In this document: positions 1 to 64,000 of the stretch, piece by piece | Layout of the letters: each line of letters begins with the position of its first letter | How positions within the stretch are numbered: position 1 is the first letter of the stretch | Assembly (NCBI GenBank): GCA_964430735.1 | Contig: CAYSFB010000005.1 | Location: 46,390 to 110,389, forward strand | Direction of reading: 5' to 3' | DNA from: an uncultured Planctomycetia bacterium | GTDB lineage: Bacteria > Omnitrophota > Gorgyraeia > 2-02-FULL-51-18 > JAGOUK01 | DNA length: 64,000 nucleotides | Position numbers and translations under genes: made by a program | The notes under the pieces: generated by a model | Told to the model about the DNA's origin: nothing | What the model saw: the letters and a program-made list of their open reading frames with translations, nothing else | The model's database searches: none

Positions 1-2
1 TG

Positions 3-3000
3 TTCCGTAACAAATGGTCGCGGTGGGTGAACGACGAAACCAAGGGCGCGCTGGATGGCCAGCGCGAGCGCTTCGCCCGGGCGCTGATCGAGGATCTCGA
101 CGCGGTTGAAGACGGCCGCCAAACCCGTTTGATCCGGGTGACGCGTGCCGGCGGCCTCGTGTTCATCGACGCCGCCGCGGCGCGGAAGGAGTATCCCGAC
201 GTCTACAAGAACCTCCAGCAGATCGCACAGAAGTCGCGGATTCCCAATTACCGGGAATCGGATCCCCAGTCCCGCGCCCGGCTCCTGAAGAGCCTTCGCC
301 GTGCCTTCGAGTTCGAGCTGGTGGAAGGGGAGGCCCGCCGTAACAATTTCCGCCACGACTTCAATTACAGCCAGGAGCGCAACCCGACGCCCGAGGAATT
401 CTCCGCCTATGTCAACACCTGGAACGACGCGCTCAAGGTCCACGAGTTGCACGGCCATGAAGTGGATCGTTTGCTGGGACACAGCATGCTGTGGCGGAGT
501 AATTACACGGGCGACGAACTCATCACGATCACCGAAATCACGGCCCATCTCATCTCGATGGCGCTGGGACGCAACCCCCACGGCGTCATTCTGCAGACGC
601 ACACCTACACGTCGCGCGGAACATCGGGCGTCGGATACCAGAACATCGGCGTCGAAGTCGCGTTCCGGCTGTTCGCCGCGCTGAGCGCCGCCGACCGGAA
701 CGCGCTGTGCCGGGCGTCAGGTGTCGCCGCCGAGGTCTTTCTTGACAAGTCCAAGCTCGAAAAACTCATGCTGCAGAATCCGGATTGGACTCTGCGGATC
801 GCCAACGGCTTCGCGGCGGTCAAGCCGGCTGCGCTTCAGGCCGCCGCGCTCAAGGCCTACCGCGATTATGTGGACGCCATCGAAGCGGACGCCGCCAAAC
901 ATGCCGGCAAGGAACGAGCGGGCAAGAACGGGGAAAACACCAAGCTGTTCGGCGCCACGCTGGACGCCTTCGCGCTCGAAATGCACGAGGGAAAAGACGG
1001 ACTGGATTCCAAAAATACCGGCAAGCTGCTCACGAAGAGCCTGCTGCGCGATCCGGGCTATCGGCAGGAAGTCGAAAAAACCGCCGCGGAGCTCGAAGCC
1101 AAGTTCCGCGACATCCTGCGGGAGAAACAAGGGGAGCCCGGTTTCAATCACGCCGTCCGCTACCTGATGGCGCGCCTGCGCCAGTTCGGCGATCCCGACG
1201 ATCCGGAGGTTTTCCGCCGCTTCATCAAAATCATGCCCAACGCGCACCGGATCGTGAAGGATGGCTGGACCCAGAGCCGCGTGGTCAAGCATTTTACCGG
1301 CGAACTCCAGACGCTGGACGGCATGCTCCGCGCCGGCCCGGGCACGGACCGTTTCGCCTCGAAGGAATCGGCGGCCAAGGGGCTTCCTGAGGATTTTGAA
1401 GGGATGGTCGATCGCGTCAACCGGAACAAACGAACCGCCGCCGCGCGGATCCGCCCGTTTGCGGAAGCGTCCGGTATCCCTGAGAGCGAGTATTCTCAGG
1501 AGCTGGACGACAATTCCTGCGTATACCTCTCCAAGAGCGGGTTCAGCAAAGTGGATTTTTATGTGGAAGGCAAGCTGCAGAAACGCGGCAGCACGCTGGC
1601 GTATTCCTTCGATTCGTTCCGGATGCTGGTCGTTTCCACGCAGGACAACCCGCTCACCATCAACGACGGGGAATACGAACACGTGCTCAACCACGAAATC
1701 CAGCACTTCAACATCGACATCACCAACGAGCAGATCCGCGAAGGCATCGTGGAAATCCTGTCGCTGCTGAACGCACGCGGGTTCGGCAAAGAACCGCAGA
1801 AGGGGTACCACGCCGTCCTGCAGCACCTTGGTTCATCGACGGATTACAGCTACCAGCGCTACATCACCAACTTGATCGAGGCGCTGCGCCAGTCCGGCAA
1901 CTGGAACCATGAGGTCCTGAGCTACGTCCAGTCCACCGGCGACACGAGCATCCTGAACATTCATTCGCTCGATTCAGCCCTGGCCGAGGTTCGGCTCCGA
2001 GGCGGCTCCGACGCCCAGGTCGTCTTGAAGCGGCGGAACGGAGGCAAGGACGATGCCAAGCCCTGGTCAGAGGTGAAGGCATTCGCGCGGCAGAACCGCA
2101 AGAGCTACGAACAGTTTCTCTATTCCGTCACCCGCCGCCGCAACGGGACGTTCGAGATTACCGAAACCGGCGGCAACATCATTCCTGACCGCGAGACTTC
2201 GCTGGACGAAGATGAAGATCCGCCTCCCGCGGATCCGGCTAAGAAAGACGCCGATGCGAAAGACGGTTCGGACCCCCCTCCCGGCGGCGATCCTGCCGCG
2301 GCCAAGCCTCCCAAACCGGATCCGCTGCAGACGGAAGTGCTTTTCAAGATGCCGTTCATGGTGCCCGGCACCGAAGACGACGAGGACGCAACCGAGCAGG
2401 ATATCGCCGCCTTCGCGCTCAAGCTCGGTTCAGACGTTCGCTGGGACCGGAGCTGGCGCGTCGGCAACGCCCGGCTGCTGCTGCTCGAGCCGGCCAAGGC
2501 GTCCGAGCTCAGCATCGCGCTTGGCGGAGCTTATCCCGCCGGCACCGAATGGGCGGTCGTAATGGATGCGTCTTTGCCGGATGAACAGGCGGTCGCCCTC
2601 GTCCGGTTTGACCCCTATGCCCTCGAAGGCGGATTCCCGGATACGGGCCGGCTCCGGATCGTATCGGTGCTGCATGCAGAACAGGCACATGATACGGCAC
2701 TACCGGACGAAGCGCTGGAGCCGAGCGAAGCGCTCAGAGCATTGTTTTCGCCCGTTGTCGAAGGCGGCCTGGAGAACTATCGAGCCACCCGCGAAGGCCA
2801 GATCGAGACGCTGCTGGATCAGACCTGGGCCGTGATGAATATCCGGGTGGCGAAGTGGATTTTGAACGGCCTCTACACTGCGGAAGAGATCAACCGGAAA
2901 TTTGAGAATGATGCGCAGATGACCATGCTTGCTCTTGCGGAGAAATATGGGTGGGAACCTCCCGAAAAAATCATCTTCCCTGCCAAGAATGCGAAGGTCG

Positions 3001-4493
3001 GTGCCGAAACGAATCCTGTCGCGATCAACCTTTCTGCGGCAACAGGAATGACTCACGGCATTCACCGAGGCAAGATCGGCCCCGGGTCCACTCCGGGCCC
3101 GGTGAAGTACGACGGCCCTATCGGGGCTGTCTTCCAGGCCGCGGACGGATCCTGGAAAATCACCGTCACCGACAATACCGGTTCCGTATTCGTAGGTCCC
3201 ATGACGGACAAAGACAAGCAGATGTCGATTCTCGTTTCCGGAATCGTAAAATCTCAAGCGGACGCGATATCGGTCCGCGGCCTTCTGTCTGACGGTGACC
3301 AGGAGCTTGACCGGCAGGTCAAAGCCAATGGTTTGACCTGGCTTGCGCGGGGATCTTTGTCGAACCACCGTGAATCGCGCGTCACGCTGGACATCACTTC
3401 GGCCAATGTTCCTGACGCAGAACTGGCTGAAAGAGCTCTTCAAGCGCTTCACGGGCTGGACGATGACATGGGTCAGGAATCCCGCACAACTCCCATCAGG
3501 GAAGGGGAATCGTTCTCCGTTGAGCCGTTCCTGGCGCGCGGTACGGGCGTCAAGTCCGTGCGCCGCACATCGTTTTGGAAACCTGCCGGCGGCGGATGGG
3601 AACCAGTGGCCCAGGCGCGCAGGAGTTCCGACACGCGAATGTGGACCGAGCATGTGACCGATGGAGCGCACGCCTGGACCGAAGAACGCACGCTGCGCGC
3701 GATCCGGACCGATGACGGCGTCCTGCGGTACATCGACCAGACAGCATTGGACGTTGAGGTTGTATTTGAAACGTCGTCCGGCGCGCGTCTTGCGGGACAG
3801 GCGGCCGTCGAGACCGCTGAGCGCGGCGCGGAAGACTGGAAAGCGGCGATGTCGCTCTTGATGGTGTTGCGCGAGAACCGAACCGTTTCGCGGCCGATCG
3901 CGATGCCCGCAAGCCTGTTCTACTCGGATGATCGTCTGGATGCTGATTTTATTCGAATGCTCGGAATCTTTAGAACCGCATTGAGCGGGCGGACTCAGGT
4001 TTACGGCAGCGAAGCGGATCTGATGCGGTTGCAATCTGATCTTGCCGCAGCTGCCGGCTCCGGACAGCTTGTCGCCGGGATGATCGATCCCGTGGCACTG
4101 CAGGATGATCTTGCCAAACCGGAACAGATTCGCCGCCATCTGGAGACGAAGGGCCTCGGAGTTGACCCAATCTTCGTGATAGCCGAGAATGATTTAGAAA
4201 AACTGCCCTCAGGAACCGGCTCCGAGCACTGGGTGGTTCTGCCGCAAAAACCGCAGGCCGAAGTTCGCGTGGGAGGAGTTGAAGCGCTGGCCGTCGCCGT
4301 CGCCGCCAACTGGCGGGACGAAATCCTGTCGCTGTTCAGCGGTGGGAGTGGCGAGCTCTACGCGCGCGAGGATCTTAAGACGCTGTTACGGCGACCGACG
4401 CCTTGGGTGCGTTTCCTGAATTTGCCGCAACGGCTGTCTGAACTGATCGGTCAGCTGGTGCAGGGCGCTCGAATGACATCCGCTTCAGCCTAG
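3..4493 (+). CDS. C-terminal portion of a giant multidomain protein. The 5' end lies outside the window: the frame is open from base 3 and the GTG at 27 is only the first start-like codon.
   Basis: The frame is uninterrupted from the window edge to the stop at 4493 and the antisense frames are broken. It contains HEIQH (HExxH) at about 1692-1706 and a P/D/K-rich linker at about 2211-2340. SGARLAG at 3777-3797 is the same pentapeptide that recurs in the downstream giant ORFs. Confidence 0.7.
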   Translation, partial: FRNKWSRWVNDETKGALDGQRERFARALIEDLDAVEDGRQTRLIRVTRAGGLVFIDAAAARKEYPDVYKNLQQIAQKSRIPNYRESDPQSRARLLKSLRRAFEFELVEGEARRNNFRHDFNYSQERNPTPEEFSAYVNTWNDALKVHELHGHEVDRLLGHSMLWRSNYTGDELITITEITAHLISMALGRNPHGVILQTHTYTSRGTSGVGYQNIGVEVAFRLFAALSAADRNALCRASGVAAEVFLDKSKLEKLMLQNPDWTLRIANGFAAVKPAALQAAALKAYRDYVDAIEADAAKHAGKERAGKNGENTKLFGATLDAFALEMHEGKDGLDSKNTGKLLTKSLLRDPGYRQEVEKTAAELEAKFRDILREKQGEPGFNHAVRYLMARLRQFGDPDDPEVFRRFIKIMPNAHRIVKDGWTQSRVVKHFTGELQTLDGMLRAGPGTDRFASKESAAKGLPEDFEGMVDRVNRNKRTAAARIRPFAEASGIPESEYSQELDDNSCVYLSKSGFSKVDFYVEGKLQKRGSTLAYSFDSFRMLVVSTQDNPLTINDGEYEHVLNHEIQHFNIDITNEQIREGIVEILSLLNARGFGKEPQKGYHAVLQHLGSSTDYSYQRYITNLIEALRQSGNWNHEVLSYVQSTGDTSILNIHSLDSALAEVRLRGGSDAQVVLKRRNGGKDDAKPWSEVKAFARQNRKSYEQFLYSVTRRRNGTFEITETGGNIIPDRETSLDEDEDPPPADPAKKDADAKDGSDPPPGGDPAAAKPPKPDPLQTEVLFKMPFMVPGTEDDEDATEQDIAAFALKLGSDVRWDRSWRVGNARLLLLEPAKASELSIALGGAYPAGTEWAVVMDASLPDEQAVALVRFDPYALEGGFPDTGRLRIVSVLHAEQAHDTALPDEALEPSEALRALFSPVVEGGLENYRATREGQIETLLDQTWAVMNIRVAKWILNGLYTAEEINRKFENDAQMTMLALAEKYGWEPPEKIIFPAKNAKVGAETNPVAINLSAATGMTHGIHRGKIGPGSTPGPVKYDGPIGAVFQAADGSWKITVTDNTGSVFVGPMTDKDKQMSILVSGIVKSQADAISVRGLLSDGDQELDRQVKANGLTWLARGSLSNHRESRVTLDITSANVPDAELAERALQALHGLDDDMGQESRTTPIREGESFSVEPFLARGTGVKSVRRTSFWKPAGGGWEPVAQARRSSDTRMWTEHVTDGAHAWTEERTLRAIRTDDGVLRYIDQTALDVEVVFETSSGARLAGQAAVETAERGAEDWKAAMSLLMVLRENRTVSRPIAMPASLFYSDDRLDADFIRMLGIFRTALSGRTQVYGSEADLMRLQSDLAAAAGSGQLVAGMIDPVALQDDLAKPEQIRRHLETKGLGVDPIFVIAENDLEKLPSGTGSEHWVVLPQKPQAEVRVGGVEALAVAVAANWRDEILSLFSGGSGELYAREDLKTLLRRPTPWVRFLNLPQRLSELIGQLVQGARMTSASA

Positions 4494-4515
4494 CGGGAAT
4501 CCATCTGAGGTTATC

Positions 4516-4544
4516 GTTGAACGCTTAAAATGCTGGCATAAACT
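4516..4544 (+). promoter_or_regulatory. Candidate sigma70-type promoter for the TPR lipoprotein operon (-35 TTGAAC, 17-nt spacer, -10 TAAACT).
   Basis: TTGAAC at 4516-4521 and TAAACT at 4539-4544 sit in the 84-nt gap between the giant ORF stop and the next start. Confidence 0.3.
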
Positions 4545-4577
4545 TACTTGCGGCCAGAGAGGCGAGACAAAGTGCGT

Positions 4578-5360
4578 ATGAACAGATTAAAAAAATTTGA
4601 AATAAATCATCTAGAGCAGTGCTGGCTGATGGTGGCGCTGATCTTGATGGGGTGGCTTCTTGCTTGTTCCGCGATCGCCGCAGAAAGCCAACCGCCCGCA
4701 ACCGCAGCCGAAAAGCAATCCCCGCCGCAGGAGGCTTCCCAAAAAACCTCTGAAAAGGCATCCGAACCCCGTCAATCCATCCAAGAACAGATACAAGCCA
4801 TGCATTCCCGTCTCCACCGGCTCGTTCTGGAGCAGAAATACGTCGAGGCGATCCAGGTCGGCCGCAAATTGGTCCGGATCAAGGACCGGCTTCCGTACGC
4901 TCACAATGACATCGGCCACTCCTATTACATGCTCGGCAATTTTCCTGCGGCGCTGGAGCATTTTAGAAAGGCCGCGATTTACGAATCAACCAAGCTCGAG
5001 TTCAAGACCAATGTCGGCATGGCGCTCGAGGCACTCGGCCGTAAAGACGAAGCGGAAAAAACCTACCGCGAGGCCGCGGAAGCCGGCCATCTTCTGGCGC
5101 GGGTGCGTCTGGGCCGGCTCAAGTACGCAGCGGGCGATTTGCAGGCTGCAGAAAAAGAACTCAGTCTGGTTTTGAAGCAGCAGCCCAAGCACCCCGGCGC
5201 GCTGCAGCAAATGTCCCGAATCCGGTTTTCGCAAAAAGATCGGACCGAGGCGGCCCGGTATGCCCGTGAAGCGATCGATGCCGGATACAGGGGCTTCAGC
5301 CGTAACTATCTCGTAATGATCGGCCTGGCTGATCCTCCCAAGCTTCCGTCTGCCAAGTGA
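4578..5360 (+). CDS. TPR-repeat lipoprotein. An alternative upstream TTG start at 4548 is given by the ORF track.
   Basis: Translation from the ATG at 4578 gives MNRLKKFEINHLEQCWLMVALILMGWLLAC, a signal peptide with the lipobox LLAC. It is followed by a Q/P/S-rich linker and TPR-like helical repeats (YAHNDIGHSYYMLGNFPAALEHFRKA; NVGMALEALGRKDEAEKTYREAAEAG). The stop overlaps the next start as ATGA. Confidence 0.55.
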   Translation: MNRLKKFEINHLEQCWLMVALILMGWLLACSAIAAESQPPATAAEKQSPPQEASQKTSEKASEPRQSIQEQIQAMHSRLHRLVLEQKYVEAIQVGRKLVRIKDRLPYAHNDIGHSYYMLGNFPAALEHFRKAAIYESTKLEFKTNVGMALEALGRKDEAEKTYREAAEAGHLLARVRLGRLKYAAGDLQAAEKELSLVLKQQPKHPGALQQMSRIRFSQKDRTEAARYAREAIDAGYRGFSRNYLVMIGLADPPKLPSAK

Positions 5361-7291
5361 TGATCCCGGCACTGGGATCGGATCTGCGCTCCAGAGCCTC
5401 GAATCCGGTTTGCTGGCTCCTCCTGGCGGCGATCGTCTTGCTCGGGACCTGGCTGCGCCTGCTGCCCGTCCTGTCGGTCCCCGAATCGGACTACCTGGGC
5501 GACGCGGAATTCAATTACCGGATGACGCGTGAGGTCGTCCAAAGCGGCCGCCTGCCGGAAGTGGACCGTTTGTCCACCCATCCCGTCGGCAAGCACGTTT
5601 CCCGGGAGCTCCCGGTGTTCCATTACCATCTTCAGGCGGCCTTCCATCACGCGGCCGCGCTCGCCGGCCGGGACGATCTCAAGCAAAACACCTTCCTCTA
5701 CAACGCGCTTCTGGGCGCCCTCATTGCCATCCCGGTCTACATCCTGACGCTCGCGTTGGTCGGGTCGCGCCAAGCCGCGCTCATCGCAGCGCTCATCGCC
5801 GTGATCCTGCCCATGGGAATGATCCGATCCTTCAGCGTCTACAACCGTCAGGAGGTTACGGGCGTGACGGCCGGACTGCTCGCCCTGGCCCTGTGGATCC
5901 GCGCCTGCTGCGAACCCGGGGATCGCCGGTCCCTGGCGTTTTCCGCGGCTGCCGGCGCCGCCTTCATCGCGGCGTTTGCGAGCTGGCGGATGAACCTGCT
6001 GCTTTTCCACGTGATATCGGTCATTTTTTTGCTCATGGCAACCGGGAACTTTGCGCACAAGCGCCAGATCGCCCGCGGAATGACGATCCTGTGCGCCGCC
6101 TATCTGCTCTCCTGCATCGGTCTTGAGTATCTGCGTCATTACCGCGTCATCTTGTCGGCGGAGTCGGCGTTGACGTTCGTGACCCTCGTCGCTTCCGCCT
6201 TTGTCTGGAAAAATTCCAAACTCACGATGACGTCCGCTCAAAAATGGATCTATCGGGCTGCGGTGGTCCTCGTTCTTGCGAGCCTGACATGGCTTTTTAT
6301 GCGGTTCGGCATGCAGACGCCCGGATCGGGCGTCGCGAGTCTCTTGGCCATTGCTTTGAGGCAGATGGGATATCCCGTCAGTCTCACGGACGAGCAGAAT
6401 CTTTATTTCACCAGCGTCGAGCTGGCGCCCATGCCGCTTGATTCGCTGTTCGGCCCGATGCGGCTCGGCTGGATGTCGCTTTGGCCGCTCGTGTTTTGGG
6501 TTCGGCCTTTCCGCATCCAGTCCGAACGACCGCAGTCGGGGTATGCGTGGGCGGTATCCGGACTTGTGACGGTGGTCGCGCTGGCGGGCACGCTGTTGGT
6601 CGCCTCCCGGAATCAGGTTTTTTTTAGCCCCATGTTCGCAGTGTGGGCAGGGATCGGGGGCTGGCAGACCGCGCAGGAACTGCGGCGGCAGATCTCCGGC
6701 AAATGGCTGACGGCCGCCGCCGTGGCGGTGATGACGGTCTTTATCGGCGTCGCCGGATATCACGCATATGACATTATGAAAAACTTGAATCCCAATCAGC
6801 TGAAACGAGACGATTCCTTCAACGATATCCTCAAATGGATCCGAAGCGAGACCGAGCCGAATGCCGTCATCTGGGCTCATTGGGCGCACGGCTATCCGAT
6901 CCAGACGCGCTCAGAGCGGGCGACCATCCTGGACGGCCTCTTTGAAGTTCCGGAAATGCGCCGCCGGGTCCTGGAGGAAAAAAGCGTGGTTCGGAGCGGG
7001 GACCCCCAAAAAATCTTCGATTTTTGCAAAAAGTACGGAGTCAGCTATGTCCTGGTCAGCATGAACCATCTCCCGTCCTATCGAGACCGCCGCATGGACC
7101 GTGACGACGTGCTGGACCGGATTGTGCTTCAGCACCCGGAAAAACTCCCGTTTTTTGAGACACTTTTCCGTAATGAGCGGTTCGTCTTTTATAAGTTTAA
7201 TCCGATCCGGGAGGCCGAGAGGGCCCAATCACAGGGGGGCAGGACTCGAAGGTCCACTTTTGAGTATTTACAGACTGCCGGTCCGCAATAA
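5357..7291 (+). CDS. Polytopic GT-C family membrane glycosyltransferase, STT3/AglB-like (oligosaccharyltransferase-like).
   Basis: The N-terminal half has about 11-13 hydrophobic helices. The first lumenal loop carries D-A-E-F-N-Y-R, which resembles the STT3/AglB DPYFNYR motif. The C-terminal soluble part carries IWAHWAHGYPIQ, a degenerate counterpart of the WWDYGYQI box. The start overlaps the upstream stop (ATGA at 5357-5360). Confidence 0.5.
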   Translation: MMIPALGSDLRSRASNPVCWLLLAAIVLLGTWLRLLPVLSVPESDYLGDAEFNYRMTREVVQSGRLPEVDRLSTHPVGKHVSRELPVFHYHLQAAFHHAAALAGRDDLKQNTFLYNALLGALIAIPVYILTLALVGSRQAALIAALIAVILPMGMIRSFSVYNRQEVTGVTAGLLALALWIRACCEPGDRRSLAFSAAAGAAFIAAFASWRMNLLLFHVISVIFLLMATGNFAHKRQIARGMTILCAAYLLSCIGLEYLRHYRVILSAESALTFVTLVASAFVWKNSKLTMTSAQKWIYRAAVVLVLASLTWLFMRFGMQTPGSGVASLLAIALRQMGYPVSLTDEQNLYFTSVELAPMPLDSLFGPMRLGWMSLWPLVFWVRPFRIQSERPQSGYAWAVSGLVTVVALAGTLLVASRNQVFFSPMFAVWAGIGGWQTAQELRRQISGKWLTAAAVAVMTVFIGVAGYHAYDIMKNLNPNQLKRDDSFNDILKWIRSETEPNAVIWAHWAHGYPIQTRSERATILDGLFEVPEMRRRVLEEKSVVRSGDPQKIFDFCKKYGVSYVLVSMNHLPSYRDRRMDRDDVLDRIVLQHPEKLPFFETLFRNERFVFYKFNPIREAERAQSQGGRTRRSTFEYLQTAGPQ

Positions 7292-7560
7292 AGGCCATGT
7301 AAGTAATTCAAAATATAGATATTGAGGCATTCGACCTATAATTTAGTAGACAAAAAATATAAATATCTCTTCCTTGAATTAAACAGCACGGACCTGTATA
7401 CTTCTCATAGTTACGGGGGTAACTGGGGGGATCCATGTCATCTTTTCAATTTGTCGTTCTATCATTTTTGTCTCGGTGATTTGTTTTTTTCCGATCATAT
7501 TTAAAAAATTTGATTAAGTAAAAGTACAAAGATAAAAAAGCGATTCAAAGAAAGATAAGA
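7292..7560. promoter_or_regulatory. AT-rich intergenic island upstream of the 10.3k-aa gene, a likely promoter/leader region.
   Basis: About 270 nt of strongly A/T-rich sequence sits in otherwise ~64% GC DNA, with poly-A/T tracts and several -10-like hexamers (TATAAT at 7337-7342, TATACT at 7397-7402). Confidence 0.5.
7375..7402 (+). promoter_or_regulatory. Near-consensus sigma70-like promoter (-35 TTGAAT, 16-nt spacer, -10 TATACT) about 160 nt upstream of the giant gene start.
   Basis: TTGAAT at 7375-7380 and TATACT at 7397-7402. Confidence 0.35.
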
Positions 7561-9100
7561 ATGACCCTTCAACGACCTGGATTCAAACTCCTCGTGAAGA
7601 TCGTCGCCTCGGTGACGGTGGTTACCTTTTTCTTTCAGGATGTTGTCATGGCTACCGGCGGCACACCGGTTTGGAAGACGACGCCCGTCGCGCTGTCTGC
7701 GGGTGAGCGCGGGGCCGGCAAGCAGGTCCCCGAGGTCTCGGCCTCGCTGGGGGTGAAGCGCAGCGAGCATCTTGACGGCGAGGCCGACGAACTCATCGTC
7801 AACATCCAGGACGCCCACTCCTCGATCGGCGCGCAGAAGGCCGCATCCAAAATTTTTGCCGAGCTCGTCAGCCAGTACGACCTCGACGTCATCGGCGTCG
7901 AAGGATCCTCGGGCGCGATCGACACGAGCCTCGTTTCCGCCTTCCCGGTCAAAAAAGTCCGCGAATCGGTCGCAGAGTCGCTGCTGCTCAACACCCGTAT
8001 CGGCGGGGCTGAATTTTTCCAAATGATCTCCCAGGACGACGTCGAGCTCGTCGGCGTCGAGGACCCGGAGCTCTATCAGAGCAACATCCGCGTCTACCAG
8101 CGCCTCATCGCCGATGAGCCGCGCATCCGCAAGGCGCTCTCCGCGCTCAAAGAAATCCTCACCGCTCTTGAGCAGTCGATTTATTCCCAGGAGCTGCGCG
8201 ACTTCCGCCGCCAGCGCCTTCTCCACGAGTCGGGCGACCTCAAATTCACCGAGTACTGGCATTTTCTCAAAGCGCTGGTCGTGCGTTCCGGTCTTTTGAC
8301 CTCCGGACGGCCCAACCTCGAGAAGCTGATCCGCACTGCGGAGCTCGAGGATGAGATCGACTTCAAGTCCGCCACCCGTCAGCGCGACCTGCTCGTGAAA
8401 GAGCTCAAAACCAAGCTCTCCGGAGACGATCTTGCCAGCCTCGTCAAAGAAGCGGTCCGGTTCAAGCTTGGCAAAATCACTCCCGGCCGTTTCCACGCCT
8501 CTCTCGTCGAGCGCGCCCGCGACGCCGGCGTCGACCCGGTCGCCTACAAGGACTTCATTCTGTATGCCGAGTACGCGGTTCTCTACGAATCCATCGACTT
8601 TCTCCGCGTCTTTGAAGAAATCGCCGAGCTCGAGACGCGCGTCGAGGGGTCGCTGCTTCGCAAGACCGACGAACGCCGCCTCGCCTCGCTCGGCCGCACC
8701 GTCGACATCCTCGCGAAGCTGCTCGAAGTCAAGCTCACGAGCTCGGACGAAGCCTTTTTTCTGAACAACCGCGCGATGTTCGAGCCGGCGGCCCTGCAAG
8801 CCGCCGTCGAGGAGCTCGCTGACGAGCGCGGCATCGATGCCTCCAGAATCCATTGGAGGCTCCTGGCATCCGAAATCCCCGCCGCCGAAAAGTTCTACCG
8901 CCTCGCCAAAGAGCGCAACGACGCGATGCTGACGAATCTGACGAAGCGCATGCGCGAAAAGGGCAAGACGGTCGCCGCGCTCGTGACCGGCGGTTTTCAC
9001 ACCGAGGGGCTCTCCCGCCTCATGCAGGAACGCCGCGTCTCCCACGTCGTTTACATGCCCAAGTTCGATCCCAAAGACGGCGAGCGTCCCTACATCACCG
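7561..9100 (+). other. Conserved N-terminal module shared by the three complete giant proteins (family unknown, possibly Tiki/TraB/GumN-like).
   Basis: It aligns block by block with the N-termini of the ORFs at 38719 and 47149: IQDAHSSIGAQ / IQDAHTNESGQ / IQDAHTNASGQ; VIGVEGSSG / HVFTEGADND / HVFLEAGSGDD; LVGVEDPELYQ / LIGVEDEELYD / LWGVEDPALYA; and LVTGGFHTEGLSRLMQERRVSHVVYMP / LVTGGYHTPSLKRMLKDKGISYVSIMP / LVAGGYHAPNLKRLLRESGVSYVSILP. Confidence 0.6.
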
Positions 9101-12100
9101 TGATCACGCAGAAGGGCTCCTTCATCGACGCCGAAGTGCGCGCCGAGGCGCAGCTCGAAGCGATGGCGATGGTGCTGGCTTCCGCAGTGAAGGGCGGGCT
9201 CAAGTTCGAAGACGCGCGCCGCATCTGGCTCGACAGCTTCGCCGCGGAACAGAAGGTCAAAGGCATCCAAATTCCCGAATGGAGCGACGCGGACCTCGCA
9301 AAGCTCGTGGACGGGGCGCCGTCTGCCGTCGAGTTCACCATCACGTTCGACAAGAACGGCATCCCGTCGGCGACCGCTTTGAAGATCGCCATCTCCGACT
9401 ACAAACGCCGCGCGGCGCTGGCCCGCCTGAGCAGCGCCGAAGCCCGTCAGGCCGAGACGCAAAAGATGCTCGAGTCGCTCAAGGAGTCCTTGGCGGCGGA
9501 CGACCGCGCGTCGACGAATGAGAACGCCGCGGCCATCGTGATCCGCGCCAAGGAACGCTTCCTCGTGCAAATGGATTTGACGCGCGACGCCGCCGTGCTT
9601 GAGCGGCGCTGGGAGGCCGAGTGGGCGGATGCGTACATGAGCGCCCTGCGTAAAAAGGGAGTCCTGACCGCGGACACGCTTCCTGTGGAAGAAAAGTCCG
9701 CCTTCGACGCCGAAGTTGCCCGCGCCAAAGACGAAATCCGCTCCAAGCTTCAAATCCGCGTCGCCGAAAAGCACCGTCTTGACGGCGACCGGCAGCTCGC
9801 GTCAGCGTCCCGCGGAACGGCCCAAAGCCCTGAAGCCGCGACCGCCGCCGCGGGCAGCTTTGTCGCCCGGGTCGACGCATCCCGCCTCGCCGCCGGAGCG
9901 CGGCTCGCCGTGATGGAACGAGTGGGGAGTGCGGTCAAATTTTTGTTCCCGTTCCAGGCGGGCTCTGCGCCTGCCGACGCCGTCAAGCCCGAACCCGTCA
10001 AACCTGCTGCCGTCGAACCCAAGATCCTGGACTCCAAGCCGCGCCGGGCTCCGAAGCAGGCGCCGAAGCAGGCGCCGGTGAAGAAAAAGGCGGCGGCTGA
10101 ACCGGAGTTGAGCGGGGCGGAGTTGCAGCGTCTGGCCGTTTACGAAGCCCGCTTGGTCGGCAAGGTGCCGGCGCAGACGCTCGAACGGCTTCGGTCGAAG
10201 CCCGTGCTGGTGCGTCAAATCCTGTCCCTGATGGACCTCAAGGCCGGCGTTAACGACGCCCGCGTGGCCGCGCTTCGCCGCAATTTCAAATCACAAGGAT
10301 TCGCCAAATACACCGGCCCTTTAACCCGGTCGCTCACGCTCCGTGCTCCTCCGGCTGCCGAGAAGCCGGGTTTGTTGACCCGCATCACAAAATCCCGCTG
10401 GATTCGGGCGGCTGTGTTCGTAATTTATATGCTTATGCTTCCGGTTACGGCCGGGGCTCAAGGTTACGGAAGTTGGAATTGGTCGAAAGCCAAGCCCCAC
10501 GGCGATTTTCCCAGTCTGTCGAGCCTCAGGGGGCTCGGATCCTTCAATAATGGCGGTAATACGGATATTGTCGTTCCGAACCCGGGTCCCGAGTCTGTCA
10601 GGGTCATGGCCAGTCAGATTGACGCTTTGGAAAACGCCGCCTGGCGGATGAGCCAAGAGACGACGCGCAGTGCGGTGCAGGATGCCGCCTTTGCGGGCAT
10701 GCAGGCCGAAATGGACAGGAGCATGGTGCACACCCGTGTCGCCGATCTTCTCTTTAATTCGGCCCGGTTCCCGATCGCCACGTTCGGCTACGGGGACGTG
10801 GTCCGGCTGACGACGACAGACGACAACGGCGTGATTCTCAAGCTTCGCGGCCGCGATCCGCTGGCGTTTAAAATCGCCGTTCTCAGCCGGGTGGGCAACA
10901 AGGTTACCGGGCGATTCGTGGTCACCGATCCCCAGGACGGCAGGATGCTGATGGCGCCGGATGATATCGTCATTGATCTCTCAGACCGCGTCATGAAGAT
11001 CGAGTCGGTCGGCGGCAAGCCCGTCCGCAATGTTTATCCGAACGCGCCGACTCCGGTCATCAATCAGATGCGGGCCTTGTGGGAAGGCCTGGCCCCCAAG
11101 GTGAGTGAGTTGGCAGGCGATGCCTGGAGTCCGGCGGAAAAAAAGGCCCTCGCGGGAGACCCTTACCGGGATATTTTTGCGGTCAACACGGTTCGCGACA
11201 TCATCGGGGTTTATGAGGGCTTGGATCGTACGATCCGGTCCGCTGTCGAAAAAATGGACAAAGTTGGTATCGGCGGAACGGGCGCCGGAAGCGATGAGTT
11301 TACGGCGCAATTCGTTCAGAGCGTGCTGGAAAACCGCATGGAGCTCGCCGCCGCGACCCATCTGCGGCTTCAGGCTGATCTCGCGCGCGTCCAGCTCCGC
11401 ATCCGTGAGTTGGAACAGATCCAAAAGACCTCCGGTCTCAATCCGGACCAGGCTGCCGAGCTCGAGGCCCTCAAGGGGCCGGGTTATCTGACGCCTGAAG
11501 CGGGGGCGGCGATCCGTCCATTCGATGACAAGTCCGCGCCACTCGTGACACTGGGCTCGCTGACCCTTCAAGAAAAAATCGCAGCCCTCTCACAGATCAA
11601 TCCCGTGATCGGCGACTACGTGGATGCGGGCGGCACTGCCGATCGGTTCGCCGGCGTGACGGACCAGGCCCGCGCAAGAATCATCGCCTCCCATCCGTAC
11701 TTCCAGACGATGCGGGTGCTGCGGGACACGGATGCCTCCGGAAATGACCGTTACCAGCTCTTCACCATGGGGCAAAAAAACTTGGCCGCACTCGTCAAAG
11801 GAATGGAGGGTCTTCTCAAGCAGGAGGCGAACTGGCTCCGCTCCCTGAACCAAATTATTGCCGCTAAAGTCATCGACCCTTCGACGCTCGAAGGTCAGAT
11901 TCGCGCCGCCAGCCAGGATGAGCTGATCCGTCTTCTGCAAGACAAGCGGACCGGTCCCATGGCCATTCTGCTTTTCAGCAGGATGATCTCGCGCGGGGAT
12001 GTGCCGGTTGCGGCGCTCGAAGCGCTTGCGGAGAAGATGCAGAATTCCACCGACGAGCGTTGGAGGCTGTACTTCATGTTTATGGGATTGTCGATGCTGG

Positions 12101-15100
12101 AGAGCGTCCAGGAATCCGGAAGCGAACTCACAGGCTCCCAAAAAGCGATGATGGAAGCTGCTGAGCGGATGCTGACCCGAGCACGCGAGCAGCGCTCCCG
12201 CGAAGAGGCCAAAAGGAGCTCGGAACAGCAGGCGGCCCAGAGCGGCAGCCGCGAGCGGCAGCCCGTTTTTACTCCCTACGGTCACCGGTTTGCGAACGAC
12301 CCTGCCCGCGAAATCGTTTCGGCGCTGGCTCAAAAGCCCGAAGCCGCCAAAAAAATCGCCGATGCCGTTTGGAACGTGAATCTTAAAGAGGCCTCGCAAA
12401 TCGCTCTGGAATCGTTTCCCGAGCATCCCAAGCTTGCCGAGTGGATCGAAAACCTGAAGGGGATCTCCGGCGCCGGTGACGAGGTGTTTGTGGAGAATGT
12501 GTTCAAGTCGGCCAGATACATCAACGGACTTTTTGCACCGTACATGCCTGGAAGCATCACGGCCGAAGTGCTGCATATGAGCAAAGTCCGCATCGTCCCC
12601 ACCCAAGCAGTCGCCAAGTACGAGCTGCCTTTGGGGATCGGTCGCTCGGCGCACGTCGCCGAAACCCGTTACCAGGAGGGAGCCGCCGCTCCGATTCCTT
12701 CGAGCCCCTTTGTCGCCGTGCTCACGGGCAACGAAATCACGGGCGGCGTTTATGCGGGCGATACGAATCTGGACGCAGCGAACTTTTTGGCCCATGTCAT
12801 CTGGAATACCGCGATCAACCCCGATCCGGCCGCACGCGCGGCATGGGAGAAGGCCGAGAGGGGGATCCTGTATAACGCCGATGAAGAAGAAGCGGAACTC
12901 CAGAAAAAGCTCCTCCAGAGGAACTTCGCCGGCATGTCCCTCGAAGATGTTCAGGACCTTGTCCTGGCCACTCTTAACCGGCGGCAGGAGATCTTTTCGA
13001 TACGCAGCGAGATTGGTATGAGCTACGTGGATGAGGCGACCGGGCTCCAGGATCTGACCTCGCTGAACCTCATCGGTGTCGTCGAGGGCGTCACTCGGGA
13101 CGGACGAACCGTGCCGACCTCGGACCTGGCGGTGGTGCTTGCCATGCGCGATCTATCGGATGGCAAGGTCGGGAATTTGGGCGATCGCAGGATTCGAGTT
13201 TATGCGGGTCCCGACTCCTATCGGATCGTTCCGGTCAACGAGCAAATTCTTGTGCCGCTCGATCTTTTGGCCATTCCGGAAGGGAATATGCCGGCATGGA
13301 CGCAGGAATACGAGCCGCTGTTCGGCGCATCCCCGAGGGAGCTGTCGCGACGGACGGTTGCCACGCTCGCGAAGACCCTGTACCTCGACGGACAAAAGAC
13401 AACCGAAGAGGCGTGGAGGTCGACCCAGGCAAATGCGATTTATGCCTTTGAAGAGGGGCTCAAAGCGGGCGGTGCGTACGACAGAGTGATGCGCGGCAAG
13501 TTCGGGGCGGATATTCCCCAAATCCCGAACCGCGAACTTTACTCGGCGTCGGCAACGATGTTTTTGGTTCATTCGGCCGTGGCGCATATCGCTTCCTCCA
13601 AGCCATCTCCATCGGATGTCTATGACGCATATTATTGGCAGAAGGTTTTTTCACAGCAGCCGGACCGGCCCTTTACGGCCAGCCCTAACCAGCTCAACGA
13701 CCTGGTCCGCTATCTGGCGCGGGTCACGCAGATTAATTTGCAAAAGAACAATTTGGATCCTGGTCAAGACTTGCGCGGGATGAGTCCCGGCGTATGGGCG
13801 CTCGTGCTTCCCGAATTGATCGATTTGCCCGGAATAGAAGCTTACGGGCCGTCGTCCGGTTCCAAGATCTACTTCGACAGGTCGAGCGGTTTGGCCAGGG
13901 AGGTTCATGCTTGGAAGTACCAGCCGGGCACGGGGATCCGGCTGATCGTACCCAATCGCGTCTGGCGTGCCCTGGAGCCCAACCCCCGCGAGCTGGAGTG
14001 GGGCCAAAAAACATCCGAACGGACATCCGATCAAAAGGAATCAGCACAGGCTTCCGAGGGCGGCGAAAAGCAGCAAGGCGGGACGGGCCGCAGCGGCGCC
14101 TCCGATCAGAGTTCGGGTACAAAACAGTCCACCGGACAGTCGGAGTCCACAGAGAAGTCGGGTCAGGACGATCGATTGCCCGTGATCTGGGAATCGACTG
14201 GCAATGAAGCCGGTAACTCGACAGCGGGCCCGGATCAGGCCGCAAGGACCCAGGCCCGCCCGGCCTTGGCCGGAACTTACGAGCCGGGGACGCCGCTCGG
14301 TGATTTTGTGCTGACCCCCAGCGTCGCTCAAGCGCTGGAGGTTCTTGAGGCGGTCGAGCTCCATAAACTAAAGGACAGCCCCACCGGTCTAAATCTGCCT
14401 CCGGACGGCAAGTTGACCGAGGAAGACGAGAAAAGGTATAGGCTCATTTTTTCCGGAACGACACCGGACGCGGTAGTCACAGCGGTTCAGAACGGCGACC
14501 TCACGCTGGCACACATCGAAGCGCTCGCGCAGGCGCTGGGTCTTCGCGAGGGCGAGGATGCTTCTCGGGATCCGTTGCGTGTGGGAGGGAGCTTCACGGA
14601 TGTGGATGTGGCACGGATGAATGCGGTGGCGAGAGAGCTGCGCAAAGCCGTTGCTCCCCTGGACGCCAAGCACAAGGTCATGGACGGCCGTTTCACCGAC
14701 TTCAAGCAGAATCTCGAGAAGGCCGCTCGAGACCGCGCCGAGGCGTTAGCCGGCACGGACGAAGATTTGTCGGCTGGCTTTTCTGACGCGGCGGATCAGA
14801 TTCGCTTCGCCGCCATGGACGCGAAGGAAAAAGCGGGATTGGACGCTACGACGATTCAGATCCTGCAGGGCAACACCTCCGTCGAGACCATGGCTTACCA
14901 GCTCACCGCGCAGGGCTGGACCTACGGATTGGGAATCCGTTTCAATCCGATTTCAAATAAATGGGAGCCCATCGCCGGAGCTGAGCTCCGGTCGGCCGAT
15001 CAGCTCGAAGGCCAGGACACCGGCCGCCGGTCCGATGTATACAATCTGTTCGCGGGTAACAAAATCATTACGCTCACCGGGTTAAGAGAGCTGTATCAGG

Positions 15101-18100
15101 CTGATAAGATCGCCCAGGTCAATCTCGATTTTATCAACAGCATGCTGCCCGGTTGGATGGATTTGGGACGGCAGGACTTCGACGGCCTCTCACCGGATCA
15201 AATCTTTTTTGTGATCGCTGAAAAATTCGAGGTGCAGCATCGGGTGATCCTCACCGCTCCGGCACTCGAAGAACTTGCGCGGCTGGTCCGGGAGCGGAAG
15301 AATCTCGAAGAGCGCGTGAATACCGGCGGTCCGATCAATAGAGGCATGGTGTTCAGTGCTTCCGCGGGAGATCCATATACCTTCTTGATGGGCGAAGCCG
15401 AGCGTGTTCGAGGCAAGGTTCGGGAAGCGGGCGATGCGTTGAGGCGCCAGTACCAGATGCCTTTTACCGCCGGCAGCGAAGAGTCGGACCGGAAGCACCG
15501 GCAAACACAGGAAGCGTGGACGAATCCGTCTCCGGCGGAAGCACGCTTAAAGGAGCTGCAGGCTCAGAACGCTCTCTATACCGGTGCTTATTTTGCACAG
15601 GTGCAGGATGATGCGACCGTCTTTGTCCGGCCGGCGGATATCAAGGATACCTATGCCAATCTGGAAGGTTCGCCGGCGTCCTGGACCATTCTGCTTCGGC
15701 AGATCGTGCCGGCTGCCGCTCTTGACCCAAATGCGGGCAAGCCTTGGGCACCCATGTACCGCGAGCTTCGGGTGGAGCGCGACCGGTTCGGTGTGCCGAC
15801 GGGCCGGGCGGCCGAAATCATCCGCGAAGTCCCGCGCACGAATCCGGATCAAATCGACTCCTTCGTAAAAAATATTGCCGTGCCGTCCGCGGAAGAAATC
15901 GCCCTGCAGCGGCAGTGGGCCGATGCGGCCGCCAAAGTGGCTCTGGCAAGCTTCAAGCGGGACCGTGTGACGACACCAAAGTATGAGCCGACGCCCCAGA
16001 CCATCGATCCCGCGATTTGGTACTTCTCCAATCCCAATTTGCGCCCTCACATCCAACCCGCGTCCGCGTCAGACTCCCAATCTGTGAAGCAGGCGGACGC
16101 GGACCTTGCGCTCGCGACGGAGGCATACAACGCAGTCTCCCGTTCGCTCGGAACCTTTGCAAATCGCAAGTCTGTGGCGGAAGTGATCGGGGCTCAAGGC
16201 GTCGAATCCTGGCACGCCTCGGCCCGGCGCAGCCGCGAGGAGCTTGAGAGTCAGATCCGGGCCGCCGAAGAACCGGTCCAGCGTCCAGCTTCGGCAACCA
16301 AGCGCATTCCGACCGATGTCGCTGCCAAGTCCGTCCAAACAGCAGTCGCAAAGCTCAAGACTTCGGAACTCAATAAGGCACACGACCAGGCCGTTGCGGC
16401 TCTGGAGAAATATCAGAAGTTCGTTGCCTCCATGGCTGTTTCGGATCCGCGCCAGGGCGCGTATCTGCTGGGCGAAGATGTGCCCGGGTATTGGGTCCTG
16501 GACAACCAATCGAACATTGGCGAATGGATGACCGAAGAGCAGCTCAAATCCAGGTTCCCCGATTCGGACCCCGCTCACCGCCAATACCGGAATCAGATCG
16601 AGGGCCGCCCCTCCCAGACTGTGATCGGCGGAACCACCATCATGTATTTTGGCAATTACCGTCCACCGCAAGACGAGGTGAAGCTTAACCACTTCGTTCT
16701 CGCCGACCCTATCACCGGCGAACGGGAAGCGTTTTATACCCGCAGTCAGCTGGCGGCGCTGGCGGATGAGGACGCGGCGAAGCCCGAAGCGGAGCGTGCC
16801 GGATGGCACGATGCCCGGAAGGCGCTGGACGCGGGAGAGAATGCGGTCCTGCTCCCGGGCAACAAGCTGCTTGTGACCTTGGCGTCCAAAGCGACGCTTT
16901 TTACGGATGCCGAAGGCCTGCCGCAGCTTCGCATCCAACCGGTGGATGCGGGTCCGCTCAAGGTCGCCGATCAGAAGATGCTCACGTCCATATCATCCAT
17001 GGAGTATGCGCACGAATCGAGTACCGCGCATTTGGAGGAATTGGCCGGCAAGCTTGCCGCAGTTTACAGCACCGAGTTGTCGATCGGTCACCCGGGATCC
17101 TCTGTCGTGATCGGCGGACTCAAGACCGAGGTCCGTGAATTCGGGACGTTCGCCGGTTACGTCAGCACCGACTATATGAGTTATATCCCGATTTATCTTC
17201 AGACCGGTCCGAATCTTGAACTGATCGACGTTGTCGGCACCGTCGAACGCGTTCCGGGTAAGCGCGGCGAGCCCAAAGGGTCCGCCCAGCACTTCAAGAT
17301 CGCCGGTCCGCTGGAACCGAATTACCGATTCGTCACTCCGAACACGGCAGAGGCCACTCATTTTTCCATTACTCCGGTGGCCAATCAGCCCATCAGCCTG
17401 CAGTCTCTGACCGATGGTTTGAGCATCGGACGGGACGTTTTGAATCCCATCGAGACGGCACGGTTGCGGTTGGCAGGACTTTCTCACGGACCGAGAACGG
17501 GCGCATTCGTCATTCAAGGTGTGGCCAGCGTCCACAACCCCGGTCAGCAGATGGAGACGGGGACCAACGGACCCAACGCGGTATGGCAACCTCCTGCGGC
17601 GGCAGACGCAGCGGGAGGCCAACAGGCCATTTTCCCCGGGGCTTCCTACTCCTACTCCATCGAACGGATGCGCGAGCATCTGATTCCGTTTACGACCACG
17701 GCTGAACAACTTGAAGTGAACAACAGGGGCAGGGTGGATCTCTTCGGCGGTGTGTACATCGCGAGCAGCGGCAATTATGGGGCAGCGCCCGTCGGCTATT
17801 CGGGACATCCCGCCGCTGAACGCGCCTTGAATGCGAAGGAACTCCACTATCGTCAACTGATGCAGCTTGCAGCGCAGTCGCGGGATGCCGATGTCAGCCG
17901 GCATCTCCGCGGGTTTGCGTACAGTCCGCATGTCATCCTGCCCGAATCCGTTTATGGCGGTATTCCCAGTTTTGTGACGGTCGAGCTCGGCCTGCACCAG
18001 ATCGCGGAACAAATGCGCGAGTGGCTCAGCGCGAATGGCGGACTTCGGTCTACGCATCAGGAATTTGTGTTGTCGACCCCCGACGTTGCGCTTCAGGTAA

Positions 18101-21100
18101 TCGCCCAAATCCGTAACCGGCAGGGCAAGGCTATACCTTCTGCTGCCAAGCCCGCCGCCCAGCCTTCCGTCCAACCGGCCGCCAAACCCGGCGTGAAGGA
18201 CCAGTCGTACTTTAAGGCATTGGAAGAAAGGGCTTGGGGCTCTCTGACGATCCAGCAGAGGGACGATCTCGAGAATTATAGACTGCGCAACAAAATCAAG
18301 GCTCCCTTCACGGCCGTTTCAAATTGGATCAGAGGCTTCGCTCGGGATGTGCGCAACAACCCGACCGCTATGTCCTGGAGGGAAGACGACGGTGCGGTAA
18401 GTCCGGACGAATCATCCGCGGCCACCGGCGCGCGGCTCGCCGCAACCGAAGCGACGGCGGACCAGGCCGCGCCGGAAGCGACTCAGTCGTCCGGGGTTTT
18501 CGGCGTTCCCCAGTGGGTGGTGCGGAGAATAGCCGACTCATATATGCGGGTATGGAAGCAGCAGCAGCGATACGCCCAAATGCTGCAGGACCGCTCGGGA
18601 GAGACGGCACTGCGCGAGGCGTGGGACCGCGATGCGCTCCGGGGAAATGCGGTGGATCCGCTGCTTCGGATGGCTTTGGATCAGAACGACGATCCCTTTG
18701 AAGTCCGCAAGCCGATCCGCTTCTTCGGCGTGATCGTCCGGACGGACAAGGACGGCAAGACCGCCTACGAAACACTGAGGGCCGGGGATTTGGCGCGCAT
18801 CGAAGCCGATGCGGAAACGGGCAAGTTCTATATCCGCAAGCGGCAGGGCAAGACTTGGTTGAACCAGGGTTACGGCACCGTTTACTTCAACGATTCGGCC
18901 CGGATGCTCTATGACCGGATCGGATTCCGGAAGGTGACGGAAGCGGATTGGAATCGGTTCGTCAGCGCCGGCAGCTTCGGGGCCGTGGCATCGCAGCAAA
19001 AAACGTCGACGGAATCGGATGCTGCCGCACCTACGGCCGCAGCCGCCGGAACGAGCGACCAGCACAAGACTCTTCTTGAGATCGATGCCGAAACCAACGC
19101 CCGGCAGCTCGCTGCGGTGAAGAGCTTCTTCCGCAAGGCGGTCCAACAGGTGTTCGGCAACCGCCTCCTCAGGGCCGTTTTGACCACGGGCCTGATGGGC
19201 TTGGGCCTCATCCACCTTTCTTCCGCGTTCCTTCAGGCAGCCGCTCCGGATAGGGACAAGGCCGTCGCCGCCTACACGGCTGAATCGGTCAAAAACCCGA
19301 CCAAGCTCACAGCCAGCCACTACACAGACCCGCGCTACAGCCATATTGCGTTTAATTATGACCAGATGATGATCGCCAACACCTTCCTCGGGTCCGGTTA
19401 CACGGCGGAAGGTCTCCAGATCCTCGACTATTATCTTCCGGGATTCGAAGGCACCGCCCCGCGCGGCGCCGTCCGCGACTACAAGGGCAGCAAGATGCTG
19501 GTGAATGCGGTCAACGTCCGGACAGGCCGCGAAGACCTCGAGTGGCACATCACGCCCGGACCCAACGCGTTTGCGGTCATGTCCTACCTCAAGAGTCATA
19601 ACGCGGCGCTCAAAGCCGGCGATCCCGTCAAGGCCGAGCGCTATCTGAAGGCCGCGATCCAGATCGCTGAAGGACTCATGAAGATGCAGGCCCCGGACGG
19701 CGGATACCGTCACGGAACGGCGAATCCGAAGAAGACGGCTGCCGAGCCGCATTCCGACGTCATCGCGGCTTTGCAATGGCTGGAGAAGACTCTCAAGTCC
19801 CGTCCCCAGGATGCCGCAAAGAAAGATCTGATCGCCCGCATTCACGAGTCCGTCGAAGGATCGGCCGACGGAGCGAAGCCGGGCGCCAAGCGCTTCTTCC
19901 TCAAGCATCTGTATGACCGCGAAAAGGGCATCGTTTATCAAGGGTACGAGGAAGGCAAGGGCACCAATTTTGACGAATCGCTCGACACGCTGTCCTGGTT
20001 CCTGATGACACCGTTCGGCCAGTCGCTTCCCGACGCAGACATCAAAAAAATCACCGATACGATGCTTCGGAAATACGTCACGAAGGTCCGGTACAACGGC
20101 CAGGAGATCCTGGGCGGTGACTTTGCCGACTCCAGCAGCCCGGTCGTAATCGACCGCCGCGACGGCAAAAAACCCATGATCTCGGTTGAATGGACTGCCG
20201 GCATGATCGGTGCGTTGCAGGTCGATGCGGTCCGCTTCAAGGATTCGGATCCCGTGCTGGCGGCTGAGTACAAGGCCAAGGCCTTGGTGCTTCTCGACGA
20301 GCTTGGAAAAACCTTCAGCCAGTACACCGACCGGCAGCTGGATGCGGTGATGGGACCCTATGCGACTGCGGGAAATGTTCTGGTCGCGGTCGATGGACCC
20401 GGATGGCTCACGCCGCGAGGCAACGGGAGCGCGATCGCAATCTCAATCCTGAATGCGATGGTTGGACATAACTTCTTCACCGGTCAGTTGATCGAGGGAT
20501 TTGATGGCATCCCGGTGACGCCCGACCAGATGACAGCCGCCCGCGCCAAGCTGGACGAGTTGGCCGCCCCGAGAACCGAAGCGGCGCCGGGCCAGGCTCC
20601 TGTCAGGGCTCCGGCTCCAGCCCAACCGGTCCAGGTCCAGCCCGCCCAGGCGCAACCGGTCCAGGCTCCCGTCAAGGCTCCGGCTCCGGCACAGCCCGCT
20701 CCCGCCGCCGGGGGCCGTCAAGAGGAAATCAAGCTTCCCAGGGTGCAAAATGCCCCGGGCCCGAACAACGAACGCGCCGAGTACTACGATTTGGATCAGC
20801 CGATCGAACTTCAGGCGAACGATCAAATCATCATTGAATACACGAGCCACACTCCCGGCCGGCAAGTGGGTTTGCAGCTCGTTCCGAGCAAAGCCCGCGC
20901 GGACGCCCATAAGGACGTCATAATTTACGACATCACGCCAAACAACGATCCGCTCATTTTTACGGCACCGGGACGCGTTCGATTGGAGCGCTTGGCCTTC
21001 CAGTACGGCGATCTGCCGTTCGGATTGAAGAAAAACGAGATGCCCAAGAACCGTCCGGATGGAGAAAACCGTCCGAATGGATCCGATATCAATGTAACCC

Positions 21101-24100
21101 GCGTGCGGATCCTGCGGGCTCCTCAGGCTGCCCAGCCCGCCGCCGTCCCGCAGCCCGCCGCCGCTCCGCAGGGCCCCGCCGCACAGATCGACATGAACAA
21201 GCTCAATGCGGCTGCGACGCCGGCAGAAGCGGCAGAAACGGTATTTCAACGCGAGACCGATCACCGCGACGTTATGGTCGAGCCCGATCGGAGCGGTGTC
21301 GGGATCCCGGCCTCCGTTAACTGGCCGACGGCGGGGGCGGTCCGCTCTTTGGCATTTTTTGGAGGCGATGAGGTCTACGAAGCAGATGAAGCTGCAACGA
21401 AAAAGTGGATCGCGGAGAACCCCGGCAAACCGATCGATCAAATGCCGCGGTTGAACGTGCCATCTCCCTCCGATAGCGGAACTTGGCTGATGACGACCGA
21501 CCGCCGCGGCCGTTTCTTGTCGATCGATGTATTGCAGGGTAATCAAATCGAGAAGTCCTTCACCGGTAATGTTCAAGTGTGGGTTCCCAAAGTTCCAGGC
21601 GAAAAGCCTGCGACAGGCAATGGCGTGTGGATGCCGATCCAGCAATACATTCAGTTTGATGCGATCGGCGGCGTCATCAACCGGATCAATTCCGATACCT
21701 GGGTGCGTTTTGATCTGTTGAACTTGGCCGAGTACAGAGATGGCGAGGCGGATCCGGTGGGACATTCCACCTATGCCGTCGATCCCGGATCCCATGGATT
21801 CATGCTGGGCGATCTTGGATATGAAATCGGATCCGGATCAGATTTTTTCAAAAAAAATGTGAAGGCACTGGTCAAATACACCGTGCATCGCGGCACGGTC
21901 CGCGATTACGCCGATCCGGGACGGGATTCGTCCCGTCTTTATGCAATTGAACATTTTGTCGCCAAGAAGAACGGAAGCGGCGGTATTTTGCATGACGCAA
22001 AAGGTCAGCCGCAATTCCATCGCTTCGTCGAGTTTAGAGATTCCAGGGGGTTTGTGCGATATACCGTTTACGGCGGCATTCTTACCAACTTTATCTACAA
22101 CAACGACAACCAGCTCATGCTGACCCGAAAGTTCGCCGTTCAGCCCGAACTCTTCTCAAATCCTGTGAACAACGAGGTTCTGAATCCGGACGATGCGCAA
22201 CAGGTTCCGGTCACGGACTACATCGGACAATCCTTTTACACGGGTCAAACCCGGCCGCTGACCGACGTTGAAGAGCGGCTGGGACGCCGAATTCTGGAAG
22301 GGCGCCAACGGCTGCTTGACCCTCGGCAGAAGGGCGACTTTGCGCGTATCCGGACCGAACTGGATGCGCTGACGGCCGCCAAAGAAAAAATCGATGCGCT
22401 GTTGTCGGATGTTCATGCTCGGGACAGCGCCGCCCTGGCGCGTATGGCGGCGGCGTCTGATGATGAATCGATCTCGGTTGCTCCGATCCAAACACTGAAA
22501 AACGGAACGCAGGAGATCGCCGACAGGCGGAGGGCGGCCGCGGAGCAGGTGTTTGCGCTGGTCCGGGGCTTCGATGGTTTTGGGGATTTGGATGTTTCTA
22601 CGGTTCTGCTTGACCAGAGAGAATCGCTGGTCGTTACAGAATCCGTTGAGTTCATCCGCGGATCTGAAGGCGAGTATGCCCAAGGATTTAATCGCGACGG
22701 ATCAGAAAAGCAGATCAGAAAAGGCGATGCCGCATATGAGGAATTCGTAAGGCTGCTCGATTGGCAGCGCCAATTGAGCGCCGAGTTGCACCGGGCCGGC
22801 CTCAAGTCCGAAGACAGCATGGGAGAGGGCGACAAGATCGGCGGATACCGCGCCTTGATCGGAAGGTCAAAAAATGCGGGAGCCATTGACGCGCAGACGG
22901 AACAGCGGCTTCTCGGACTGTTGGAAAAAATCGACCGGGCGATTGTATTTGGATCCGGACTGCTGACGCATGGGGAGCTCAAATTCCGAGGCGACGCGGG
23001 TCTCGACTACGCGACGGCAGTTCTGATGTCGCGCGATCACACGCTGCGAATACTTGACGATCAGATCGCCAAGCAATCGGCCGAGTTGGCAGCGCTGCCT
23101 CCCGGAGGAGTCCAGGCCAAGCAGGCGGCTGCCGACCTGGCGGCTCTCAAGCGCAAGCGCGATGATTTGGACCGAATCACTCCGGACTTGGCTTTTATAA
23201 CCCTCTATGACCGGTCATCGAATATGTCCGATCCGGCGGGGCTCAATCGGGAGCATCTGAGGTCTCAATCCAAGTATGGCGTGCCGACCCCTCCGATCGC
23301 CTACGATGCCAAGGGAAGGTTGGGTTTTGCCGGAGGCTTGGCGTTGGATCCCTGGCAGATAGTCGCAGCATCCGCCGATGCGCTGCTGCATGAAGTGACG
23401 ACCGTTGAGTCGCACAATCCATCCGGAGAACAGCTCCTGCGGGTTCGTAAACTGCAATACGCCAACGGGACGTATCAGGCCGAGACCCTTTTCGGGGATA
23501 CACGCGACTATGCGGAAGGCCGGTTGATGCAGATCGAAATACCCGGACTTTTGAAGGTCGTGATCCTGCGTGATGCGCAGGGCAGGGAGCTCGGACAGTT
23601 TGCGTTCGGACTCAACCGCGAACGCTCTGAAGAGCTGTCCCGGATCGCGGGATATCCCGTTCGAATTTACGATGTCCCTACCGCCTACGGTGCCGCAAAG
23701 CCGGGAGCTTGGGGCTTGAGCGACAACTATTCTCTCAATTCGACCGTACTTCGGGACGATCAAGATCGTCCGGTGATCGCGGATAGAGAGCGGATGATCC
23801 CTGCCAGCGTCTATCTTCATGAGGATGGAACGCCGTATACAGCGGACGAGATGGCCTTGGTCCGCAACCAGTCGCTGCTGGCTCAGACGACGCGCCCGGC
23901 AGACGACCGCAAAACGCAATTTGGGGCACTCCAAGATCAGCTCGGAAAGGCGATGCGCACCCATTCGGTCGAGCGTCACGATGATTTTGGAGTGCTCGCT
24001 GAGCAGCGGATCGGCAACAGCATTCTGATCCGGGTGCTGTTCGACCGCCAGGGCATCGAATACGGACGCATCGAGCTGGCTCGCGACACAAACGGTGAAT

Positions 24101-27100
24101 TCACGGTGCCGTTGAGCATCGGGCGTGTCGCCGGGTACCTTCCGGACGGACAGGCGATCATAGAAAAATTCTCGTTTGGATGGGTTGCCGTCGAACGGAA
24201 TGGAATCACCGAGCGGCTTCTGCAGGCGCTCCAAAACGGTCCGGACGGGAAGGCCGTCTATATTGACCCGAAGGGTATGACGGATACGCAGTTGCACGAC
24301 TTGGTGCAAAAGGTCCGGACGCTCAAGACAGTTGAGGTCATGCGCCATGGACTTCTGATGTCGCAGACCGCTGCCGACACCCGTGTGATCGTCGACCGGG
24401 ACGCTGCCGGTTTTGAAGTCGGCCGTCACACGCTCGGCGAAAACCCCGCGCAGCCGGGCGTGTTCAACGTCCCTGTCGGCGACGGTATGCTGAGAGGGGT
24501 GAATCTCCTCAAGGGCGCCGAAGACCTGAACCATATTTTTGCGCGTTACGAGAAGGTTTTTGACGTGGCCCGCCGGGAATACTTTTTCCTCAACGGCCGG
24601 GTGCTGGTCGAAACGGGCGACGGCACGCAGTTCGCTTTCATCAGCCCGACCGACGGCGAGGGGCGGCCGCTGCGTTTGGATCTTCTGGCCACATACGGAA
24701 TTCTGGCCTACGAAGGCGGAAACGGCGAGTTGGTCCGCGTCGAATCGATTCCCGGCGTCGACGCGTCGGGCGCGCCGGTCGCGCTCAAGGCCTCCGATAT
24801 CAAGCGCGTGCCCGCCAAGGATGTCCAGCAGGGCTATGATGGCGAAGGCCGCATCCTTTACAAGATCGTCCGCAACACGTTCACAGAAATTCTTTACGAC
24901 GCCGAACACCGAGAAATCGGCCGCAAGGCGTACTCATGGGATGCGGTCAATCGGAAGTTCCACCGCGACATCGCCGGCAATCCGATTGTGCTGAGCGAAG
25001 GCCAGGTCGTCGGCGTTTCGGACGACGGCAACCTCATCACGGCGATCCAAAGGTATCTGTACCTTTATGATAAGGCCACCGGCAAATGGAAGCCTAAGAC
25101 GCGCGTCGTCGACGGCCAAGACATTCATCAAACGATCAGTTACGAAGAACAGTACAAGTCCAACGGCAACCTTCATAACCAGACGCTCGGCAATATGCGG
25201 ATGGAAGTCATTTATCGCGACGGCGGCGAAATCGGCCGACGCAGCTACCTGATCAATCCTGAGACAGGCGCCATTATCCGTCTGCACGGCGAAGGCGACG
25301 TCACCGGCTACGTGCGCTACCAGGCTGATGGGATGGAAACACCCGAATATCATGTAAAAGTCGCCCAAAAGGTCTATCTTTACGACGAAAGCGGTGCCAT
25401 GGTCACGACCGACGGTCTTCCTGCGGCCGCAGACCGTTCCAACGTGGACAGGCTGGACGTGCTCGAGGCCTACAACGAGGTCGGCTGGATCCGCAGTCAG
25501 CTGATGGACGAAAAGCTGACCCGCGTCAACTTCGACCCTGTGACGGGTCTCGAAATCTCCCGCGCCCGGCTTAAAAAATGGCAGTCGTCAGACCTGGATT
25601 ACACGATGCCCGTCAGCTATGGTGAACTTTTTGATTACACCGACGAAGGCAACGCCCTGCTGCGGATGCGTCTGGCCCATTACACGCGCGACGCCGACGG
25701 CAAGAGCGTTCCGCTGACGACGGACGGCGCGGCCGTTTTCACGCCGGACCTCTCCAACGCTCAAACGGTGGTTCAGACGGCACAGGAAAATCCGCTGGGT
25801 TATGTCTTCCTCCAATCCAACCGCGAAATCACCGCCAGCTATATTCCGGGCAATGATCCCAGGGCGTTCGGGTTCAGCGTCCCGCAATCGGCTTCTAGCA
25901 TTTACGCACCCAACGGGTTCGAAACTTATAGCTTGAGCCTCGCTTACGACCAGGCTGCCGGCAAGTCCTATTTGTATTCCATCGCCCGTGATCCTAAATA
26001 CCAAATTCAGCGTTACACCGAAAAACGCGACAAATACGGCCGATTCCAAGTCAAGCAGCTCGGCAAGCGCGCCTACACTTATCGACAGGACACTCCAGAG
26101 CCGTGGCTGGACCTCGTCGATACGAGCACCGATGGGTACGGAAACAATTGGATGCATACCTACACCTTCGACGGACCTTTAGTTATGGAGACCATTGTGG
26201 ATGCCGGAACAAACATCACAATTTACAAGGTCACCAAGAACATCGTCACCGGAGACGTGGTGCGTCAGGCAGAAACCGTTTTGGCACCTTATCTGGACAA
26301 ACAGCGCAAACCGGTCGTGGCCGATATCCGCACGACTGAACGGTCCTATTATCAGGGGAGCCTGATCGTTTCCAAGGACGTCATCACGAGCCTTGACGGA
26401 AAGAGCATCACGCGCACGCTCAGGCTGGCGCCGGACGGAACTCCGGACTTCAGGCCCGAAACGGTGCCGGCTCAGGTGCCCTACGCCGACCGTAAATACT
26501 CTCAGTACGATTCGAAGGACGCGGACGGCAGGGAATGGATCTCGGGCTTCGACATTCACAGCCCGCTTGGCGTCCCTCAATGGGAAGACAAGGCCGACAA
26601 ACGTTACGTCAGCCATCCCGGCCGCGGCGTGATCAGTCTGGTCAACGAGGGCGTGCGCACGTATCACATCAAGGCGGGCACCCGCGGCGAGCCCAAGGAT
26701 AAGAAGGTTCACGGCTGGGCCAAACTCCGGATCGATCTGGGCATTCCGCACGGCATCGCGCTGCCGGACGAATTTATTCCGAACAAGTACGACGGCTTGG
26801 ACGTGTCGAATTACCAATATTTCCGTTTTTGGATCAAAGGGGTGACCGGCACCGAAAAATATCACGTTCAGTTCAATGACGTGAACAGCCAGAACACCCG
26901 TGAGCAGTTGGATTGGGCTCCGGCGGATCAGAGTTGGGGAAACGGCGGATGGCGTGAAGTCCGGATTCCGGTTTCGATGATCGGCCAAAACGGCGTCGAC
27001 GTGAAACGTCTGTCCAACCTGTTTTTCTCGTTCGGAGCCGATGTGGGCAATCCCGTCGGCGGCACGCTCCAGATCTCTGCGATGGAATTCGTCGCGTTCG

Positions 27101-30100
27101 ACGACCAGGGCGATCCCGCAAAGGTTCTGCCGCTCAGCCAGGTCATCGGATCGATGGAAACGGGCGGCGACACCAAGTTCTCCAAGTACAAGGGGCCCAA
27201 GTTTGCGACCAAATTCGGCAACGCCGATTTCTTCAGCCATGAGACATTCGCGTCGCCCAACATGACCGTGGACGTGCAGAGCGTGTTCGTAGTCGACACC
27301 CGGGCGGAGAAGCCCGGCAGCGGCGAATGGGGTCCGACCTGCGGCATCACCGACTACGTCGGCGTCACGCCGGAAGGGCAGTCCGTGATCCGGACCTGGC
27401 AGCTCTGGCCCGGTACTACGTGGGTCGAAATTCAGTCCGTCATCGGTCTTCCGACGGCACGCATTTATCCCAGCGGATTTATCGAAGACAACATGATCGA
27501 TTCATGGTCGGAGCGCGTCTACATGGACCACCGCGGCAACAGCATCGTCTCCGTCATCGAGCAGGGCGGCATGGACCGCAAAGGACGCAAGCTGGCGACG
27601 GGCGACGTACGGTTTGTCTATCAAAGTGTCAACAACAAGGCTGGCGACCAGGTTTGGCGCCGTGACATCGTATTCGGAGAAGATTACTTTAATCACAACG
27701 ACACCAACGATCAGATCCGCTGGGAGAAAAAGCCGGATCCGGACGACAACCGCCTGCGTCGCGACCGTATCTACGCGTATGACGAGGACGGTTACGAAAC
27801 CGGCACGCAGCCGTTCATGCCGGATTATTGGACCAAGAATTCCGACCCTTTTGCGCCAGAGAGAATTGACGCGCCGGAACCTTGGAGCACGATACAAGAG
27901 TCCATGACCCGGGACGTCACGTTCGACCACAAGTTTCCGCTCACCATCGCCAAGACCGCGACGCCCGATTCCACGATGAAGCCGCAGGAATTCACTCAGG
28001 GCAATTTTAACAACCGCGGAACCCCGAACCTCATTTCCGGAATCCGGGAGTCCTGGGAATACAGTCTGCTTCTTTGGAGTCTGATCGCAGCCGCCGGTCT
28101 CACGGCCGTCCGCCGGATCAAGAAATTGCTAGAGCCCCGCAAGGACGGTTATCTGCCCGACGCGCCGATCCAGCCCGCTGCTCCGGCCCAGCCCGCCCAA
28201 CAACAGCAACCGCCGACCACGGCGCCCGACGCCAATTCCGGCTCGACCGCCGGAGCCCGGCTGGCCACCGCCGCGGACGTGAGCCAGCTCTTCGCTGAAG
28301 TGGGCGCCCAGTCCGACGCGGAACTCGAAGCGCGGCTCTTGCGATATTCTCAGCAACTCGAAGCGCGGGTGCAGTATCAGGGCATTAATCCCGCCCAGCT
28401 TCCGATTGAAGGCCCGGAGGATCCCAAAGGTCTCTATATCTATCTGCCGCGTCCGAACGATTTTGGATTCGCCAAGATCTCTTTTAGCGGCTACGTGTAC
28501 AAGGCCGTTCTCACCAAGGAAATTCTGCACGAAATTTCTTCCGATCCGATTCTCGGCTTCATCGTCGAAGAAGTCGTATTTCCGGCTCTTCGGGCAGGTA
28601 AGTCGGCCGCTCAAATCCGCGAACTGGTGCAGGCCTATAAAAAAGTGTGGTTCTCCCTCATCGACGAAGGGTACCGTCAGCACAAGAAAGAAGGCGTGAG
28701 CCGCGCGCTCGGCAAGGCCTTCATGTTCGAGGATATGAGTGATCTTCACCGCGACGGCCGGATTCTGGGCATGCGGCCCAACTTCATGCGGTCCTCCGTG
28801 TACCGGAATTATCTGGCGCCGGACCGTATCGCTGCGACCGCAGCCGCGCTGACGTACAACTCGAGCACGGATCCGGCCAATGTGCAGAAAGCTGCCAAGA
28901 CGTTCCGCCAGAAGTTGACCAACACGCTATTGGACTTTTTGGACAACAACCGTGTGAACCTCCAACTTAGCCTTGCGCATCCCGTCCGCTCGATCAAAAA
29001 AGTGGCGCTCGTGGTCACGAACACGCTCTTTTCGATTCTGGCCCCCGGCCGGACTTCGGTCAAAGGACTGACCTTCTGGTCGGCCGTGACGGCGTCCTGG
29101 GCGGTCTGGAACGCCTGGTTCCTCAGCGTGGTTTGGTCGAACGGCGTGCTGCCGTACTGGGACTTCGCGGTGCATGGCAATCCGCGGGCGCTCGTCGCGC
29201 TGGCGGTCACCGTGGCGACCAACTCGCTGTTTGTGATCCTGAGTTATTACACCTTCACGTATTTTGGCCAGGCCGCCGTGGCATGGCTCACCGGGAAGGC
29301 CACCGGCAACACCAAGATTCAGGCGGACACGCAGATCCGGCCGCTCATGACGCTCACCGGCGCTGTGCTGGGAGCCGGCGTCGGTTGGGCCGCCGCGGCC
29401 TTTATGGGTCTCGCGCTTCCCTTGATACCGGCCGTTGTCGTCGGCGGACTCATTGGCACCTATCTTTTTAGTGACCGCAGCCTGAAGGGCGTCGGTTCGA
29501 TGCTGAGGGACGGGGCGCGGGGCGGTTCCACCTCGCTTGTCGGCGTCAATCTGCAAGCGCAGTTGACCCAGGAATACCGCGACCTCGTGACGGACCTTAG
29601 ACAGTCCAGTCAGATTTCTCCCGCCGAGGAAGCCCAAATCCAGCTTCAACCCGGACAAACGATCGACGCGCTGGACGCTAAAAACATCGGGTCCGTGCAG
29701 GATGAGGTCGCCCGGATCCGTCTGCGGAACTGGGCTAACGCTTATTTGCGCCGCACAGCCGGACTCATGAACGACGTGAACGATCCCCAGGAGATCCGCT
29801 CCCGCTGGGTGCGGTTCGTGACCAAGGCCAGCGACCCGTATTACTACTATTACAAGACCGATCCTACTGACCCTAAGGGTAAACTGACGCTCGCATCCAA
29901 GAAACACGACAACGGTCACACGATCATCACTTTTTTGGTTCAGAACCATCGGACTCAATGGAACAATTTGGCCGACGATCTCCAGAGCCGCGGCCTGATC
30001 AACGCGGCCATGGCCGACGGGATGAAGAGGATTCAGAAGGGCCAAAGCCTCGACACGATTTTTGGAGCTAACCCTTCAGCCGCTCTTGAGGCTGAAATAG

Positions 30101-33100
30101 AACGTTTTGCCAATTCCCGACTGCAGACCGTCTGGTGGACGATTCAAGGCGTGCTGAACCTTCGCCGGGCCTATGAAGAGAAGCTCCGAGAGGTTCACGG
30201 CAACACGATGCCGGCAGCGGACCTTCAGCGCGAAGTGGATCACTATTTCAGGTTCGTCGTTATGATCAATGACACGGAAGCAGGCTTTGCTAAAAAGCGC
30301 CCCGACGCCCTTCAGGCGTACCGAGACGCTGGCGCCGTGCTTTTCTTCAAGCCCGGCCCAAGCTTATGCGACCGCGGGGTCGGCAGTTACAAGGCGATTT
30401 TGATCAACGCGGTGCGGCATCTGACGGCCGGATACGACCTCGGTTTCTTTGTCGACGCCGACACGGAGATCCGGATGGAGGACGCGCGCAAGCTGATCCA
30501 CGCGGGATCCGCGTTTGATAAGAACCCGCGGCTCGGCATCGTCCAATACCGCACCTACATCTTCAACGCGCTCTATTCACTGACGACCCGGATGGTCCGT
30601 TGGCCCATCGGTACGTTCTGGGGTCCGGTGCTGCGCGTCCGCAACCAGATCGGTTCACCCTCGTTCCACGGCCATAACGCCGACCTGAGAACGGATTACA
30701 TTTACGACATGGAAGGCGCCGCGCCGGACGACGTGTCGGAAGACTTCCTGGTCGCCATGAGCTTCGAACAGCAAGAGACCCGTGGGAGTTGGATTCAGCG
30801 GATCATCCGTAGACTGTTTGGATTTAAGACCGCCGAAATCGACCGCCGCGCCGTCGAATCCGGCTACGACGATTCGATCCACATTGGCGAAGGTCAGGAG
30901 ACGGACGCCCAGGCCTATCTCGGCACGACGACCCGCAAGTGGTCCTCGGGCACCGCTGCCGGCAGCATGAGCAAAACGCTCAAGCGCCTCATCACGTCTT
31001 GGCGTGTCCCGATTGCGGTCAAGATCGACTTCATGTTCAACATCGGGTTCTACACCATCCTGAATCGTATGGCGCCGTACGCGTCGATCCTTTACGCGAC
31101 CGAACTTTTCGGATTCGGCATTGATTCTTTCAGCCTGCTTCCCAAGACACTGCTCCTGGTGACCTACCTTTTTTCGAACGCGATCAACACCAGTACGCTG
31201 TTGGTCTACATCGAAATGGCCGGCGGCAAGGTGGCCGGAACCCTCAAGTTCATTCGGGACTTTCCGAGCATCATGGGGCTGTGGGTGCCCGGCGTGACGA
31301 GTCAGGGCAAGTCCGCCGAACTCGGTAAAGGAGAAAAGTCCGAATATACTACCAGCGCCAAGGGTGTGGGCCTGACCTATGAAAACATCTGGAACGTTTA
31401 TCTGCGCGCGTCCCGCGGCATGAAGGTGGGCTGGATCATTCTCGTCGCGTCTCTGGCTCCGGTGCTTCCGTTCGTTTCCTCGCCGTATTCGGACACCACC
31501 ACCTATATCGCCGCGATGCTGGTGGTGCTTTTCGGCTGGATGAACCTGACGCACCCGCTGTTGTACCGCGTCGATCCGCTTCGGATGGAAGGAAGATCCG
31601 GCATCACGCGTTTGGTCGTCGGAATCTGGCATGCCGCCAAACTGCTGGTCTTCGCGACGATCGCGCCTCCGGTCGGGCTTACCATCAGCGTTGCGCACCG
31701 TGTCGCGAACCTGCTTTTCCTCAGCAGACAATGGGACGCGGTCGAAGCCACATTGATCGTGAAAGGCGAAAAAGACCAACCTCCGACCTTCCGCGACAAG
31801 ATGGAAGCGTCCGTCGAGAAGATTTTTGGAGCCCGTCTGGCCTCCGAAGAGCGCGTCGACTTGCTGGACGAGAACGGCAACCCCACCGGCGTCACGAAGC
31901 TTCGGTCGAAGATCCGGCCGACGGAACTGACGCGCACGATCAACGTGTTTTTATTCAGGAAAAATCCCGACGGCACGGTCCAGGTCCTGATGCAGATCCG
32001 CTCCGGCAAGAAAAAGACCTTCCCGTCCCGCCGCGACACGGCCGCCGCCGGCATGGCCGCCGCCGGAGAATCTCCTCTGTGGACGGCCAGCCGTGAACTT
32101 GCCGAAGAAGTCGGCGTTCAGGTGGATCCTAAGGACCTCGTCCGGATCGGCCCCGAAAACGGATACCGGATCCAAGAAACCTCGATCGGTGTTTTTCCGT
32201 CCGAACCAAGCCGCAAGCGCCACAAGGGCAAGCTGCTCACCAACCAGTTCCGGTCGGTTTTTGTGGCGCTGCTCCCTCCGGGTCAGGAAGTCAAATTGCA
32301 GGATAGCGAAGTCGCCGGGTCGGAGTGGTCGGATCTGGACACCGAGCTGAACGCCGTCCAGACCAACCCCGAGGCGTACGCCAGCATGCAGTTCGAGCTG
32401 GTTTATCCGGAAGTGGCCAAGCAGCTCCGCGCCGCCAAGAAACTGCTCGAACAGGCTCCCGCCGATGTGTCCTATAGCGATGTGATCGACCGCTGGGTCC
32501 GCGCCGGCGTCGGTGTCGCGACGGCAGACGCAGAGCTGCTGACGACAGACGCGCTTGTGGCGTACCTCGAGTCGGGTCAGCTGACCCCCGAAATGATCCG
32601 GGCGATATCGATCGATCAAAAGGCGGAGCTCCTGCGCCGCATCGACCTTTCGCAATACGACCTTCAGGAAAAAATGGTGATTCTGTCCGGCGCTCCCGGC
32701 TCCGGCAAGGATCTGGCCCGTCACGCGTTCGGCAAACAGGGCCGTTATGTGGACCTCGTCGCGCAGCTGCTCCTTTATCACAGCCGCGAACCGCGTGCCG
32801 GAGAGATCAACGGCATCAAGTATCACTTCGGCCAGTTCAATGTCGGCGAGAACACGAACCGCCTCGTGGTCCTCAAGAACGACGGACGCATTCTGACTGC
32901 GTACATCAACAAGCAGCTTCAAGGCGTCGCACTCGAACGCTTCGTGGAGCAGGTGGTGCTGCGGTCGGATGTTGCCGCCGACCAGCTGCTGGAAACGGAC
33001 GCGGTCGTCCGCCAGGACACGATCAACGGCATGAAGGTCACGGTTGTCAACCGTTCGATCTCGGGTTTGGCCGAAGCGTTCAAGGGCTCCAAGTTCACGT

Positions 33101-36100
33101 TCCTCGAAGGAGGATATGACTGGTTCCGCCAGGTCACGAAGAAGTTTCCGAACGTGTTCACGCTGTTTCTGGCGTCGTTTACACCGGAAGAATTGACCCT
33201 GCGGGCCTCGAATCAGCAGATCATCGAAAAAGTGTGGCAGGATCCGCTGCAGCGCGCCGTCGCCTTCAACCTGGTCAACATGATGCGCCGTAATCAAAAG
33301 ACAGAGATGATCGACCTTCGGCGCGAGGAGACTCTAAAAGAACTCAGTCAGGCCGTCTCGGGATGGGAAGGCCATCCCACCCGAGCGTCCGACCCCGCCG
33401 GCGCCATGCGTAAACTCGGCCGCAAGGTATATTCAGCCGAGGCGGTCGCCAAGAATCCGGATCTCGCCGAAACGGAAGCCACGCTTCGCGCCACGGCCGG
33501 CATCATCGAGAGCCCCGAGTTCATCGAGGCCGTGAACCGTCTCCTCGGCCCCGACTATCTCAACCACACCTTCCGCATCGATGAGTCGAACGCCCCTCTG
33601 GCCCGCTCACTCGCTTATTACTTCCATATGCGGCTGGCCGGGGCCGGGCGTTCGGACACTTCCGTCAGAATCGCCATCCCGTCGGCCGAGCGCGACAGAA
33701 CCGCCAATTATTCCAAGGACGAGGACATGTTCAACCGGATGATCGAAGGCGTCATTCAGACGCTCCTCATGCAGGAGTACGTCGAAGGCGATCGCGCCGG
33801 CCGCGGGACGATCGTTCACAACGCCTTCGTTTACGGTGACGGCGGCGAGGACCATATGAAACTCATCGAAGCCACCGAGAAGCGCCACGCGAACACCATC
33901 GCCGACCAATACTTCGGGTACCTGCTTTCCGCGATGAACGCGGCCAACGGCGCGCGTCTGGCACAGGTCGAGATGGTCGACGTGCTCGACGAAGCGGGTA
34001 GTTCCAAAGGAATGGTGCGCAGTCTCGACAAGGTGCGCGCGCAAGGGGACTGGCACGCGACCGTTTATGTCTTCGTGTTTGATCCGGCGACGGGCAAGGT
34101 TTATGTGCAAACCCGCTCCAAGGCGAAGGATCTGAACCCCGGCAAGGAGGACGCGTCCGCGTCCGGGCACGTCGAAGCGGGTGAGCGCGACCGCCGGACG
34201 GCCGCGCACCGTGTGGCGCTCAACGAACTGGGCGTTCATATCTCCATTGAGAATTTCATCGCCGTCGGCAAGGAATCCGGATACCCGGTCGTCGAAGACC
34301 GTCCGAACGGTCCGGCCCTGCGCCAGTACCGCACCGTTTATGTGGCCGTTTTGCCGGAAGGCGAACAGGTCAGTCCGAACGCGTTGGAAGTCGACAGTCT
34401 CAAGCAGTCCGACGTCATAGATCAGCTCCGTCTGGCGGATTCAGGTTCCGCGGAAATCAGCGAAGGCCTCCGGCAGATTTACAAACTCCGCCGCGTCCGC
34501 AGAGCGTTGGTCCGCGTGCAGAACCTCCTTGAAAAGATCCGTCTGCGCAACCAGGACCATGCTCTGTCGCGGCAGGATCTCCTCTTCGCGATCCGGAACC
34601 GCATTTCGACCCGTCCGATCAGGAACGTGGTGCTGGTGAGTCCCGAAGCCGTGCCCGTGGTCAAGACGGGCGGTCTGGGCGACGTGGTGGGTGAGTATGC
34701 CCAGTCGCTTTCGCGCCTGGGAATCGATGTCGCCGTGATCCTGCCCAAATACAACCGCGGACCCGTCACGGACGCCCTGGACACCGGGATGTCCTTCCAG
34801 TTACAGCTTATGGGCCGCACGGTCACGATCAAGATTCTGAAGAAAAAAATCGGGTCGGCCACCTACTATCTGCTCGAAGACACAGACACTTCCGAAAATT
34901 CGTTCCTGAACGAAATTTATCCGAAGGACACGGACGCGGACCACACCCGCTCCTTCGCGCAGTCCCGGATCGTCTCCGAGGGCTCATTGATCGCGATCAA
35001 AAAACTGGTCGAAGCGAAGATGATGGCCCGTCCGAACATCATCCACGGCCACGATTGGGAGACCGGCTGGATGCACGCGTACCTCCAAACGAAGTACGCG
35101 CAGGACCCGATCCTCGGCAGCGCGGTTCACGTCGGCACGGACCATAACCCGCGTCAACAGGGCCCCGATTTTCCTGCCAGGCTATATGCCGAACTCGAGA
35201 TTTATAACGCCAACGGCGAAATCGACTGGACGCACGTGTTCGGGATGCAGCGTCCCGGAAACACGAACGTGATCAACGCCAAGCGCGCCCAGCTGCTTCA
35301 CGCCGGCGCGGTCAACGTCGTCTCGGCCGGCAACCGCAGGGAAGTGCTCGCGGGAACGCAGGCCCACGGCAATCTGGACCTTTACGCGGCCAAAGGAAAC
35401 CTGTTCCGGGGTATCCCGAACGGCATTTCCGCGGACCGTTGGCCGGTGCTTTCGCCGGCCGTCAAGATCCAGGCGGAGGACCGGTTGTTGAGCGAGTTGA
35501 ATCTGGCCCCTCGCGGACCCGACACGGTGATCATCGGTTCAGTCTCCCGGATTGACGACCAGAAAAACACGCAGGCCGTCGTCCGCTCGATCCGCCGTAT
35601 TCTCGAAGAGACGGATGGCGACATCCGGTTCATCTTTGCAGGCGACGGACATCCCTCCAATCAGTACGCGCAGGAAGCCAAGGCGATGATGGCCCAGCTT
35701 CAAGCCGATTACCCGCGGCAGGTGCGGATTATTCACAAGGCGGACCACGACCTTCAGAACAGGATTTTTGACGGTCTTCAGATCTTCTTGTACCCGTCCA
35801 ACCCCGCGATCGGCGAGCCGTTCGGCACGAAGGCCGCCGTCGCTCTCAGCAAGGGCGTGCCCGCGGTGCTCACGCGCGTCGGCGGCCTCGCAGACATCGG
35901 CACCGAACTGAATCCCGTGAACGGAACGGGCAACACGGTGTTCCTCAAGTCGACTTCGCCGGTCGAAGTTGAAGTCGAACTGCACGACGGGATCTGGACG
36001 CTGATGAATCTTTATCGCAACGAGTCCGACCAGCTGACGTCGATCCTCGACAATGCCAGAAACGTCCAGGTGGATTGGGCCGACTCGACCCGGCAGTATC

Positions 36101-38484
36101 TCGGCCTGTATCAGGACGCGATGCGCACCCGGGCCAAGGCCCAGGCTGCTCGGTTGGCCGCGGAGCCGCTCTTGTCGGAGGGGCTGGTAATGGAGCGCAA
36201 CATGTCACGCCGCGAGATGCTGGACCGGATGGGCGCGCTGAACACGATCGAAGGGCAGGGGTTGTTCCAGCCGGAAGACATCGACCGGATCGGCGAAAAC
36301 GAGTTTATCGCGAGAGCGCTCAGGTTTTTGGATCCGGAGACCGCCAAACTTTTCCACCATGATTCGGAACTGCCCAACATCGATTCGATGACCAGCGTCG
36401 AGCTCAAGCATCTCCTCAAGAGCGTCGGCTTCGACGACGTCAAGGGAACCGACCGGTTCTTCATCATCTCGGGTCCGTCCGGCGTCGGCAAGGGAACCCT
36501 GATCCTGGACGCGATGATGAAACAGCACGGAGATATCTTCAACCGCGTAATTCTCTACAACACGCGCAACCGCCGGCCCGGCGAAGTGGACGGCCGCGAA
36601 TACCGGTTTGTGACGCCCGAAAAAATGACCGAACTTGAGAAGAGCCGCGGACTGATCGTGGTGAAGGAGCCCCTCGGCGGCGACATTCACGGTATCGACC
36701 CGGCGGATCTGGAAGCCAGTTTTTCGAGGTCCGGACTCTCGGTGATCGAAGTCGCGAACAACGCGGCTCAGGCGATCCGCGAGCGCTGGCCGGTGCGGTC
36801 CGTCTTCATCACCCCGCTTTCCGAAGAAGAAGTGCGCAACCAGATGCGGTCGTCACAACTCACCTACGAGGAAGTGATCAAGCAGGAAATCCGCAAACGG
36901 ATCGCGGCGCGCAACGCCAAGACGGGCGCGACGATCGGCGAAAAGCAGCTTGAGGCCCGGTTGGATTACGCGGTCGAGCAGATCCGCCGCAAGGACGAGT
37001 ACGACTTCACCGTCAACAACCCGTGGGAATCGGTGGACATCACCTTCGAGAAGATGATGCGCCTGATCTTTGGAACCGCGATTCAATCCGTGCTGAAAAA
37101 GCAGGACCCCGACGGTCCCTACAGCTCCAACGCGTTCCTTCAGGTCGACGCTTCCTCCGCCACGCGGAGTCAGACGAAACAGCTTCTGGAAGTTCTCGGA
37201 CAGTACTACACCATTCACGAAGGCCTTCGCACCGTCAATGCGAACGTGCTGATCTACCGGCTCAGAAACACACTGAACATGGTCGGCGCCATGAACCAGG
37301 CCCAGCGGATCGCCTATCTCAAGCGGCAGAACCGCAAAGAGGGGATCCTGAGTTTGGCCCGGCAGTGGCTTAACCTCAACATCAAGGGCGACCCCAACTA
37401 CGGCCAGGTCAAGAGCCTCGTCGAAGAAATCGAAAAGTCCCGCACCGCCGGCGCGAGATTGGCGGGTGCAAATGGATCCTCGCCCATCAGTCTCCCCCGT
37501 GTATTGACAGTGAACGTGCCTGAAGGTTTGTCAGACAACACGCTGGCCGGCATCCGTAGCGTATTTGAGAGGTCGCTGCTCATTCCCTATGAACGTATCC
37601 GCTTCGAGACCGGAGCTGCGGCGGAGTCATCTGGAGTAAACGGTAATTCTTCGAGCTCAGCCGTGATTCGGTTGAAACAGCCGTTCAAGGACGCGAACAC
37701 GTCGGCTTGGAAGTCTGCCGCGCTGGCGGAAGCGCAGGGCCTCAACGAAGTCCTCGCTGCCGAACTGGCCGATAATTACGCCGGCATGAGCGCTCAAGAA
37801 CTGGCTGACTCCGTGCTTGGCAACCTGGGCGATCTCGCCGAGTCGGATCTTCAGCTCGTCCGTCTGTGGCTTATCATGCAGGAAGCGGACCGCGCCGATG
37901 AAGTGACCCTCACCCCAGGCGCTCAGCAGATGGTCATGGGCGAGAAGCCGGGCCGGATTATTCTGACTCCCGAGACGATCCTTGCCCAAAATGAAGCGGC
38001 CCAGGCTCTCGAAAGCGCGCGTTTGGCCGCCGGACACTTCGGCAACGTCGAGGTGGTCATCTATAAGCCCGCAACCTTCTCCAGCGAAGATCAACGGAAT
38101 GAATTCGAGCGAAGAATCAAATCGATGCATGAGATTGCCGGACAAAGAATCACGGTCGAGGCCCTGAAGCCCGCCCCTCCCGCCTTATCAGCGGACCTCA
38201 TGCGCGGGTTGATCAGCATTCGCAACGAACGCGATCCCAGAAAGACGATCGTCGTGGATCCCGCAGCGGCCGGGCGCATGGAAGCGCTGATCAGCAATCT
38301 TGATGAAACCGGCGGCATGACGACCCCTGCTAAGGACGCCGGGTTTGTGCTCCACGCGGCCAGCAATGCGCTGCCTGGAGTCACGAAGTCCAACATTACG
38401 GTTTTTGACAAAACAATCGGCGCATTGAATGCAATTCTGACCCGGTTGGTGATGAGTCAGGAGACGACCGAGGTCGCTGCATAA
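7561..38484 (+). CDS. Giant (10,307 aa) signal-anchored multidomain protein. It carries a conserved N-terminal module plus glycan-metabolism enzyme domains (GT2-like, GT5-like, Nudix x2, guanylate-kinase-like x2, putative glycosidase, CBM- and YD-like regions).
   Basis: A single uninterrupted 30.9-kb frame. The N-terminus MTLQRPGFKLLVKIVASVTVVTFFFQDVVMA is a signal anchor. Recognisable enzyme motifs remain in frame throughout (sub-features follow). A purine-rich stretch precedes the ATG. Antisense frames contain only short ORFs. Confidence 0.85.
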   Translation: MTLQRPGFKLLVKIVASVTVVTFFFQDVVMATGGTPVWKTTPVALSAGERGAGKQVPEVSASLGVKRSEHLDGEADELIVNIQDAHSSIGAQKAASKIFAELVSQYDLDVIGVEGSSGAIDTSLVSAFPVKKVRESVAESLLLNTRIGGAEFFQMISQDDVELVGVEDPELYQSNIRVYQRLIADEPRIRKALSALKEILTALEQSIYSQELRDFRRQRLLHESGDLKFTEYWHFLKALVVRSGLLTSGRPNLEKLIRTAELEDEIDFKSATRQRDLLVKELKTKLSGDDLASLVKEAVRFKLGKITPGRFHASLVERARDAGVDPVAYKDFILYAEYAVLYESIDFLRVFEEIAELETRVEGSLLRKTDERRLASLGRTVDILAKLLEVKLTSSDEAFFLNNRAMFEPAALQAAVEELADERGIDASRIHWRLLASEIPAAEKFYRLAKERNDAMLTNLTKRMREKGKTVAALVTGGFHTEGLSRLMQERRVSHVVYMPKFDPKDGERPYITVITQKGSFIDAEVRAEAQLEAMAMVLASAVKGGLKFEDARRIWLDSFAAEQKVKGIQIPEWSDADLAKLVDGAPSAVEFTITFDKNGIPSATALKIAISDYKRRAALARLSSAEARQAETQKMLESLKESLAADDRASTNENAAAIVIRAKERFLVQMDLTRDAAVLERRWEAEWADAYMSALRKKGVLTADTLPVEEKSAFDAEVARAKDEIRSKLQIRVAEKHRLDGDRQLASASRGTAQSPEAATAAAGSFVARVDASRLAAGARLAVMERVGSAVKFLFPFQAGSAPADAVKPEPVKPAAVEPKILDSKPRRAPKQAPKQAPVKKKAAAEPELSGAELQRLAVYEARLVGKVPAQTLERLRSKPVLVRQILSLMDLKAGVNDARVAALRRNFKSQGFAKYTGPLTRSLTLRAPPAAEKPGLLTRITKSRWIRAAVFVIYMLMLPVTAGAQGYGSWNWSKAKPHGDFPSLSSLRGLGSFNNGGNTDIVVPNPGPESVRVMASQIDALENAAWRMSQETTRSAVQDAAFAGMQAEMDRSMVHTRVADLLFNSARFPIATFGYGDVVRLTTTDDNGVILKLRGRDPLAFKIAVLSRVGNKVTGRFVVTDPQDGRMLMAPDDIVIDLSDRVMKIESVGGKPVRNVYPNAPTPVINQMRALWEGLAPKVSELAGDAWSPAEKKALAGDPYRDIFAVNTVRDIIGVYEGLDRTIRSAVEKMDKVGIGGTGAGSDEFTAQFVQSVLENRMELAAATHLRLQADLARVQLRIRELEQIQKTSGLNPDQAAELEALKGPGYLTPEAGAAIRPFDDKSAPLVTLGSLTLQEKIAALSQINPVIGDYVDAGGTADRFAGVTDQARARIIASHPYFQTMRVLRDTDASGNDRYQLFTMGQKNLAALVKGMEGLLKQEANWLRSLNQIIAAKVIDPSTLEGQIRAASQDELIRLLQDKRTGPMAILLFSRMISRGDVPVAALEALAEKMQNSTDERWRLYFMFMGLSMLESVQESGSELTGSQKAMMEAAERMLTRAREQRSREEAKRSSEQQAAQSGSRERQPVFTPYGHRFANDPAREIVSALAQKPEAAKKIADAVWNVNLKEASQIALESFPEHPKLAEWIENLKGISGAGDEVFVENVFKSARYINGLFAPYMPGSITAEVLHMSKVRIVPTQAVAKYELPLGIGRSAHVAETRYQEGAAAPIPSSPFVAVLTGNEITGGVYAGDTNLDAANFLAHVIWNTAINPDPAARAAWEKAERGILYNADEEEAELQKKLLQRNFAGMSLEDVQDLVLATLNRRQEIFSIRSEIGMSYVDEATGLQDLTSLNLIGVVEGVTRDGRTVPTSDLAVVLAMRDLSDGKVGNLGDRRIRVYAGPDSYRIVPVNEQILVPLDLLAIPEGNMPAWTQEYEPLFGASPRELSRRTVATLAKTLYLDGQKTTEEAWRSTQANAIYAFEEGLKAGGAYDRVMRGKFGADIPQIPNRELYSASATMFLVHSAVAHIASSKPSPSDVYDAYYWQKVFSQQPDRPFTASPNQLNDLVRYLARVTQINLQKNNLDPGQDLRGMSPGVWALVLPELIDLPGIEAYGPSSGSKIYFDRSSGLAREVHAWKYQPGTGIRLIVPNRVWRALEPNPRELEWGQKTSERTSDQKESAQASEGGEKQQGGTGRSGASDQSSGTKQSTGQSESTEKSGQDDRLPVIWESTGNEAGNSTAGPDQAARTQARPALAGTYEPGTPLGDFVLTPSVAQALEVLEAVELHKLKDSPTGLNLPPDGKLTEEDEKRYRLIFSGTTPDAVVTAVQNGDLTLAHIEALAQALGLREGEDASRDPLRVGGSFTDVDVARMNAVARELRKAVAPLDAKHKVMDGRFTDFKQNLEKAARDRAEALAGTDEDLSAGFSDAADQIRFAAMDAKEKAGLDATTIQILQGNTSVETMAYQLTAQGWTYGLGIRFNPISNKWEPIAGAELRSADQLEGQDTGRRSDVYNLFAGNKIITLTGLRELYQADKIAQVNLDFINSMLPGWMDLGRQDFDGLSPDQIFFVIAEKFEVQHRVILTAPALEELARLVRERKNLEERVNTGGPINRGMVFSASAGDPYTFLMGEAERVRGKVREAGDALRRQYQMPFTAGSEESDRKHRQTQEAWTNPSPAEARLKELQAQNALYTGAYFAQVQDDATVFVRPADIKDTYANLEGSPASWTILLRQIVPAAALDPNAGKPWAPMYRELRVERDRFGVPTGRAAEIIREVPRTNPDQIDSFVKNIAVPSAEEIALQRQWADAAAKVALASFKRDRVTTPKYEPTPQTIDPAIWYFSNPNLRPHIQPASASDSQSVKQADADLALATEAYNAVSRSLGTFANRKSVAEVIGAQGVESWHASARRSREELESQIRAAEEPVQRPASATKRIPTDVAAKSVQTAVAKLKTSELNKAHDQAVAALEKYQKFVASMAVSDPRQGAYLLGEDVPGYWVLDNQSNIGEWMTEEQLKSRFPDSDPAHRQYRNQIEGRPSQTVIGGTTIMYFGNYRPPQDEVKLNHFVLADPITGEREAFYTRSQLAALADEDAAKPEAERAGWHDARKALDAGENAVLLPGNKLLVTLASKATLFTDAEGLPQLRIQPVDAGPLKVADQKMLTSISSMEYAHESSTAHLEELAGKLAAVYSTELSIGHPGSSVVIGGLKTEVREFGTFAGYVSTDYMSYIPIYLQTGPNLELIDVVGTVERVPGKRGEPKGSAQHFKIAGPLEPNYRFVTPNTAEATHFSITPVANQPISLQSLTDGLSIGRDVLNPIETARLRLAGLSHGPRTGAFVIQGVASVHNPGQQMETGTNGPNAVWQPPAAADAAGGQQAIFPGASYSYSIERMREHLIPFTTTAEQLEVNNRGRVDLFGGVYIASSGNYGAAPVGYSGHPAAERALNAKELHYRQLMQLAAQSRDADVSRHLRGFAYSPHVILPESVYGGIPSFVTVELGLHQIAEQMREWLSANGGLRSTHQEFVLSTPDVALQVIAQIRNRQGKAIPSAAKPAAQPSVQPAAKPGVKDQSYFKALEERAWGSLTIQQRDDLENYRLRNKIKAPFTAVSNWIRGFARDVRNNPTAMSWREDDGAVSPDESSAATGARLAATEATADQAAPEATQSSGVFGVPQWVVRRIADSYMRVWKQQQRYAQMLQDRSGETALREAWDRDALRGNAVDPLLRMALDQNDDPFEVRKPIRFFGVIVRTDKDGKTAYETLRAGDLARIEADAETGKFYIRKRQGKTWLNQGYGTVYFNDSARMLYDRIGFRKVTEADWNRFVSAGSFGAVASQQKTSTESDAAAPTAAAAGTSDQHKTLLEIDAETNARQLAAVKSFFRKAVQQVFGNRLLRAVLTTGLMGLGLIHLSSAFLQAAAPDRDKAVAAYTAESVKNPTKLTASHYTDPRYSHIAFNYDQMMIANTFLGSGYTAEGLQILDYYLPGFEGTAPRGAVRDYKGSKMLVNAVNVRTGREDLEWHITPGPNAFAVMSYLKSHNAALKAGDPVKAERYLKAAIQIAEGLMKMQAPDGGYRHGTANPKKTAAEPHSDVIAALQWLEKTLKSRPQDAAKKDLIARIHESVEGSADGAKPGAKRFFLKHLYDREKGIVYQGYEEGKGTNFDESLDTLSWFLMTPFGQSLPDADIKKITDTMLRKYVTKVRYNGQEILGGDFADSSSPVVIDRRDGKKPMISVEWTAGMIGALQVDAVRFKDSDPVLAAEYKAKALVLLDELGKTFSQYTDRQLDAVMGPYATAGNVLVAVDGPGWLTPRGNGSAIAISILNAMVGHNFFTGQLIEGFDGIPVTPDQMTAARAKLDELAAPRTEAAPGQAPVRAPAPAQPVQVQPAQAQPVQAPVKAPAPAQPAPAAGGRQEEIKLPRVQNAPGPNNERAEYYDLDQPIELQANDQIIIEYTSHTPGRQVGLQLVPSKARADAHKDVIIYDITPNNDPLIFTAPGRVRLERLAFQYGDLPFGLKKNEMPKNRPDGENRPNGSDINVTRVRILRAPQAAQPAAVPQPAAAPQGPAAQIDMNKLNAAATPAEAAETVFQRETDHRDVMVEPDRSGVGIPASVNWPTAGAVRSLAFFGGDEVYEADEAATKKWIAENPGKPIDQMPRLNVPSPSDSGTWLMTTDRRGRFLSIDVLQGNQIEKSFTGNVQVWVPKVPGEKPATGNGVWMPIQQYIQFDAIGGVINRINSDTWVRFDLLNLAEYRDGEADPVGHSTYAVDPGSHGFMLGDLGYEIGSGSDFFKKNVKALVKYTVHRGTVRDYADPGRDSSRLYAIEHFVAKKNGSGGILHDAKGQPQFHRFVEFRDSRGFVRYTVYGGILTNFIYNNDNQLMLTRKFAVQPELFSNPVNNEVLNPDDAQQVPVTDYIGQSFYTGQTRPLTDVEERLGRRILEGRQRLLDPRQKGDFARIRTELDALTAAKEKIDALLSDVHARDSAALARMAAASDDESISVAPIQTLKNGTQEIADRRRAAAEQVFALVRGFDGFGDLDVSTVLLDQRESLVVTESVEFIRGSEGEYAQGFNRDGSEKQIRKGDAAYEEFVRLLDWQRQLSAELHRAGLKSEDSMGEGDKIGGYRALIGRSKNAGAIDAQTEQRLLGLLEKIDRAIVFGSGLLTHGELKFRGDAGLDYATAVLMSRDHTLRILDDQIAKQSAELAALPPGGVQAKQAAADLAALKRKRDDLDRITPDLAFITLYDRSSNMSDPAGLNREHLRSQSKYGVPTPPIAYDAKGRLGFAGGLALDPWQIVAASADALLHEVTTVESHNPSGEQLLRVRKLQYANGTYQAETLFGDTRDYAEGRLMQIEIPGLLKVVILRDAQGRELGQFAFGLNRERSEELSRIAGYPVRIYDVPTAYGAAKPGAWGLSDNYSLNSTVLRDDQDRPVIADRERMIPASVYLHEDGTPYTADEMALVRNQSLLAQTTRPADDRKTQFGALQDQLGKAMRTHSVERHDDFGVLAEQRIGNSILIRVLFDRQGIEYGRIELARDTNGEFTVPLSIGRVAGYLPDGQAIIEKFSFGWVAVERNGITERLLQALQNGPDGKAVYIDPKGMTDTQLHDLVQKVRTLKTVEVMRHGLLMSQTAADTRVIVDRDAAGFEVGRHTLGENPAQPGVFNVPVGDGMLRGVNLLKGAEDLNHIFARYEKVFDVARREYFFLNGRVLVETGDGTQFAFISPTDGEGRPLRLDLLATYGILAYEGGNGELVRVESIPGVDASGAPVALKASDIKRVPAKDVQQGYDGEGRILYKIVRNTFTEILYDAEHREIGRKAYSWDAVNRKFHRDIAGNPIVLSEGQVVGVSDDGNLITAIQRYLYLYDKATGKWKPKTRVVDGQDIHQTISYEEQYKSNGNLHNQTLGNMRMEVIYRDGGEIGRRSYLINPETGAIIRLHGEGDVTGYVRYQADGMETPEYHVKVAQKVYLYDESGAMVTTDGLPAAADRSNVDRLDVLEAYNEVGWIRSQLMDEKLTRVNFDPVTGLEISRARLKKWQSSDLDYTMPVSYGELFDYTDEGNALLRMRLAHYTRDADGKSVPLTTDGAAVFTPDLSNAQTVVQTAQENPLGYVFLQSNREITASYIPGNDPRAFGFSVPQSASSIYAPNGFETYSLSLAYDQAAGKSYLYSIARDPKYQIQRYTEKRDKYGRFQVKQLGKRAYTYRQDTPEPWLDLVDTSTDGYGNNWMHTYTFDGPLVMETIVDAGTNITIYKVTKNIVTGDVVRQAETVLAPYLDKQRKPVVADIRTTERSYYQGSLIVSKDVITSLDGKSITRTLRLAPDGTPDFRPETVPAQVPYADRKYSQYDSKDADGREWISGFDIHSPLGVPQWEDKADKRYVSHPGRGVISLVNEGVRTYHIKAGTRGEPKDKKVHGWAKLRIDLGIPHGIALPDEFIPNKYDGLDVSNYQYFRFWIKGVTGTEKYHVQFNDVNSQNTREQLDWAPADQSWGNGGWREVRIPVSMIGQNGVDVKRLSNLFFSFGADVGNPVGGTLQISAMEFVAFDDQGDPAKVLPLSQVIGSMETGGDTKFSKYKGPKFATKFGNADFFSHETFASPNMTVDVQSVFVVDTRAEKPGSGEWGPTCGITDYVGVTPEGQSVIRTWQLWPGTTWVEIQSVIGLPTARIYPSGFIEDNMIDSWSERVYMDHRGNSIVSVIEQGGMDRKGRKLATGDVRFVYQSVNNKAGDQVWRRDIVFGEDYFNHNDTNDQIRWEKKPDPDDNRLRRDRIYAYDEDGYETGTQPFMPDYWTKNSDPFAPERIDAPEPWSTIQESMTRDVTFDHKFPLTIAKTATPDSTMKPQEFTQGNFNNRGTPNLISGIRESWEYSLLLWSLIAAAGLTAVRRIKKLLEPRKDGYLPDAPIQPAAPAQPAQQQQPPTTAPDANSGSTAGARLATAADVSQLFAEVGAQSDAELEARLLRYSQQLEARVQYQGINPAQLPIEGPEDPKGLYIYLPRPNDFGFAKISFSGYVYKAVLTKEILHEISSDPILGFIVEEVVFPALRAGKSAAQIRELVQAYKKVWFSLIDEGYRQHKKEGVSRALGKAFMFEDMSDLHRDGRILGMRPNFMRSSVYRNYLAPDRIAATAAALTYNSSTDPANVQKAAKTFRQKLTNTLLDFLDNNRVNLQLSLAHPVRSIKKVALVVTNTLFSILAPGRTSVKGLTFWSAVTASWAVWNAWFLSVVWSNGVLPYWDFAVHGNPRALVALAVTVATNSLFVILSYYTFTYFGQAAVAWLTGKATGNTKIQADTQIRPLMTLTGAVLGAGVGWAAAAFMGLALPLIPAVVVGGLIGTYLFSDRSLKGVGSMLRDGARGGSTSLVGVNLQAQLTQEYRDLVTDLRQSSQISPAEEAQIQLQPGQTIDALDAKNIGSVQDEVARIRLRNWANAYLRRTAGLMNDVNDPQEIRSRWVRFVTKASDPYYYYYKTDPTDPKGKLTLASKKHDNGHTIITFLVQNHRTQWNNLADDLQSRGLINAAMADGMKRIQKGQSLDTIFGANPSAALEAEIERFANSRLQTVWWTIQGVLNLRRAYEEKLREVHGNTMPAADLQREVDHYFRFVVMINDTEAGFAKKRPDALQAYRDAGAVLFFKPGPSLCDRGVGSYKAILINAVRHLTAGYDLGFFVDADTEIRMEDARKLIHAGSAFDKNPRLGIVQYRTYIFNALYSLTTRMVRWPIGTFWGPVLRVRNQIGSPSFHGHNADLRTDYIYDMEGAAPDDVSEDFLVAMSFEQQETRGSWIQRIIRRLFGFKTAEIDRRAVESGYDDSIHIGEGQETDAQAYLGTTTRKWSSGTAAGSMSKTLKRLITSWRVPIAVKIDFMFNIGFYTILNRMAPYASILYATELFGFGIDSFSLLPKTLLLVTYLFSNAINTSTLLVYIEMAGGKVAGTLKFIRDFPSIMGLWVPGVTSQGKSAELGKGEKSEYTTSAKGVGLTYENIWNVYLRASRGMKVGWIILVASLAPVLPFVSSPYSDTTTYIAAMLVVLFGWMNLTHPLLYRVDPLRMEGRSGITRLVVGIWHAAKLLVFATIAPPVGLTISVAHRVANLLFLSRQWDAVEATLIVKGEKDQPPTFRDKMEASVEKIFGARLASEERVDLLDENGNPTGVTKLRSKIRPTELTRTINVFLFRKNPDGTVQVLMQIRSGKKKTFPSRRDTAAAGMAAAGESPLWTASRELAEEVGVQVDPKDLVRIGPENGYRIQETSIGVFPSEPSRKRHKGKLLTNQFRSVFVALLPPGQEVKLQDSEVAGSEWSDLDTELNAVQTNPEAYASMQFELVYPEVAKQLRAAKKLLEQAPADVSYSDVIDRWVRAGVGVATADAELLTTDALVAYLESGQLTPEMIRAISIDQKAELLRRIDLSQYDLQEKMVILSGAPGSGKDLARHAFGKQGRYVDLVAQLLLYHSREPRAGEINGIKYHFGQFNVGENTNRLVVLKNDGRILTAYINKQLQGVALERFVEQVVLRSDVAADQLLETDAVVRQDTINGMKVTVVNRSISGLAEAFKGSKFTFLEGGYDWFRQVTKKFPNVFTLFLASFTPEELTLRASNQQIIEKVWQDPLQRAVAFNLVNMMRRNQKTEMIDLRREETLKELSQAVSGWEGHPTRASDPAGAMRKLGRKVYSAEAVAKNPDLAETEATLRATAGIIESPEFIEAVNRLLGPDYLNHTFRIDESNAPLARSLAYYFHMRLAGAGRSDTSVRIAIPSAERDRTANYSKDEDMFNRMIEGVIQTLLMQEYVEGDRAGRGTIVHNAFVYGDGGEDHMKLIEATEKRHANTIADQYFGYLLSAMNAANGARLAQVEMVDVLDEAGSSKGMVRSLDKVRAQGDWHATVYVFVFDPATGKVYVQTRSKAKDLNPGKEDASASGHVEAGERDRRTAAHRVALNELGVHISIENFIAVGKESGYPVVEDRPNGPALRQYRTVYVAVLPEGEQVSPNALEVDSLKQSDVIDQLRLADSGSAEISEGLRQIYKLRRVRRALVRVQNLLEKIRLRNQDHALSRQDLLFAIRNRISTRPIRNVVLVSPEAVPVVKTGGLGDVVGEYAQSLSRLGIDVAVILPKYNRGPVTDALDTGMSFQLQLMGRTVTIKILKKKIGSATYYLLEDTDTSENSFLNEIYPKDTDADHTRSFAQSRIVSEGSLIAIKKLVEAKMMARPNIIHGHDWETGWMHAYLQTKYAQDPILGSAVHVGTDHNPRQQGPDFPARLYAELEIYNANGEIDWTHVFGMQRPGNTNVINAKRAQLLHAGAVNVVSAGNRREVLAGTQAHGNLDLYAAKGNLFRGIPNGISADRWPVLSPAVKIQAEDRLLSELNLAPRGPDTVIIGSVSRIDDQKNTQAVVRSIRRILEETDGDIRFIFAGDGHPSNQYAQEAKAMMAQLQADYPRQVRIIHKADHDLQNRIFDGLQIFLYPSNPAIGEPFGTKAAVALSKGVPAVLTRVGGLADIGTELNPVNGTGNTVFLKSTSPVEVEVELHDGIWTLMNLYRNESDQLTSILDNARNVQVDWADSTRQYLGLYQDAMRTRAKAQAARLAAEPLLSEGLVMERNMSRREMLDRMGALNTIEGQGLFQPEDIDRIGENEFIARALRFLDPETAKLFHHDSELPNIDSMTSVELKHLLKSVGFDDVKGTDRFFIISGPSGVGKGTLILDAMMKQHGDIFNRVILYNTRNRRPGEVDGREYRFVTPEKMTELEKSRGLIVVKEPLGGDIHGIDPADLEASFSRSGLSVIEVANNAAQAIRERWPVRSVFITPLSEEEVRNQMRSSQLTYEEVIKQEIRKRIAARNAKTGATIGEKQLEARLDYAVEQIRRKDEYDFTVNNPWESVDITFEKMMRLIFGTAIQSVLKKQDPDGPYSSNAFLQVDASSATRSQTKQLLEVLGQYYTIHEGLRTVNANVLIYRLRNTLNMVGAMNQAQRIAYLKRQNRKEGILSLARQWLNLNIKGDPNYGQVKSLVEEIEKSRTAGARLAGANGSSPISLPRVLTVNVPEGLSDNTLAGIRSVFERSLLIPYERIRFETGAAAESSGVNGNSSSSAVIRLKQPFKDANTSAWKSAALAEAQGLNEVLAAELADNYAGMSAQELADSVLGNLGDLAESDLQLVRLWLIMQEADRADEVTLTPGAQQMVMGEKPGRIILTPETILAQNEAAQALESARLAAGHFGNVEVVIYKPATFSSEDQRNEFERRIKSMHEIAGQRITVEALKPAPPALSADLMRGLISIRNERDPRKTIVVDPAAAGRMEALISNLDETGGMTTPAKDAGFVLHAASNALPGVTKSNITVFDKTIGALNAILTRLVMSQETTEVAA
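10390..10470 (+). other. Internal signal-peptide-like hydrophobic segment about 950 aa into the protein.
   Basis: KSRWIRAAVFVIYMLMLPVTAGAQG has a basic n-region, a hydrophobic core and an AxA-like site. Confidence 0.35.
19160..19250 (+). other. Internal signal-peptide-like or TM segment preceding the putative glycosidase domain.
   Basis: NRLLRAVLTTGLMGLGLIHLSSAFLQAAAPD. It is preceded by NARQLAA, which resembles the recurring GARLA motif. Confidence 0.3.
19300..20420 (+). other. Possible (alpha/alpha)6-barrel, six-hairpin glycosidase-like domain.
   Basis: The region from FNYDQMMIANTFLGSGYTAEGLQILDYY through EWTAGMIGALQVDAV has aromatic/Gly/Asp-rich helical-hairpin character typical of GH8/GH15/GH94-type folds. 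No catalytic motif was securely identified. Confidence 0.25.
20580..20710 (+). repeat. Low-complexity Pro/Ala/Gln-rich linker built from a short degenerate tandem repeat.
   Basis: APGQAPVRAPAPAQPVQVQPAQAQPVQAPVKAPAPAQPAPAAGG, with the nucleotide unit gctccggctcc..cc repeated. Similar linkers occur at about 21115-21190, 28160-28250 and 9975-10105. Confidence 0.5.
24800..26300 (+). other. Degenerate YD-repeat (Rhs-like beta-hairpin repeat) region.
   Basis: Recurrent Y-D-x-x-G and G-x-x-x-R-Y spacing: ILYDAEHREIGRKAY, YLYDKATGKW, VYLYDESGAMVTT, YTFDGPLVMET, YTEKRDKYGRF. Confidence 0.3.
26690..27110 (+). other. Beta-sandwich carbohydrate-binding-module-like region.
   Basis: WAKLRIDLGIPHGIALPDEFIPNKYDGLDVSNYQYFRFWIKGVTGTEKYHVQFNDVNSQ...WREVRIPVSMIG...TLQISAMEFV. 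The aromatic-rich pattern and the phrase 'YQYFRFWIKG' are typical of CBM/discoidin-like sandwiches. Confidence 0.3.
29000..29480 (+). other. Transmembrane helix bundle (about 5-6 TM helices), N-terminal flank of the GT2-like domain.
   Basis: Consecutive hydrophobic segments: LVVTNTLFSILAP, LTFWSAVTASWAVWNAWFLSVVW, ALVALAVTVATNSLFVILSYYTFTYF, LMTLTGAVLGAGVGWAAAAFMGLALPLIPAVVVGGLIGTYLF. Confidence 0.55.
30230..30850 (+). other. GT2-family (processive synthase-like) glycosyltransferase catalytic domain.
   Basis: FRFVVMINDTEAG is a degenerate nucleotide-binding motif. LGFFVDADTEI is a DxD box. SEDFLVAMSFEQQETRGSWIQR is ED plus a Q..R..W-like box, comparable to the TED / QxxRW of cellulose and hyaluronan synthases. 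The domain is flanked on both sides by TM bundles. Confidence 0.45.
31010..31735 (+). other. Second transmembrane bundle (about 6-7 TM helices), C-terminal flank of the GT2-like domain.
   Basis: IDFMFNIGFYTILNRMAPYASILYATELFGFGI, LLLVTYLFSNAINTSTLLVYIEMAG, VGWIILVASLAPVLPFV, YIAAMLVVLFGWMNL, LVVGIWHAAKLLVFATIAPPVGLTISV. Confidence 0.55.
31900..32330 (+). other. Nudix hydrolase domain (copy 1).
   Basis: Nudix box GESPLWTASRELAEEVGVQV (G-x5-E-x7-RE-x2-EE-x-G) at about 32065-32125. It is preceded by FGARLASEERVDLLDENGNPTG. Confidence 0.55.
32670..33300 (+). other. Guanylate-kinase-like P-loop domain (copy A).
   Basis: MVILSGAPGSGKDL is a Walker A box. YHSREPRAGEINGIKYHF matches the guanylate kinase TTR-P-R-x-GE-x-DG-x-Y-H-F box. 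Confidence 0.45.
34030..34440 (+). other. Nudix-like domain (copy 2, variant box).
   Basis: GHVEAGERDRRTAAHRVALNELGV. It is preceded by NGARLAQVEMVDVLDEAGSSKG, which parallels the pre-Nudix segment of copy 1 and indicates an internal duplication. Confidence 0.4.
34600..36110 (+). other. GT5-family glycogen/starch-synthase-like glycosyltransferase domain.
   Basis: VVLVSPEAVPVVKTGGLGDVVGE is the K-T-G-G-L-G-D-V signature. Also present are IIHGHDWETGW (HxHDW), GIPNGISADRWPV, VSRIDDQKN and the C-terminal YPSNPAIGEPFGTKAAVALSKGVPAVLTRVGGLADI (E-P-x-G ... T-G-G-L-x-D). Confidence 0.7.
36440..37080 (+). other. Guanylate-kinase-like domain (copy B).
   Basis: FFIISGPSGVGKGTL and NTRNRRPGEVDGREYRFVTPEKM closely match the GMP kinase G-P-S-G-x-G-K-[GS]-T and T-T-R-x-x-R-x-G-E-x-D-G-x-x-Y-x-F-V boxes. 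Confidence 0.6.
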
Positions 38485-38494
38485 AGATCAACTT

Positions 38495-38586
38495 GGCCCG
38501 CGTGCCGGGAGAGCTCTTCCCCCAAGAGCTCTTCTCCACCCCCAGCCGATCCCCAAGACGGCACGCGGGCCACCCCTTTTTGGCAG
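38495..38586 (+). terminator. Long-loop rho-independent-terminator-like hairpin after the 10.3k-aa gene.
   Basis: A perfect 13-bp inverted repeat, GGCCCGCGTGCCG (38495-38507) and CGGCACGCGGGCC (38559-38571), is followed by ACCCCTTTTTGG. The roughly 50-nt loop carries nested GAGCTC palindromes (GAGAGCTCTTCC ... CAAGAGCTCTTCTCC). Confidence 0.4.
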
Positions 38587-38605
38587 TTTTGCAGAAAGTT
38601 AGTAA

Positions 38606-38618
38606 TACAAACTTTGTG
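38606..38618. promoter_or_regulatory. 13-bp near-palindrome TACAAAcTTTGTG, a possible regulator binding site.
   Basis: A self-complementary pair of half-sites with a 1-nt spacer lies in the AT-rich gap, upstream of the candidate promoter of the 2.8k-aa gene. Confidence 0.2.
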
Positions 38619-38661
38619 TTCTAAGAACCTTGAATGCTCGGCTGTTGTCGGGCAGGCTTTG

Positions 38662-38690
38662 TTTGTAGTTTAACGACCCGTACATATAAG
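38662..38690 (+). promoter_or_regulatory. Candidate sigma70-like promoter (-35 TTTGTA, 17-nt spacer, -10 TATAAG) for the 2.8k-aa gene. The SD AGGAG at 38703-38707 lies 11 nt before the ATG.
   Basis: The hexamers and spacing were read directly from the AT-rich 234-nt intergenic gap. Confidence 0.3.
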
Positions 38691-38718
38691 TAATGAATAA
38701 GCAGGAGACTAATTCGCA

Positions 38719-41700
38719 ATGAACCGGAAGCTGAAGTGGATGGCATTGATGGTCGCGGTTGCCTTTATGGGCCAGGAGCTGGCTGTGGCTGCTCCGGTTC
38801 TGGCACCTTCCATGCCGGTCGCTGCTTCCAAGCCGGAGGTGGGTTTTGTTCTGCCGGAGTCGGTCGCGCTGATCGACGACGGATTCAAGGCGCCTGCGGC
38901 GGATGCGAAGACAATCTTTCTTATTCAAGACGCACACACCAATGAATCCGGTCAGATGAACGAGGCCAAGGCCCTCGCCGAGATCCTCCCATCAGAGAAT
39001 ATCAGGCACGTATTTACCGAAGGCGCCGACAACGACGCGTCCCTTTCGTTCCTCAAAGAATTTTTCCCCAAAGACGTGCTTCGGAAGACCTCGATCTCCT
39101 TTGTCCGCAAGGGGATCATGAAGGGCAGCGAATTCGCCAGCGTGAACGGGGATCATGAGTTCGCCCTGATCGGCGTCGAAGACGAAGAGCTCTACGATCA
39201 GGCGCTCGAGTCATTCGTCGATATTCTTAAACGCCGGGATAAAGCCGTGCAGTATCTCGACCGCGTCGGGCGCGCCGCTTCCACGCTCAAGGAATCGATT
39301 TACAGCGAGGAACTCAAGGCTCTGGATGCTCAGGAATCGGCGTACCGCGCCGGTGAATTGCCGCTCACGGATTATTTTGCTGCGCTGCATGCCCAAGCCA
39401 GGAAGACCGGCGTGTATCTTCCGCAGTATCCGCACCTTTCATTCTTGAACGAACTCAAAAAATCCGAGTCCAAGGTCGACTTCAATCAGGTTTCCAAAGA
39501 GCAGGAAGCGGCGCTGAAGTCGCTTCCCGAAGAAGACCAAAAAACGCTAGCCGCCGCTTCCAAAGAAAAGCATTCGCCCTTCCGTATGGGCGGCGGTGAA
39601 AAATCCACCGAGAAGGCCTTCTACGCGCTTCTCGAAGAAAAGCTGGCCGGCCGGTCCGCCGCATACCCGGCCCTGTCCCGATATTTCGGCTACCTCAAAC
39701 AAACCAAAAAACTCGACGCTCAATCCATCCTCAACGAACTCAAGGCTTTTGAGATGGACGTCTTCGGCCGCCTTGCCGTCACTCAGGACGAACAATTCCT
39801 GGTGGTGCTGTCGAAGAACCTCGTCTCGCTCGAGAATCTGCTCGAGATCAAGCTTTCTCCCGAAGAATTCAGCGCGTTCCGCCGCGATTCCGCCGTGTTC
39901 GACATCAAGGTGATCGGTGGATTTTTCAACAAAAAGATCATGGGCCTCGGCAAACATCACGACCAAGCTGTCCTGCTCGAAAAAGATTATGACGAAGCGG
40001 TGAAGACCGCCTCCGAGTTTTATGAGCTGACCTATCGGCGCGATGAGGCGTTCGTCCGGAACATGCTCACCCGCATGGATGCCGACCAGGCCGCCAAAGC
40101 CGTTCTCGTCACCGGCGGTTACCACACTCCGAGCCTGAAGCGCATGCTGAAGGATAAAGGCATTTCCTACGTTTCGATTATGCCGCAGATTCTGCACGAG
40201 ACCGACATGGCCCGTTACCAGAAGATCGTGACGAGCCAGTTGTTCGACGCCCAAAAAGAGACGCGTCTGGCCCAAGCGCGCTCCAAGGCCAACGCTTTTA
40301 TGCCCAAGGATCTTCGCAGCCGCGGCGTGGCTGATTTCATCACTGTTGCCGCCTCCAACCTCCCGAAGGACCAGCAGGAATCCGTCGTCACCGAAGCTCT
40401 CGCGGCCGCTCGACTGGCTGTGAGCAGTCCGGATCCGCTTCAGGGGACTTTGATGCGCATCGAACAGGGGATGCTGTCCAGTTCGTTCGGAGATGCCGCG
40501 CTCAATTTAAGAGCCAAAGACCGCGCGGGGCTGCGTGGAGTCTGGGATTTGCGTTGGCGCCGCCCTTATTCGAGCGTGGGAGCGGAACAGCATTTGAGTC
40601 AGCATCTTTTTCCGTCAATTCTGCGCGAGGCCGCTATGCCGCGTTTGACCACTCCGAAGACCGATGCGGAAGCCGACGATGAAAGGATCAAGTCCCTTGT
40701 CGCGCAGGCAAAGGCAGGGGATTCAAAGGCTTTGGATGATTTGTACCTGCTCCTCTATCCTTCGATCAAAAAAGCAATCGATATCAAGATTCAGGAAAGG
40801 ACCAGAGACGGAAAATTCTCATGGCTAAAAAACGAGCGGGGCGACATTTTGTCCATCGTTTATCTTCAAACATTGCCCGACGTCGTGCGGGCATTCAATC
40901 CGGCCACCCTCCGCAATTCTGGTCGTGGCGCGGAAAACTTCAAGCGCTATCTGATCCGATCGGTTTACAATCTGATCGTCAAGCTGGTAATACAGCGTCG
41001 AAACGTTTTTTTGAATGCGAATTTTGACGAACATCCGAGCCCGATTGCGGCTCCTCCGGCGATTCTGGAAGAGCTTGAACAAGCGTCTTTAGAAACCCGC
41101 GTTGTCAGTGATCTGGTCGACGACATTTTGCAGAGCGCAAACAGCGAACAGGCAAAAGAGGAGCTGATGGGGGTGCTGTCCGGAATTTTAAATTACGGTG
41201 ACAACGATTCTGTGATCTCTCACGAAACCGGCATCGCAGAGCCCAGAGTCGCCTTGATCAGACAGGAGATCGTCAGCCAGTATTCTGAATTTAATTTTAA
41301 AGCGAAAGGCAATATCCGGTGGCGGGTGTGTCTGGTGAATATTTATGATTTTCTTGCGATCAGAAAGATTTTAAAAAATAGTGACCCGCGGAAAATAAAA
41401 AATATCCTGTCCAAAAATCCCGCCCGGGCAGACATCGTTTATCGGGCATTGAGACTTCGGTACGGCGCTGACGGCACTCCCAAACGCCTTGAAGAAATAG
41501 TCAAGGAGACCCATGCCTCAAACGCGAGCGTTGTCTGGAGCCGCATCCAGGCGGGCGTCGCGGCGATCAAAGCCAATGATCCGGTGTTTTCCGGCGTGTA
41601 CTCTGACTTCGAATCTTCGGCAGAAAACGGTCCTTCGGCCGCCCGTTTGGCGGATATGAGCATAAGTGGAGAAGGTTGGTCCGAATTCGGTCACCTTGCC

Positions 41701-44700
41701 AAAGAAAGCAACCCGCAACCCGCAACTCCTGTCCAATATTCACCCGAAACTGGTCCCGTGATCGAAGGTGCCGTCGTCGGAAAAACCGCGTCCGAAGAAG
41801 GCGCCATTGCGCCCCAGGTGGCTCTGCCCAATCAAACCAATGCCGCGCGGTTGGCCACAAACATCAACCGCAGACAGTTTTTAATCGACGCGACCAAAGC
41901 GGCGGCAACCACCGTCGTGGCATCCCAGATCCTGCGGACGACTCCAGTTCAGGCAGAGGAGCCGAGCGAACTAGTACCCGGAAGCACGCTCAATCTCTTT
42001 GACGAATACGGGACCAAGGCCGGTGAGACGTGGGCGAGCAAGTTCGCCTTCACCGGCGGAGCGCTGGACGCATCGCAGACTCTGAAGTTCGTCGTTACGC
42101 CTGAAGACAGCCTCGAAGGATTCATGATCCGACTGACCAAACAGAAAGACGACGAGGATCCCTGGATCCTCACGTTCAAAAAAGTGAACGGGAAGTGGGG
42201 CGTGAGCACCAGCCCCAAACTCTCGGCGCCCAAGGCTGCCGAGCAGTTTGCCGACAAGGTCGCGGTTGATGCCGACGGAAACATTGTCGTCACGGTTCCG
42301 GTTGCGCTGATTCCCGCATCCGCCCGCTCGCCCAAAGAAATCCACATTCACGCCGGCAAGGTCATCAGCACCGGTCCCCAGGGCCGCGGCATTCAGATCA
42401 ACCTGAATAAGACCAACGGTCCCAATCTTCAATCTGCAGCGGTAGAAATATCCGAAAAATCCGGCGCCCGGCTCGCGACGCTCAAGGAGCTCGAAGCGCG
42501 TCCTTTGGACAAGTGGAATGCCGTGAATTTGACCGATTTTGTTCTAAGCGCCGCTTCCGTGAAGCGGGTTCAGGAAGGTGCCGATCTCAGCCGATACGAA
42601 ATCCGAGGCGCAGGCCGTACGTTGTCGGCGGAAGTCATGAACCGGTATCAGTCCGGGACCGTGTTTCAAATCGCCGTTTCCTGGCAGGATGACGCATCGA
42701 CGTCCAAAACTTTGTATGCGAACCCTTCGGATAATTACTCGCTGGACAGCCTCGCGGAGATTCTGATGGGCCGCGTCGAGGCCGAGCAGACCGCCCCGAA
42801 GTCGGCGGAGCAGACGACCCGAGCGATGCGGCTGGACGAACTCGATTCTGAACAGCTCGCGGATATTCTCAGGGAACTCGTTCGTACGGACAAGCTTGCC
42901 GAGTATCCCGTGCAGTCCAAATTCCTGCTCTATTCCGCGGCGCCTGGCACCGGCAAAGGAGCTCTCTGGGAGACCGCGTTTGATCCGGACAAGGGCGGAA
43001 GCTTCAGCGATATCACCGAAAAGGTCGTGTTGTTCCACACCCGGAAGATGCGTGCAGGAGAAGTTGACGGCGTGCATTACCATTTCCGCACCGTCGATCA
43101 GCTGCGCGACCTTGAGCAAAGAGGACTGATTCTCACGACGCTCATCAACGGACAGGTGCAGGGCCTTGCCATCAAGAGCTTTGAAGACGTTCGTCAGGAC
43201 GGAACTCCGGCTCAAGTACGCGGACTCGAAGGCATCTTCAGCGGCGACAAGCTGGCTATCCTTGAAGGCGGCATGGGCTGGTTCGACTTTTTGCGCAGCC
43301 GCCCTGAATACAACGGCGTTCCCGCATTCTTTTTAACACCGCTTCCGGAAAACGTGATTCAAATTCGCGAGAAAAATCTCCAGGTTATCAAACGCACATT
43401 CCCCACGGACCGGGAGCAGGCGCTCGCGCTCGAAATCATGATGCGTCTCTTCAGCCGGGACGGCGAATCAGACCTTTCGAATCCCGCCTACGTCGGTCAG
43501 CTGAACCGGATCAAGGAAGGGGTGACGCAGATCATCAAGGGCGGAGACTATGACGAAAGGTTCGAAAACATATTCGGATTTTCTGACGAAGATAAGGATA
43601 AGAATCTGAAGTCTTTGGTGGAACGGTTTTCGCGCGCCTACTTTTTGCGGGTCTTGAACGAAATACAGAATGATCCGCGCGGAGCCGCTGACGTCGAGGC
43701 TGCAATGGCGAGTGTGCTTGGATCCCGGTTGGCAACCGGTCCAAAGGGGCCGAGCTGGATCCGTCAGTATGCGCCGCATGTCGCGGACAGCCAAATCGTC
43801 GAAGTCACGATGGAGATGGCGTTGAGCGAGCCCATCATGAGCGCGCTTGAGACGCGCCTGCGCCAATCGGGTCTTGAGGAGGAAGCGATCGAGCATGAGC
43901 TGCGCAAGGCCGCCATGTCCACGTCCGTCGGAGGTATCGGTCCGCTGCTGGGTGAACGCGTGCCGGAACTTTCGAACCTCGGAGCAAATGTAACGGCAGT
44001 TTCGCTTCTTTATAATCAGGTCTGGGTTCAGAAACGCCGGCCCGACGGAACACTTTCGTCCGAAAAGGAGCAGGTTCATCCGGAACTTCGTAACGTCATG
44101 GAACCCGCCGGCGAAGTGACGATCGAGATGTACGACGGCACCAAAATCAGCGCGCGTGTGCTCAAGGCCCCCCGCGGAGCCTACCAGCAGGCCGACGTCT
44201 ACTTTATTGACGTGCCGTTCCTCGCTGACACGATCTGGGCGCGTTCGAATGTCGTTTATCCTGGGGCCAAAGACGTCAGCCGCGCGAATGCCGAGCTGGC
44301 GCGCTTCAATCAGAGCTGGATCCTGGGCCGCGGTACGCTCGCTCTCATGAAAATCCTGAAACGCCGTCCGGATCTCGTGATCATGAGCGAGGCGTCCTCG
44401 ATGTTCGCGCATCACCGTGTTTTTAGAGACAGCCATAGCGACGATCCGTTTTTTGACAACACCCGCTATGTTTTTAACGATCACACGCCGCTGGATTATG
44501 CGCATCCCAAATGGAGTTCCCAGGTGCTCCGGCTCCTGCGCGTCGACGAGCGTTTTTGGGGCGAGAATCTCCCGGTGTGGGACGCGGACGGCCGCGTGGA
44601 CGCGACGGCGCTCATGATCAACGCCTCGGACATCGTGTATGGCGTGGCCAAGAAGCACGCGGAGGTGATGCGCGGAATGGTCGGGTTGAGACGTTTGGCC

Positions 44701-47136
44701 GAAAAAATCCGTCATGTAACCAACGGTGTGAGCGTGGAATGGGCTGACCGCGAGTTTCGGGATCTGGAGCGGGTTCGCGCGATTCCTGACGAGGAGCTCA
44801 TCCAGATGAAGCGTGTCCGGAAAGCCGCCATGCTGCATTGGCTGGCCCGCAGGCAGGGAATGGATCCGGGCTGGGCCGGCCGTATGCTGGCCGAGAACCG
44901 CCCGGTCGGTCTTTGGACGCGCCGCATCGTCGAGTACAAGCGGCTCGGAGTGTTTGCGGATCTTCTGGAAAACACCGAATTGCGCGAGGAATTCATCCGC
45001 TCCGGGATCATTTTTATCTTCGGCGGAAGGACTCATCAGGACGACGATTACGGGATCCGGCAGTACAACCGCATCCAGGAATCGGTCAAGCGCGACCCGC
45101 GCCTCAAGGACCAGGTGATTTTTTTCGAAAATTACAACCGTTGGGAGGCCGTGAAGCTTTTCAGGGGTGTCGATTTTTCCGTGATGCTGGCGGATGACGG
45201 CCGCGAAGCGTCGGCGACCGGATTCCAAAAGGCTCAATTGTCCGGATCGCTCATCATCGCGAGCAACGACGGGGCGATTCCCGAGTCCGTCAAGTTCCTG
45301 GATCCGGCTCCGGGCCTTCCGATCCGGGGTGCCAACGGCTTCAACGTCCCTTACGTGAACGACCAGCCGACAGCCGGGGGTCTTATGGACGCCTTCGGAC
45401 GGTTCCGGCGGATTTACGATCAGCCGGACAAACTCGCCGCAATGATCCGCAACGCTTTGCGTCAGGCGGAATTCGTGAGCGTGCGCCGCACGGCAGAGGA
45501 CATGCTGCGGCTTTTTGACCAGGAAGTCCGCGTGCTCGATCACTACCGGATCGATACGAAGGAGGCGGATGCCCAGTCGGATGCGTTGTTCTCGGAGTCC
45601 GGTATCGATGCCGGGACGGCCCGGGCGCTTCTCAAGGAGCTGGAAGCCGACAAGTCGCGGTTCGTCTGGAAGTTCAAAGAAGATTATGTGAGCGAAAAGA
45701 CATTGGTCACCAGCGAGCCGGGTATTGCCGGATTCCTGCGGGGCTTGGACCGGATCCGGTCCATGGGGTCGGTCGGGGAGTGGAGTCTCAAATTCCATGC
45801 CGGGGCCGAAAACTACCGCGGCGACATTCTGAATTATCTGGACTACCACATCAGCAAAATGAGCGACATGGGAGTCCTCAAGGCCTACGTCCATGCGAAG
45901 CACGCTGAAGCCGAGGATGCGTCCGTCAACGACAAGATCCGCATCAGTCTCGAAGTCGCCGAAGTCATCGAGCACTGGATCCGGCGCCTGGAGCGGACGG
46001 CGGCGCAAGGCTCGAGGTTGGCGGCGGAGCGGCAGCCTTCAGCTTCCGTTCTGGACCAGGTGTCCGCAGACTTGGCCCGCCTGGCCGGTCTTGAGGGCTC
46101 GATCGACCGCGCGACGCTTGAAGCATTCATCGTGCGGCTCATGACGGCCAATGAGAGCCAAGAAGCCTCTTTCCCGCTGCTCATGGGCGATGGTCTTGTG
46201 CTGGTCGACGTCATTCGCTCGGAAGCTGGATATCGGATCCGGGTGAATGACCGGGAAGAAGATGTTCTGACCAACGAGGAATTTGCATCAGTCCGTGAGC
46301 GCAATGCGGCAAATGACCGTGAGCGTTCGGAATCGACCTCGCAGGGGCTGCTCGAAGTGGTTACGGCGACCCGCGCGGACATCGATGAGCTCAAGCAGCT
46401 CATGTCGGCATCCAAGGAGCGTATCCGGGTCCGCGTTCCGGTCCATCGGATTTTTGGAGCGATCCAAAATCCGAAGCAGGCCGACCGCGCCCTGTATCAG
46501 GCGCAATCGCTTCTGGCGATGATCGGCTGGGCATCGGAGCATGCGCAAAAGAACGGCCTTCAGGGACTCGACTTCCACTTCCCGCAGGAATGGCTGGAAC
46601 AGCTTCCGAAGGCCGCTTCAGAAATCCGCTCGCTGGTCGAGTCGGCGGAGTCCTCCGGCAAATACGGCAACCGCATCCACCTGGATCAGCCGAACCCAAA
46701 GGACTTCATCATCAACTGGATGGTGGGCGAATCGCCGGATGACATTGCGGAGTTCATTAACTTGTCCGGCAAGAAGGAATTCAACCTGGTCATTGCTGAG
46801 AACGGCCGGTCGGTCCATAGAGGTCTTCTGCCGTGGTTCCGCGGCGTGAACGTGCCGATGAAGGCGTTGTCGGATTACTCGGAGCGAGCGACCGCTCCCG
46901 ACGGCAACCTGGAGACAGTTCTGACGCAGGCCGACTCTGTCCGCGGACCGGAAGTCTTCGAATACATCCGGCGCGCCTTGAGCGGCACATTCGATCAGAC
47001 CTCCATCACCGAAGCATTCAAGGGCAACAACTGGCTCATCCTGGTGAATGCGCGCCTGGAACTCTTCGTCATCCCGATCGATCAGCTCGTGAATGCCGCA
47101 AGAATGATGGCCGATACGACGGATACGGCCGCATAA
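38719..47136 (+). CDS. Giant (2,805 aa) signal-anchored multidomain protein: conserved N-terminal module, ECF-sigma-like segment, internal Tat-like signal, guanylate-kinase-like domain and GT35 alpha-glucan-phosphorylase-like domain.
   Basis: An uninterrupted 8.4-kb frame with a good SD. The N-terminal MNRKLKWMALMVAVAFMGQELAVAAP is a signal anchor, and the homologous N-terminal module follows. Confidence 0.85.
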   Translation: MNRKLKWMALMVAVAFMGQELAVAAPVLAPSMPVAASKPEVGFVLPESVALIDDGFKAPAADAKTIFLIQDAHTNESGQMNEAKALAEILPSENIRHVFTEGADNDASLSFLKEFFPKDVLRKTSISFVRKGIMKGSEFASVNGDHEFALIGVEDEELYDQALESFVDILKRRDKAVQYLDRVGRAASTLKESIYSEELKALDAQESAYRAGELPLTDYFAALHAQARKTGVYLPQYPHLSFLNELKKSESKVDFNQVSKEQEAALKSLPEEDQKTLAAASKEKHSPFRMGGGEKSTEKAFYALLEEKLAGRSAAYPALSRYFGYLKQTKKLDAQSILNELKAFEMDVFGRLAVTQDEQFLVVLSKNLVSLENLLEIKLSPEEFSAFRRDSAVFDIKVIGGFFNKKIMGLGKHHDQAVLLEKDYDEAVKTASEFYELTYRRDEAFVRNMLTRMDADQAAKAVLVTGGYHTPSLKRMLKDKGISYVSIMPQILHETDMARYQKIVTSQLFDAQKETRLAQARSKANAFMPKDLRSRGVADFITVAASNLPKDQQESVVTEALAAARLAVSSPDPLQGTLMRIEQGMLSSSFGDAALNLRAKDRAGLRGVWDLRWRRPYSSVGAEQHLSQHLFPSILREAAMPRLTTPKTDAEADDERIKSLVAQAKAGDSKALDDLYLLLYPSIKKAIDIKIQERTRDGKFSWLKNERGDILSIVYLQTLPDVVRAFNPATLRNSGRGAENFKRYLIRSVYNLIVKLVIQRRNVFLNANFDEHPSPIAAPPAILEELEQASLETRVVSDLVDDILQSANSEQAKEELMGVLSGILNYGDNDSVISHETGIAEPRVALIRQEIVSQYSEFNFKAKGNIRWRVCLVNIYDFLAIRKILKNSDPRKIKNILSKNPARADIVYRALRLRYGADGTPKRLEEIVKETHASNASVVWSRIQAGVAAIKANDPVFSGVYSDFESSAENGPSAARLADMSISGEGWSEFGHLAKESNPQPATPVQYSPETGPVIEGAVVGKTASEEGAIAPQVALPNQTNAARLATNINRRQFLIDATKAAATTVVASQILRTTPVQAEEPSELVPGSTLNLFDEYGTKAGETWASKFAFTGGALDASQTLKFVVTPEDSLEGFMIRLTKQKDDEDPWILTFKKVNGKWGVSTSPKLSAPKAAEQFADKVAVDADGNIVVTVPVALIPASARSPKEIHIHAGKVISTGPQGRGIQINLNKTNGPNLQSAAVEISEKSGARLATLKELEARPLDKWNAVNLTDFVLSAASVKRVQEGADLSRYEIRGAGRTLSAEVMNRYQSGTVFQIAVSWQDDASTSKTLYANPSDNYSLDSLAEILMGRVEAEQTAPKSAEQTTRAMRLDELDSEQLADILRELVRTDKLAEYPVQSKFLLYSAAPGTGKGALWETAFDPDKGGSFSDITEKVVLFHTRKMRAGEVDGVHYHFRTVDQLRDLEQRGLILTTLINGQVQGLAIKSFEDVRQDGTPAQVRGLEGIFSGDKLAILEGGMGWFDFLRSRPEYNGVPAFFLTPLPENVIQIREKNLQVIKRTFPTDREQALALEIMMRLFSRDGESDLSNPAYVGQLNRIKEGVTQIIKGGDYDERFENIFGFSDEDKDKNLKSLVERFSRAYFLRVLNEIQNDPRGAADVEAAMASVLGSRLATGPKGPSWIRQYAPHVADSQIVEVTMEMALSEPIMSALETRLRQSGLEEEAIEHELRKAAMSTSVGGIGPLLGERVPELSNLGANVTAVSLLYNQVWVQKRRPDGTLSSEKEQVHPELRNVMEPAGEVTIEMYDGTKISARVLKAPRGAYQQADVYFIDVPFLADTIWARSNVVYPGAKDVSRANAELARFNQSWILGRGTLALMKILKRRPDLVIMSEASSMFAHHRVFRDSHSDDPFFDNTRYVFNDHTPLDYAHPKWSSQVLRLLRVDERFWGENLPVWDADGRVDATALMINASDIVYGVAKKHAEVMRGMVGLRRLAEKIRHVTNGVSVEWADREFRDLERVRAIPDEELIQMKRVRKAAMLHWLARRQGMDPGWAGRMLAENRPVGLWTRRIVEYKRLGVFADLLENTELREEFIRSGIIFIFGGRTHQDDDYGIRQYNRIQESVKRDPRLKDQVIFFENYNRWEAVKLFRGVDFSVMLADDGREASATGFQKAQLSGSLIIASNDGAIPESVKFLDPAPGLPIRGANGFNVPYVNDQPTAGGLMDAFGRFRRIYDQPDKLAAMIRNALRQAEFVSVRRTAEDMLRLFDQEVRVLDHYRIDTKEADAQSDALFSESGIDAGTARALLKELEADKSRFVWKFKEDYVSEKTLVTSEPGIAGFLRGLDRIRSMGSVGEWSLKFHAGAENYRGDILNYLDYHISKMSDMGVLKAYVHAKHAEAEDASVNDKIRISLEVAEVIEHWIRRLERTAAQGSRLAAERQPSASVLDQVSADLARLAGLEGSIDRATLEAFIVRLMTANESQEASFPLLMGDGLVLVDVIRSEAGYRIRVNDREEDVLTNEEFASVRERNAANDRERSESTSQGLLEVVTATRADIDELKQLMSASKERIRVRVPVHRIFGAIQNPKQADRALYQAQSLLAMIGWASEHAQKNGLQGLDFHFPQEWLEQLPKAASEIRSLVESAESSGKYGNRIHLDQPNPKDFIINWMVGESPDDIAEFINLSGKKEFNLVIAENGRSVHRGLLPWFRGVNVPMKALSDYSERATAPDGNLETVLTQADSVRGPEVFEYIRRALSGTFDQTSITEAFKGNNWLILVNARLELFVIPIDQLVNAARMMADTTDTAA
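40680..41580 (+). other. ECF-type sigma-70-like segment (region 2 and region 4 signatures) embedded inside the giant ORF.
   Basis: The region-2-like part is LVAQAKAGDSKALDDLYLLLYPSIKKAI...FKRYLIRSVYNLIVKLVIQRR, comparable to ..GD..AF..LY..Y......FS.WL..IARN...D..RRR. The region-4-like part is ARADIVYRALRLRYGADGTPKRLEEIVKETHASNASVVWSRIQAGVAAIK, comparable to R.V..LRY.EGLS..EIA..LG.S.GTVKSRL.RA...L. An AT-rich patch (about 41280-41420) lies between them. Confidence 0.35.
41840..41965 (+). other. Internal twin-arginine (Tat)-type signal-peptide-like element about 1,040 aa into the protein.
   Basis: NAARLATNINRRQFLIDATKAAATTVVASQILRTTPVQAEEP has RRQFL as the S/T-R-R-x-F-L core, a hydrophobic h-region and a VQA-E AxA site. 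The TTG codon of the ARLA leucine would start a canonical signal at M-A-T-N-I-N-R-R-Q-F-L. Confidence 0.4.
42920..43560 (+). other. Guanylate-kinase-like domain (copy C).
   Basis: FLLYSAAPGTGKGALWE is a P-loop. HTRKMRAGEVDGVHYHFRTVDQLRDLEQRGLIL is the GMP kinase T-x-R-x-x-R-x-G-E-V-D-G-x-x-Y-H-F box. Confidence 0.5.
43800..45550 (+). other. GT35-family alpha-glucan (glycogen) phosphorylase-like domain.
   Basis: STSVGGIGPLLGERVPELSNLGANVTAVSLLYNQ is comparable to phosphorylase YSGGLGVLAGD...LG.P.VGVGLLY..GYF. EASATGFQKAQLSGSLIIASNDGAIPE is comparable to the PLP-lysine signature E-A-S-G-T-[SG]-x-M-K-x-x-L-N-G-A-L-x-x-x-T-x-D-G, and the Lys is retained. Confidence 0.55.
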
Positions 47137-47148
47137 AAAGAACCCGGC

Positions 47149-50100
47149 ATGAGCGTCCTCAGGACCCGAACCCCCATCCGGATTCGCGCGATTGCGGCTT
47201 TGGCTGCGGCGGCCTTCCTGCTGCAGGACGTCGCGTTCGCCATGCCCGAGCTGGCGGCGCGCGCGGGAGTGCCGCACGTGCCCGCTTCGGCGGCGATGAT
47301 CGAAGACCGTTTTGACGCCGGACATTCCGGCGGCAAGACGGTTTTTTTGATCCAGGACGCTCACACCAACGCTTCAGGCCAGCGGCATATCGCCCGCACG
47401 CTCGAAGCGCTTCACAATCAGACCGGATTCACGCACGTTTTTCTCGAGGCGGGGTCGGGGGATGATTCCATCGGCTTTCTGCGTCCGCTGGCCGGATCGG
47501 CAGATCGCCGGAACGTGGCTGAGCCCTACCTTAACAAGGGCCTTTTGCAGGGGGCCGAGTACTTTGAGCTGGTCACCGACCGGCCCGTCAAGCTCTGGGG
47601 CGTCGAAGATCCGGCGTTGTACGCCCAAGCGCTCGCCGCCTATAGGACAGTTGCCCTCGGGCGTTCGGTGCACGAGGCGCGTATCGGCCGCCTGGATACG
47701 GCGGTGGAAGTGCTCAAACATAAGATTTACAATCCCGCGCTGCTCGAACTGGACCGGATCCTTTTGTCCGACGTGCGGGAGTCCAAGCCCTTCACCGAGC
47801 TTCTCGCGGAGCTGGATCCCTTCCTGAAGCGCGCCTCGCTCGGGTGGGGCGAATTTCCTGAGCTTGCGGCGGTGCACCGGGCGCTGGCGATGGAGCGGAA
47901 GATCGACTTTGACCTTGTCCGCCTCGAGGAAGCGGAGGCGATTCACCGTTTGCCGGAAGCCGACCGCGCCGCAATCGAAGCCGTGCGGTCATCGGCCGGA
48001 CGCATCGCCGGATCCAACCTTGCCGTCCAAGCCTCGCACGCGGCGCTTCTCAAGGAAGCGCTCGCCGCCGCGCCCGGCCCGGCCCGTTCCGTCCCCGCCG
48101 AGCTCCGGAAGTATTTTGAGTACATCGAAGCGACGCAGGCCATTCGGACCGAGCGTGCGGTTCGGGAGCAGGAGCGGCTTACGCAGGCGCTCATCAGCCG
48201 GCTGACGCGTACCCGTGAAGAAGCCGGTCTGGTGCGCGCGGCGTCCGCGCTGGAGGCGTTCCGCGGACTCGGGGCGCTCGAGCTCACTCCGGACCGTTAC
48301 AAGTCGGAATCTGCGAATCCTTATTTTGCGGACGTCGCACGGTTCGAGGGATTTTTAAACGGTCAATGGATGCGGCTGGGGACGGGGTATGAAAAAGTCG
48401 TTTTTTTGGATCCCGCCTTTGAAGACTGGATCGCCGAAGCGAAGCGCTTCTATGATCTGACGCTCGCCCGGGACCGGCAAATGATCCGTGAGGCGTTGTT
48501 GCGCATGGACGAAGCCGGCGAACGGAAGGCCGTCCTTGTGGCCGGCGGATACCACGCGCCCAACCTCAAGCGCCTCCTCCGTGAATCGGGCGTATCCTAC
48601 GTCTCCATCCTTCCTCAGATCACGCATCCGACCGACAAGGCGCGTTATGAGCGCCTGCTCCTGGCCCAAACGCCCGGCCGGCCTGCTGGCTCAGCCCGCG
48701 CCATGAGTCTCAAGCCCTCGCGCGAAGCGAATCCCGCTCTGCTGGAGCAAATCGCGCGCGACCTGGCCTCGCGGCCCGGCGCCAGTCCCGAAGCCCTGCG
48801 GGCCGTGTTGTCCGAGCTTTCCGGCGGCGCGCGGCTGGCCGCATCATCGCAAAGCGTCCGGACGGGAGTAGAGGCGTTTGCCGACTCGATCGTCGACAAG
48901 CTTCGGCGCGACCCGTTGTTTGATTTTGCGGACTTTAGCAGCGAGGCGCAGACGCTTTTCGGCAGCCGCACCGACAGGATTCCCGCGCTCGAGATACTCG
49001 CCCAAAGAATCAACCGCACACTGATGGAAGACCGTTCTCTCATGCCGTTCGAAAAAGCCCGGTTGTATCAGTTCCTTGCCGATCTCTCATTAAATGACCG
49101 GGAGCAGTCAGAGTCAGTGTTCGGCACGGACATTTTTTACGGCGCCTACAAGCGCATGATGGGAACGCGCCGCTATCTGATCGAGCGCAACCGGCAGCTC
49201 CTCGCCGCTTTTCGTTCAGTCATGCTCCCTGTTTTGGAAAAAGTGAAGCGTCCGTCCGGTCCCGTCTACTCGGGCAACAAAGTGACGGCGGAGGTTTCTG
49301 CCCGTTTCGACGCGCTGCACCATGGCGTCGGCAAGGATCTTTTTGTCTACGCGTCGGTTCCCGACGAAAAGTCGGTGCTTAACTTCACCGTCGATCCCGA
49401 CGCCGGCCCGGCCTTCAGGATCGTGGTCCGCCCCTCCGAACGGCGCGGGGTATCGGTCGCGAATTTTCGCTATCAGCATCCGGACCAAAAAGACGCCGCG
49501 CCTGATGTGACGCGTCTCGAGGCTGATGACGCAGATGGAATCAGGGAACTCAAGTCCGATCCTCAGTTCAATCACGTGATGGCCGCCCTGAGCGCTGCCG
49601 GCCTGACCTCCCATCGCGCCGGCGAAGAACAGGTTCTCAGCAGCATCAAGTCGATTTACGGCATGAGTCCCTGGGAAGGCATCGAGATCGAGATTCACAG
49701 CCGGCTCCCCGTGTCGAGCGCACTGGGCGGCGGCACAGGCATGACGTCGGCTCTGATCGCCGCGTTGCTCGAGTACACGGGACGCGGGAAAGCGGTCTCC
49801 AAGGCGGAACTTGCGCTTCTGGGTTCGTATGCGGAGATGCTGTTGGCGGTGGATGATCCTTCGAGCCCGATGGGAGGATGGCAGGATGCCTTGGGGGCGC
49901 TGCTAACATACCTCAATTGGATCACGATCGGTTCGGATCGGCCGTTTACCGAACTTCATGAACAAGCGATCTTCGAAGGAGAAGTCCAAATCCGCCGCGA
50001 GCAGCAACTGATGTCCAGCCTTCTTGCCCGCTCCGTGCCGATCCTTCTGCCTTCGGCCGAAGGGACTGGATCCCAGGATGTTTTGGAAGAACTTGTGAGC

Positions 50101-53100
50101 CTCCATTTGCGCGGCTCCCGACGGTCCCGGGAAGCTGCGGCCGCGGGCCGGGTCCGTATGGAACAAGCCTGGGATTTGATCAGCCGATATCGGTCGGGCG
50201 ACCTAACACTGGAATCTGCCACGGACGGACTGATCCGCCTCATGACCGAAGAGGCCGAAGCCTTCGGGTCGCTCGTCCTTGGTGTGAGACATGAAGGGTT
50301 TGACCGGCTTCTTTCTGAGCTGACTTCCGCACGCGACTTGAAGAATCCGGACGGTACCCCTCTTGTTTCCGGAGGCAAGATCGGAGGAGCCGGAAGCCGC
50401 GGTGTTGCGCTCGTGTTTTTGGCGGCGGGAAATGACCGGGAGTTGAGCGTGCGCCGCCGGCGTGTCCTTGATGCGGCGGAACGCGCCGGAATGAGCAGCT
50501 TCCCGCTGCGGGCCGGCGACGGTCTGCGGCTGAAGTCAGCGCCGGTCCGACGGACCCAAGGCGCCAGACTCACATCGGCCGTCTCGCTGCGCGGCCTTGC
50601 TCCGGAAGTGGAGCTGGAGGTGTTGAAGCACCATCGCGACGAACTCAAAAAGGAGCGCTTCGCTCCGGGAACCGGCAACTTCACCCGCGTGTACCTGTTC
50701 TCCGATATTCACGGGTCGATCGGGAAGATGGATGATTTTATTCTCAAGGCCTTGAAGGACGCGTTTCCGGAAGCGTTTGGAAGTATCGCGCGTTTGGATC
50801 CTTCCATATCGCTTCAGGAGCAGCTGGCGGAACCGGTGCGCCAGGTGGGCGGTTGGAATGTCATTCGGGAAAAAGTCGCCTTCTTAAACGGCGGCGATCT
50901 CATGGACCGCCAGGATATCAATAAGGGCGAGTCGGGGCTGGCCGTTTATGAGCGTACGATCCAGCTGCAGGAGCTCGGGCTTCAGGAATTCACGACCGGC
51001 AATCATGATCACCTGGTCATCATGCCCCTCATGGGACTTCATCTGCCGACATACGAGGGTTATCGCTTTTATTTGGACATGACCGAAGCCGGCAAGGCGG
51101 CCCAGCGGGCACTCGAGCACGAGATTTATCGTGACCCCGCCCGGCCTGATTCCAAGCTGAAGCTGAGGCCCGTCGAAGACGTGGTGCGTGAGCGGAATCG
51201 CGGGTTTGCGAGCGACCGCGACCGCACCGAATTCTGGAGCCAAAAATTCTCGGACTATTACACTGAACGGATCGACCCCGCGTCTCCGCTCGTACGGGAA
51301 TGGAAGCAGATCGGTTCAGAGGTGTTGGGCGATCCGGCCTCCGGCAGCGCGCCGCTCATGTCCAAAGACCAGATCAAGGGGTTGAGCGGCCTTCAGAAGG
51401 TTTTTTGGAACAAGTTCACAGGCAAGAACATGGAAGACGTCGACATCTACACCGGCATCCGGACGATCAAGGTCGGCGACCAGGAAGTCTGTTCCACGGG
51501 CCTTATGTCCGCGATGTGGTGGCGCGAGCTCCGGACCAACTTCCAGCAGCAGCTGGACAAGCCGCTGGATGCAAAAGACGCGATCCGCGATCTCTCGATC
51601 CGGGCTTCGTGGGAAAAGGCCATCCGCTACATGGACCGGATCCTGGAGGGTCTCGAAGCCGACCTCCGCAAGCGCCGCAGCGAGGGGCAATGGTGGGTCC
51701 GGGCGATCGAAGCGTTGTATAACCAAAATTATTACACGGCCGAGCAGGCCGCCTGGGACTGGGTCGTCCACCTCGGCTGGGGCCCGGCGTTGTTCGAAGA
51801 AATCAACCGCCTGATCCGCGCGGGAAAAATCCCCGGACCCGAGATCGACCGGTCCAACTTCCTGCTCAATTCCAAAATCCAGGAAATGAGCCGCAGGATG
51901 CAGGAAATGTTCGCGCTGTATTCGCGCAACCGGTATATGACGTTCCTCCACGCGACCCTCCCCATGGACCGGGCGACTGACAGCGCTCCCGGCGATTCCG
52001 CGCCCATCCTTCCGGGCCAGTTCCGGTTCAGGTACGACGGCGTGACCTATGTCGGCGCCGGGCACGAAGCGAGCGGCAGTCCGTCGGTGTGGGAGGGGAT
52101 GGACCGGCTCGAACGGGCGGTCCGCGAAGCCGACCCGGTTCATATGTCCGATGCGGCAACGGCCTTCAACGCGATTTATGACTGGTATTCGGACTTTAAG
52201 ACCCGCGCCAAGCCGCGGGATGTGCTGGAATTGGTTAACGATGACATCGCTTTCACGAACTTTTTCAACCTCAACGGAATTTACGGGTTTTTGGGGACGG
52301 GCCACAACCCGTTGCCGACCGGTTTTGCCAAATATGTGCGCGAAATGCTCCGACGCTTCGCCGGCGTTCTGACTCAGGCGTTCGGTCCGCGCTTCCGGGA
52401 CTACTGGCTCCAACTTGACGCCGGAGTATCCCTCAAGTTCGGCAACCAGGGGCTCATGATCGCGATTCATCCCGCTGACATTGCCGGCGGCCTGCGCATC
52501 TTCGGTTACACCAAGCCGGACGCGAAAGAATTGACCGAGAACCCCGCCATTTATTACGAAAAAACCTACAAGAACTACAAAGAGCAAAAAAAATCAGATG
52601 CCGAAACACCCGAGCCGAACCCCGCCTTTACGACCGAGCCGGTCGGACACGAGGACTTCCTGCTCGGCCACCTCGGCATCGTCGAGGATCGGATCCGCGT
52701 ACTCGAGAGCCGTCTCAGGTCCCAAGTCGAAGCCGACGGCCCCGGCGGCGCCCGTTTGGCAGAGAACCTCCCGGAATACAAGCGGACGATTTCCCGTCAG
52801 CTCACGGGTGCGATGGGCCAATTGTCCAAACTTGCGCAAGAGCTCGAGAACGTCAAAGCCGAGATCGCCCGCATGAGAGGGTACGAGCCGGATCCGGACG
52901 GACCTGAAGCTCCGGAGGAACCCGGGATGAACAGGGCGATCATCGATTACTTCCTGGGCGGCGATCTCGCGTCCCGGACCGACCGGTTGCAGGATTTTGC
53001 GGATCGGATCGAGTATGTGCGTGAACAGATCTCGGCCGCGAGTATGCCGCTTTTGCTGGACCATCCGAGCCGTGAGGACCTGCTCGGTGCTCTTGCCGAC

Positions 53101-56100
53101 CTTTCGAGCGCATGGAAGACGCTGGCGGACCTTCAGAACTCGCTTGCGGACCGGCAGGCTAGTCTCATGCCCGTTCATCATCCGATTAAATACGCCAGTT
53201 CGAACCTCCGCGTTTCGATCCTCGCAATCATCAGGCATTATTCCGAGCTCGAGCCGGCCGTCGAAGACTTTGTTTATTACCGCGATGTCATGCGGCTGAT
53301 CCGGAAGGGGTCCGGGAATGTCGTCCGGTCCATGAACCTCGCCGAGCGCGCGGGGGATTGGCCCTGGAGCCGGTTCGAATCGGACGAGGAGTTTGAAGCG
53401 TTTTGCGAACAATTCGAAATCCGGTGGGTCACCCTCACAGGCTCTCCCCATCCGTTCGATGCTGTGATTCAGCCGGCGCCGTCCGGCAACGGCATGACCG
53501 ACGCGGTCGATGAATTGTTCTCGATGCAGGGTGAATTCGAGATCGCGATGCGCGAAATGCCGGAATTCAAGGATCAGCCGGTTGCTTCGGATATAGAGTC
53601 CGATCTCCGGCAGATGAGAGAGTGGATCGAGCTCAAGGAGGCCGTCCGGCCCCTTCAGCACCAGCTGAACGCGAAGATGGCCGCCTACTACATCGAGAAG
53701 TCGATGGACTTGATCGATTCCAAGGGTGCCGTCCGCGCTGGAATTTTTAATGTGCTGACGTCGGATCCGCGGTTCGCTGCGGGCGATCGGGACTTCATCC
53801 ATGATGAGCTGCTGTTCGCGCCGGACTCGATCGACGGCAGGAACCTGACGGATTCTGATCTGACGCGCCGTGTTTTGTCCCATCCCGCCCTGGCGTCGGT
53901 AGACCCCCTCCGGGCCAAGGTCGTCTGGCACCTGTTCAAGGCGTGGACTGCCTGGGTTGGCGTCCGCGGTCCCCGGGGAGAGCTGGTCGCGCAGGGCTTC
54001 TGGGACGAGATCGTGGCCCTGGACCGTGTGGATACGATCGCTTCAGTTCCGTGGCTGGCGGTTTACGAAGAACGGATCGCTTGGGCCATCCGGGAGGTGT
54101 CCGGGAACCCCGCCCTGTTTTTGGGGCCTTTGACGGATTCGGAGTACCCATCCGTTGAGGGGCGGGCGGCCGCTGCGATGGATTTGGCGGATCTTCTGAC
54201 GGCGGAGCCGACGTCCGAATCCGAGGGCGAGGGCATGCTCGTGCGCGCGAAGCGGGCGGTCCGGATGCTCCACAGCGCTTTTGGCGCCCGCCTGGCGGCG
54301 GACCGTGTGCGGCCCGGGCAAAGTGAACAGCGTCTGAATCCCGCTCCCAGAGAGTTCCGGATGGCACGCAAGCTTCTCAAGCTCGTCCAAAATTCCGATT
54401 TGGAGGGCATGGATAAATATGTCAAAACCCAGGCGCTCCTGGCGGCGCTTTATGGCGGAGAGGCGATCATCTGGCACAGGAACAAGCAAACAGGGAAATG
54501 GCAGCGCAATATTTTCCGTTTTTCCAACGGACTGTTGTACACGCTTCCGTTTTCGGCCATGGAGACGGTCCGGTCCATGCGTGCCGGTGAAGATGTCCGG
54601 GGCAGCCTCCTGGAGCTTTTAGCGCCCCGCGACCGCGACCGGAACATCTACAACCACTGGAAAGGTTTGGCGGAGCCTGTTCCTGCGGAGGCAGGAGGAT
54701 GGACCGGCAAAGCGACAGAGCAGAATTTGACCGAGTTGATCCTCGAGATTTCGGAGGAGGCGGCAAAATACGGGATCCGTCCGGAGCATTTTGCGACATT
54801 GGCGGTTGATCCGGACTTTCAGAATCCGTTTTTGCACACCTTTATCGGGATTCCCGCTGAATCGCATGTGTTCGAGCAGGGCGCGAGCCGCCTTGAGATG
54901 GCTGCAACAGTCATGCGCCTGTCGCCCGAAGATCGAAGCAAGTTCGTGCGTCTCGAGAACCATTTTGAGCCCGAAATCCTGATTGAGGTGGCTGACGTTC
55001 CGAAGAATGTGACGGTGATCCGCGACCGTCATCAGGTGGGCGATCCCAAGCCCGGCAAAGGCGGCATCCGGTTTATTTCGGCGGGACAGCTCAGTCGGGA
55101 CCGGGACTTCATGGAGCGCTTCGAGAAGCTCAAAGCCTCCGGGTTTAATCTGGATGAACTGCGGTTTTTCCTGCGCAAATGGGTCCGGGAAGAAGTGCGC
55201 GCGCTCGCGATCGGCATGTCGGTCAAAAATGCCGTTGCGGATCTGCCGTTTTCCGGCGCCAAGGGCACGGTTCTGTTTGCGGATGTCGAGCAGTCGCCCA
55301 AGAAGGGTCCCGTGATCCAGGACCTCTTCGCCGGCATGAACGCCTCGGAAGACGGCGGAGTGAGCCCTGCTCAGCGCTACAAGGCCAGCGTGTTGCGCCG
55401 ATTTGTAGACGCCATGTATGACGCGGGGGTTTTGGGTCCTGATGACGATGTGCCGGCTCCCGACCTGGGATCGACTTCCGCCGACATGGATATCATGACC
55501 GATGCGCTTCTGCGCAGATACCTGGGCTTGGGTATCCGCCAGCCTTATGCAGAGACCGTCCATGTTTTGGCCGGGTTGCGTTCCTCCGGCCACTATCCCG
55601 CCGAGCTGCTCGACCGCATCGAAGAAATGGTCCGGAGTCACCGCTCGAATATGGACGCGCTGATGGTTCGTCCGGTTCTGCTCGAAATTGTTGCCGGATA
55701 CCTTAAAGAGGCGATGGCGGCAGGAGTCAAAATCAAGCCGGGAACTCCATTCGGGAACCTGGCGCGCCTGCCGGCGACTTTTACCGCCAAGTCCGAAGCC
55801 AACCTGGGTTCCGGTTATCGCAGCCGTGCCACGGGCGAGGGTGTTCAGGAGATCGCCAAGACGTTTTATATCGAAGATCATCCGGAGAAGTCCGATTCCG
55901 CATCCCCGATGGACGGTGTGACCGTCAAGATCGAAGGAGCCGGAGCAGTCGGGCTTGAGGCCGCGATCGCGGCGGTCCGGGATGGCGCCAAAGTCATCTC
56001 CATGAAGGAAGCCACCGGCACGGCCTTCAAGTCCCGGGGTTTTACCATAGAAGATTTGGAAAAAATGCGGCGAGTACTCCAGCGCAATCAGGACGGCTCT

Positions 56101-59100
56101 GCGGTCCATCCCGAAGGTTTTGCCCTGCTCGACGCCAAGACGGCAGCCGCATCGGAGTTTACGATCGACGGCGCATTCGTCCTTGCGGGGAGCGACGCGC
56201 AGGACGCGTTTTTGACCGAGCCGGCCGTTTTCTTCTACGCCTGCGCGATGGAAAATTCCATCAACGGAACCAATGTCCATGCCCTGAACGCCGACTATAT
56301 TGTCGAGGGGGCGAATGGCGCCATTACGAATGAGGCTTATTGGCACTTGATTGAGCAGGGGCGCACGGTATTGCCGGATTCCCTGGCGAATGCCGGCGGC
56401 GTGACCGGCTCCACGTGGGAGTGGCAGGCCAATCGTGACTTGGTGAGGCATACTGCCGCCAGCGAACGGAAGATGACGCTCGGCCAACTTACTGCCGCGG
56501 CGCTTCGGCTTCGGAAGATCCAAAACCGCTGGATCAACTCGGCCGGAGATCCGCTGGATCTGCGCACGGCGACCATGATCGTGCTGTTGGAGCGCGGATT
56601 CAAAGGAGGTCCGGCCGCAGCCCGTCTCGCGTCCCAGTCCATCCGGACATTCGAACGCGAGGTCGCGTTGGTTAGGGACGGGGTCAAGGCGAATTTGGTG
56701 ATGCAGTTCGCGGTTCCCGACCGCAAAGACCTCGTTCGGCGCGCATCGTTGTCCATCGAGGTCGTACAGGATCCTGGCAGCACCCCGGCGCCGGCGATGC
56801 TTCAGCTGCCGATAGCGGAGCGGCCGGCGATTCTTTTGAGCCGCATCGAAGACTATATTCACGAGTTGTCGCAGTCCCGGGAGCTCTTGGATGATATCGG
56901 CGGCCTGCAGCGTGAAGTGGCCCTCAAGTTCAGCCGGATCGTCACGGCGGATACGATGCGGGATGAGATGCAATTGCTGAATTCCGCCGAGGCAAAAGCG
57001 GCCCGGGCAACGGATGATGAGGATATCAGGTCGGTGATCCGGATCCTTCAAAGCGCCAAGCGCCGGTTCAACGACCCTGAGGACGAAAAATTCCACGGCA
57101 ATTATACGGGGTACATCAACGAAGTCCGCAGGGCCCTGGATCTTCTGGAGCCGATGGGATTCAATCCGCACGGGCCCTTCGGGTCGGATCTGGGAACAGC
57201 CGACGACCCGCTTGAGACGCTCGGCCGCGCCGTTGTGCAGTTTTTGCAAATTGCCGAAGGCGGGGATGCATCCGATGGAGCGCGCCTGGCGATTTGGGAT
57301 CGTTGGTTCGGCGGCGAACGCAATTCCGGCAACCGTCCTTCCAGTCAGAGCGTGATCGAACACAATCTGCAGGCGATCGAGCGTCTCGTCCAGACTGCGG
57401 TCATACCCTCGTTTGACCGGCAGATGAAGCGGCTTTATTGGCGCGGCGAGACTCATCTGATCCCTCTTTCCGCCCCGGCCTTTGAAGGGATCGTCGACGG
57501 TCCGGAAGCCTCCTTCCAGATCCACGCGGTTCATGTCGATGCGGACGGGCGGATTTTGCCTTCCGGTGAAGTCGAAGGATCCGTGCGCACCATCCTCGAT
57601 TTGACCGATCACATGCGTTTACGGGCGCGGTCCAAGAGTCCAAACTTCCTCGCGACGATCCATCAATTCAACCGGTCCGGCTCCAAACCCCTCTACGAGC
57701 GCCTGCGGGTGATGCGTCAGGATTTCCTGCAATCCCGGCGGGGCCGGGAGGTCCGTGATTTGGAAATGACGCGGGGTTCCGGGTGGCTCTTGGGCGAACG
57801 CGCGGCGGTGATCCTCGAAAAGCTGCAGGATGGAGCCGTCCGTATCGGAGTTTATACGGACTCCCGGATGCCCGTTCGGCCGGCCGGATCTGTCGACGAA
57901 GACTCGGATGCGCCGGCCGTCGAATGGGATGCGCACATCCCATTTAACCAAGTCCGCAAAACGGATTTGCGCTCGTACGAATTTGTATGGAAGCGGGCTA
58001 ACGGTTCGGTTCAGTCGGATCCCGAGGCGATCTACCTGAACGACGGGGATGTGCGGTTATGGATCAAGTCCGTCGATCCCGGTCTTGGCGGAATCACTCT
58101 TTCCTATCAGGCGCCGGTGCGATTACGCCAGCGCCGCATTTCTCAGACCGACATCCCGTCCAAGTCCGGCTCGCGGCTGGCCAAGGCCGGGCAATACCGT
58201 GCCCGATATCTGTTTGAGCCGGCGGCTGTCAAACAAGTCCAATCGCCGGTCACAGAACAGAGTCTTTCCCCGACCCGTCCATCCGGCCGATATGAGCGCC
58301 ATCGGTTGCGATCAGCACAGATTCCGAGCGCCCTTCGGACGGTGATCGAAAACGGAGATTTGGAGCGCTTTGGCTCCGGGGTGTTCGCCGCGCAGCCGGC
58401 GGCGTTTGAATCGGATACCGACTTTGCGATGTTGTTGGACGAAAAGGATCCGGTGATCATCCGGGCGTCCTATGATTCTTCGGCGGACATCCTGAGTCTA
58501 TGGGCCTTGACCTCCGATGAAAACCCGATCCTGCTGCACCAAATCCGGAATCCGCGCAGGGCTTTTGTGGAGGATGCCCGCCGATCTGCCGCCGTCAGTC
58601 TGTCGATGTCGGATGTTCAAATGACCATCGAGGCGTTGCATGCGAGCCTTGACGCCCTGATGCCCGTCAGCCGGTCCGAAGATGCGGCCGCGCCCGCCAA
58701 GGTTCGCAACCGCATTCTAGAATACACGCTCGATTCGTGGTTCGACCCCGAGCATCCGGAAGACTTCGATGTCGTGGTGCCGCTGCTGGTGCAGGAAGCG
58801 TTGAGCGCCCGCCGGGCGCTCGAGAATCAGGTCGCCTTCACTCTCAAGGGCCGGGAAGATCTGGCAGTCCGTGTCCTGGCCGCGGCGTCCGCCGCAGGGG
58901 CCGGGGATCTCTTTTATTCCTCCGAGGAGGATCTCAAGCGCCGTCTGCCCGGATTCGATTCGGATGATGTCGTCACGGTCCGGGTCCAAAGTTCGGATGA
59001 TCCCAGGCCGGCCGCTCCTGTAAACGGGGAAGCGGCGGATGTGCGCACCATTGCGGTCCAGCCCTTGCGTCGGTCCCAAGACAACCGGATCGGTGTGCCG

Positions 59101-59361
59101 GCCATCAAGCTGGTGACGCGATTGGCGATTTTTCTCGCGGATGCCGAGAAGACGCCGGAATTCAGAGACCGGCTGCGGCGCATTATCCGCCTTTCGACCG
59201 GTCAGGATGCCTCTGACGCCGAAATCGACGCGCTCATCGACGGCACGGCTTCCGCCGAGCTTCTCAAAAAACTCTCGGTCCGCCCGATTCTGACGGTCCC
59301 GATTTCCGCCTACCTTCGCGTCATGCAAATGACTGCCCGCATGGCCGAAGCCTCCGCCTGA
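47149..59361 (+). CDS. Giant (4,070 aa) signal-anchored multidomain protein: conserved N-terminal module, GHMP-kinase-like domain, metallophosphoesterase, and large NAD-glutamate-dehydrogenase-like region.
   Basis: An uninterrupted 12.2-kb frame starts 12 nt after the upstream stop. The N-terminus MSVLRTRTPIRIRAIAALAAAAFLLQDVAFAMP is a signal anchor. The homologous N-terminal module runs to about 48700. Confidence 0.85.
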   Translation: MSVLRTRTPIRIRAIAALAAAAFLLQDVAFAMPELAARAGVPHVPASAAMIEDRFDAGHSGGKTVFLIQDAHTNASGQRHIARTLEALHNQTGFTHVFLEAGSGDDSIGFLRPLAGSADRRNVAEPYLNKGLLQGAEYFELVTDRPVKLWGVEDPALYAQALAAYRTVALGRSVHEARIGRLDTAVEVLKHKIYNPALLELDRILLSDVRESKPFTELLAELDPFLKRASLGWGEFPELAAVHRALAMERKIDFDLVRLEEAEAIHRLPEADRAAIEAVRSSAGRIAGSNLAVQASHAALLKEALAAAPGPARSVPAELRKYFEYIEATQAIRTERAVREQERLTQALISRLTRTREEAGLVRAASALEAFRGLGALELTPDRYKSESANPYFADVARFEGFLNGQWMRLGTGYEKVVFLDPAFEDWIAEAKRFYDLTLARDRQMIREALLRMDEAGERKAVLVAGGYHAPNLKRLLRESGVSYVSILPQITHPTDKARYERLLLAQTPGRPAGSARAMSLKPSREANPALLEQIARDLASRPGASPEALRAVLSELSGGARLAASSQSVRTGVEAFADSIVDKLRRDPLFDFADFSSEAQTLFGSRTDRIPALEILAQRINRTLMEDRSLMPFEKARLYQFLADLSLNDREQSESVFGTDIFYGAYKRMMGTRRYLIERNRQLLAAFRSVMLPVLEKVKRPSGPVYSGNKVTAEVSARFDALHHGVGKDLFVYASVPDEKSVLNFTVDPDAGPAFRIVVRPSERRGVSVANFRYQHPDQKDAAPDVTRLEADDADGIRELKSDPQFNHVMAALSAAGLTSHRAGEEQVLSSIKSIYGMSPWEGIEIEIHSRLPVSSALGGGTGMTSALIAALLEYTGRGKAVSKAELALLGSYAEMLLAVDDPSSPMGGWQDALGALLTYLNWITIGSDRPFTELHEQAIFEGEVQIRREQQLMSSLLARSVPILLPSAEGTGSQDVLEELVSLHLRGSRRSREAAAAGRVRMEQAWDLISRYRSGDLTLESATDGLIRLMTEEAEAFGSLVLGVRHEGFDRLLSELTSARDLKNPDGTPLVSGGKIGGAGSRGVALVFLAAGNDRELSVRRRRVLDAAERAGMSSFPLRAGDGLRLKSAPVRRTQGARLTSAVSLRGLAPEVELEVLKHHRDELKKERFAPGTGNFTRVYLFSDIHGSIGKMDDFILKALKDAFPEAFGSIARLDPSISLQEQLAEPVRQVGGWNVIREKVAFLNGGDLMDRQDINKGESGLAVYERTIQLQELGLQEFTTGNHDHLVIMPLMGLHLPTYEGYRFYLDMTEAGKAAQRALEHEIYRDPARPDSKLKLRPVEDVVRERNRGFASDRDRTEFWSQKFSDYYTERIDPASPLVREWKQIGSEVLGDPASGSAPLMSKDQIKGLSGLQKVFWNKFTGKNMEDVDIYTGIRTIKVGDQEVCSTGLMSAMWWRELRTNFQQQLDKPLDAKDAIRDLSIRASWEKAIRYMDRILEGLEADLRKRRSEGQWWVRAIEALYNQNYYTAEQAAWDWVVHLGWGPALFEEINRLIRAGKIPGPEIDRSNFLLNSKIQEMSRRMQEMFALYSRNRYMTFLHATLPMDRATDSAPGDSAPILPGQFRFRYDGVTYVGAGHEASGSPSVWEGMDRLERAVREADPVHMSDAATAFNAIYDWYSDFKTRAKPRDVLELVNDDIAFTNFFNLNGIYGFLGTGHNPLPTGFAKYVREMLRRFAGVLTQAFGPRFRDYWLQLDAGVSLKFGNQGLMIAIHPADIAGGLRIFGYTKPDAKELTENPAIYYEKTYKNYKEQKKSDAETPEPNPAFTTEPVGHEDFLLGHLGIVEDRIRVLESRLRSQVEADGPGGARLAENLPEYKRTISRQLTGAMGQLSKLAQELENVKAEIARMRGYEPDPDGPEAPEEPGMNRAIIDYFLGGDLASRTDRLQDFADRIEYVREQISAASMPLLLDHPSREDLLGALADLSSAWKTLADLQNSLADRQASLMPVHHPIKYASSNLRVSILAIIRHYSELEPAVEDFVYYRDVMRLIRKGSGNVVRSMNLAERAGDWPWSRFESDEEFEAFCEQFEIRWVTLTGSPHPFDAVIQPAPSGNGMTDAVDELFSMQGEFEIAMREMPEFKDQPVASDIESDLRQMREWIELKEAVRPLQHQLNAKMAAYYIEKSMDLIDSKGAVRAGIFNVLTSDPRFAAGDRDFIHDELLFAPDSIDGRNLTDSDLTRRVLSHPALASVDPLRAKVVWHLFKAWTAWVGVRGPRGELVAQGFWDEIVALDRVDTIASVPWLAVYEERIAWAIREVSGNPALFLGPLTDSEYPSVEGRAAAAMDLADLLTAEPTSESEGEGMLVRAKRAVRMLHSAFGARLAADRVRPGQSEQRLNPAPREFRMARKLLKLVQNSDLEGMDKYVKTQALLAALYGGEAIIWHRNKQTGKWQRNIFRFSNGLLYTLPFSAMETVRSMRAGEDVRGSLLELLAPRDRDRNIYNHWKGLAEPVPAEAGGWTGKATEQNLTELILEISEEAAKYGIRPEHFATLAVDPDFQNPFLHTFIGIPAESHVFEQGASRLEMAATVMRLSPEDRSKFVRLENHFEPEILIEVADVPKNVTVIRDRHQVGDPKPGKGGIRFISAGQLSRDRDFMERFEKLKASGFNLDELRFFLRKWVREEVRALAIGMSVKNAVADLPFSGAKGTVLFADVEQSPKKGPVIQDLFAGMNASEDGGVSPAQRYKASVLRRFVDAMYDAGVLGPDDDVPAPDLGSTSADMDIMTDALLRRYLGLGIRQPYAETVHVLAGLRSSGHYPAELLDRIEEMVRSHRSNMDALMVRPVLLEIVAGYLKEAMAAGVKIKPGTPFGNLARLPATFTAKSEANLGSGYRSRATGEGVQEIAKTFYIEDHPEKSDSASPMDGVTVKIEGAGAVGLEAAIAAVRDGAKVISMKEATGTAFKSRGFTIEDLEKMRRVLQRNQDGSAVHPEGFALLDAKTAAASEFTIDGAFVLAGSDAQDAFLTEPAVFFYACAMENSINGTNVHALNADYIVEGANGAITNEAYWHLIEQGRTVLPDSLANAGGVTGSTWEWQANRDLVRHTAASERKMTLGQLTAAALRLRKIQNRWINSAGDPLDLRTATMIVLLERGFKGGPAAARLASQSIRTFEREVALVRDGVKANLVMQFAVPDRKDLVRRASLSIEVVQDPGSTPAPAMLQLPIAERPAILLSRIEDYIHELSQSRELLDDIGGLQREVALKFSRIVTADTMRDEMQLLNSAEAKAARATDDEDIRSVIRILQSAKRRFNDPEDEKFHGNYTGYINEVRRALDLLEPMGFNPHGPFGSDLGTADDPLETLGRAVVQFLQIAEGGDASDGARLAIWDRWFGGERNSGNRPSSQSVIEHNLQAIERLVQTAVIPSFDRQMKRLYWRGETHLIPLSAPAFEGIVDGPEASFQIHAVHVDADGRILPSGEVEGSVRTILDLTDHMRLRARSKSPNFLATIHQFNRSGSKPLYERLRVMRQDFLQSRRGREVRDLEMTRGSGWLLGERAAVILEKLQDGAVRIGVYTDSRMPVRPAGSVDEDSDAPAVEWDAHIPFNQVRKTDLRSYEFVWKRANGSVQSDPEAIYLNDGDVRLWIKSVDPGLGGITLSYQAPVRLRQRRISQTDIPSKSGSRLAKAGQYRARYLFEPAAVKQVQSPVTEQSLSPTRPSGRYERHRLRSAQIPSALRTVIENGDLERFGSGVFAAQPAAFESDTDFAMLLDEKDPVIIRASYDSSADILSLWALTSDENPILLHQIRNPRRAFVEDARRSAAVSLSMSDVQMTIEALHASLDALMPVSRSEDAAAPAKVRNRILEYTLDSWFDPEHPEDFDVVVPLLVQEALSARRALENQVAFTLKGREDLAVRVLAAASAAGAGDLFYSSEEDLKRRLPGFDSDDVVTVRVQSSDDPRPAAPVNGEAADVRTIAVQPLRRSQDNRIGVPAIKLVTRLAIFLADAEKTPEFRDRLRRIIRLSTGQDASDAEIDALIDGTASAELLKKLSVRPILTVPISAYLRVMQMTARMAEASA
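49380..50540 (+). other. GHMP-family (sugar/small-molecule) kinase-like domain.
   Basis: IEIEIHSRLPVSSALGGGTGMTSALIAALL is comparable to GHMP motif II, P-x-[GSA]-x-G-L-G-S-S-A-A. The C-terminal PLVSGGKIGGAGSRGVALVFL is comparable to GHMP motif III, G-A-K-x-x-G-A-G-G-G-G. Confidence 0.45.
50680..51500 (+). other. Calcineurin-like metallophosphoesterase domain.
   Basis: RVYLFSDIHGS (D-x-H), NGGDLMDRQ (G-D-x-x-D-R) and TTGNHDHLV (G-N-H-[DE]) appear in the canonical order. Confidence 0.5.
53000..59361 (+). other. Large NAD-specific glutamate-dehydrogenase-like (Bac_GDH / L_180-class) region. The catalytic core lies at about 55000-56460.
   Basis: KPGKGGIRFISAGQLSRDRDFMERFE...MSVKNAVADLPFSGAKGTVLF is comparable to large-GDH [42 protein letters not shown]. 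The Rossmann motif IEGAGAVGLEAAIAA is present. IVEGANGAITNEAYWHL...LANAGGVTGSTWEWQAN is comparable to GDH EGAN.PTT.EA......PD...NAGGV..SYFEW.QN. Confidence 0.55.
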
Positions 59362-59482
59362 CCCGGTTCGCCCATTCCTGATCCGGCCCTTCCCGACCGG
59401 TGTAAAAACCGGTGCTTGCCCGTGTTTGTTCCATGTGATAGACTTCTCGAATCACTTTTCTCACGTCCTGTTAAAAGTTGAT

Positions 59483-60781
59483 ATGAATAAATACTTTTTA
59501 CTTCCCATTCTCACTCTTTCCTTAATAGCAGGCGGATGCGCTTCCAAGTCATCCACCGGCGCGAACGCTTCACAGACAGTGACCGTTTGGCACTGGATGA
59601 GCGACCGCGAAGACGCCTTCCTCGAACTCGCCAAGCGTTACGAAACCCAGACCGGCGTTAAAGTGAAGTTCGACCTCTACGCTCCTTCCGAATCCTACTC
59701 GCAAAAAGTCAAAGCCGCAGCCCAGACCAACACGCTTCCCGATGTCTTCGGTGTGCTCGGCGAATCGCGCGATCTGGCCAGCTTCATCAAATCGGGCTTC
59801 GTCGCCGATCTTTCGGATTCGCTGAGTGTCGACGGCGGTTGGCGTAACCGCCTGTTCGAGAAGGCCTTTGAGGTCAACCAGTTCAAGGCCGGCAACGCGT
59901 ACGGCGTGACTCCCGGCGTGTACGGCATCCCGCTCGACATGACCACCATCCAATTTGTGTACAACAAGGATCTCTTTGCCAAGGCCGGGCTCGACCCCGA
60001 GCAGGCGCCGCGCACCTGGCAGGAATTCATGACCGCAGCCCGCGCGCTCCAGGAAGCCGGTATCCCGCCGCTCGTCGGCGGCTTCGGCGAGATCTGGATG
60101 CTCGACGCGCTCTCGTCCAACTGGGCGATGAACATCATGGGCGAGGAAAAGTTCTTCGACACCTACCGCGGCAAGGTCAAATACACCGACTCCGACTGGG
60201 TTCAAGTCCTCTCGCTCTTCAAGGAAATGGTCGACGAAGGGGCCATCGTCCCCGGCGCCGTCACCATGGTCAACAAGACCGCCGAGCAGACCTTCGCCAA
60301 CGGCCGCGCCGCGATGGCCTTCAACGGCTCCTGGTGCGTCAACGTCTATAAAGGAATGAACCCGACGCTCAATTACGGCGCGTTCCTGCCCCCGCAGGTC
60401 AGCGCCAGCCGTTCGATCAAGATCTGGGGCGGGGCGGGGTCGAGCTTCATGATCAACGCCCGCTCAACGCGCAAGGATCAGGCCGTCGCCTTCGTGAAGT
60501 GGCTTGCAGAAGCCGACCAACAGGCCTTCCTCTCCAACGCCACGAACAACCTGCCGGCCAACCGTCAGAGCCTCAAGGACCTTTCGCCGATCCTGGCCCA
60601 ATTTGCCGACGATATCGACAACACCACTCATCCCAACGTTTATCCGGTGCATGAAGATCACCGGGTTCTGGAGGCCTGGTCCAAGGGCATTCAGTCCATC
60701 TTGATCGGGGAAAAGACCCCCGAGCAAGTCGCCCAGGAGGTTCAAACGGCGAAGGAACGCGAGATGAGCCGGAAGCAATGA
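59483..60781 (+). CDS. ABC transporter extracellular solute-binding lipoprotein (family 1, CUT1, sugar-type). The ORF-track start at 59426 is probably too far upstream.
   Basis: MNKYFLLPILTLSLIAGGCASKSS is a lipoprotein signal with a LIAGGC lipobox. The binding-protein-like sequence follows. The stop overlaps the permease start (ATGA at 60778-60781). Confidence 0.65.
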   Translation: MNKYFLLPILTLSLIAGGCASKSSTGANASQTVTVWHWMSDREDAFLELAKRYETQTGVKVKFDLYAPSESYSQKVKAAAQTNTLPDVFGVLGESRDLASFIKSGFVADLSDSLSVDGGWRNRLFEKAFEVNQFKAGNAYGVTPGVYGIPLDMTTIQFVYNKDLFAKAGLDPEQAPRTWQEFMTAARALQEAGIPPLVGGFGEIWMLDALSSNWAMNIMGEEKFFDTYRGKVKYTDSDWVQVLSLFKEMVDEGAIVPGAVTMVNKTAEQTFANGRAAMAFNGSWCVNVYKGMNPTLNYGAFLPPQVSASRSIKIWGGAGSSFMINARSTRKDQAVAFVKWLAEADQQAFLSNATNNLPANRQSLKDLSPILAQFADDIDNTTHPNVYPVHEDHRVLEAWSKGIQSILIGEKTPEQVAQEVQTAKEREMSRKQ

Positions 60782-61665
60782 ACCATTACAAAGTCCGCGA
60801 AATTCTCGGCAATTACGCGTTCGTCGTTCCCGCCCTCCTCCTGTTCGCCGTTTTCAGCGCCTACCCGTTCATCAAAGTCTTCCAGTTAGCCGCCTTCGAG
60901 TTCGACGGCATCTCGCCCGAAAAGATCTTCGTCGGCTGGGACAACATCACCGACATCCTCTTCAACAACCCCGTGTTCTGGGGATCGATGAAGAACGCCC
61001 TCATCGTCACGGTCCTGGCGCTGGTCGTCCAGAACCTCCTCGCGCTCATGCTCGCATTGGCCTGCGACCGCGACATCCGGTTCGGCAACGTGTACCGCGT
61101 GATCTTCTACATCCCTCCGGTGCTGTCGGGCATCGTCGTCGGTCTCATCTGGCAGTGGATTTACGACGGCAATTACGGTCTTTTCAACCATCTTCTCGAA
61201 TTCCTGCGCCTGGGCCACTTGAAGCGCGCGTGGCTGGCCGACGGCAACACCGCGCTCGTCGCCGTAGCCGTGATCCACATGTGGAAGGGCTTCGGCTGGG
61301 GCTTCATCGTTCTTTTGGCCGGTCTCCAGAGCATCCCGCGCGAACTGTACGAAGCGGCCAAGGTCGACGGCGCCAACGCCTGGCACACTTTTATGAACGT
61401 GACCGCGCCCCTCATGATCCCGGTTTTTGTCCTCGTGTCCGTGCTCACCATCCTGGGCACGATGCAGATTTACGACATCATCGTCTCGACCACCGGCGGC
61501 GGTCCCGGTTACCACACCGAAGTTCCGATTTCGCGCATGATCGCGGAAATGACCGGCGCGTCGCGCTTCGGTTACGCCTGCGCGATGGGCGTCGTGTTCG
61601 GCACCGTCCTCCTGGCCGTGTCGCTGGTCCAGATCCGCGTGTCCAAGGCGATGCGCCAGGTCTAA
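60778..61665 (+). CDS. ABC transporter permease, MalF/UgpA-like (CUT1).
   Basis: Six TM segments and the EAA loop YEAAKVDGANAWHTFMNVTAPL. Confidence 0.75.
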   Translation: MNHYKVREILGNYAFVVPALLLFAVFSAYPFIKVFQLAAFEFDGISPEKIFVGWDNITDILFNNPVFWGSMKNALIVTVLALVVQNLLALMLALACDRDIRFGNVYRVIFYIPPVLSGIVVGLIWQWIYDGNYGLFNHLLEFLRLGHLKRAWLADGNTALVAVAVIHMWKGFGWGFIVLLAGLQSIPRELYEAAKVDGANAWHTFMNVTAPLMIPVFVLVSVLTILGTMQIYDIIVSTTGGGPGYHTEVPISRMIAEMTGASRFGYACAMGVVFGTVLLAVSLVQIRVSKAMRQV

Positions 61666-61669
61666 CGCC

Positions 61670-62515
61670 ATGAACGTCACCCTCGAAAAAGCCAAGAATC
61701 TCTCGATCAGCGCCCTGATTCACACGCTGCTGGCCGGCGTGAGCCTTCTGTGCGTGTTTCCGCTGGTGTGGGCCTTTTCGTCGAGCCTCAAGACCCAGGC
61801 GACGGTCTTTTCGGACATGTCGCTCATCCCCAAGGACCCGCAGTGGGGCAACTACATCGACGCGTGGACCAAGGGCGACTTCGGCCTTTACTTCATGAAC
61901 AGCGTGTTCTACACGACCATCGTCGTGATCGGCGTGATCCTGATCTCGTCGCTGGCGGCGTACGCGTTTTCGCGCTTCGAGTTCCCGGGCAAGAACTTCC
62001 TGTTTTATCTGCTCATCGCGACGATGATGATCCCGATCCCCGGCACGATCATCCCGCTGTACGTCCTCCTCGTGAAGCTGGGCCTCGCGAACACCGCGAT
62101 CGGCTACATCCTGCCGCAGATCAACGGCGGCCTCGCGCTCGGCATCTTCCTCATGAAGACCTTTTTTGACGACCTCCCCAAGGAACTCGAAGAGTCCGCC
62201 CGCATCGACGGCTGCGGACGCCTGCGCGTGTACGCTTACATCGCGATTCCGCTGGCCAAGCCCGCCATCGCGGTGCTGGCGATCTTCAACGTGTTGAACG
62301 TCTGGAACGAGTACCTGCTGGCGATGCTGGTGCTCTCGGACAAGGGCCTCATGCCGCTGCAGCGCGGCCTCATGGTGTTCCAGGGCGCGCACATCACGCA
62401 GTATCCGCTCCTCATGGCGGGCATCTGCATCACGATCGCGCCGGTCATTCTTCTGTACCTCGCGCTTCAGAAGTACATCATCAAGGGAATTACGGCCGGA
62501 GCCGTGAAGGGGTAG
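61670..62515 (+). CDS. ABC transporter permease, MalG/UgpE-like (CUT1).
   Basis: Six TM segments and the EAA-like loop LEESARIDGCGRLRVYAYIAIPLAKP. It starts 4 nt after the upstream stop. Confidence 0.75.
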   Translation: MNVTLEKAKNLSISALIHTLLAGVSLLCVFPLVWAFSSSLKTQATVFSDMSLIPKDPQWGNYIDAWTKGDFGLYFMNSVFYTTIVVIGVILISSLAAYAFSRFEFPGKNFLFYLLIATMMIPIPGTIIPLYVLLVKLGLANTAIGYILPQINGGLALGIFLMKTFFDDLPKELEESARIDGCGRLRVYAYIAIPLAKPAIAVLAIFNVLNVWNEYLLAMLVLSDKGLMPLQRGLMVFQGAHITQYPLLMAGICITIAPVILLYLALQKYIIKGITAGAVKG

Positions 62516-62519
62516 TCGG

Positions 62520-64000
62520 ATGAAAAAACTTCTTTCTCTCGCGTTGTTCGCCTGCCTGCTCCCGTCCGTCCCCGCGTTTGCGGATCCCGCGGCGGTCCAG
62601 GCCGATCCCGCTGCGCAGGGGACGCTCGTCAAAAACATCCACGGCGACGAGATGGAACTGAAGTTCGAGCTTTTTGACCCCGGCACCGAAGACATCGTGA
62701 AGTACAAAAAGTACGGTCAGTTCATCGGCCGCGGAACCGGCGATTACCAGTACAAGATCACCGACCGCAAAGGCCTGGCCGCCGCCGTCGGCGTCGGCGT
62801 GTATCCCTCGACCAGCGTCTATAAGGACCCCGCGTTCCAGAAGCTCAACGCCGCCGGCAAGCTCCGCGGCATTCACTGGGACTTTACGAACGTCAACGAC
62901 GTGCAGCTTTCTTTTTATAAATGGGCCACCGCCGCCGAAACGCCGGGCGTCAAACAGTACTTCACCGCGATGGCGCTGGAGCGGGCCGGGTTCACGCTGC
63001 AGGCGATCAAGGCGTATCACGCGGTCATCGTGCACTTTCCGAAGCAGGTGGGTTGGACCGTCTGGCACACCCCGATTTATTACGCCCAGCGCGCGACGGA
63101 CAAGATCGAATACCTGACCCGCACGCATCCGGAGCTGGGCATCAAGTACGTCAATTACAAGTTCGTCGTCCGCAACGGCGACGACCTCGACATTTCCAAC
63201 GACGTGTACCTGCAGATCGACCCGGGCGGCTTCCAGCGCGTGACCGACCCCGCGCAGCTCAATCCGCCGGCTCAGGACGTGAGCGGCCTGCCGGTCAAGA
63301 AAAGCATCGGAGGCGACCACGTCAAACTCGTCCAGCTCTCCAATGGTCATTGGCAGATGCGCGTGGACGGCAAGCCGTTTATGATCCGCGCGATCGCGTA
63401 CGAACCCACGCCGGTCGGCCAATCGCCCCATAACAACACGCGCGAGGACTGGATGAAGGCCGACAGCAACGGCAACGGCCTCCTCGACGGACCCTACGAG
63501 TCCTGGGTTGACGCCAATGAGAACAATCAGCAGGACGCGGACGAACCGGTGATCGGGGACTTCGAGCTCATGCGCCAGATGGGCGTCAACGCGCTACGGC
63601 ACTATCACGGCGCTTCCAACAAGCAGCTTTTGCGCGAACTCTACGACAAATACGGCATCATGGCCGTCATCGGCGACTTCATGGGCATGTACGCGGTCGG
63701 TTCCGGCGCCGAATGGTACAAGGGCACCGACTTCACCGACCCCGCGCAGCTGGAAAACATGCGCCAAAGTATCCGCAAAACCGTGATGGAACACAAAGAC
63801 GAGCCGTACGTTCTGATGTGGGTGCTGTCGAACGAAGGAAATTACGGCATCGCCGGCGACGAAACGCGCGCGACGATGCTCGAGCGGCTGGGCCTGGGCT
63901 CGCGCGGCAAGGAGCAGAACGAACAGATGTACGCGTTTGCCAACGAGATGGCCAAGATGATCAAGGAGCTCGATCCGAATCACCCTGTCGCATTCTCGAA
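62520..64000 (+). CDS. Secreted TIM-barrel glycoside hydrolase (GH2/GH5-like), 3' end outside the window. It is not listed in the ORF track because no stop lies within the window.
   Basis: The ATG at 62520 gives MKKLLSLALFACLLPSVPAFADPAA, a signal peptide. MGVNALRHYHGASNKQ is comparable to the GH2 N-A-[IV]-R-T-S-H-Y-P box. MWVLSNEGNYG carries an N-E acid/base-like site. The frame is open to the window end. Confidence 0.5.
   Translation, partial: MKKLLSLALFACLLPSVPAFADPAAVQADPAAQGTLVKNIHGDEMELKFELFDPGTEDIVKYKKYGQFIGRGTGDYQYKITDRKGLAAAVGVGVYPSTSVYKDPAFQKLNAAGKLRGIHWDFTNVNDVQLSFYKWATAAETPGVKQYFTAMALERAGFTLQAIKAYHAVIVHFPKQVGWTVWHTPIYYAQRATDKIEYLTRTHPELGIKYVNYKFVVRNGDDLDISNDVYLQIDPGGFQRVTDPAQLNPPAQDVSGLPVKKSIGGDHVKLVQLSNGHWQMRVDGKPFMIRAIAYEPTPVGQSPHNNTREDWMKADSNGNGLLDGPYESWVDANENNQQDADEPVIGDFELMRQMGVNALRHYHGASNKQLLRELYDKYGIMAVIGDFMGMYAVGSGAEWYKGTDFTDPAQLENMRQSIRKTVMEHKDEPYVLMWVLSNEGNYGIAGDETRATMLERLGLGSRGKEQNEQMYAFANEMAKMIKELDPNHPVAFS

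What the first reader, a model, noticed from the sequence alone, without database searches (positions are those of the whole stretch)
3..59361. Tandem array of at least four giant genes with a shared N-terminal signal-anchored module and divergent enzyme-array C-termini
Three complete ORFs of 10,307, 2,805 and 4,070 aa, plus the 3' end of a fourth, lie head-to-tail on one strand and occupy about 52 of the 64 kb. The three complete proteins begin with homologous signal anchors that end in F/L-Q-D-V or G-Q-E-L. Each then carries a colinear homologous module of about 500 aa with the boxes IQDAH(T/S)N.SGQ, V(F/I)xE(G/A)(S/A)G.D, GVED.ELY and (V/A)GG(Y/F)H(T/A)..L.R(L/M)..... (V/I)S(Y/H)V...P. After that module the three proteins differ completely in domain content. 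The pattern looks like a paralogous family of anchoring/export heads fused to different payloads. The module's IQDAH ... VEG ... GG(F/Y)H pattern is faintly reminiscent of the Tiki/TraB/GumN superfamily (GxxH ... E ... GxGH), but that is my inference only. Giant multidomain ORFs of comparable size have been reported mainly in Omnitrophota. This sequence is about 64% GC, so the lineage is unclear from sequence.
Basis: partly seen in the sequence, partly recalled or inferred. Interest (0 to 1): 0.85.

Follow-up and report, generated by a model that had tools for sequence, protein, structure and literature searches.

The report
Giant Omnitrophota proteins with candidate cut sites
Three neighbouring giant genes of an uncultured Omnitrophota bacterium all begin with the same export signal and protease-like domain, and their strings of ordinary metabolic enzymes are separated by a recurring five-residue motif (G-A-R-L-A), so these giant proteins may be precursors that are cut into many separate enzymes.

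Summary
ORFs of 10,307, 2,805 and 4,070 aa, plus the 3' end of a fourth (4,878 aa in a longer assembly), lie head to tail. The sequence is identical in two independent assemblies. The three complete proteins share a ~510-aa N-terminal head (BLASTP E 2e-38 to 1e-72) and otherwise differ.

New here: a short motif, [S/A]-G-A-R-[L/M]-A, recurs in the payloads. There are 21 sites in the three giants against 1.1 expected, and 686 against 10.7 in 132 relatives. Sites lie between domains, never inside heads, and are almost absent from neighbouring ordinary proteins. The preferred variant differs between genomes.

Best reading (about 45%): these are Sec-exported polyproteins, processed at the motif by their own Tiki-type head. 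Giant multi-enzyme Omnitrophota proteins are already published; the head family and the motif were not found in the searchable literature. Cleavage itself is inferred, not shown.

The parts
3..4493 (+). ORF A: last 1,496 codons of an upstream giant gene. It is 4,878 aa in a longer assembly, and its N-terminus lies outside the window.
   Evidence: No Pfam or NCBIfam hit. No similarity to G1-G3.
3780..3794 (+). GARLA site in ORF A (the only one in the 3,044 aa that could be read)
4629..5360 (+). Flanking gene: TPR-repeat protein with one N-terminal hydrophobic segment
   Evidence: Pfam TPR_2 E=2e-15; hydrophobic-segment scan; gene call of 243 aa
5360..7291 (+). Flanking gene: membrane glycosyltransferase of the GT-C type (Dpy19/STT3-like), 10 hydrophobic segments
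   Evidence: Pfam Dpy19 E=1e-8; NCBIfam archaeo_STT3 E=1e-9
7561..38484 (+). G1: giant gene, 10,307 aa
   Evidence: The same gene is called in two independent assemblies.
7561..7653 (+). G1 predicted signal peptide (aa 1-31, ...FFFQDVVMA|TG)
   Evidence: family consensus F..[QE][QDE]..[FYW]-A-[AN]-P
7561..9120 (+). G1 head module (aa 1-520), Tiki-like. Candidate catalytic residues: D84, H86, E114, E167, R452, H480.
9121..31827 (+). G1 region with no detectable domain (aa 521-8089). It holds a few weakly hydrophobic segments and only four motif sites.
   Evidence: No Pfam hit; no PDB sequence hit
9877..9891 (+). G1 site, aa 773, ASRLA (relaxed pattern)
9895..9909 (+). G1 site, aa 779, GARLA
18427..18441 (+). 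G1 site, aa 3623, GARLA
28252..28266 (+). G1 site, aa 6898, GARLA
31828..31842 (+). G1 site, aa 8090, GARLA, 36 aa before the NUDIX domain
31936..32346 (+). G1 NUDIX hydrolase domain (aa 8126-8262)
   Evidence: Pfam NUDIX E=2.5e-15
32554..33288 (+). G1 guanylate-kinase-like segment 1 (aa 8332-8576)
   Evidence: BLASTP to G2 aa 1349-1576, E=6e-23
33949..33963 (+). G1 site, aa 8797, GARLA
34624..35904 (+). G1 glycogen/starch-synthase-like GT-B enzyme (GT5 aa 9022-9270, GT1 aa 9321-9448)
   Evidence: Pfam Glyco_transf_5 E=6e-31; Glycos_transf_1 E=1.6e-9
36145..36159 (+). G1 site, aa 9529, AARLA
36454..36897 (+). G1 guanylate kinase domain (aa 9632-9779)
   Evidence: Pfam Guanylate_kin E=3.5e-21
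37450..37464 (+). G1 site, aa 9964, GARLA
38014..38028 (+). G1 site, aa 10152, SARLA
38719..47136 (+). G2: giant gene, 2,805 aa (= P0010)
38719..38790 (+). G2 predicted signal peptide (aa 1-24, ...FMGQELAVA|AP)
38719..40242 (+). G2 head module (aa 1-508), Tiki-like. Candidate catalytic residues: D71, H73, E101, E154, R441, H469.
40405..40419 (+). G2 first site, aa 563, AARLA, 94 aa after the GGYH histidine
41638..41652 (+). G2 site, aa 974, AARLA
41842..41856 (+). G2 site, aa 1042, AARLA. The homology to P0131 begins exactly here.
42463..42477 (+). G2 site, aa 1249, GARLA
42763..43446 (+). G2 guanylate-kinase-like segment (aa 1349-1576)
   Evidence: NCBIfam guanyl_kin E=7e-7
43720..43734 (+). 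G2 site, aa 1668, GSRLA (relaxed pattern)
43915..45288 (+). G2 alpha-glucan-phosphorylase-like GT-B enzyme (aa 1733-2190)
   Evidence: NCBIfam more_P_ylases E=6e-29; Pfam Phosphorylase and Glyco_transf_5; PDB sequence hits
46009..46023 (+). G2 site, aa 2431, GSRLA, immediately before the C-terminal module
46024..47133 (+). G2 C-terminal module (aa 2436-2805), homologous to the C-terminal end of P0055
   Evidence: BLASTP E=2e-23
47149..59361 (+). G3: giant gene, 4,070 aa (= P0031)
47149..47241 (+). G3 predicted signal peptide (aa 1-31, ...FLLQDVAFA|MP)
47149..48669 (+). G3 head module (aa 1-507), Tiki-like. Candidate catalytic residues: D70, H72, E100, E153, R441, H469.
48826..48840 (+). G3 first site, aa 560, GARLA, 91 aa after the GGYH histidine
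49633..49911 (+). G3 GHMP (mevalonate-kinase-like) kinase domain (aa 829-921)
   Evidence: Pfam GHMP_kinases_N E=5e-7; NCBIfam
52747..52761 (+). G3 site, aa 1867, GARLA
54283..54297 (+). G3 site, aa 2379, GARLA, on the upstream side of the glutamate dehydrogenase module
54349..56601 (+). G3 module containing glutamate dehydrogenase (aa 2401-3151). The same module in P0101 is also flanked by two sites.
   Evidence: Pfam ELFV_dehydrog E=1e-29; PDB 1v9l E=6e-19
56617..56631 (+). G3 site, aa 3157, AARLA, at the natural C-terminus of glutamate dehydrogenase
57277..57291 (+). G3 site, aa 3377, GARLA
58168..58182 (+). G3 site, aa 3674, GSRLA (relaxed pattern)
59426..62515 (+). Flanking sugar ABC importer: solute-binding protein (59426-60781) and two permeases (60778-61665, 61670-62515)
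   Evidence: Pfam SBP_bac_1 E=1.5e-40 and BPD_transp_1. One permease clusters at >=90% identity with an Omnitrophota protein.

Best explanation
The window comes from an Omnitrophota genome. It carries three paralogous 'head-plus-payload' genes in tandem.

Each product has three parts:
(i) A family-specific Sec-type signal peptide.
(ii) A ~480-aa head. Its alpha/beta core has the Tiki/TraB/ChaN/EreA hydrolase fold, interrupted by a ~300-aa helical insertion, and it keeps a complete catalytic-type set: D-x-H, E 28 residues later, R, and GG(Y/F)H.
(iii) A long, gene-specific chain of modules. Many are ordinary cytoplasmic-type enzymes: glycogen synthase- and phosphorylase-like GT-B enzymes, guanylate kinases, NUDIX, a GHMP kinase and glutamate dehydrogenase.

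The modules are separated by a short linear motif, [S/A]-G-A-R-[L/M]-A. The first copy sits about 90-100 residues after the catalytic histidine.

Proposed mechanism: the precursor is exported by its signal peptide. The head, acting as a sequence-specific endopeptidase like the Tiki-family proteases Tiki and RRSP, then cuts at the motif, first in cis just behind itself and then along the chain (or in trans on paralogues). This would release individual enzymes. In logic this is a bacterial polyprotein, comparable to MARTX toxins or viral polyproteins.

Shown here: the gene structure, the homology of the heads, the fold and invariant residues, the size of the family, and the motif's enrichment, its position between modules and its restriction to head-bearing proteins.

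Inferred: export, hydrolytic activity of the head, cleavage at the motif, that the head is the protease, and where the released enzymes act.
For: Heads are homologous.

Head model and fold:
- AlphaFold models have pLDDT 83.6 and 79.0.
- Sub-threshold Pfam hits among 71 heads are led by ChaN (11 heads, best E 0.0016) and DUF5682 (5 heads, best 3.6e-6).

Catalytic-type residues:
- D71, H73, E101, E154, R441, G466, G467 and H469 (G2 numbering) are invariant in 149-153 heads that are only 25-45% identical overall.
- This matches the 2His/2Glu plus Arg site described for the Tiki-family protease RRSP: E3900-x-H3902, E3930 (28 residues later, the same spacing as in the head), R4001 and H4030 (PMC6254334).

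Motif enrichment:
- GARLA is the most enriched 5-mer in the window's giants, 12 observed against 0.12 expected.
- 21 sites in G1-G3 against 1.1 in shuffles, shuffle maximum 6.
- 686 sites against 10.7 expected in 132 payloads, present in 111 of 132 proteins.
- 754 forward against 24 reversed and 12-34 for permuted versions.
- Synonymous codons differ between sites, and the other reading frames hold 0-2.

Motif position:
- No sites in 153 heads.
- The first site lies 75-150 aa after the catalytic His in 87 of 119 proteins.
- Median spacing between sites is 256 aa.
- Sites are depleted in the cores of conserved segments (64 observed, 181.5 expected). They are enriched within 10 aa of alignment ends (20% against 4.6% for random positions).
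- The +-10 aa flanks are linker-like in composition.
- Every detectable domain in G1-G3 lies in its own interval between sites.
- The glutamate dehydrogenase module is flanked by sites in both G3 and P0101, at different places in the two proteins.
- Site 3157 coincides with the natural C-terminus of glutamate dehydrogenase.

Specificity: 1.7 sites per 1,000 aa in head-bearing ORFs against 0.12 in neighbouring ORFs under 1,000 aa. There are none in five large head-less ORFs that start inside the loci.

Variants are shared by paralogues within a genome and differ between genomes: GARLA 56:3 in one genome, GARMA/GARAA in another, and almost none in a third.
Against: No experiment or proteomic data were available, so cleavage is not shown.
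- 16-21 head-bearing proteins have no site although their catalytic residues are intact, e.g. P0113, 4,207 aa. One genome with six heads has almost no canonical sites. The head's role therefore cannot be only to cut this motif.
- AlphaFold did not clearly dock the first site into the head. The site sits at the end of a moderately confident helix, and model coordinates could not be inspected.
- No Pfam Tiki-clan model reaches its curated threshold. hhalign against E. coli YbaP is not significant.
- Some Tiki-fold proteins are not proteases: ChaN binds haem and the Ere enzymes are esterases.
- Exporting ATP- and NAD(P)-dependent enzymes has no obvious use unless they reach another cell.
- G1 has only four sites in its first 8,000 aa.
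- Two relatives (P0055, P0087) have a site within ~12 residues of the end of the recorded sequence. That would be odd for a processing site, unless those records are truncated.
Confidence: 0.45

Rival explanations
1. The motif is a processing site, but a separate genome-encoded protease cuts it. The conserved head does something else after export, for example retention at the envelope, haem or ligand binding as in ChaN, or ester/peptide hydrolysis of a host substrate.
For: Paralogues in one genome share the same motif variant, as expected for one trans-acting factor. Some head-bearing proteins lack sites altogether. The Tiki fold includes non-protease members (PMC6254334). AlphaFold gave no clear docking of the first site.
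Against: No conserved partner gene lies near head genes: the neighbours are housekeeping genes and the window's neighbours do not recur. The motif is almost confined to head-bearing ORFs. The first site sits at a fixed distance behind the head, and heads contain no site. The full catalytic-type residue set is invariant.
Confidence: 0.2
2. The proteins work as intact giant multi-enzyme scaffolds held at the membrane by the N-terminal segment. The motif is not a cleavage site but a short docking, chaperone/translocation or modification signal placed in inter-domain linkers.
For: A 5-residue motif with unconserved flanks fits any linear recognition motif. Published work treats these proteins as membrane-associated giant proteins and leaves cleavage open. 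Sites very near the end of two recorded sequences (P0055, P0087) fit docking better than cleavage.
Against: The motif marks module boundaries, and the natural terminus of a known enzyme. A protease-type fold with invariant catalytic residues heads every protein. G2 and G3 have no hydrophobic segment other than the signal peptide. The A-x-A/Pro(+2) pattern suggests that the N-terminal segment is removed.
Confidence: 0.2
3. These are extracellular prey cell-wall attachment and degradation proteins, as proposed for 'Archaeovorins'. The head and the motif are incidental.
For: Same phylum and the same kinds of Pfam domains (glycosyltransferases, NUDIX). A sugar ABC importer lies next to G3.
Against: No glycoside hydrolase, dockerin, adhesin repeat, SecA-DEAD, C39 or S8 domain was detected in G1-G3. 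The detectable enzymes are nucleotide-dependent and cytoplasmic in type. There are no type II secretion genes in the window. This reading does not explain the motif statistics.
Confidence: 0.1
4. Artefact: mis-assembly or pseudogenes make the ORFs look long, or the shared N-termini are only a recent local duplication.
For: Some short 'complete' head ORFs in other metagenome-assembled genomes are followed by overlapping ORFs, which suggests frameshifts in those assemblies.
Against: Two independent assemblies are identical to the window. Stop-free frames of 2,800-10,300 codons cannot arise by chance. The heads are only 26-32% identical to each other. The family has thousands of members.
Confidence: 0.02

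Closest known systems
Omnitrophota giant 'multi-enzyme metabolic' proteins / 'Archaeovorins' (West-Roberts et al. 2023, bioRxiv 10.1101/2023.11.21.568195; Nielsen & Lui 2026, bioRxiv 10.64898/2026.06.07.730766)
   Same: Same phylum. Very long ORFs with a signal peptide. Many different enzyme domains, including starch synthase (PF08323), GT1 and NUDIX. A carbohydrate importer lies nearby.
   Different: Only G1 passes the 10,000-aa threshold used in those surveys. No SecA-DEAD, C39 or S8 domain, few or no transmembrane helices, and no type II secretion genes in the window. Those papers say the N-terminal regions generally lack identifiable domains, and that cleavage points are unknown. Neither text mentions Tiki or TraB. 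The GAR[L/M]A motif itself was not searched for in them.
Tiki/TraB/PrgY/GumN/ChaN/EreA superfamily, including the MARTX effector RRSP (PMC6254334)
   Same: Alpha/beta core with a parallel sheet. D/E-x-H, E, R and G-x-x-H at the equivalent strand ends, with the same 28-residue His-to-Glu spacing as RRSP. Members are often extracytoplasmic and some are sequence-specific endopeptidases.
   Different: The first acidic residue is Asp rather than Glu. A ~300-aa helical insertion splits the core. No Pfam family model reaches its threshold. The head is always at the N-terminus of very long multi-enzyme proteins, an arrangement not found for this superfamily in the literature read here.
MARTX toxins (multifunctional autoprocessing repeats-in-toxin)
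   Same: Very long secreted proteins that carry several unrelated enzymatic modules, which an internal protease releases by cutting the linkers between them. From my own knowledge, the MARTX cysteine protease domain cuts after Leu before a small residue, which resembles ...R-L|A.
   Different: No RTX repeats and no C80 cysteine protease domain were detected. MARTX toxins use type I secretion through a C-terminal signal; here there is an N-terminal Sec signal. The candidate protease here has a different fold and sits at the N-terminus.
Viral polyproteins and Porphyromonas gingipain polyproteins (RgpA/Kgp/HagA) (own knowledge)
   Same: One ORF encodes a protease plus several modules, separated by short recognition sites that co-vary with the lineage. 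Gingipain precursors are cut after Arg or Lys.
   Different: No sequence or fold relationship. The scale (thousands of paralogues, up to >10,000 aa) and the metabolic-enzyme payloads are different.

Membership tests
Tiki/TraB/ChaN/EreA superfamily | Alpha/beta fold with a central parallel beta-sheet flanked by helices | tested here: met
Tiki/TraB/ChaN/EreA superfamily | 2His/2Glu catalytic motif at strand ends (E-x-H, E, H in RRSP) | tested here: met
   D71-x-H73, E101 and H469 (G2 numbering) are invariant in 149-153 heads, with Asp in place of the first Glu and the same His-to-Glu spacing of 28 residues as RRSP.
Tiki/TraB/ChaN/EreA superfamily | Conserved basic residue near the active site (R4001 in RRSP, 29 aa before the second His) | tested here: inconclusive
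   R441 is invariant in 150 of 150 heads and lies 28 aa before H469. The equivalence rests on order and spacing only; no structural superposition could be inspected.
Tiki/TraB/ChaN/EreA superfamily | Significant sequence-profile match to a family of the clan | tested here: inconclusive
   Among 71 heads: ChaN (PF04187) in 11, best E 0.0016; DUF5682 in 5, best 3.6e-6; TraB in 1. All the ChaN and TraB matches are far too weak to reach curated cut-offs; the score of the best DUF5682 match was not shown. I did not verify that DUF5682 belongs to the clan. hhalign against E. coli YbaP: probability 0.35, with only the R...GxxH segment aligned.
Tiki/TraB/ChaN/EreA superfamily | Hydrolytic (protease or esterase) activity | not testable with these tools
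   Needs an enzyme assay.
Omnitrophota giant multi-enzyme proteins ('Archaeovorin' / class 1) | Encoded in Omnitrophota | tested here: met
   Head homologues are named Candidatus Omnitrophota. The window's ABC permease clusters at >=90% identity with MBP9733913.1 from Candidatus Omnitrophota.
Omnitrophota giant multi-enzyme proteins ('Archaeovorin' / class 1) | Very long ORF (>=10,000 aa in Nielsen & Lui; >30,000 aa in West-Roberts et al.) | tested here: inconclusive
   G1 (10,307 aa) passes the lower threshold. G2, G3 and A (2,805, 4,070 and 4,878 aa) do not.
Omnitrophota giant multi-enzyme proteins ('Archaeovorin' / class 1) | Many distinct enzyme Pfam families with none dominating (glycosyltransferases, NUDIX, kinases) | tested here: met
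   GT5, GT1, NUDIX, guanylate kinase, phosphorylase-like, GHMP kinase and glutamate dehydrogenase.
Omnitrophota giant multi-enzyme proteins ('Archaeovorin' / class 1) | Numerous transmembrane helices and a divergent SecA-DEAD domain (West-Roberts et al.) | tested here: not met
   No SecA Pfam hit. G2 and G3 have only the N-terminal hydrophobic segment; G1 has about 7 weak internal ones.
MARTX toxins | RTX glycine-rich repeats and a C80 cysteine protease domain | tested here: not met
   No such Pfam hits in G1-G3 at E<=0.01.
MARTX toxins | Several effector modules released by cleavage at short inter-module sites | not testable with these tools
   Module boundaries carry a recurrent motif, but cleavage needs an experiment.

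The most novel reading that the evidence does not exclude
A large class of bacterial polyproteins. Thousands of Omnitrophota genes would encode Sec-exported precursors that their own N-terminal Tiki-type endopeptidase cuts at G-A-R-[L/M]-A sites. This would release sets of cytoplasmic-type metabolic and regulatory enzymes (kinases, glycogen enzymes, dehydrogenases, NUDIX, even CsrA) outside the cell, most plausibly into or onto the host or prey of these episymbionts. 'Giant genes' would then be delivery cassettes for effector cocktails. The motif would give the cleavage map that earlier studies said was missing.
Probability: 0.3. Interest if true: 0.9.

Novelty: new variant of a known kind. 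Interest (0 to 1): 0.8.

Why it matters
Giant genes in Omnitrophota have been described twice, but their function is open. The first study states that it is unknown whether the products act as one chain or are cut, and that missing information on cleavage points blocked domain-wise structure prediction.

The findings here turn that question into testable hypotheses:
- A specific candidate protease, with named residues to mutate.
- A specific candidate site, with exact coordinates in three genes.
- A rule for splitting thousands of unannotated giant proteins into module-sized pieces for structure prediction.

The result also shows that the phenomenon is not limited to proteins over 10,000 aa. 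The same head precedes proteins from ~500 to >10,000 aa, so surveys that use a length threshold miss most of the family.

If the enzymes really are released outside the cell, this would be an unusual way for episymbiotic bacteria to act on host metabolism.

Tried and rejected
- Foldseek against the PDB gave only helical-bundle noise because of the 300-aa helical insertion. The afdb50 library was not available.
- phmmer and hmmsearch of the head against PDB sequences gave only spurious coiled-coil matches.
- The word-indexed homologue search found nothing for ORF A and only one relative for the glutamate dehydrogenase region. As a result no deep alignment could be built to model a payload module together with its flanking sites.
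- hhalign of the head profile against E. coli YbaP (a TraB-family protein) was not significant.
- AlphaFold of the head plus linker, run to see whether the first site docks into the head, was inconclusive.
- A DNA-level explanation for the motif (recombination or uptake signal) is rejected. The codons differ between sites and the other frames are empty.
- A low-complexity or compositional artefact is rejected. Reversed and permuted motifs are about 30 times rarer, and Lys does not replace Arg.
- The motif being part of a longer repeated domain is rejected. Flanking positions show no residue above 24%.
- The motif as a glycosylation sequon for the adjacent GT-C enzyme is rejected. It has no N, S/T or W, and that gene does not recur beside head genes.
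- A conserved gene neighbourhood or dedicated secretion partner was not found.
- Literature searches for the motif, for 'polyprotein' with Omnitrophota, and for DUF5682 returned nothing relevant.

Full report
OBSERVATION

The window holds three complete + strand ORFs: 7561-38484 (10,307 aa, G1), 38719-47136 (2,805 aa, G2) and 47149-59361 (4,070 aa, G3). A stop-free frame at 3-4493 (ORF A) runs off the left edge. GC is 59.6%, not 64%.

The window is identical to contigs assembled independently from two sequencing runs: 0 mismatches over 28,418 nt and over 17,291 nt. Gene callers there also report the 10,307-aa gene, and they give ORF A a full length of 4,878 aa. The same proteins also occur on an NCBI contig of 184,999 bp. 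The long frames are therefore not an assembly accident.

The first ~500 residues of G1, G2 and G3 are homologous (E 2e-38, 1e-72 and 3e-21; 26-32% identity). Outside the heads, the only similarity among the four proteins is a guanylate-kinase-like segment present twice in G1 and once in G2.

LINEAGE AND PUBLISHED CONTEXT

Relatives of the head are named Candidatus Omnitrophota. A scan of one genome per species found 195 relatives. Almost all are in Omnitrophota metagenome-assembled genomes, or in third-party assemblies labelled 'uncultured Planctomycetia', and many genomes have five or six copies. The window's ABC permease clusters at >=90% identity with an Omnitrophota protein.

Giant multi-enzyme proteins in this phylum are published:
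- West-Roberts et al. 2023 describe 'Archaeovorins', with glycosyltransferases, methyltransferases, NUDIX and peptidases.
- Nielsen & Lui 2026 describe a class of 'multi-enzyme metabolic clusters', in which starch synthase PF08323 is the commonest Pfam family.

The general phenomenon is therefore known. Both papers leave the function open. West-Roberts et al. write that N-terminal regions generally lack identifiable domains apart from C39 or S8 peptidases, that it is unknown whether the products are cleaved, and that missing cleavage points blocked their analysis. Neither text mentions Tiki or TraB; the motif itself was not searched for in them.

DOMAIN CONTENT IN THE WINDOW

- G1: no Pfam or PDB-sequence hit from aa 521 to about 8,090. 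After that come NUDIX (8126-8262), a guanylate-kinase-like segment (8332-8576), a glycogen-synthase-like GT5+GT1 pair (9022-9448) and guanylate kinase (9632-9779).
- G2: a guanylate-kinase-like segment (1349-1576) and an alpha-glucan-phosphorylase-like enzyme (1733-2190).
- G3: a GHMP kinase domain (829-921) and glutamate dehydrogenase (to 3151).
- Apart from the N-terminal segment, G2 and G3 have no hydrophobic stretch; G1 has about seven weak ones.
- Flanks: a TPR protein and a Dpy19/STT3-like membrane glycosyltransferase upstream of G1, and a sugar ABC importer downstream of G3.
- No SecA, C39, S8, dockerin, RTX or glycoside hydrolase domain was found.

THE HEAD

Two AlphaFold models of the G2 head (pLDDT 83.6 and 79.0) show the following:
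- an N-terminal helix (the signal peptide);
- a disordered stretch;
- an alpha/beta core built from strands 50-56, 65-71, 97-100, 149-152, 460-466 and 483-489;
- a ~300-residue helical insertion (156-455) that splits the core.

At sequence level no Pfam model reaches its threshold. Among 71 heads, however, the most frequent weak hits are ChaN (11 heads) and DUF5682 (5 heads, best E 3.6e-6).

In about 150 heads that are only 25-45% identical, D71, H73, E101, E154, R441, G466, G467 and H469 (G2 numbering) never vary. The same residues are present in G1 and G3. This reproduces the 2His/2Glu-plus-Arg site shown by mutagenesis to be essential in RRSP, including the 28-residue His-to-Glu spacing.

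The signal peptide is unusually conserved for such a divergent family: F at 89%, [Q/E] at 77%, [Q/D/E] at 90%, A at 95%, [A/N] at 80% and P at 73%, with an n-region net charge of about +2.

THE FAMILY

A profile search of 1.84 billion cluster representatives found 9,738 proteins at E<=1e-3 and 6,471 at E<=1e-30. In the best 150 the match starts at or near the N-terminus in all but three, and lengths run from about 440 to 7,482 aa. G2 and G3 are themselves representatives.

In the genome loci the QDAHTN box always lies 18-152 aa from the ORF start, in most cases 50-116 aa. Each ORF has one head, and tandem pairs occur elsewhere too.

Payloads are largely unrelated to each other. A sample of 20 carried GH116, phosphoglycerate kinase, carbamoyltransferase, UDP-glucose dehydrogenase, CsrA, phosphoglucomutase, hexokinase, protein kinase, NUDIX, methyltransferases, M48 peptidase and ROK, each in one protein only. 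Neighbouring genes are ordinary housekeeping genes, with no conserved partner.

A RECURRENT MOTIF BETWEEN MODULES (NEW)

The consensus of longer alignments showed 'GARLA' shortly after the head, so I ran an unbiased k-mer analysis.

Enrichment:
- In the window's four giants, GARLA is the most enriched 5-mer (12 observed, 0.12 expected) and ARLA the most enriched 4-mer (19 against 1.6).
- With the pattern [GAS][AS]R[LM][AS], G1, G2 and G3 hold 9, 6 and 6 sites. Shuffles give a mean total of 1.1 and never more than 6.
- Codons differ from site to site and the other five frames hold 0-2 matches, so selection acts on the protein.
- In 132 payloads (344,651 aa), GARLA occurs 346 times (1.6 expected) and GARMA 85 times (0.28 expected). 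The pattern occurs 686 times against 10.7 expected, in 111 of 132 proteins, at about 2 per 1,000 aa.
- Flanks are unconserved apart from S or A at position -1.
- The reversed motif occurs 24 times against 754 forward, and Lys in place of Arg 12 times.

Position:
- No site lies in any of 153 heads.
- The first site lies 75-150 aa after the GG(Y/F)H histidine in 87 of 119 proteins.
- Median spacing between sites is 256 aa (interquartile range 136-526).
- Sites are 2.8-fold depleted in the cores of conserved segments and 4-fold enriched within 10 aa of alignment ends. The +-10-aa flanks are linker-like in composition.
- In the window, every detectable domain sits in its own interval between sites. 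For example: 8090 | NUDIX + kinase-like | 8797 | GT5-GT1 | 9529 | guanylate kinase | 9964.
- The ~750-aa glutamate dehydrogenase module is bounded by sites in G3 (2379 and 3157) and in the relative P0101 (4741 and 5465), at different places along the two proteins. A G2 module (1042 to 1249) matches one in P0131 (2532 to 2765), site to site.
- G3 site 3157 falls where free-standing glutamate dehydrogenases end.

Specificity: site density is 1.7 per 1,000 aa in head-bearing ORFs and 0.12 in neighbouring ORFs under 1,000 aa. The 'head-less' ORFs that do have sites are mostly cut off at their 5' end by the edge of the locus. Five large head-less ORFs that start inside the loci have none.

Variation: paralogues in one genome share a variant (56 L to 3 M in one genome; GARMA/GARAA in another). 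One genome with six heads has almost no canonical sites, but shows weak xRM[A/S] enrichment.

MECHANISM

The simplest reading is that these are polyproteins. A signal peptide takes the chain through Sec. The Tiki-type head, whose family includes the sequence-specific endopeptidases Tiki and RRSP, cuts at the motif, first just behind itself and then between modules. This would release domain-sized enzymes.

This resembles MARTX toxins, in which an internal protease cuts inter-effector linkers, and viral or gingipain polyproteins. The G1-G3 proteins are not members of those families, since no RTX repeats or C80 domain were found.

What is shown: the architecture, the fold, the invariant residues, and the motif's enrichment, position and specificity. 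What is inferred: export, catalysis, cleavage, and the head as the protease.

Points against:
- 16-21 head-bearing proteins have no site, e.g. P0113.
- AlphaFold gave no clear docking of the first site. The site lies at the C-terminal end of a helix with pLDDT about 75, followed by disorder.
- Tiki-fold proteins can be esterases or haem binders.
- There is no obvious use for ATP- or NAD(P)-dependent enzymes outside a cell, unless they enter a host.

My estimates: about 0.95 that the motif is a selected functional element, about 0.5 that it is a cleavage site, and about 0.45 for the full model with the head as the protease.

Rival readings are: (i) a separate trans-acting protease, with the head doing something else; (ii) a non-proteolytic docking or translocation motif on an intact scaffold; (iii) the published cell-wall-degradation reading. 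An artefact is excluded in practice.

VERDICT

The class (giant multi-enzyme Omnitrophota proteins) is already known. What I did not find described in the searchable literature is:
- the conserved Tiki-like head, which defines a family of thousands of proteins ranging from ~500 to >10,000 aa;
- the family-specific signal peptide;
- above all, the G-A-R-[L/M]-A motif at module boundaries.

Together these make the open question 'are giant proteins cut, and where?' directly testable. I rate this a new variant of a known kind, with interest 0.8.

Noticed in passing
window 9121-31827 (G1 aa 521-8089): About 7,600 residues with no Pfam hit, no PDB sequence hit and no internal repeat, and only four motif sites (aa 773/779, 3623, 6898). 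This would make modules of ~2,800-3,300 aa, very different from the densely cut C-terminal 2,200 aa.
   Followed up: partly
window 7561-7653, 38719-38790, 47149-47241, and the heads of P0001-P0152: The signal peptide is conserved across the whole family (F..[Q/E]-[Q/D/E]..[F/Y/W]-A-[A/N]-P-[D/E]), including a polar or acidic pair inside the hydrophobic core. This suggests a dedicated targeting or recognition step, like other family-specific signal peptides (YSIRK, ESPR), rather than a generic Sec signal.
   Followed up: partly
window 4629-7291: A TPR protein and a 10-segment Dpy19/STT3-like GT-C glycosyltransferase lie between ORF A and G1, with start and stop overlapping. Homologues do not recur next to head genes in 78 other loci.
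   Followed up: partly
L001 9938-15113; L037 8459-14082; L043 3684-12499; L055 7629-17290: Short 'complete' head ORFs (527-975 aa) are followed directly by large ORFs that carry motif sites but no head; in three of the four loci the two ORFs overlap. These are either frameshift errors in those assemblies or real split head/payload gene pairs.
   Followed up: no
P0113 (4,207 aa); loci of genome JBLINS (L005, L009, L049, L052, L066): These head-bearing proteins have intact catalytic residues but no, or almost no, GAR[L/M]A sites. In JBLINS only weak xRM[A/S] enrichment is seen. P0113 carries FHA domains.
   Followed up: partly
loci of genome CAYJVC (L014, L028, L038, L039, L064, L077): Genome-specific motif variant: GARAA (21 observed, 0.04 expected) alongside GARMA (15). 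The fourth position therefore accepts Ala in this lineage.
   Followed up: partly
alignment A2 (20 head-bearing relatives): One payload contains a CsrA domain (E=1.5e-29), a small RNA-binding global regulator. Others contain phosphoglycerate kinase and hexokinase. Cytoplasmic housekeeping functions therefore sit behind an export signal.
   Followed up: no
window 46024-47133 (G2 aa 2436-2805): The C-terminal 370 aa of G2 are homologous to the C-terminal end of the relative P0055 (E=2e-23). In G2 a GSRLA site lies immediately before this segment. It may be a shared C-terminal module of unknown function.
   Followed up: no
window 62490-63431 (- strand): A 313-aa ORF on the opposite strand has no Pfam hit and partly overlaps the end of the second permease gene. 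It was not examined further.
   Followed up: no

Follow-up and report, generated by a model that had tools for sequence, protein, structure and literature searches.

A recurrent pentapeptide at module junctions of giant Omnitrophota proteins as a strong candidate for a polyprotein cleavage site

Four giant ORFs (A to D) in a 64,000-nucleotide stretch of Omnitrophota DNA, hereafter the window, carry a short peptide word typified by GARLA many times over, which raises the question of whether their products act as single chains or are divided into separate proteins. The ORFs belong to a giant-protein family with over 9,000 representative sequences, and the 78 related loci derive nearly all from Omnitrophota MAGs. 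A signal-like N-terminus and a conserved N-domain of approximately 500 aa are followed by cargo modules and by a C-domain of approximately 350 aa that is conserved across the family. Pfam analysis of ORFs A to D identified NUDIX, guanylate kinase, GT5/GT1, phosphorylase, GHMP kinase and Glu dehydrogenase domains and matched no family beyond these few enzyme domains. The published giants of the same phylum likewise have starch-synthase GT5, GT1, NUDIX and kinase domains tiling a long chain. By their origin and the many enzyme families along them the ORFs fit the 'multi-enzyme metabolic clusters', a class defined in a 2026 preprint on complete Omnitrophota genomes, the cut-off of that study (10,000 aa) being exceeded by ORF B only (10,307 aa).

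A preliminary description of the window had reported that the pentapeptide recurs some 20 times in the giant ORFs, and this recurrence proved to be real and stronger than first described, as [GA][AS]RLA occurs 21 times against 0.46 (approximately 0.5) expected from composition, while exact GARLA occurs 12 times against 0.08 expected and is the only 5-mer in the four ORFs with an excess of this size. All positions listed earlier carry the motif within a few bases; the list was correct as far as it went and omitted three sites, at 9877 (ASRLA), 36145 (AARLA) and 40405 (AARLA). The comparison with shuffled sequences proposed there upheld the enrichment: mono-residue and dipeptide-preserving shuffles (300 of each) yielded means of 0.49 and 0.51, respectively, with a maximum of 3 in either type, and composition or dipeptide bias was therefore rejected as the cause. 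In each of the remaining reading frames (five in all), 0 to 2 matches were found. All six arginine codons and both CTN and TTG leucine codons are found at the motif, and this use of all synonymous codons indicates a peptide motif under selection as such and not a DNA repeat. With the exception of the Nudix pair, the 60 residues on either side of the 21 sites resemble one another to no greater extent than random positions do (208 of 209 flank pairs lie at background, the two Nudix copies forming the remaining one), and as the flanks are unrelated, domain duplication does not explain the recurrence and was likewise rejected. The contexts previously quoted for both Nudix copies and for an internal Tat-like signal (FGARLASEERVDLLDENG, NGARLAQVEMVDVLDEAG and NAARLATNINRRQFL) were found to be accurate.

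The word is equally a property of the wider family. Among 150 representatives G[AS]R[LM][AST] was counted 615 times as compared to 9.0 expected, an approximately 68-fold excess, and motif density was 1.48 per 1000 aa in giant ORFs as opposed to 0.10 in the remaining ORFs of these loci. The proposed logo of flanking residues, constructed from 593 internal sites, held information in the five motif positions and, outside these, just a weak preference for S/A at -1. Identity was 53% in the motif columns, compared with 21% in the 20 aa on either side and 37% over whole alignments, and both motifs flanking the GHMP-kinase module are kept in a 29%-identical orthologue (L015). Many family members carry neither this word nor the one used by a sister clade, and some of these lie inside motif-bearing clades. 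The sister clade's word, R[SA]E[LVIM]R, is present 4 to 10 times per approximately 3,800 aa against approximately 0.05 expected, and never co-occurs with GARLA.

The earlier suggestion that the motif sits at module junctions was borne out and extends to the whole family, as motifs coincide with the start or end of BLAST homology blocks at approximately three times the rate of random positions, only 34 of 367 blocks cross a motif, and Pfam domains lie intact between motifs (Table 1). The N-domain invariably precedes the first motif, and from the last motif to the C-terminus the median distance is 358 aa; successive motifs are separated by a median of 280 aa (interquartile range 147-542), and some spacers of just 6 to 70 aa have a motif at both ends. 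In ORF B, Met1 of E. coli Idi maps to the last residue of one motif, and another motif coincides with the N-terminal end of E. coli YfcD. Not all domain boundaries carry the motif: some multi-domain units are without an internal site, segment B7 joins a Nudix and a glycogen synthase domain with no motif between them, and two modules of approximately 3,000 aa contain none. A short conserved word is found at junctions of independently folding units and is absent from within them, as is typical of polyproteins, and located in the variable linkers it is a punctuation mark at the peptide level. A sortase/exosortase-type sorting signal was discounted, as no C-terminal transmembrane helix with a basic tail follows the motif, and most sites are internal and succeeded by hundreds of residues without a common feature; the tails at the C-termini comprise just 4 to 13 residues and end in [AS]A.

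Table 1. Motif sites, terminal modules and associated features of the four giant ORFs (positions in the window).
Feature	ORF	Position	Strand	Remarks
GARLA	A	3780..3794	+	junction ahead of C-terminal module
C-terminal module	A	3795-4490		counterpart of that of D
N-terminal module	B	7561..9876	+	divergent copy with ~200-aa extension
ASRLA-A-GARLA	B	9877..9909	+	double site (second at 9895), end of N-terminal module
GARLA	B	18427..18441	+	aa 3623
GARLA	B	28252..28266	+	aa 6898, downstream of Pro/Gln/Ala-rich linker
GARLA	B	31828..31842	+	aa 8090, Idi Met1 site
GARLA	B	33949..33963	+	aa 8797, YfcD N-terminus site
AARLA	B	36145..36159	+	aa 9529, boundary of glycogen-synthase-like and guanylate-kinase modules
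GARLA	B	37450..37464	+	aa 9964, ahead of conserved C-domain
C-terminal module	B	37465-38481		counterpart of that of D
N-terminal module	C	38719..40404	+	same family, 33% identical to that of D
AARLA	C	40405..40419	+	aa 563, immediately past N-domain
AARLA	C	41638..41652	+	aa 974, opens 68-aa spacer
AARLA	C	41842..41856	+	aa 1042, immediately ahead of Tat-like signal
Putative twin-arginine-type signal TNINRRQFLIDATKAAATTVVASQILRTTPVQA	C	41857..41952	+	aa 1046-1077, read from sequence
GARLA	C	42463..42477	+	aa 1249
GSRLA	C	43720..43734	+	aa 1668, ahead of GT5/phosphorylase-like module
GSRLA	C	46009..46023	+	aa 2431, ahead of C-domain
C-terminal module	C	46024-47133		counterpart of that of D
N-terminal module	D	47149..48825	+	signal-peptide-like start and predicted TIKI-fold domain
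Catalytic-type codons D70-x-H72	D	47356-47364	+	
Catalytic-type codon E100	D	47446-47448	+	
Catalytic-type codon H469	D	48553-48555	+	
GARLA	D	48826..48840	+	aa 560, immediately past N-domain; GSRLL in L015 alignment
GARLT	D	50560..50574	+	aa 1138, end of GHMP-kinase module; GSRLA in L015 alignment
GARLA	D	52747..52761	+	aa 1867
GARLA	D	54283..54297	+	aa 2379, ahead of glutamate-dehydrogenase-like module
AARLA	D	56617..56631	+	aa 3157, past glutamate-dehydrogenase-like module
GARLA	D	57277..57291	+	aa 3377
GSRLA	D	58168..58182	+	aa 3674, ahead of C-domain
C-terminal module	D	58183..59358	+	family-wide conserved C-domain, tail ending in [AS]A

As read from the sequence, the internal Tat-like signal of ORF C appears to combine an RRxFL core, a moderately hydrophobic h-region and an AxA-type end followed by EE, and it starts 1,045 residues into the chain and not at the N-terminus where such a signal belongs; it would be N-terminal and well formed only if the chain were cut at the preceding AARLA. 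Over 104,000 aa, two of four internal Tat-like signals lie directly downstream of a motif, the background being the 5% of sequence that falls within 25 aa downstream of one. The N-termini of the giants themselves resemble Sec signal peptides, and export of the whole chain would be difficult to reconcile with cytoplasmic-type enzymes and a Tat signal.

The search for a co-encoded protease, also proposed previously, led to a domain within the giants themselves that is assigned to a superfamily which includes site-specific endopeptidases. In the AlphaFold2 model (pLDDT 84) the N-domain of ORFs B, C and D is predicted to adopt an alpha/beta architecture with a parallel beta-sheet core and flanking helices, consistent with the TIKI fold. 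The arrangement of residues typical of the TIKI 2His/2Glu set (E-x-H on the first strand, a Glu approximately 28 residues later and a second His after a late strand) is likewise recognizable, with Asp in place of the first Glu; H72, E100 and H469 do not vary across 49 sequences, in which D70 is conserved to at least 90%. The spacing of 28 from H72 to E100 equals that of H85/E113 in Bcr135 and H3902/E3930 in RRSP (PMC6254334). Pfam matches of the 49 N-domains were weak, comprising Cofac_haem_bdg in 9 (best E 0.0019), Erythro_esteras in one (6e-4) and TraB in one (0.019), and these values, together with the 12.9 bits of the D1 N-domain against a 27.7-bit cut-off, suggest that all lie below the curated thresholds; a profile search against PDB sequences gave no match. 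Compared with Tiki, RRSP, TraB/PrgY, erythromycin esterases, ChaN, HopBA1 and PMT C1/C2, the N-domain differs in a helical insert of approximately 300 residues that separates the third core strand from the fourth, as well as in the Asp substitution and its sub-threshold Pfam matches, and its location at the head of giant proteins is a new position for the superfamily. As this superfamily also includes esterases and non-enzymes, the fold alone is no proof of protease activity. The fixed differences that separate the GARLA clade from the RSExR clade are concentrated beside E100 and H469, a clustering that is partly ascertainment since such differences are visible only in conserved columns. ORF B has a divergent N-domain, which shares 23% identity with that of ORF D and clusters with a motif-less locus, yet ORF B uses GARLA, which indicates that the word follows the organism more than the N-domain in cis. 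The predicted TIKI-fold domain is nonetheless the best candidate for the protease, whether in cis or in trans.

Taken together, the motifs are strong candidates for cut sites that split the giants into separate proteins, and we assign a probability of roughly 0.55 to the reading that the ORFs encode polyproteins cut at the pentapeptide by a site-specific endopeptidase, likely the TIKI-fold N-domain. The processing site suggested in the preliminary description is thereby the best-supported explanation, resting on an isolated pentapeptide, homology-block limits, natural N-termini, Tat signals, an alternative word and a candidate protease, and it is supported in part, as the cutting, its position and its agent are what we infer. 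The chain would be translated whole, from N-terminal helix and TIKI-fold domain through variable cargo modules to the C-domain, after which the domain carried by each giant, in cis or trans, may recognize and cut [GA]-[AS]-R-[LM]-[AST] in the linkers. The scissile bond would most likely be [LM]↓[AST], because a cut there would give products that start where standalone homologues do, with small, stabilising residues at their N-termini, and one of the freed products would expose the twin-arginine export signal.

The enrichment, junction position and unconserved flanks would fit a binding motif equally well, and the word may instead be a docking or hinge short linear motif that is never cleaved, the alternative named in the preliminary description; its binding partner could be, for example, the N- or C-domain, a chaperone or a factor for export or assembly, with the giant remaining one scaffolded multi-enzyme chain. 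In keeping with this, 35 of 100 complete family members carry a motif-like A-R-[LM]-A 9 to 13 residues short of their C-terminus, a position at which cutting would take off no more than a short tail. We consider docking unlikely overall, as it leaves unexplained the well-formed Tat signals directly after a motif, the coincidence of motifs with the natural N-termini of standalone Nudix enzymes and the short spacers enclosed by two motifs. It is improbable that the motif acts in translation, whether by pausing or arresting the ribosome, by a StopGo-like skip or by marking points of internal initiation, so that modules are made or folded separately from one mRNA. A nucleotide- or decoding-level effect is hinted at by a codon skew towards GGC-GCG-CGG-TTG-GCG in relatives of 46-48% GC, with CGG at 57% of motif sites against 17% background, but the window itself shows this skew weakly or not at all, and all synonymous codons occur. 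GGA is depleted at the motif, so that no Shine-Dalgarno-like GGAG is formed, CTC and CTT, which are unable to start translation, are common for its Leu, and the five conserved residues found here fall short of the context on which known arrest or skipping peptides depend. That modules correspond to whole proteins and [LM]-[AST] resembles a Met-Ala or Met-Ser start could mark the word as a now functionless relic of gene fusion, the remnant of shared terminal or intergenic sequence; this is very improbable, as such a relic would not keep 53% identity amid flanks of 21%, persist at orthologous junctions at 29% identity, be swapped as a set for the sister clade's word or use all synonymous codons. 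Although Ala, Arg and Leu are abundant in the proteins and one site pair precedes duplicated Nudix domains, chance, composition or duplicated domains have practically no likelihood as the source of the recurrence in view of the 600 shuffles, the flank comparison and the excess in 150 relatives.

Among known systems, the autoprocessing multi-effector MARTX toxins of Vibrio are giants too, but no C80 cysteine protease or RTX-repeat match was obtained by Pfam at E<=0.01 in any segment of ORFs A to D, and a toxin of this type, with its cysteine protease and RTX/glycine-rich repeats, was rejected. The Omnitrophota giants differ from it in an N-terminal, TIKI-type candidate protease, in a defined pentapeptide site where MARTX requires just a Leu in a loop, and in a cargo of metabolic-type enzymes; as they are without a eukaryotic host, the inositol hexakisphosphate trigger of MARTX would not be available. 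A likeness is seen in the viral polyproteins processed by picornavirus 3C, potyvirus NIa and alphavirus nsP2, where one ORF gives many proteins, junction words are short and conserved between unconserved flanks, and the chain includes its own protease (in the giants a candidate), with which the word changes from lineage to lineage. The giants are cellular, reach 10,307 aa, carry an unrelated candidate protease fold and are presumably cleaved. The gingipains RgpA and Kgp of Porphyromonas gingivalis are secreted polyproteins whose own protease domain cleaves at Arg or Lys where catalytic and adhesin domains adjoin, and compared with the giants they have far fewer modules, single-residue specificity and a protease of family C25. 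For the Omnitrophota giants themselves, cleavage was raised as an open question by West-Roberts et al. (2023), who proposed C39 or S8 peptidase domains as possible proteases and stated that information on cleavage points was lacking. The term 'polyprotein' is absent from that preprint and from the 2026 preprint, 'motif' appears once in the former and never in the latter, and no passage on a recurrent junction motif or a TIKI-fold N-domain was found in either. If the proposed processing is true, the giant ORFs of the window would be bacterial polyproteins.

The preliminary description had reported that a GARLA-type pentapeptide recurs through the four giant ORFs of the window (A to D) far more often than chance allows. 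The motif, written as [GA][AS]RLA, was found at every position claimed for it and at three further sites (9877, 36145 and 40405), and its enrichment held: 21 copies occur in 18,678 residues as compared to 0.46 predicted from composition, the means of 300 mono-residue and 300 dipeptide-preserving shuffles being 0.49 and 0.51, respectively, with a maximum never above 3. Exact GARLA was found 12 times in the four ORFs against 0.08 expected, and the remaining five reading frames hold 0 to 2 matches. Local alignment of the 60-residue flanks on both sides of the sites, pair by pair, left 208 of 209 pairs at background score, the sole exception being the sites before the two Nudix copies. Composition, dipeptide bias and domain duplication, which had been named as possible sources of the recurrence, are all excluded by these shuffle and flank comparisons. 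Codon choice within the motif is free, with all six arginine, four leucine and all alanine codons in use, and the constraint therefore acts on the peptide rather than the DNA. Synonymous variation (CGN and AGR for arginine, CTN and TTG for leucine) rules out a DNA-level repeat or recombination site; a translated Shine-Dalgarno sequence with its start codon (GGAG…ATG/TTG) was discarded as GGA is under-represented and CTC and CTT occur often, and a signal-peptidase A-x-A reading was discarded by eye, as the residue at -3 is not consistently small.

The G+C content of the window is 56-62% along its full length, and a contig of 85.8 kb assembled from run SRR14271373 carries the same sequence. The interval between ORFs A and B encodes a TPR protein whose N-terminus is hydrophobic and a membrane protein of 644 aa matching the Dpy19 family (E 1e-8), a Dpy19-like membrane glycosyltransferase, while directly after ORF D lies an ABC uptake system of the sugar type, comprising a solute-binding protein and two permeases. 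The antisense ORFs of 757 to 997 aa that overlap the giant genes are probably not genes but shadow ORFs that arise from G+C-rich coding sequence.

Features of the window, with Pfam assignments of the pieces between motifs (B6, C6 and so on) where these gave a match
Feature	Position	Strand	Size	Assignment or remark	Source
ORF A	3-4493	+	1,496 aa visible	5' end cut off	
ORF B	7561-38484	+	10,307 aa		
ORF C	38719-47136	+	2,805 aa		
ORF D	47149-59361	+	4,070 aa		
N-terminal domain of ORF B	7561-9300				
C-terminal tail copies	4464-4490; 47092-47133; 59332-59358				
Piece B6				NUDIX	Pfam
Piece B7				starch-synthase GT5 + GT1	Pfam
Piece B8				guanylate kinase	Pfam
Piece C6				GT5 + phosphorylase	Pfam
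Piece D2				GHMP kinase	Pfam
Piece D4				Glu/Leu/Phe/Val dehydrogenase	Pfam
Piece D2b (D aa 1143-1870)	50575-52758			metallophosphoesterase-like words	by eye
Genes between ORFs A and B	4548-7288				
ABC sugar-type system	59426-62512				
Antisense ORFs (examples)	7501-9774; 43468-46008; 54619-57612	-			

Searching GTDB species genomes with degenerate patterns of the conserved N-terminal domain (N-domain) gave 78 loci, almost all of which carry an Omnitrophota label, with a few binned under Planctomycetia or Elusimicrobia. An exhaustive search of 1.84 billion representative proteins with the N-domain profile gave 9,203 matches at E<=1e-3, of which 5,703 reach E<=1e-30; a word-indexed homologue search with the N-module of ORF D had given no match. 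In the 150 best profile matches (417,509 aa), where the N-domain is always N-terminal and lengths reach about 6,900 aa, the relaxed motif G[AS]R[LM][AST] occurs 615 times as compared to 9.0 expected, with three or more copies in 80 of the proteins. A logo of 593 internal sites carries 2.5 to 4 bits per motif position, with a slight preference for S/A at -1 and practically no information at other positions. Near relatives at 46-48% G+C match the motif density of the window (18 sites within the 3,821 aa of locus L017), and per 1000 aa the motif occurs 1.48 times in the giants and 0.10 times in other ORFs of the same loci, being about 15 times rarer outside. The last ~300-360 aa of family members form a conserved C-terminal domain without a Pfam match even at E<=10, and 100 of the 150 finish in [AS][AV]-COOH after a conserved tail of ~24 residues, L-[QR]-x-A-R-[ML]-A-x-[RK]-[AM]-V-x-x-[AS]-A, of which the window has three copies. 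The 'ARMA' word of this tail was considered as a universal extra site and then downgraded, since only 35 of 100 complete proteins have one.

The giant proteins were split at the motif and the pieces scanned against Pfam, whereupon the enzyme domains between motifs proved near-complete, none being broken by a motif site. Most other segments had no Pfam match, and beyond these few enzyme domains the scan found nothing, a protease family included. B, C and D share homology over their first ~500 residues, which stops just before the first motif, and the last ~350 residues represent another module with a motif in front. Inspection by eye noted the words FSDIHGS … GNHD in piece D2b, which is without a Pfam match, and the HExxH word NHEIQHF in ORF A, whose segments are likewise without one. 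The limits of homology were also determined by all-against-all BLAST of the 150 proteins with the N-domain excluded: 20% of alignments start within 40 residues after a motif and 20% end within 40 residues after a motif centre, in each case against a null of 7%, and only 34 of 367 cross a site. The proposal that the motif marks module junctions is thus borne out by the alignment limits together with the intact Pfam domains between sites. Successive motifs are spaced by a median of 280 aa (interquartile range 147-542), which is ordinary protein size, and short motif-bounded spacers of 6 aa and 68 aa are present in the window. In locus L017 (9911-21373) a unit of ~70 aa appears three times (aa 815-885, 1250-1320 and 2471-2541), each copy bounded by two motifs in the pattern GARLA-VNEEK.KDTLTQK.PS.DEG … GIDTF-GARL[ATS], and resembles a repeated spacer or a releasable peptide. 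Across those alignments that do cross a site, identity is 53% in the five motif columns, 21% in the ±20 flanks and 37% overall; the motif is a conservation island within the least conserved part of the chain. Between ORF D and its L015 orthologue (29% identical) both motifs around the GHMP-kinase module are kept (SGGARLA/TAGSRLL and TQGARLT/DQGSRLA) in linkers that are otherwise unalignable.

Several junctions look like the beginnings of separate proteins. In alignment, the last alanine of the GARLA before the first Nudix module coincides with Met1 of E. coli isopentenyl-diphosphate isomerase, and the motif preceding the second with the N-terminus of E. coli YfcD. In ORF C the word AARLA is followed immediately by TNINRRQFLIDATKAAATTVVASQILRTTPVQA, which combines a twin-arginine core with an h-region and an end of the AxA type, and a second case of motif plus Tat-like signal, AARMS-TRRDFLRTAGLGLAAAGLVP, was found at locus L016. 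Within 104,000 residues of motif-bearing ORFs, two of four internal Tat-like signals, small counts as these are, lie directly after a motif, and only 5% of that sequence is situated within 25 residues after one.

The TIKI superfamily contains proven sequence-specific endopeptidases (Tiki, RRSP) and also esterases and non-enzymes. The N-domain has no significant match in Pfam or NCBIfam, and its profile no meaningful match among PDB sequences. At relaxed thresholds, the Pfam matches of 49 N-domains were to Cofac_haem_bdg (ChaN), the commonest with 9 members and a best E of 0.0019, to erythromycin esterase (6e-4) and to TraB/PrgY/GumN (0.019), all of which belong to the TIKI superfamily. An AF2 model built on three sequences was of poor quality and gave no information; one built on 22 reached a pLDDT of 84 and a pTM of 0.76, and the structural matches of this predicted fold overlap the TIKI structures of PMC6254334 (HopBA1 5T09, ChaN 2G5G and PMT 2EBF), where the 2His/2Glu catalytic set of the superfamily is defined. 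Among 49 aligned N-domains H72, E100 and H469 (numbering of ORF D) are invariant and D70 is nearly so, D70-x-H72 being the counterpart of the TIKI E-x-H, and the H72-to-E100 spacing of 28 is the same in Bcr135 (H85/E113) and RRSP (H3902/E3930) (PMC6254334). Unlike known TIKI members, the N-domain has an extra helical insert of about 300 residues. The neighbouring genes of the window, for the TPR protein, the glycosyltransferase and the sugar transporter, include no protease. The N-domain is the leading candidate for a motif-cutting protease, as it is the only conserved enzyme-like unit in all members and its superfamily has proven endopeptidases.

Farther family members without GARLA, which belong to a sister clade, have a different word, R-[SA]-E-[LVIM]-R, at 4 to 10 copies per ~3,800 aa as compared to about 0.05 expected (loci L045, L050, L055, L056, L058, L066 and L067, and by separate counts also L059 and L065). 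The two words never occur together and each is restricted to its own N-domain sequence cluster; L003 and L010 carry the variant xSRM[SA], and other clades have no obvious word. Fixed differences between the GARLA and RSExR clades, among them Asp105 -> Lys, fall at residues 98-111, 438, 468 and 472, adjoining E100, R441 and H469, a placement that would fit co-evolution of specificity but carries a bias towards conserved regions. ORF B has an N-domain with just 23% identity to that of D, which groups with L021, a motif-less locus, and despite this divergence ORF B has nine GARLA-type sites. As B thus shares the word of C and D, the word goes with the organism rather than with the cis N-domain, which suggests that B may be processed in trans or by a different protease.

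Most economically, the giants are read as polyproteins, whose cleavage we infer, with the motif as the site recognised by a site-specific endopeptidase. The bond favoured is [LM]↓[AST], because cutting there would reproduce the natural N-termini and leave small N-terminal residues. To the joint reading, of true cellular polyproteins that replace operons, with a tethered TIKI-family endopeptidase, lineage-specific pentapeptides, co-evolution of word and active site and release of the products, we give a probability of roughly one in three. Each giant would carry at its head an endopeptidase of the TIKI family, held by an N-terminal hydrophobic helix, which would cut the chain at the pentapeptide of its own clade, GAR[LM]A or RSE[LVIM]R, the word and the surroundings of the active site co-evolving. 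The products of these cuts would be tens of individual enzymes, short spacer peptides, and proteins for which Tat export becomes possible only after cleavage. Counting against the endopeptidase and polyprotein reading are the esterases and non-enzymes among TIKI members, the divergent N-domain of B beside the word it shares with C and D, the many relatives without the word, and the N-termini of the giants, which to the eye resemble Sec signal peptides in their positive n-region, hydrophobic core and A-x-A.

The motif may instead serve as an uncleaved docking or hinge element, a role that would also cover the motif-like word close to the C-terminus in about a third of complete proteins and that leaves the Tat signals and the N-terminus matches unexplained. 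A translational signal is unlikely given free codon choice and an extent of just five residues, albeit that low-GC relatives show a codon skew at the motif. This skew, seen in L004, L005, L012, L017, L018, L020 and L029 (46-48% GC), favours GGC-GCG-CGG-TTG-GCG (site versus background, CGG 57% vs 17%, TTG 49% vs 24%, GGC 48% vs 28%), with every synonymous codon still occurring, and is weak or absent in the window. A functionless relic of gene fusion is contradicted by the conservation pattern.

Giant Omnitrophota genes exceeding 100,000 codons are described in recent preprints, which ask whether such proteins act as single chains or are cut into products. A 2023 preprint proposed cleavage by C39 or S8 peptidase domains and stated that module-wise structure prediction was blocked because no cleavage points were known, and a 2026 preprint described the multi-enzyme class to which the present ORFs belong, in a text where the words cleavage, motif, linker and processing are absent. 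Neither a junction motif nor a TIKI-type N-domain came up in term searches of the two texts, and a literature search for the motif strings returned nothing relevant, just surnames and acronyms. The principle of polyprotein processing is already known from viruses, MARTX toxins and gingipains; the polyprotein reading, if confirmed, would add a variant new in form and setting. A sharply defined junction word across a family of more than 9,000 representative sequences provides concrete predicted cut sites, and each giant has a candidate protease, so that proteomes at hand can be re-searched for motif termini, an assay of protease plus linker becomes feasible, and the giants can be divided in silico into natural units for the prediction of structure and function. 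Confirmation would make this the largest example of polyprotein processing known from a cellular organism and give the TIKI superfamily a new role.

Follow-up and report, generated by a model that had tools for sequence, protein, structure and literature searches.

In polytopic membrane proteins, start- and stop-transfer sequences are inserted sequentially and follow the positive-inside rule, and the classical sequential-insertion model holds that the role of a hydrophobic segment is set by its order in the chain. In the Flaviviridae polyprotein, internal signal sequences in the C-prM-E-NS1 portion are cut by host signal peptidase. The MARTX toxins include a TIKI-family endopeptidase module, RRSP, and some TIKI enzymes are site-specific endopeptidases (PMC6254334). 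For the giant proteins of the Omnitrophota, a text search of a 2023 preprint returns at most a suggestion that peptidase domains might cut them (10.1101/2023.11.21.568195). In a 2026 preprint, internal signal-peptide calls are explicitly dropped as chunking artefacts, and a text search of it returns no mention of polyproteins or of internal signals (10.64898/2026.06.07.730766).

The window, the whole 64,000-nucleotide stretch of DNA analyzed here, contains a 10,307-residue open reading frame, G1 (7561..38484; this and all features below lie on the + strand), from an Omnitrophota family in which every member opens with a Sec signal peptide followed by a TIKI/erythromycin-esterase-like domain. 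The Sec-type signal peptide of G1 (aa 1-31, 7561..7653) ends in FFFQDVVMA/TG, where the slash marks the predicted site, and the c-region motif F[FL]xQ[DE]hxFA is conserved across G2, G3 and Omnitrophota relatives. The family-defining N-domain (aa 32 to ~560, 7654..9240) carries invariant QDxH, E, GVED and GGxH and is common to G1, G2, G3 and 78+4 loci. It gives sub-threshold Pfam matches to three TIKI-clan families (E 4e-4 to 0.013), and its best Foldseek matches are EreC, Bcr135 and HopBA1, with the TIKI assignment being sub-threshold (Foldseek E 0.08). In the C-terminal part of G1, Pfam identifies NUDIX (aa 8126-8262), GT5 (9022-9270), GT1 (9321-9448) and guanylate kinase (9632-9780) domains, and no Pfam domains are found elsewhere in the protein. 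A cluster of strongly hydrophobic transmembrane helices occupies aa ~7145-8055 (28993..31725).

Two internal signal-peptide-like segments

The original prediction placed two segments deep inside this reading frame, and both are found there: seg1 (KSRWIRAAVFVIYMLMLPVTAGAQG, aa 944-968, 10390..10464) and seg2 (NRLLRAVLTTGLMGLGLIHLSSAFLQAAAPD, aa 3867-3897, 19159..19251). Both have basic n-regions, with 4 K/R within the 15 residues preceding the core and 2 after, and uncharged cores that run for 11 residues (seg1) and 13 residues (seg2) up to a Pro or His; each segment is preceded by a low-complexity linker and a basic flank. The site of seg1 is canonical (P-V-T-A-G-A/Q-G), whereas seg2 has a weaker one: a Pro at +1 blocks AAA/P, with LQA/AA as the alternative. 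The hydrophobicity of seg2 is only moderate (KD19 1.61), and a His lies within it; aromatic residues (W947; Y969, W972, W974) form a belt in seg1, which also has 26 consecutive uncharged residues.

From aa 31 to 6830, seg1 and seg2 are the sole 19-residue windows with a mean Kyte-Doolittle value of at least 1.6, but composition shuffles of this stretch contain 4.3 such windows on average, so by hydrophobicity alone the two do not exceed chance. Nor is a loose n-h-c/AxA rule specific: it makes 68 internal matches in the family versus 46 in the shuffled sequences, and ordinary ORFs match it at a rate of 10.8 per 10 kaa. A strict rule (at least 3 K/R, an n-region without acidic residues, an h-region of at least 10 residues and small-x-small) matches seg1 only, for an expectation of 0.10 per shuffle. 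The case for both segments as real features is built on comparison with relatives, which shows that they are not chance, and not on single-sequence statistics.

No homologues of seg1 are detected in 1.84e9 representative proteins, 5.8e9 clusters or metagenome contigs. The closest relative, L080 (45% identity in the N-domain), has a similar segment, SKILRSKTFHIAVFTSIASILAPLVAFA/QQ, at aa 890, which is 35 aa past a GGRLA, and L038 has a seg1-like segment at aa 717. A very basic spacer of 164 aa (aa 784-947, 9910..10401; net +19, pI 10.9) begins directly after the GARLA motif at aa 779-783 (9895..9909) and leads into seg1 in a protein with an overall net charge of -67, and this upstream charge gives seg1 an N-in signature. 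Family-wide, the hydrophobic segment that comes next after the N-terminal signal peptide has its positive charge on the N-flank in 10 proteins and on the C-flank in 2. Signals of the Tat and lipobox types, which cannot be taken for generic anchors, also lie within the chain in G2 (from aa 1047), L046-3482, P0041 and P0006. In G2, AARLA is immediately followed by the Tat-like signal TNINRRQFLIDATKAAATTVVASQILRTTPVQA/EE (aa 1042-1079, 41842..41955), which comprises N-R-R-Q-F-L, a mildly hydrophobic h-region, a basic c-region and VQA/EE; the signals of L046-3482 and P0041 resemble it. These Tat-like signals are separate from seg1 and seg2.

A probable export signal ahead of a glycosidase-like barrel

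The sequence NARQLAA was expected ahead of seg2 and is indeed located at aa 3846-3852 (19096..19116), 20 aa before the seg2 core; it is GARLA-like with a one-residue insertion, which a gapless motif profile cannot score. The putative glycosidase module after seg2 is borne out at the fold level as an (alpha/alpha)6 barrel of six-hairpin glycosidase/epimerase type (aa ~3909-4330, 19285..20550), and seg2 lies 10-30 aa ahead of it. In the AF2 model the module has a mean pLDDT of 86.8, with the barrel above 90 and seg2, upstream, at 37-60; by Foldseek, the closest PDB folds to the barrel are GH76 and epimerases, and the matches at E ~3e-7 comprise GH76, AGE epimerases and GH8.

A search of 1.84e9 representative proteins yields 50 homologues of the barrel. 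Twelve complete stand-alone homologues have an N-terminal Sec signal peptide that ends 30-60 aa before a conserved PSH anchor, and in about 12 multi-module homologues an internal n-h-c/AxA segment is located at the same offset. The n-h-c/small-x-small test is passed by 11 of 12 of these internal segments versus 63 of 243 (26%) other internal hydrophobic peaks. The segments share little sequence identity, and the retention of this form in about 12 independent proteins despite low identity indicates selection. In P0009, P0002 and P0003, the only two hydrophobic segments are the N-terminal signal peptide and the internal one, and P0017 shares this architecture but lacks the internal segment; a stop-transfer reading would therefore make cytoplasmic a module that is otherwise exported. 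Judged from these relatives, at least one of the two segments is a conserved signal for export that belongs with a secreted sugar-enzyme module. The proposed resemblance to signal peptides rather than generic transmembrane helices is supported for seg2 by this shared offset and for seg1 by the charge of its flank.

Proposed membrane topology and possible processing

We favor, with moderate confidence, a reading in which G1 is a modular precursor of an Omnitrophota family that is probably processed, and in which seg1 and seg2 act within the chain as start-transfer signals for export, as opposed to random hydrophobic patches or ordinary alternating transmembrane helices. Both would be of the Sec signal-peptide type, with the N-side cytoplasmic and the C-side outside. 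Seg1 would export the region from aa 967 on, and aa 784-947, which are very basic, would stay cytoplasmic. Seg2 would serve to export a secreted, glycosidase-like six-hairpin cassette and would be a signal retained in stand-alone genes and in fusions alike; in G1 it would take aa ~3897-6832 through the inner membrane, and a stop-transfer-type helix (aa 6833-6851, 28057..28113; positive C-flank RRIKKLLEPRK) would return the chain and close the exported region.

Three successive N-in signals (the N-terminal signal peptide, seg1 and seg2) are impossible in an unbroken chain, so the chain is most likely cut at [GA]ARLA borders. The motif [GA]AR[LM]A is enriched about 30-fold at module borders across the family (76 seen versus 2.4 expected), and its conservation is confined to the peptide, since synonymous codons vary. 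In G1, further GARLA copies are located at aa 3623-3627 (18427..18441) and aa 6898-6902 (28252..28266), the latter about 50 aa past the stop-transfer helix. The candidate protease is the conserved N-terminal TIKI-like hydrolase domain; the large N-terminal fragments would each be targeted separately, and the C-terminal enzyme modules would remain cytoplasmic. Against processing, a candidate protease with its own signal peptide would be exported, whereas most GARLA sites would be cytoplasmic, and GARLA is absent in many family members, L081 and L082 among them.

The original prediction had proposed to compare signal spacing with ARLA positions: in G1 the nearest strong GARLA upstream is 164 aa from seg1 and 243 aa from seg2, neither adjacent, and hydrophobic segments just past GARLA sites are not enriched (5 versus 3.1 expected, p = 0.2). 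The view of the giant reading frames as concatenated exportable cassettes is only partly right, as most GARLA-delimited modules are signal-free and contain nucleotide-dependent enzymes of the cytoplasmic type; the reading frames are thus not simply strings of exportable cassettes.

The main alternative, which we regard as possible but doubtful, is an unprocessed, ordinary polytopic membrane protein in which the small-x-small motifs are incidental. On the classical model, the signal peptide (in to out) would export the N-domain, seg1 would be a stop-transfer anchor (N-out/C-in), aa 967-3866 would form a cytoplasmic loop, seg2 would be an uncleaved in-to-out start-transfer segment, and helix 6833-6851 would be an out-to-in stop-transfer. 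This alternating topology is consistent with the segment count and, as the favored reading does, places the barrel outside, with the C-terminal nucleotide-dependent enzymes inside. The aromatic belt and long uncharged run of seg1 agree with it, as does the first internal segment of L081, which is clearly of the stop-transfer type, and published DeepTMHMM surveys assign Omnitrophota giants of this kind to SP+TM (10.64898/2026.06.07.730766). However, the +19 stretch ahead of seg1 would have to cross the membrane, the 10:2 bias points the other way, and the conserved AxA ends and the internal Tat and lipobox signals are left unexplained. Additionally, the barrel would be cytoplasmic in P0009, P0002 and P0003, and the membrane would separate the kinase and GT5 modules of G1 from their homologues in G2 and G3, which have an N-terminal signal peptide and zero transmembrane helices yet contain kinase, GT5 and NAD(P)-dehydrogenase domains. 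The consistent polytopic topology that was named as evidence against the original prediction is matched by the segment count and contradicted by the seg1 flank charge, the AxA sites and the family bias.

It is improbable that the segments are fusion relics of signal peptides or buried cores of soluble domains with no present targeting role: such hydrophobic windows are no commoner than in shuffles, seg2 has modest hydrophobicity, an internal His and a Pro-blocked best site, and the middle of G1 is orphan and fast-evolving, but the n-h-c/AxA form is kept in the multi-module homologues, seg2 is modeled with low confidence upstream of a confident barrel, and linkers and basic flanks precede both segments. 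Least probable of all are internal translation starts that yield separate pre-proteins with N-terminal signals from the outset, for although seg2 is preceded by in-frame GTG codons, one at aa 3853 (giving M-KSFFRK) and one at aa 3864, ATG/GTG/TTG codons at aa 884-939 precede seg1, and most genes in the window lack a Shine-Dalgarno sequence anyway, neither a Shine-Dalgarno sequence nor an A-rich leader is found near the segments, the lowest GC there in 60-nt windows is 0.47 and 0.57 versus 0.17 in the true upstream intergenic region, and many homologues have no start codon between border motif and signal.

Comparison with known systems

G1 resembles the 'Archaeovorins' and other long Omnitrophota proteins, as described in the two preprints (10.1101/2023.11.21.568195, 10.64898/2026.06.07.730766), in its phylum (by homologue taxonomy), its N-terminal signal peptide with scattered transmembrane helices, its starch synthase and GT1 sugar-metabolism modules, its epimerase/glycosidase-like barrel seen only by structure prediction and the paradoxical localization of its metabolic enzymes. 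Unlike those giants, G1-G3 have no SecA_DEAD, TSP3/dockerin, C39 or S8 domains by Pfam. With the MARTX toxins (PMC6254334) G1 shares a giant multi-module organization and, putatively, site-specific release at short Leu-containing motifs. MARTX toxins differ in that they leave by type I secretion, are processed inside the host cell by a cysteine protease domain, lack an N-terminal signal peptide and internal Sec/Tat signals, and do not use GARLA as their site.

As in polytopic proteins, flanking Lys/Arg would orient the internal segments, and seg2 with helix 6833-6851 forms a classical in-to-out/out-to-in pair. Three successive N-in signals would break the alternation, however, and G1 also differs in its loops of about 2,900 aa, in the conserved signal-peptidase-type c-region sites of such segments and in that one signal takes the position which the N-terminal signal peptide has in stand-alone homologues. 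The Tat-like signals of G2 (aa 1047-1079), L046-3482 and P0041 resemble Tat signal peptides but are internal rather than N-terminal.

These features suggest that the giant protein is made up of pieces that are each targeted separately and that it may also be cut into them. In this respect the Flaviviridae polyproteins are similar: a long precursor in which several internal n-h-c signals with small-x-small sites translocate the downstream parts and alternate with stop-transfer helices, and in which a dedicated protease cuts a short motif on the cytoplasmic side. They are viral and use the eukaryotic ER, whereas G1 is encoded on a bacterial chromosome, its family combines Sec- and Tat-type signals predicted from sequence, its modules are thousands of residues long and its cleavage is putative.

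Position and form of the internal segments of G1

The giant ORFs G1 (7561-38484, 10,307 aa), G2 (38719-47136, 2,805 aa) and G3 (47149-59361, 4,070 aa) are arranged in tandem on the forward strand, as are all features described here, in a window with a G+C content of ~0.60 and with an AT-rich gap of 270 nt upstream of G1. The original prediction placed two peptides resembling Sec signal peptides deep inside G1, and both are present: seg1 at aa 944-968 (nt 10390-10464) and seg2 at aa 3867-3897 (nt 19159-19251), the latter preceded by the expected NARQLAA at aa 3846-3852. Within aa 31-6830 of G1, these are the sole 19-residue windows with a mean Kyte-Doolittle (KD) value of at least 1.6. A basic n-region had been described for each segment and is observed in both (KSRWIR in seg1, RKAVQQVFGNRLLR in seg2), with four K/R among the 15 residues that precede the core and two following it. 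The h-regions, AAVFVIYMLML in seg1 (11 residues, KD 2.67) and AVLTTGLMGLGLI in seg2 (13 residues, KD 1.92), lie within the Sec range (~7-15 residues, below the length of a transmembrane (TM) helix), and the cores are uncharged and broken by Pro or His. Crude insertion-energy sums of +3.4 and +2.5 resemble those of the N-terminal signal peptides (+3.6 and +3.5), unlike those of the TM cluster of G1 (+0.9 and +1.3).

The small-x-small site, which had been assigned to both segments, is canonical in seg1 (P-V-T-A-G-A|Q-G) and weaker in seg2, where AAA|P is barred by the proline at +1 and the lesser candidates LQA|AA and SSA|F remain. Of the two segments, seg1 looks cleavable, seg2 less so. A Sec signal is N-terminal in the translated polypeptide, whereas seg1 and seg2 lie within a single uninterrupted ORF, at aa 944 and 3867. 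An N-terminal position would be approached only after upstream proteolysis, and the signals would then still lie 164 and ~240 aa from an end made at GARLA, a border pentapeptide with the consensus [GA]AR[LM]A.

The single-sequence statistics for the two segments are weak. Composition shuffles of aa 31-6830 yield 4.3 hydrophobic windows, compared with the two observed, and a loose n-h-c/AxA rule is unspecific, firing equally often in shuffles and in ordinary ORFs; it was applied only for comparison between protein sets. A strict rule picks out seg1 alone (0.10 expected per shuffle). The question of whether the segments exceed chance was therefore settled by comparison with relatives.

Comparison with relatives

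A chimera of G1 aa 930-1500 (seg1 region) and aa 3840-4400 (seg2 region) was searched exhaustively with HMMER against 1.84 billion representative proteins, and all 50 matches fall on the module behind seg2 (G1 aa ~3909-4286). The AlphaFold2 model, obtained from an alignment of 23 homologues, has a mean pLDDT of 86.8, with values above 90 in a barrel and of 37-60 in the seg2 stretch upstream of it. A Foldseek comparison of the barrel with the PDB returns GH76 alpha-mannanases, mannose isomerase, AGE-type epimerases and the GH8 enzyme BcsZ (E 3e-7 to 1e-5, target TM-score up to 0.65, identity 9-15%); it has no Pfam match, and a PDB sequence search gave noise only. The putative glycosidase module behind seg2 is thus upheld at the fold level, as a predicted (alpha/alpha)6 barrel, the fold of the Foldseek matches, although no GH family can be assigned.

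Among the stand-alone homologues, 12 complete proteins carry an N-terminal Sec signal peptide that ends 30-60 aa before the conserved PSH anchor. Approximately 12 multi-module homologues contain an internal segment at that same offset, with a basic n-region, a core of 9-14 residues and an AxA-type end, as in ...SSPVAIRHQLIGAITALSLLWGTVVPSANA|LE and ...KKLLILAMLTGVLGNGLSAIA|APP. The n-h-c/small-x-small test is passed by 11 of 12 such segments, compared with 63 of the 243 (26%) remaining internal hydrophobic peaks of these protein sets. Two homologues (P0019 and P0031) share the family-defining N-terminal domain (N-domain) of G1. Before the same kind of module, P0006 has an internal lipobox (..AGMICLGG|C) and P0041 an internal twin-arginine motif (aa ~205). 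In P0009, P0002 and P0003, the only hydrophobic segments are the N-terminal signal peptide and the internal one, and P0017 has the same architecture minus the internal segment, so that a stop-transfer reading would place an otherwise exported module in the cytoplasm. The signals at a conserved offset indicate that seg2 represents, in G1, a conserved, predicted export signal that accompanies the barrel cassette.

The barrel also occurs in a second multi-module family (P0002, P0003, P0005-P0009, P0014, P0021 and P0045), which has a "WVNLSP" domain at the N-terminus and a "VGGIDL..LDLQIKRDG.G.PLP" domain at the C-terminus. Its border motif is [AS]SP[IVL] (15 occurrences, 3.9 expected), with a signal-like segment within ~20 residues downstream in most occurrences.

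For seg1, the evidence is intrinsic or by analogy. A homologue of aa 930-1500 is absent from every collection searched (word-indexed proteins, the 1.84 billion representatives and metagenomes): the seg1 region had no relative in the metagenome scan, and the word-indexed protein database gave no matches to aa 651-1250, to aa 3700-4500 or to the G3 N-domain. The stretch of 164 residues that separates GARLA780 from seg1 has a net charge of +19 and a pI of 10.9, the last 50 residues contributing +9, in a protein with an overall net charge of -67. Such a flank is expected to stay in the cytoplasm, and seg1 is therefore read as N-in/C-out. Analogous segments occur in L080, a close relative with 45% N-domain identity (...SKILRSKTFHIAVFTSIASILAPLVAFA|QQ at aa 890, 35 aa after GGRLA), and in L038 (...RRPTVIRSSLWRTALISFLFAVFFGPISAFA|QQ at aa 717). 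They match seg1 in position and form, yet cannot be aligned with it; a local alignment of G1 and L080 around these segments scores no better than shuffles. Flanks were compared in 16 family proteins that combine a recognisable N-terminal signal peptide with one or more internal hydrophobic segments: the N-flank of the first such segment is the more positive in 10 and the C-flank in 2, a bias opposite to the prediction of simple alternation.

It is conceivable, though doubtful, that G1 is an unprocessed polytopic membrane protein with seg1 as a stop-transfer anchor. The segment count would alternate consistently and keep the barrel outside, and seg2 and the helix at aa 6833-6851 obey the positive-inside rule, but the +19 flank of seg1 would have to lie outside, an orientation that does not fit, and the 10:2 flank bias opposes it as well. 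This topology also fails to account for the AxA conservation, the internal Tat and lipobox signals and the homologues with only two segments. That the segments are relics or buried helices is improbable, since the n-h-c form is kept across divergent homologues. Internal translation starts are the least credible explanation, as neither start-site context nor composition supports them and a search for internal promoters or start sites near seg1 and seg2 found no support. The original interpretation is partly supported: the case for an internal export signal is strong for seg2 and moderate for seg1, whereas the broader claim that the giants are concatenations of independently exportable cassettes throughout is overstated.

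Border peptide, N-terminal domain and enzyme modules

In the 175 kaa of sequence from the family, 76 copies of the GARLA pentapeptide are present, compared with 2.4 expected, with a strict core and loose flanks. Because synonymous codons vary among the sites, the conservation is at the peptide level, and a DNA-level repeat was rejected. Eight motif matches are found in G1, at aa 779, 3623, 6898, 8090, 8797, 9529, 9964 and 10152 (nt 9895-9909, 18427-18441, 28252-28266, 31828-31842, 33949-33963, 36145-36159, 37450-37464 and 38014-38028), the last of which is SARLA and scores far below the other seven. Five each are present in G2 (aa 564, 975, 1043, 1250 and 2453) and G3 (aa 561, 1868, 2380, 3158 and 3378). 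Several of the G1 sites immediately precede recognisable modules, and two paralogous segments begin GARLA-SEERVDLLDENG and GARLA-QVEMVDVLDEAG, with the Pfam NUDIX domain downstream of the former. GARLA is probably a processing or recognition site; a literature search for the term returned surnames only.

The elements of G1 are ordered as signal peptide, GARLA780, seg1, GARLA3624, seg2, a stop-transfer-type helix (aa 6833-6851, C-flank RRIKKLLEPRK), GARLA6899, TM cluster, GARLA8091 and enzymes, so that the first three GARLA-delimited fragments hold exactly one start-type signal each; with two segments only, this arrangement is not significant alone. In some cases, the signal follows the motif directly, as at L061-1853 (GARLA-RNTVKR-VFLISISVFVLAAGGAYWW), L035-682 and L039-3740. 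The same is observed at G2 aa 1042-1079 (window 41842-41955), AARLA-TNINRRQFLIDATKAAATTVVASQILRTTPVQA|EE, where a predicted Tat signal begins immediately after ARLA; aa 1047-1079 fit the Tat pattern (S/T-R-R-x-F-L-K motif, weak h-region, AxA site) at an internal location. Another internal twin-arginine signal is found in the L046 ORF at aa ~3482. As a rule, direct succession is not enriched (5 of 91 sites, 3.1 expected), and no strong degenerate GARLA lies beside seg1 or seg2, where DARVA899 reaches 3.1 bits compared with at least 15 for true sites.

G1, G2 and G3 have in common an N-domain of ~500 aa behind a hydrophobic N-terminus. A scan of GTDB species genomes with the N-domain alignment yielded 78 loci, mostly in MAGs labelled Omnitrophota and otherwise labelled Elusimicrobia, Planctomycetia or unclassified, and a metagenome scan added four closer relatives (32-45% identity). 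The N-termini of G1-G3 and of L001-L082 are all classical signal peptides (7561-7653 in G1, 38719-38790 in G2 and 47149-47241 in G3). The conservation of their c-region, F[FL]xQ[DE]hxFA|xP, is unusual and may reflect a specific recognition step in addition to general Sec export.

The N-domains (7654-9240 in G1, 38791-40428 in G2 and 47242-48858 in G3) contain a large helical insert and the invariants QDxH, E, GVED, R and GGxH. In the numbering of the aligned G1 segment, D26, H28, E56, R394 and H422 are invariant among 44 sequences and E109 is nearly so; these residues were compared with the 2His/2Glu(+Arg) active-site signature of the TIKI fold. Three TIKI-clan Pfam families match, all below the curated threshold: ChaN (PF04187) in 11 of 44 members (best E 3.7e-4), Erythro_esteras (PF05139, E 4.8e-4) and, in G1 itself, TraB_PrgY_gumN (PF01963, E 0.013). 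The AlphaFold2 model (pLDDT 74) is closest in Foldseek to EreC (6xcq; E 0.076, probability 0.87), followed by Bcr135/136 and HopBA1, all with low TM-scores. Taken together, the motifs and the model make the N-domain a probable hydrolase of the TIKI superfamily and a protease candidate; this superfamily includes site-specific endopeptidases (PMC6254334). Weak calmodulin/centrin matches to the helical insert in a PDB profile search (E 0.004-0.07) were regarded as probably spurious, although an EF-hand-like pair may be present there (profile positions 138-269, alignment A4).

Past the N-domain, G1 is an orphan in its middle part (aa ~540-8000, window ~9180-31560). Its nearest relatives, with N-domains 43-45% identical, are similar only up to aa ~540-666, and tblastn of G1 against the 78+4 related loci found no similarity beyond this point. 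The loss of similarity behind a conserved head points to very fast turnover or mosaic exchange of the downstream modules. No Pfam domain was detected in aa 1-8000 of G1. The recognisable modules are C-terminal: NUDIX, GT5 starch-synthase plus GT1 and guanylate kinase in G1, guanylate-kinase-like and GT5/phosphorylase in G2, and GHMP kinase and Glu/Leu/Phe/Val dehydrogenase in G3. Cysteine is nearly missing from all three proteins (2 of 10,307, 1 of 2,805 and 3 of 4,070 residues, respectively).

At the left edge of the window, an ORF at 3-4493 is listed as 27-4493 and lacks an in-frame stop upstream of nt 27. It probably represents the last ~1,490 aa of a fourth giant protein extending beyond the window; a GARLA is present at nt ~3780-3794, and Pfam detects no domain in it. 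Just upstream of G1 are a TPR protein with a hydrophobic N-terminus (4548-5360) and a polytopic Dpy19/PMT-like glycosyltransferase (5357-7291; PF10034, E 1e-8), which may be glycosylation partners for exported modules.

A proposed sorting model and its relation to known systems

Although G2 and G3 begin with a signal peptide and lack a convincing TM helix, they contain enzymes that need cytoplasmic cofactors (ATP or NAD(P)), and the homologous modules of G1 are placed downstream of the TM cluster. This distribution, together with three successive N-in signals that are unfit for one unbroken chain, points to cutting at the GARLA borders. The most economical reading of these sequences is a precursor that would be cut at GARLA, with the fragments targeted separately. 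Fragment 1 would be exported via the N-terminal signal peptide; fragment 2 (aa 784-3627) would be targeted via seg1, its basic tail remaining inside; fragment 3 (aa 3628-6902) would be targeted via seg2 and re-anchored by the helix at aa 6833-6851; fragment 4 would be a polytopic membrane piece; and the remaining fragments would be cytoplasmic enzymes. The segments seg1 and seg2 would then be either removed by signal peptidase or kept as signal anchors. The direct basis of the model consists of sequence features, positional conservation, fold, motif enrichment and charge asymmetry, from which we infer the likely orientation, proteolysis, protease and signal-peptidase cleavage. One weakness is that export would also apply to the candidate protease, whereas most GARLA sites would be cytoplasmic.

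In a more general and tentative form, the giant Omnitrophota ORFs could be bacterial polyproteins cut at [GA]ARLA, and in the sister family at [AS]SP[IVL], to free products for mixed compartments. The cutter would be their own N-terminal TIKI-like endopeptidase or a partner protease, which would release cytoplasmic enzymes together with pre-proteins, and only cleavage would make the Sec, Tat or lipoprotein signals of the latter usable. A single gene would thereby supply several cell compartments, and such a polyprotein sorting system, itself a doubtful proposition, would be categorically new if true.

At present, Omnitrophota giants are read as single polypeptides with a signal peptide plus TM helices, which assigns enzymes that depend on ATP and NAD(P) to the exterior of the cell; this localisation paradox is noted in both recent surveys (10.1101/2023.11.21.568195 and 10.64898/2026.06.07.730766). 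A testable solution is offered by the module-linked internal signals, the sharply conserved border peptide and the N-domain resembling a protease, in that the giants may be precursors whose parts are sent to different compartments. If confirmed, this would represent a gene organisation and a mode of protein sorting undescribed in bacteria, would alter the use of topology predictors and domain catalogues for very long proteins, and would give concrete cleavage sites to seek in existing proteomes. According to term searches of the two surveys, the 2023 preprint (10.1101/2023.11.21.568195) goes no further than suggesting that C39/S8 peptidase domains might cut giants into smaller polypeptides. 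In the 2026 preprint (10.64898/2026.06.07.730766), internal signal-peptide calls are discarded as artefacts, and the term search found none of "polyprotein", "cleavage" or "internal signal". Nothing relevant emerged from a literature search on internal signal peptides within polyproteins in bacteria.

The logic of seg1 and seg2 is like that of start/stop-transfer signals in general and of flavivirus-type polyproteins with their internal signal sequences. In its size, modularity and putative TIKI module, G1 is reminiscent of MARTX toxins. The described Omnitrophota giants belong to the same phylum as G1-G3 and share their general architecture, whereas the Archaeovorin/dockerin-type classes are defined by SecA_DEAD, TSP3 and peptidase domains that G1-G3 lack: the SecA_DEAD helicase, TSP3/dockerin, C39 and S8 are absent from the three complete proteins (Pfam, E <= 0.01). 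Seg1 and seg2 are read as start-transfer signals internal to a giant protein of modular build.
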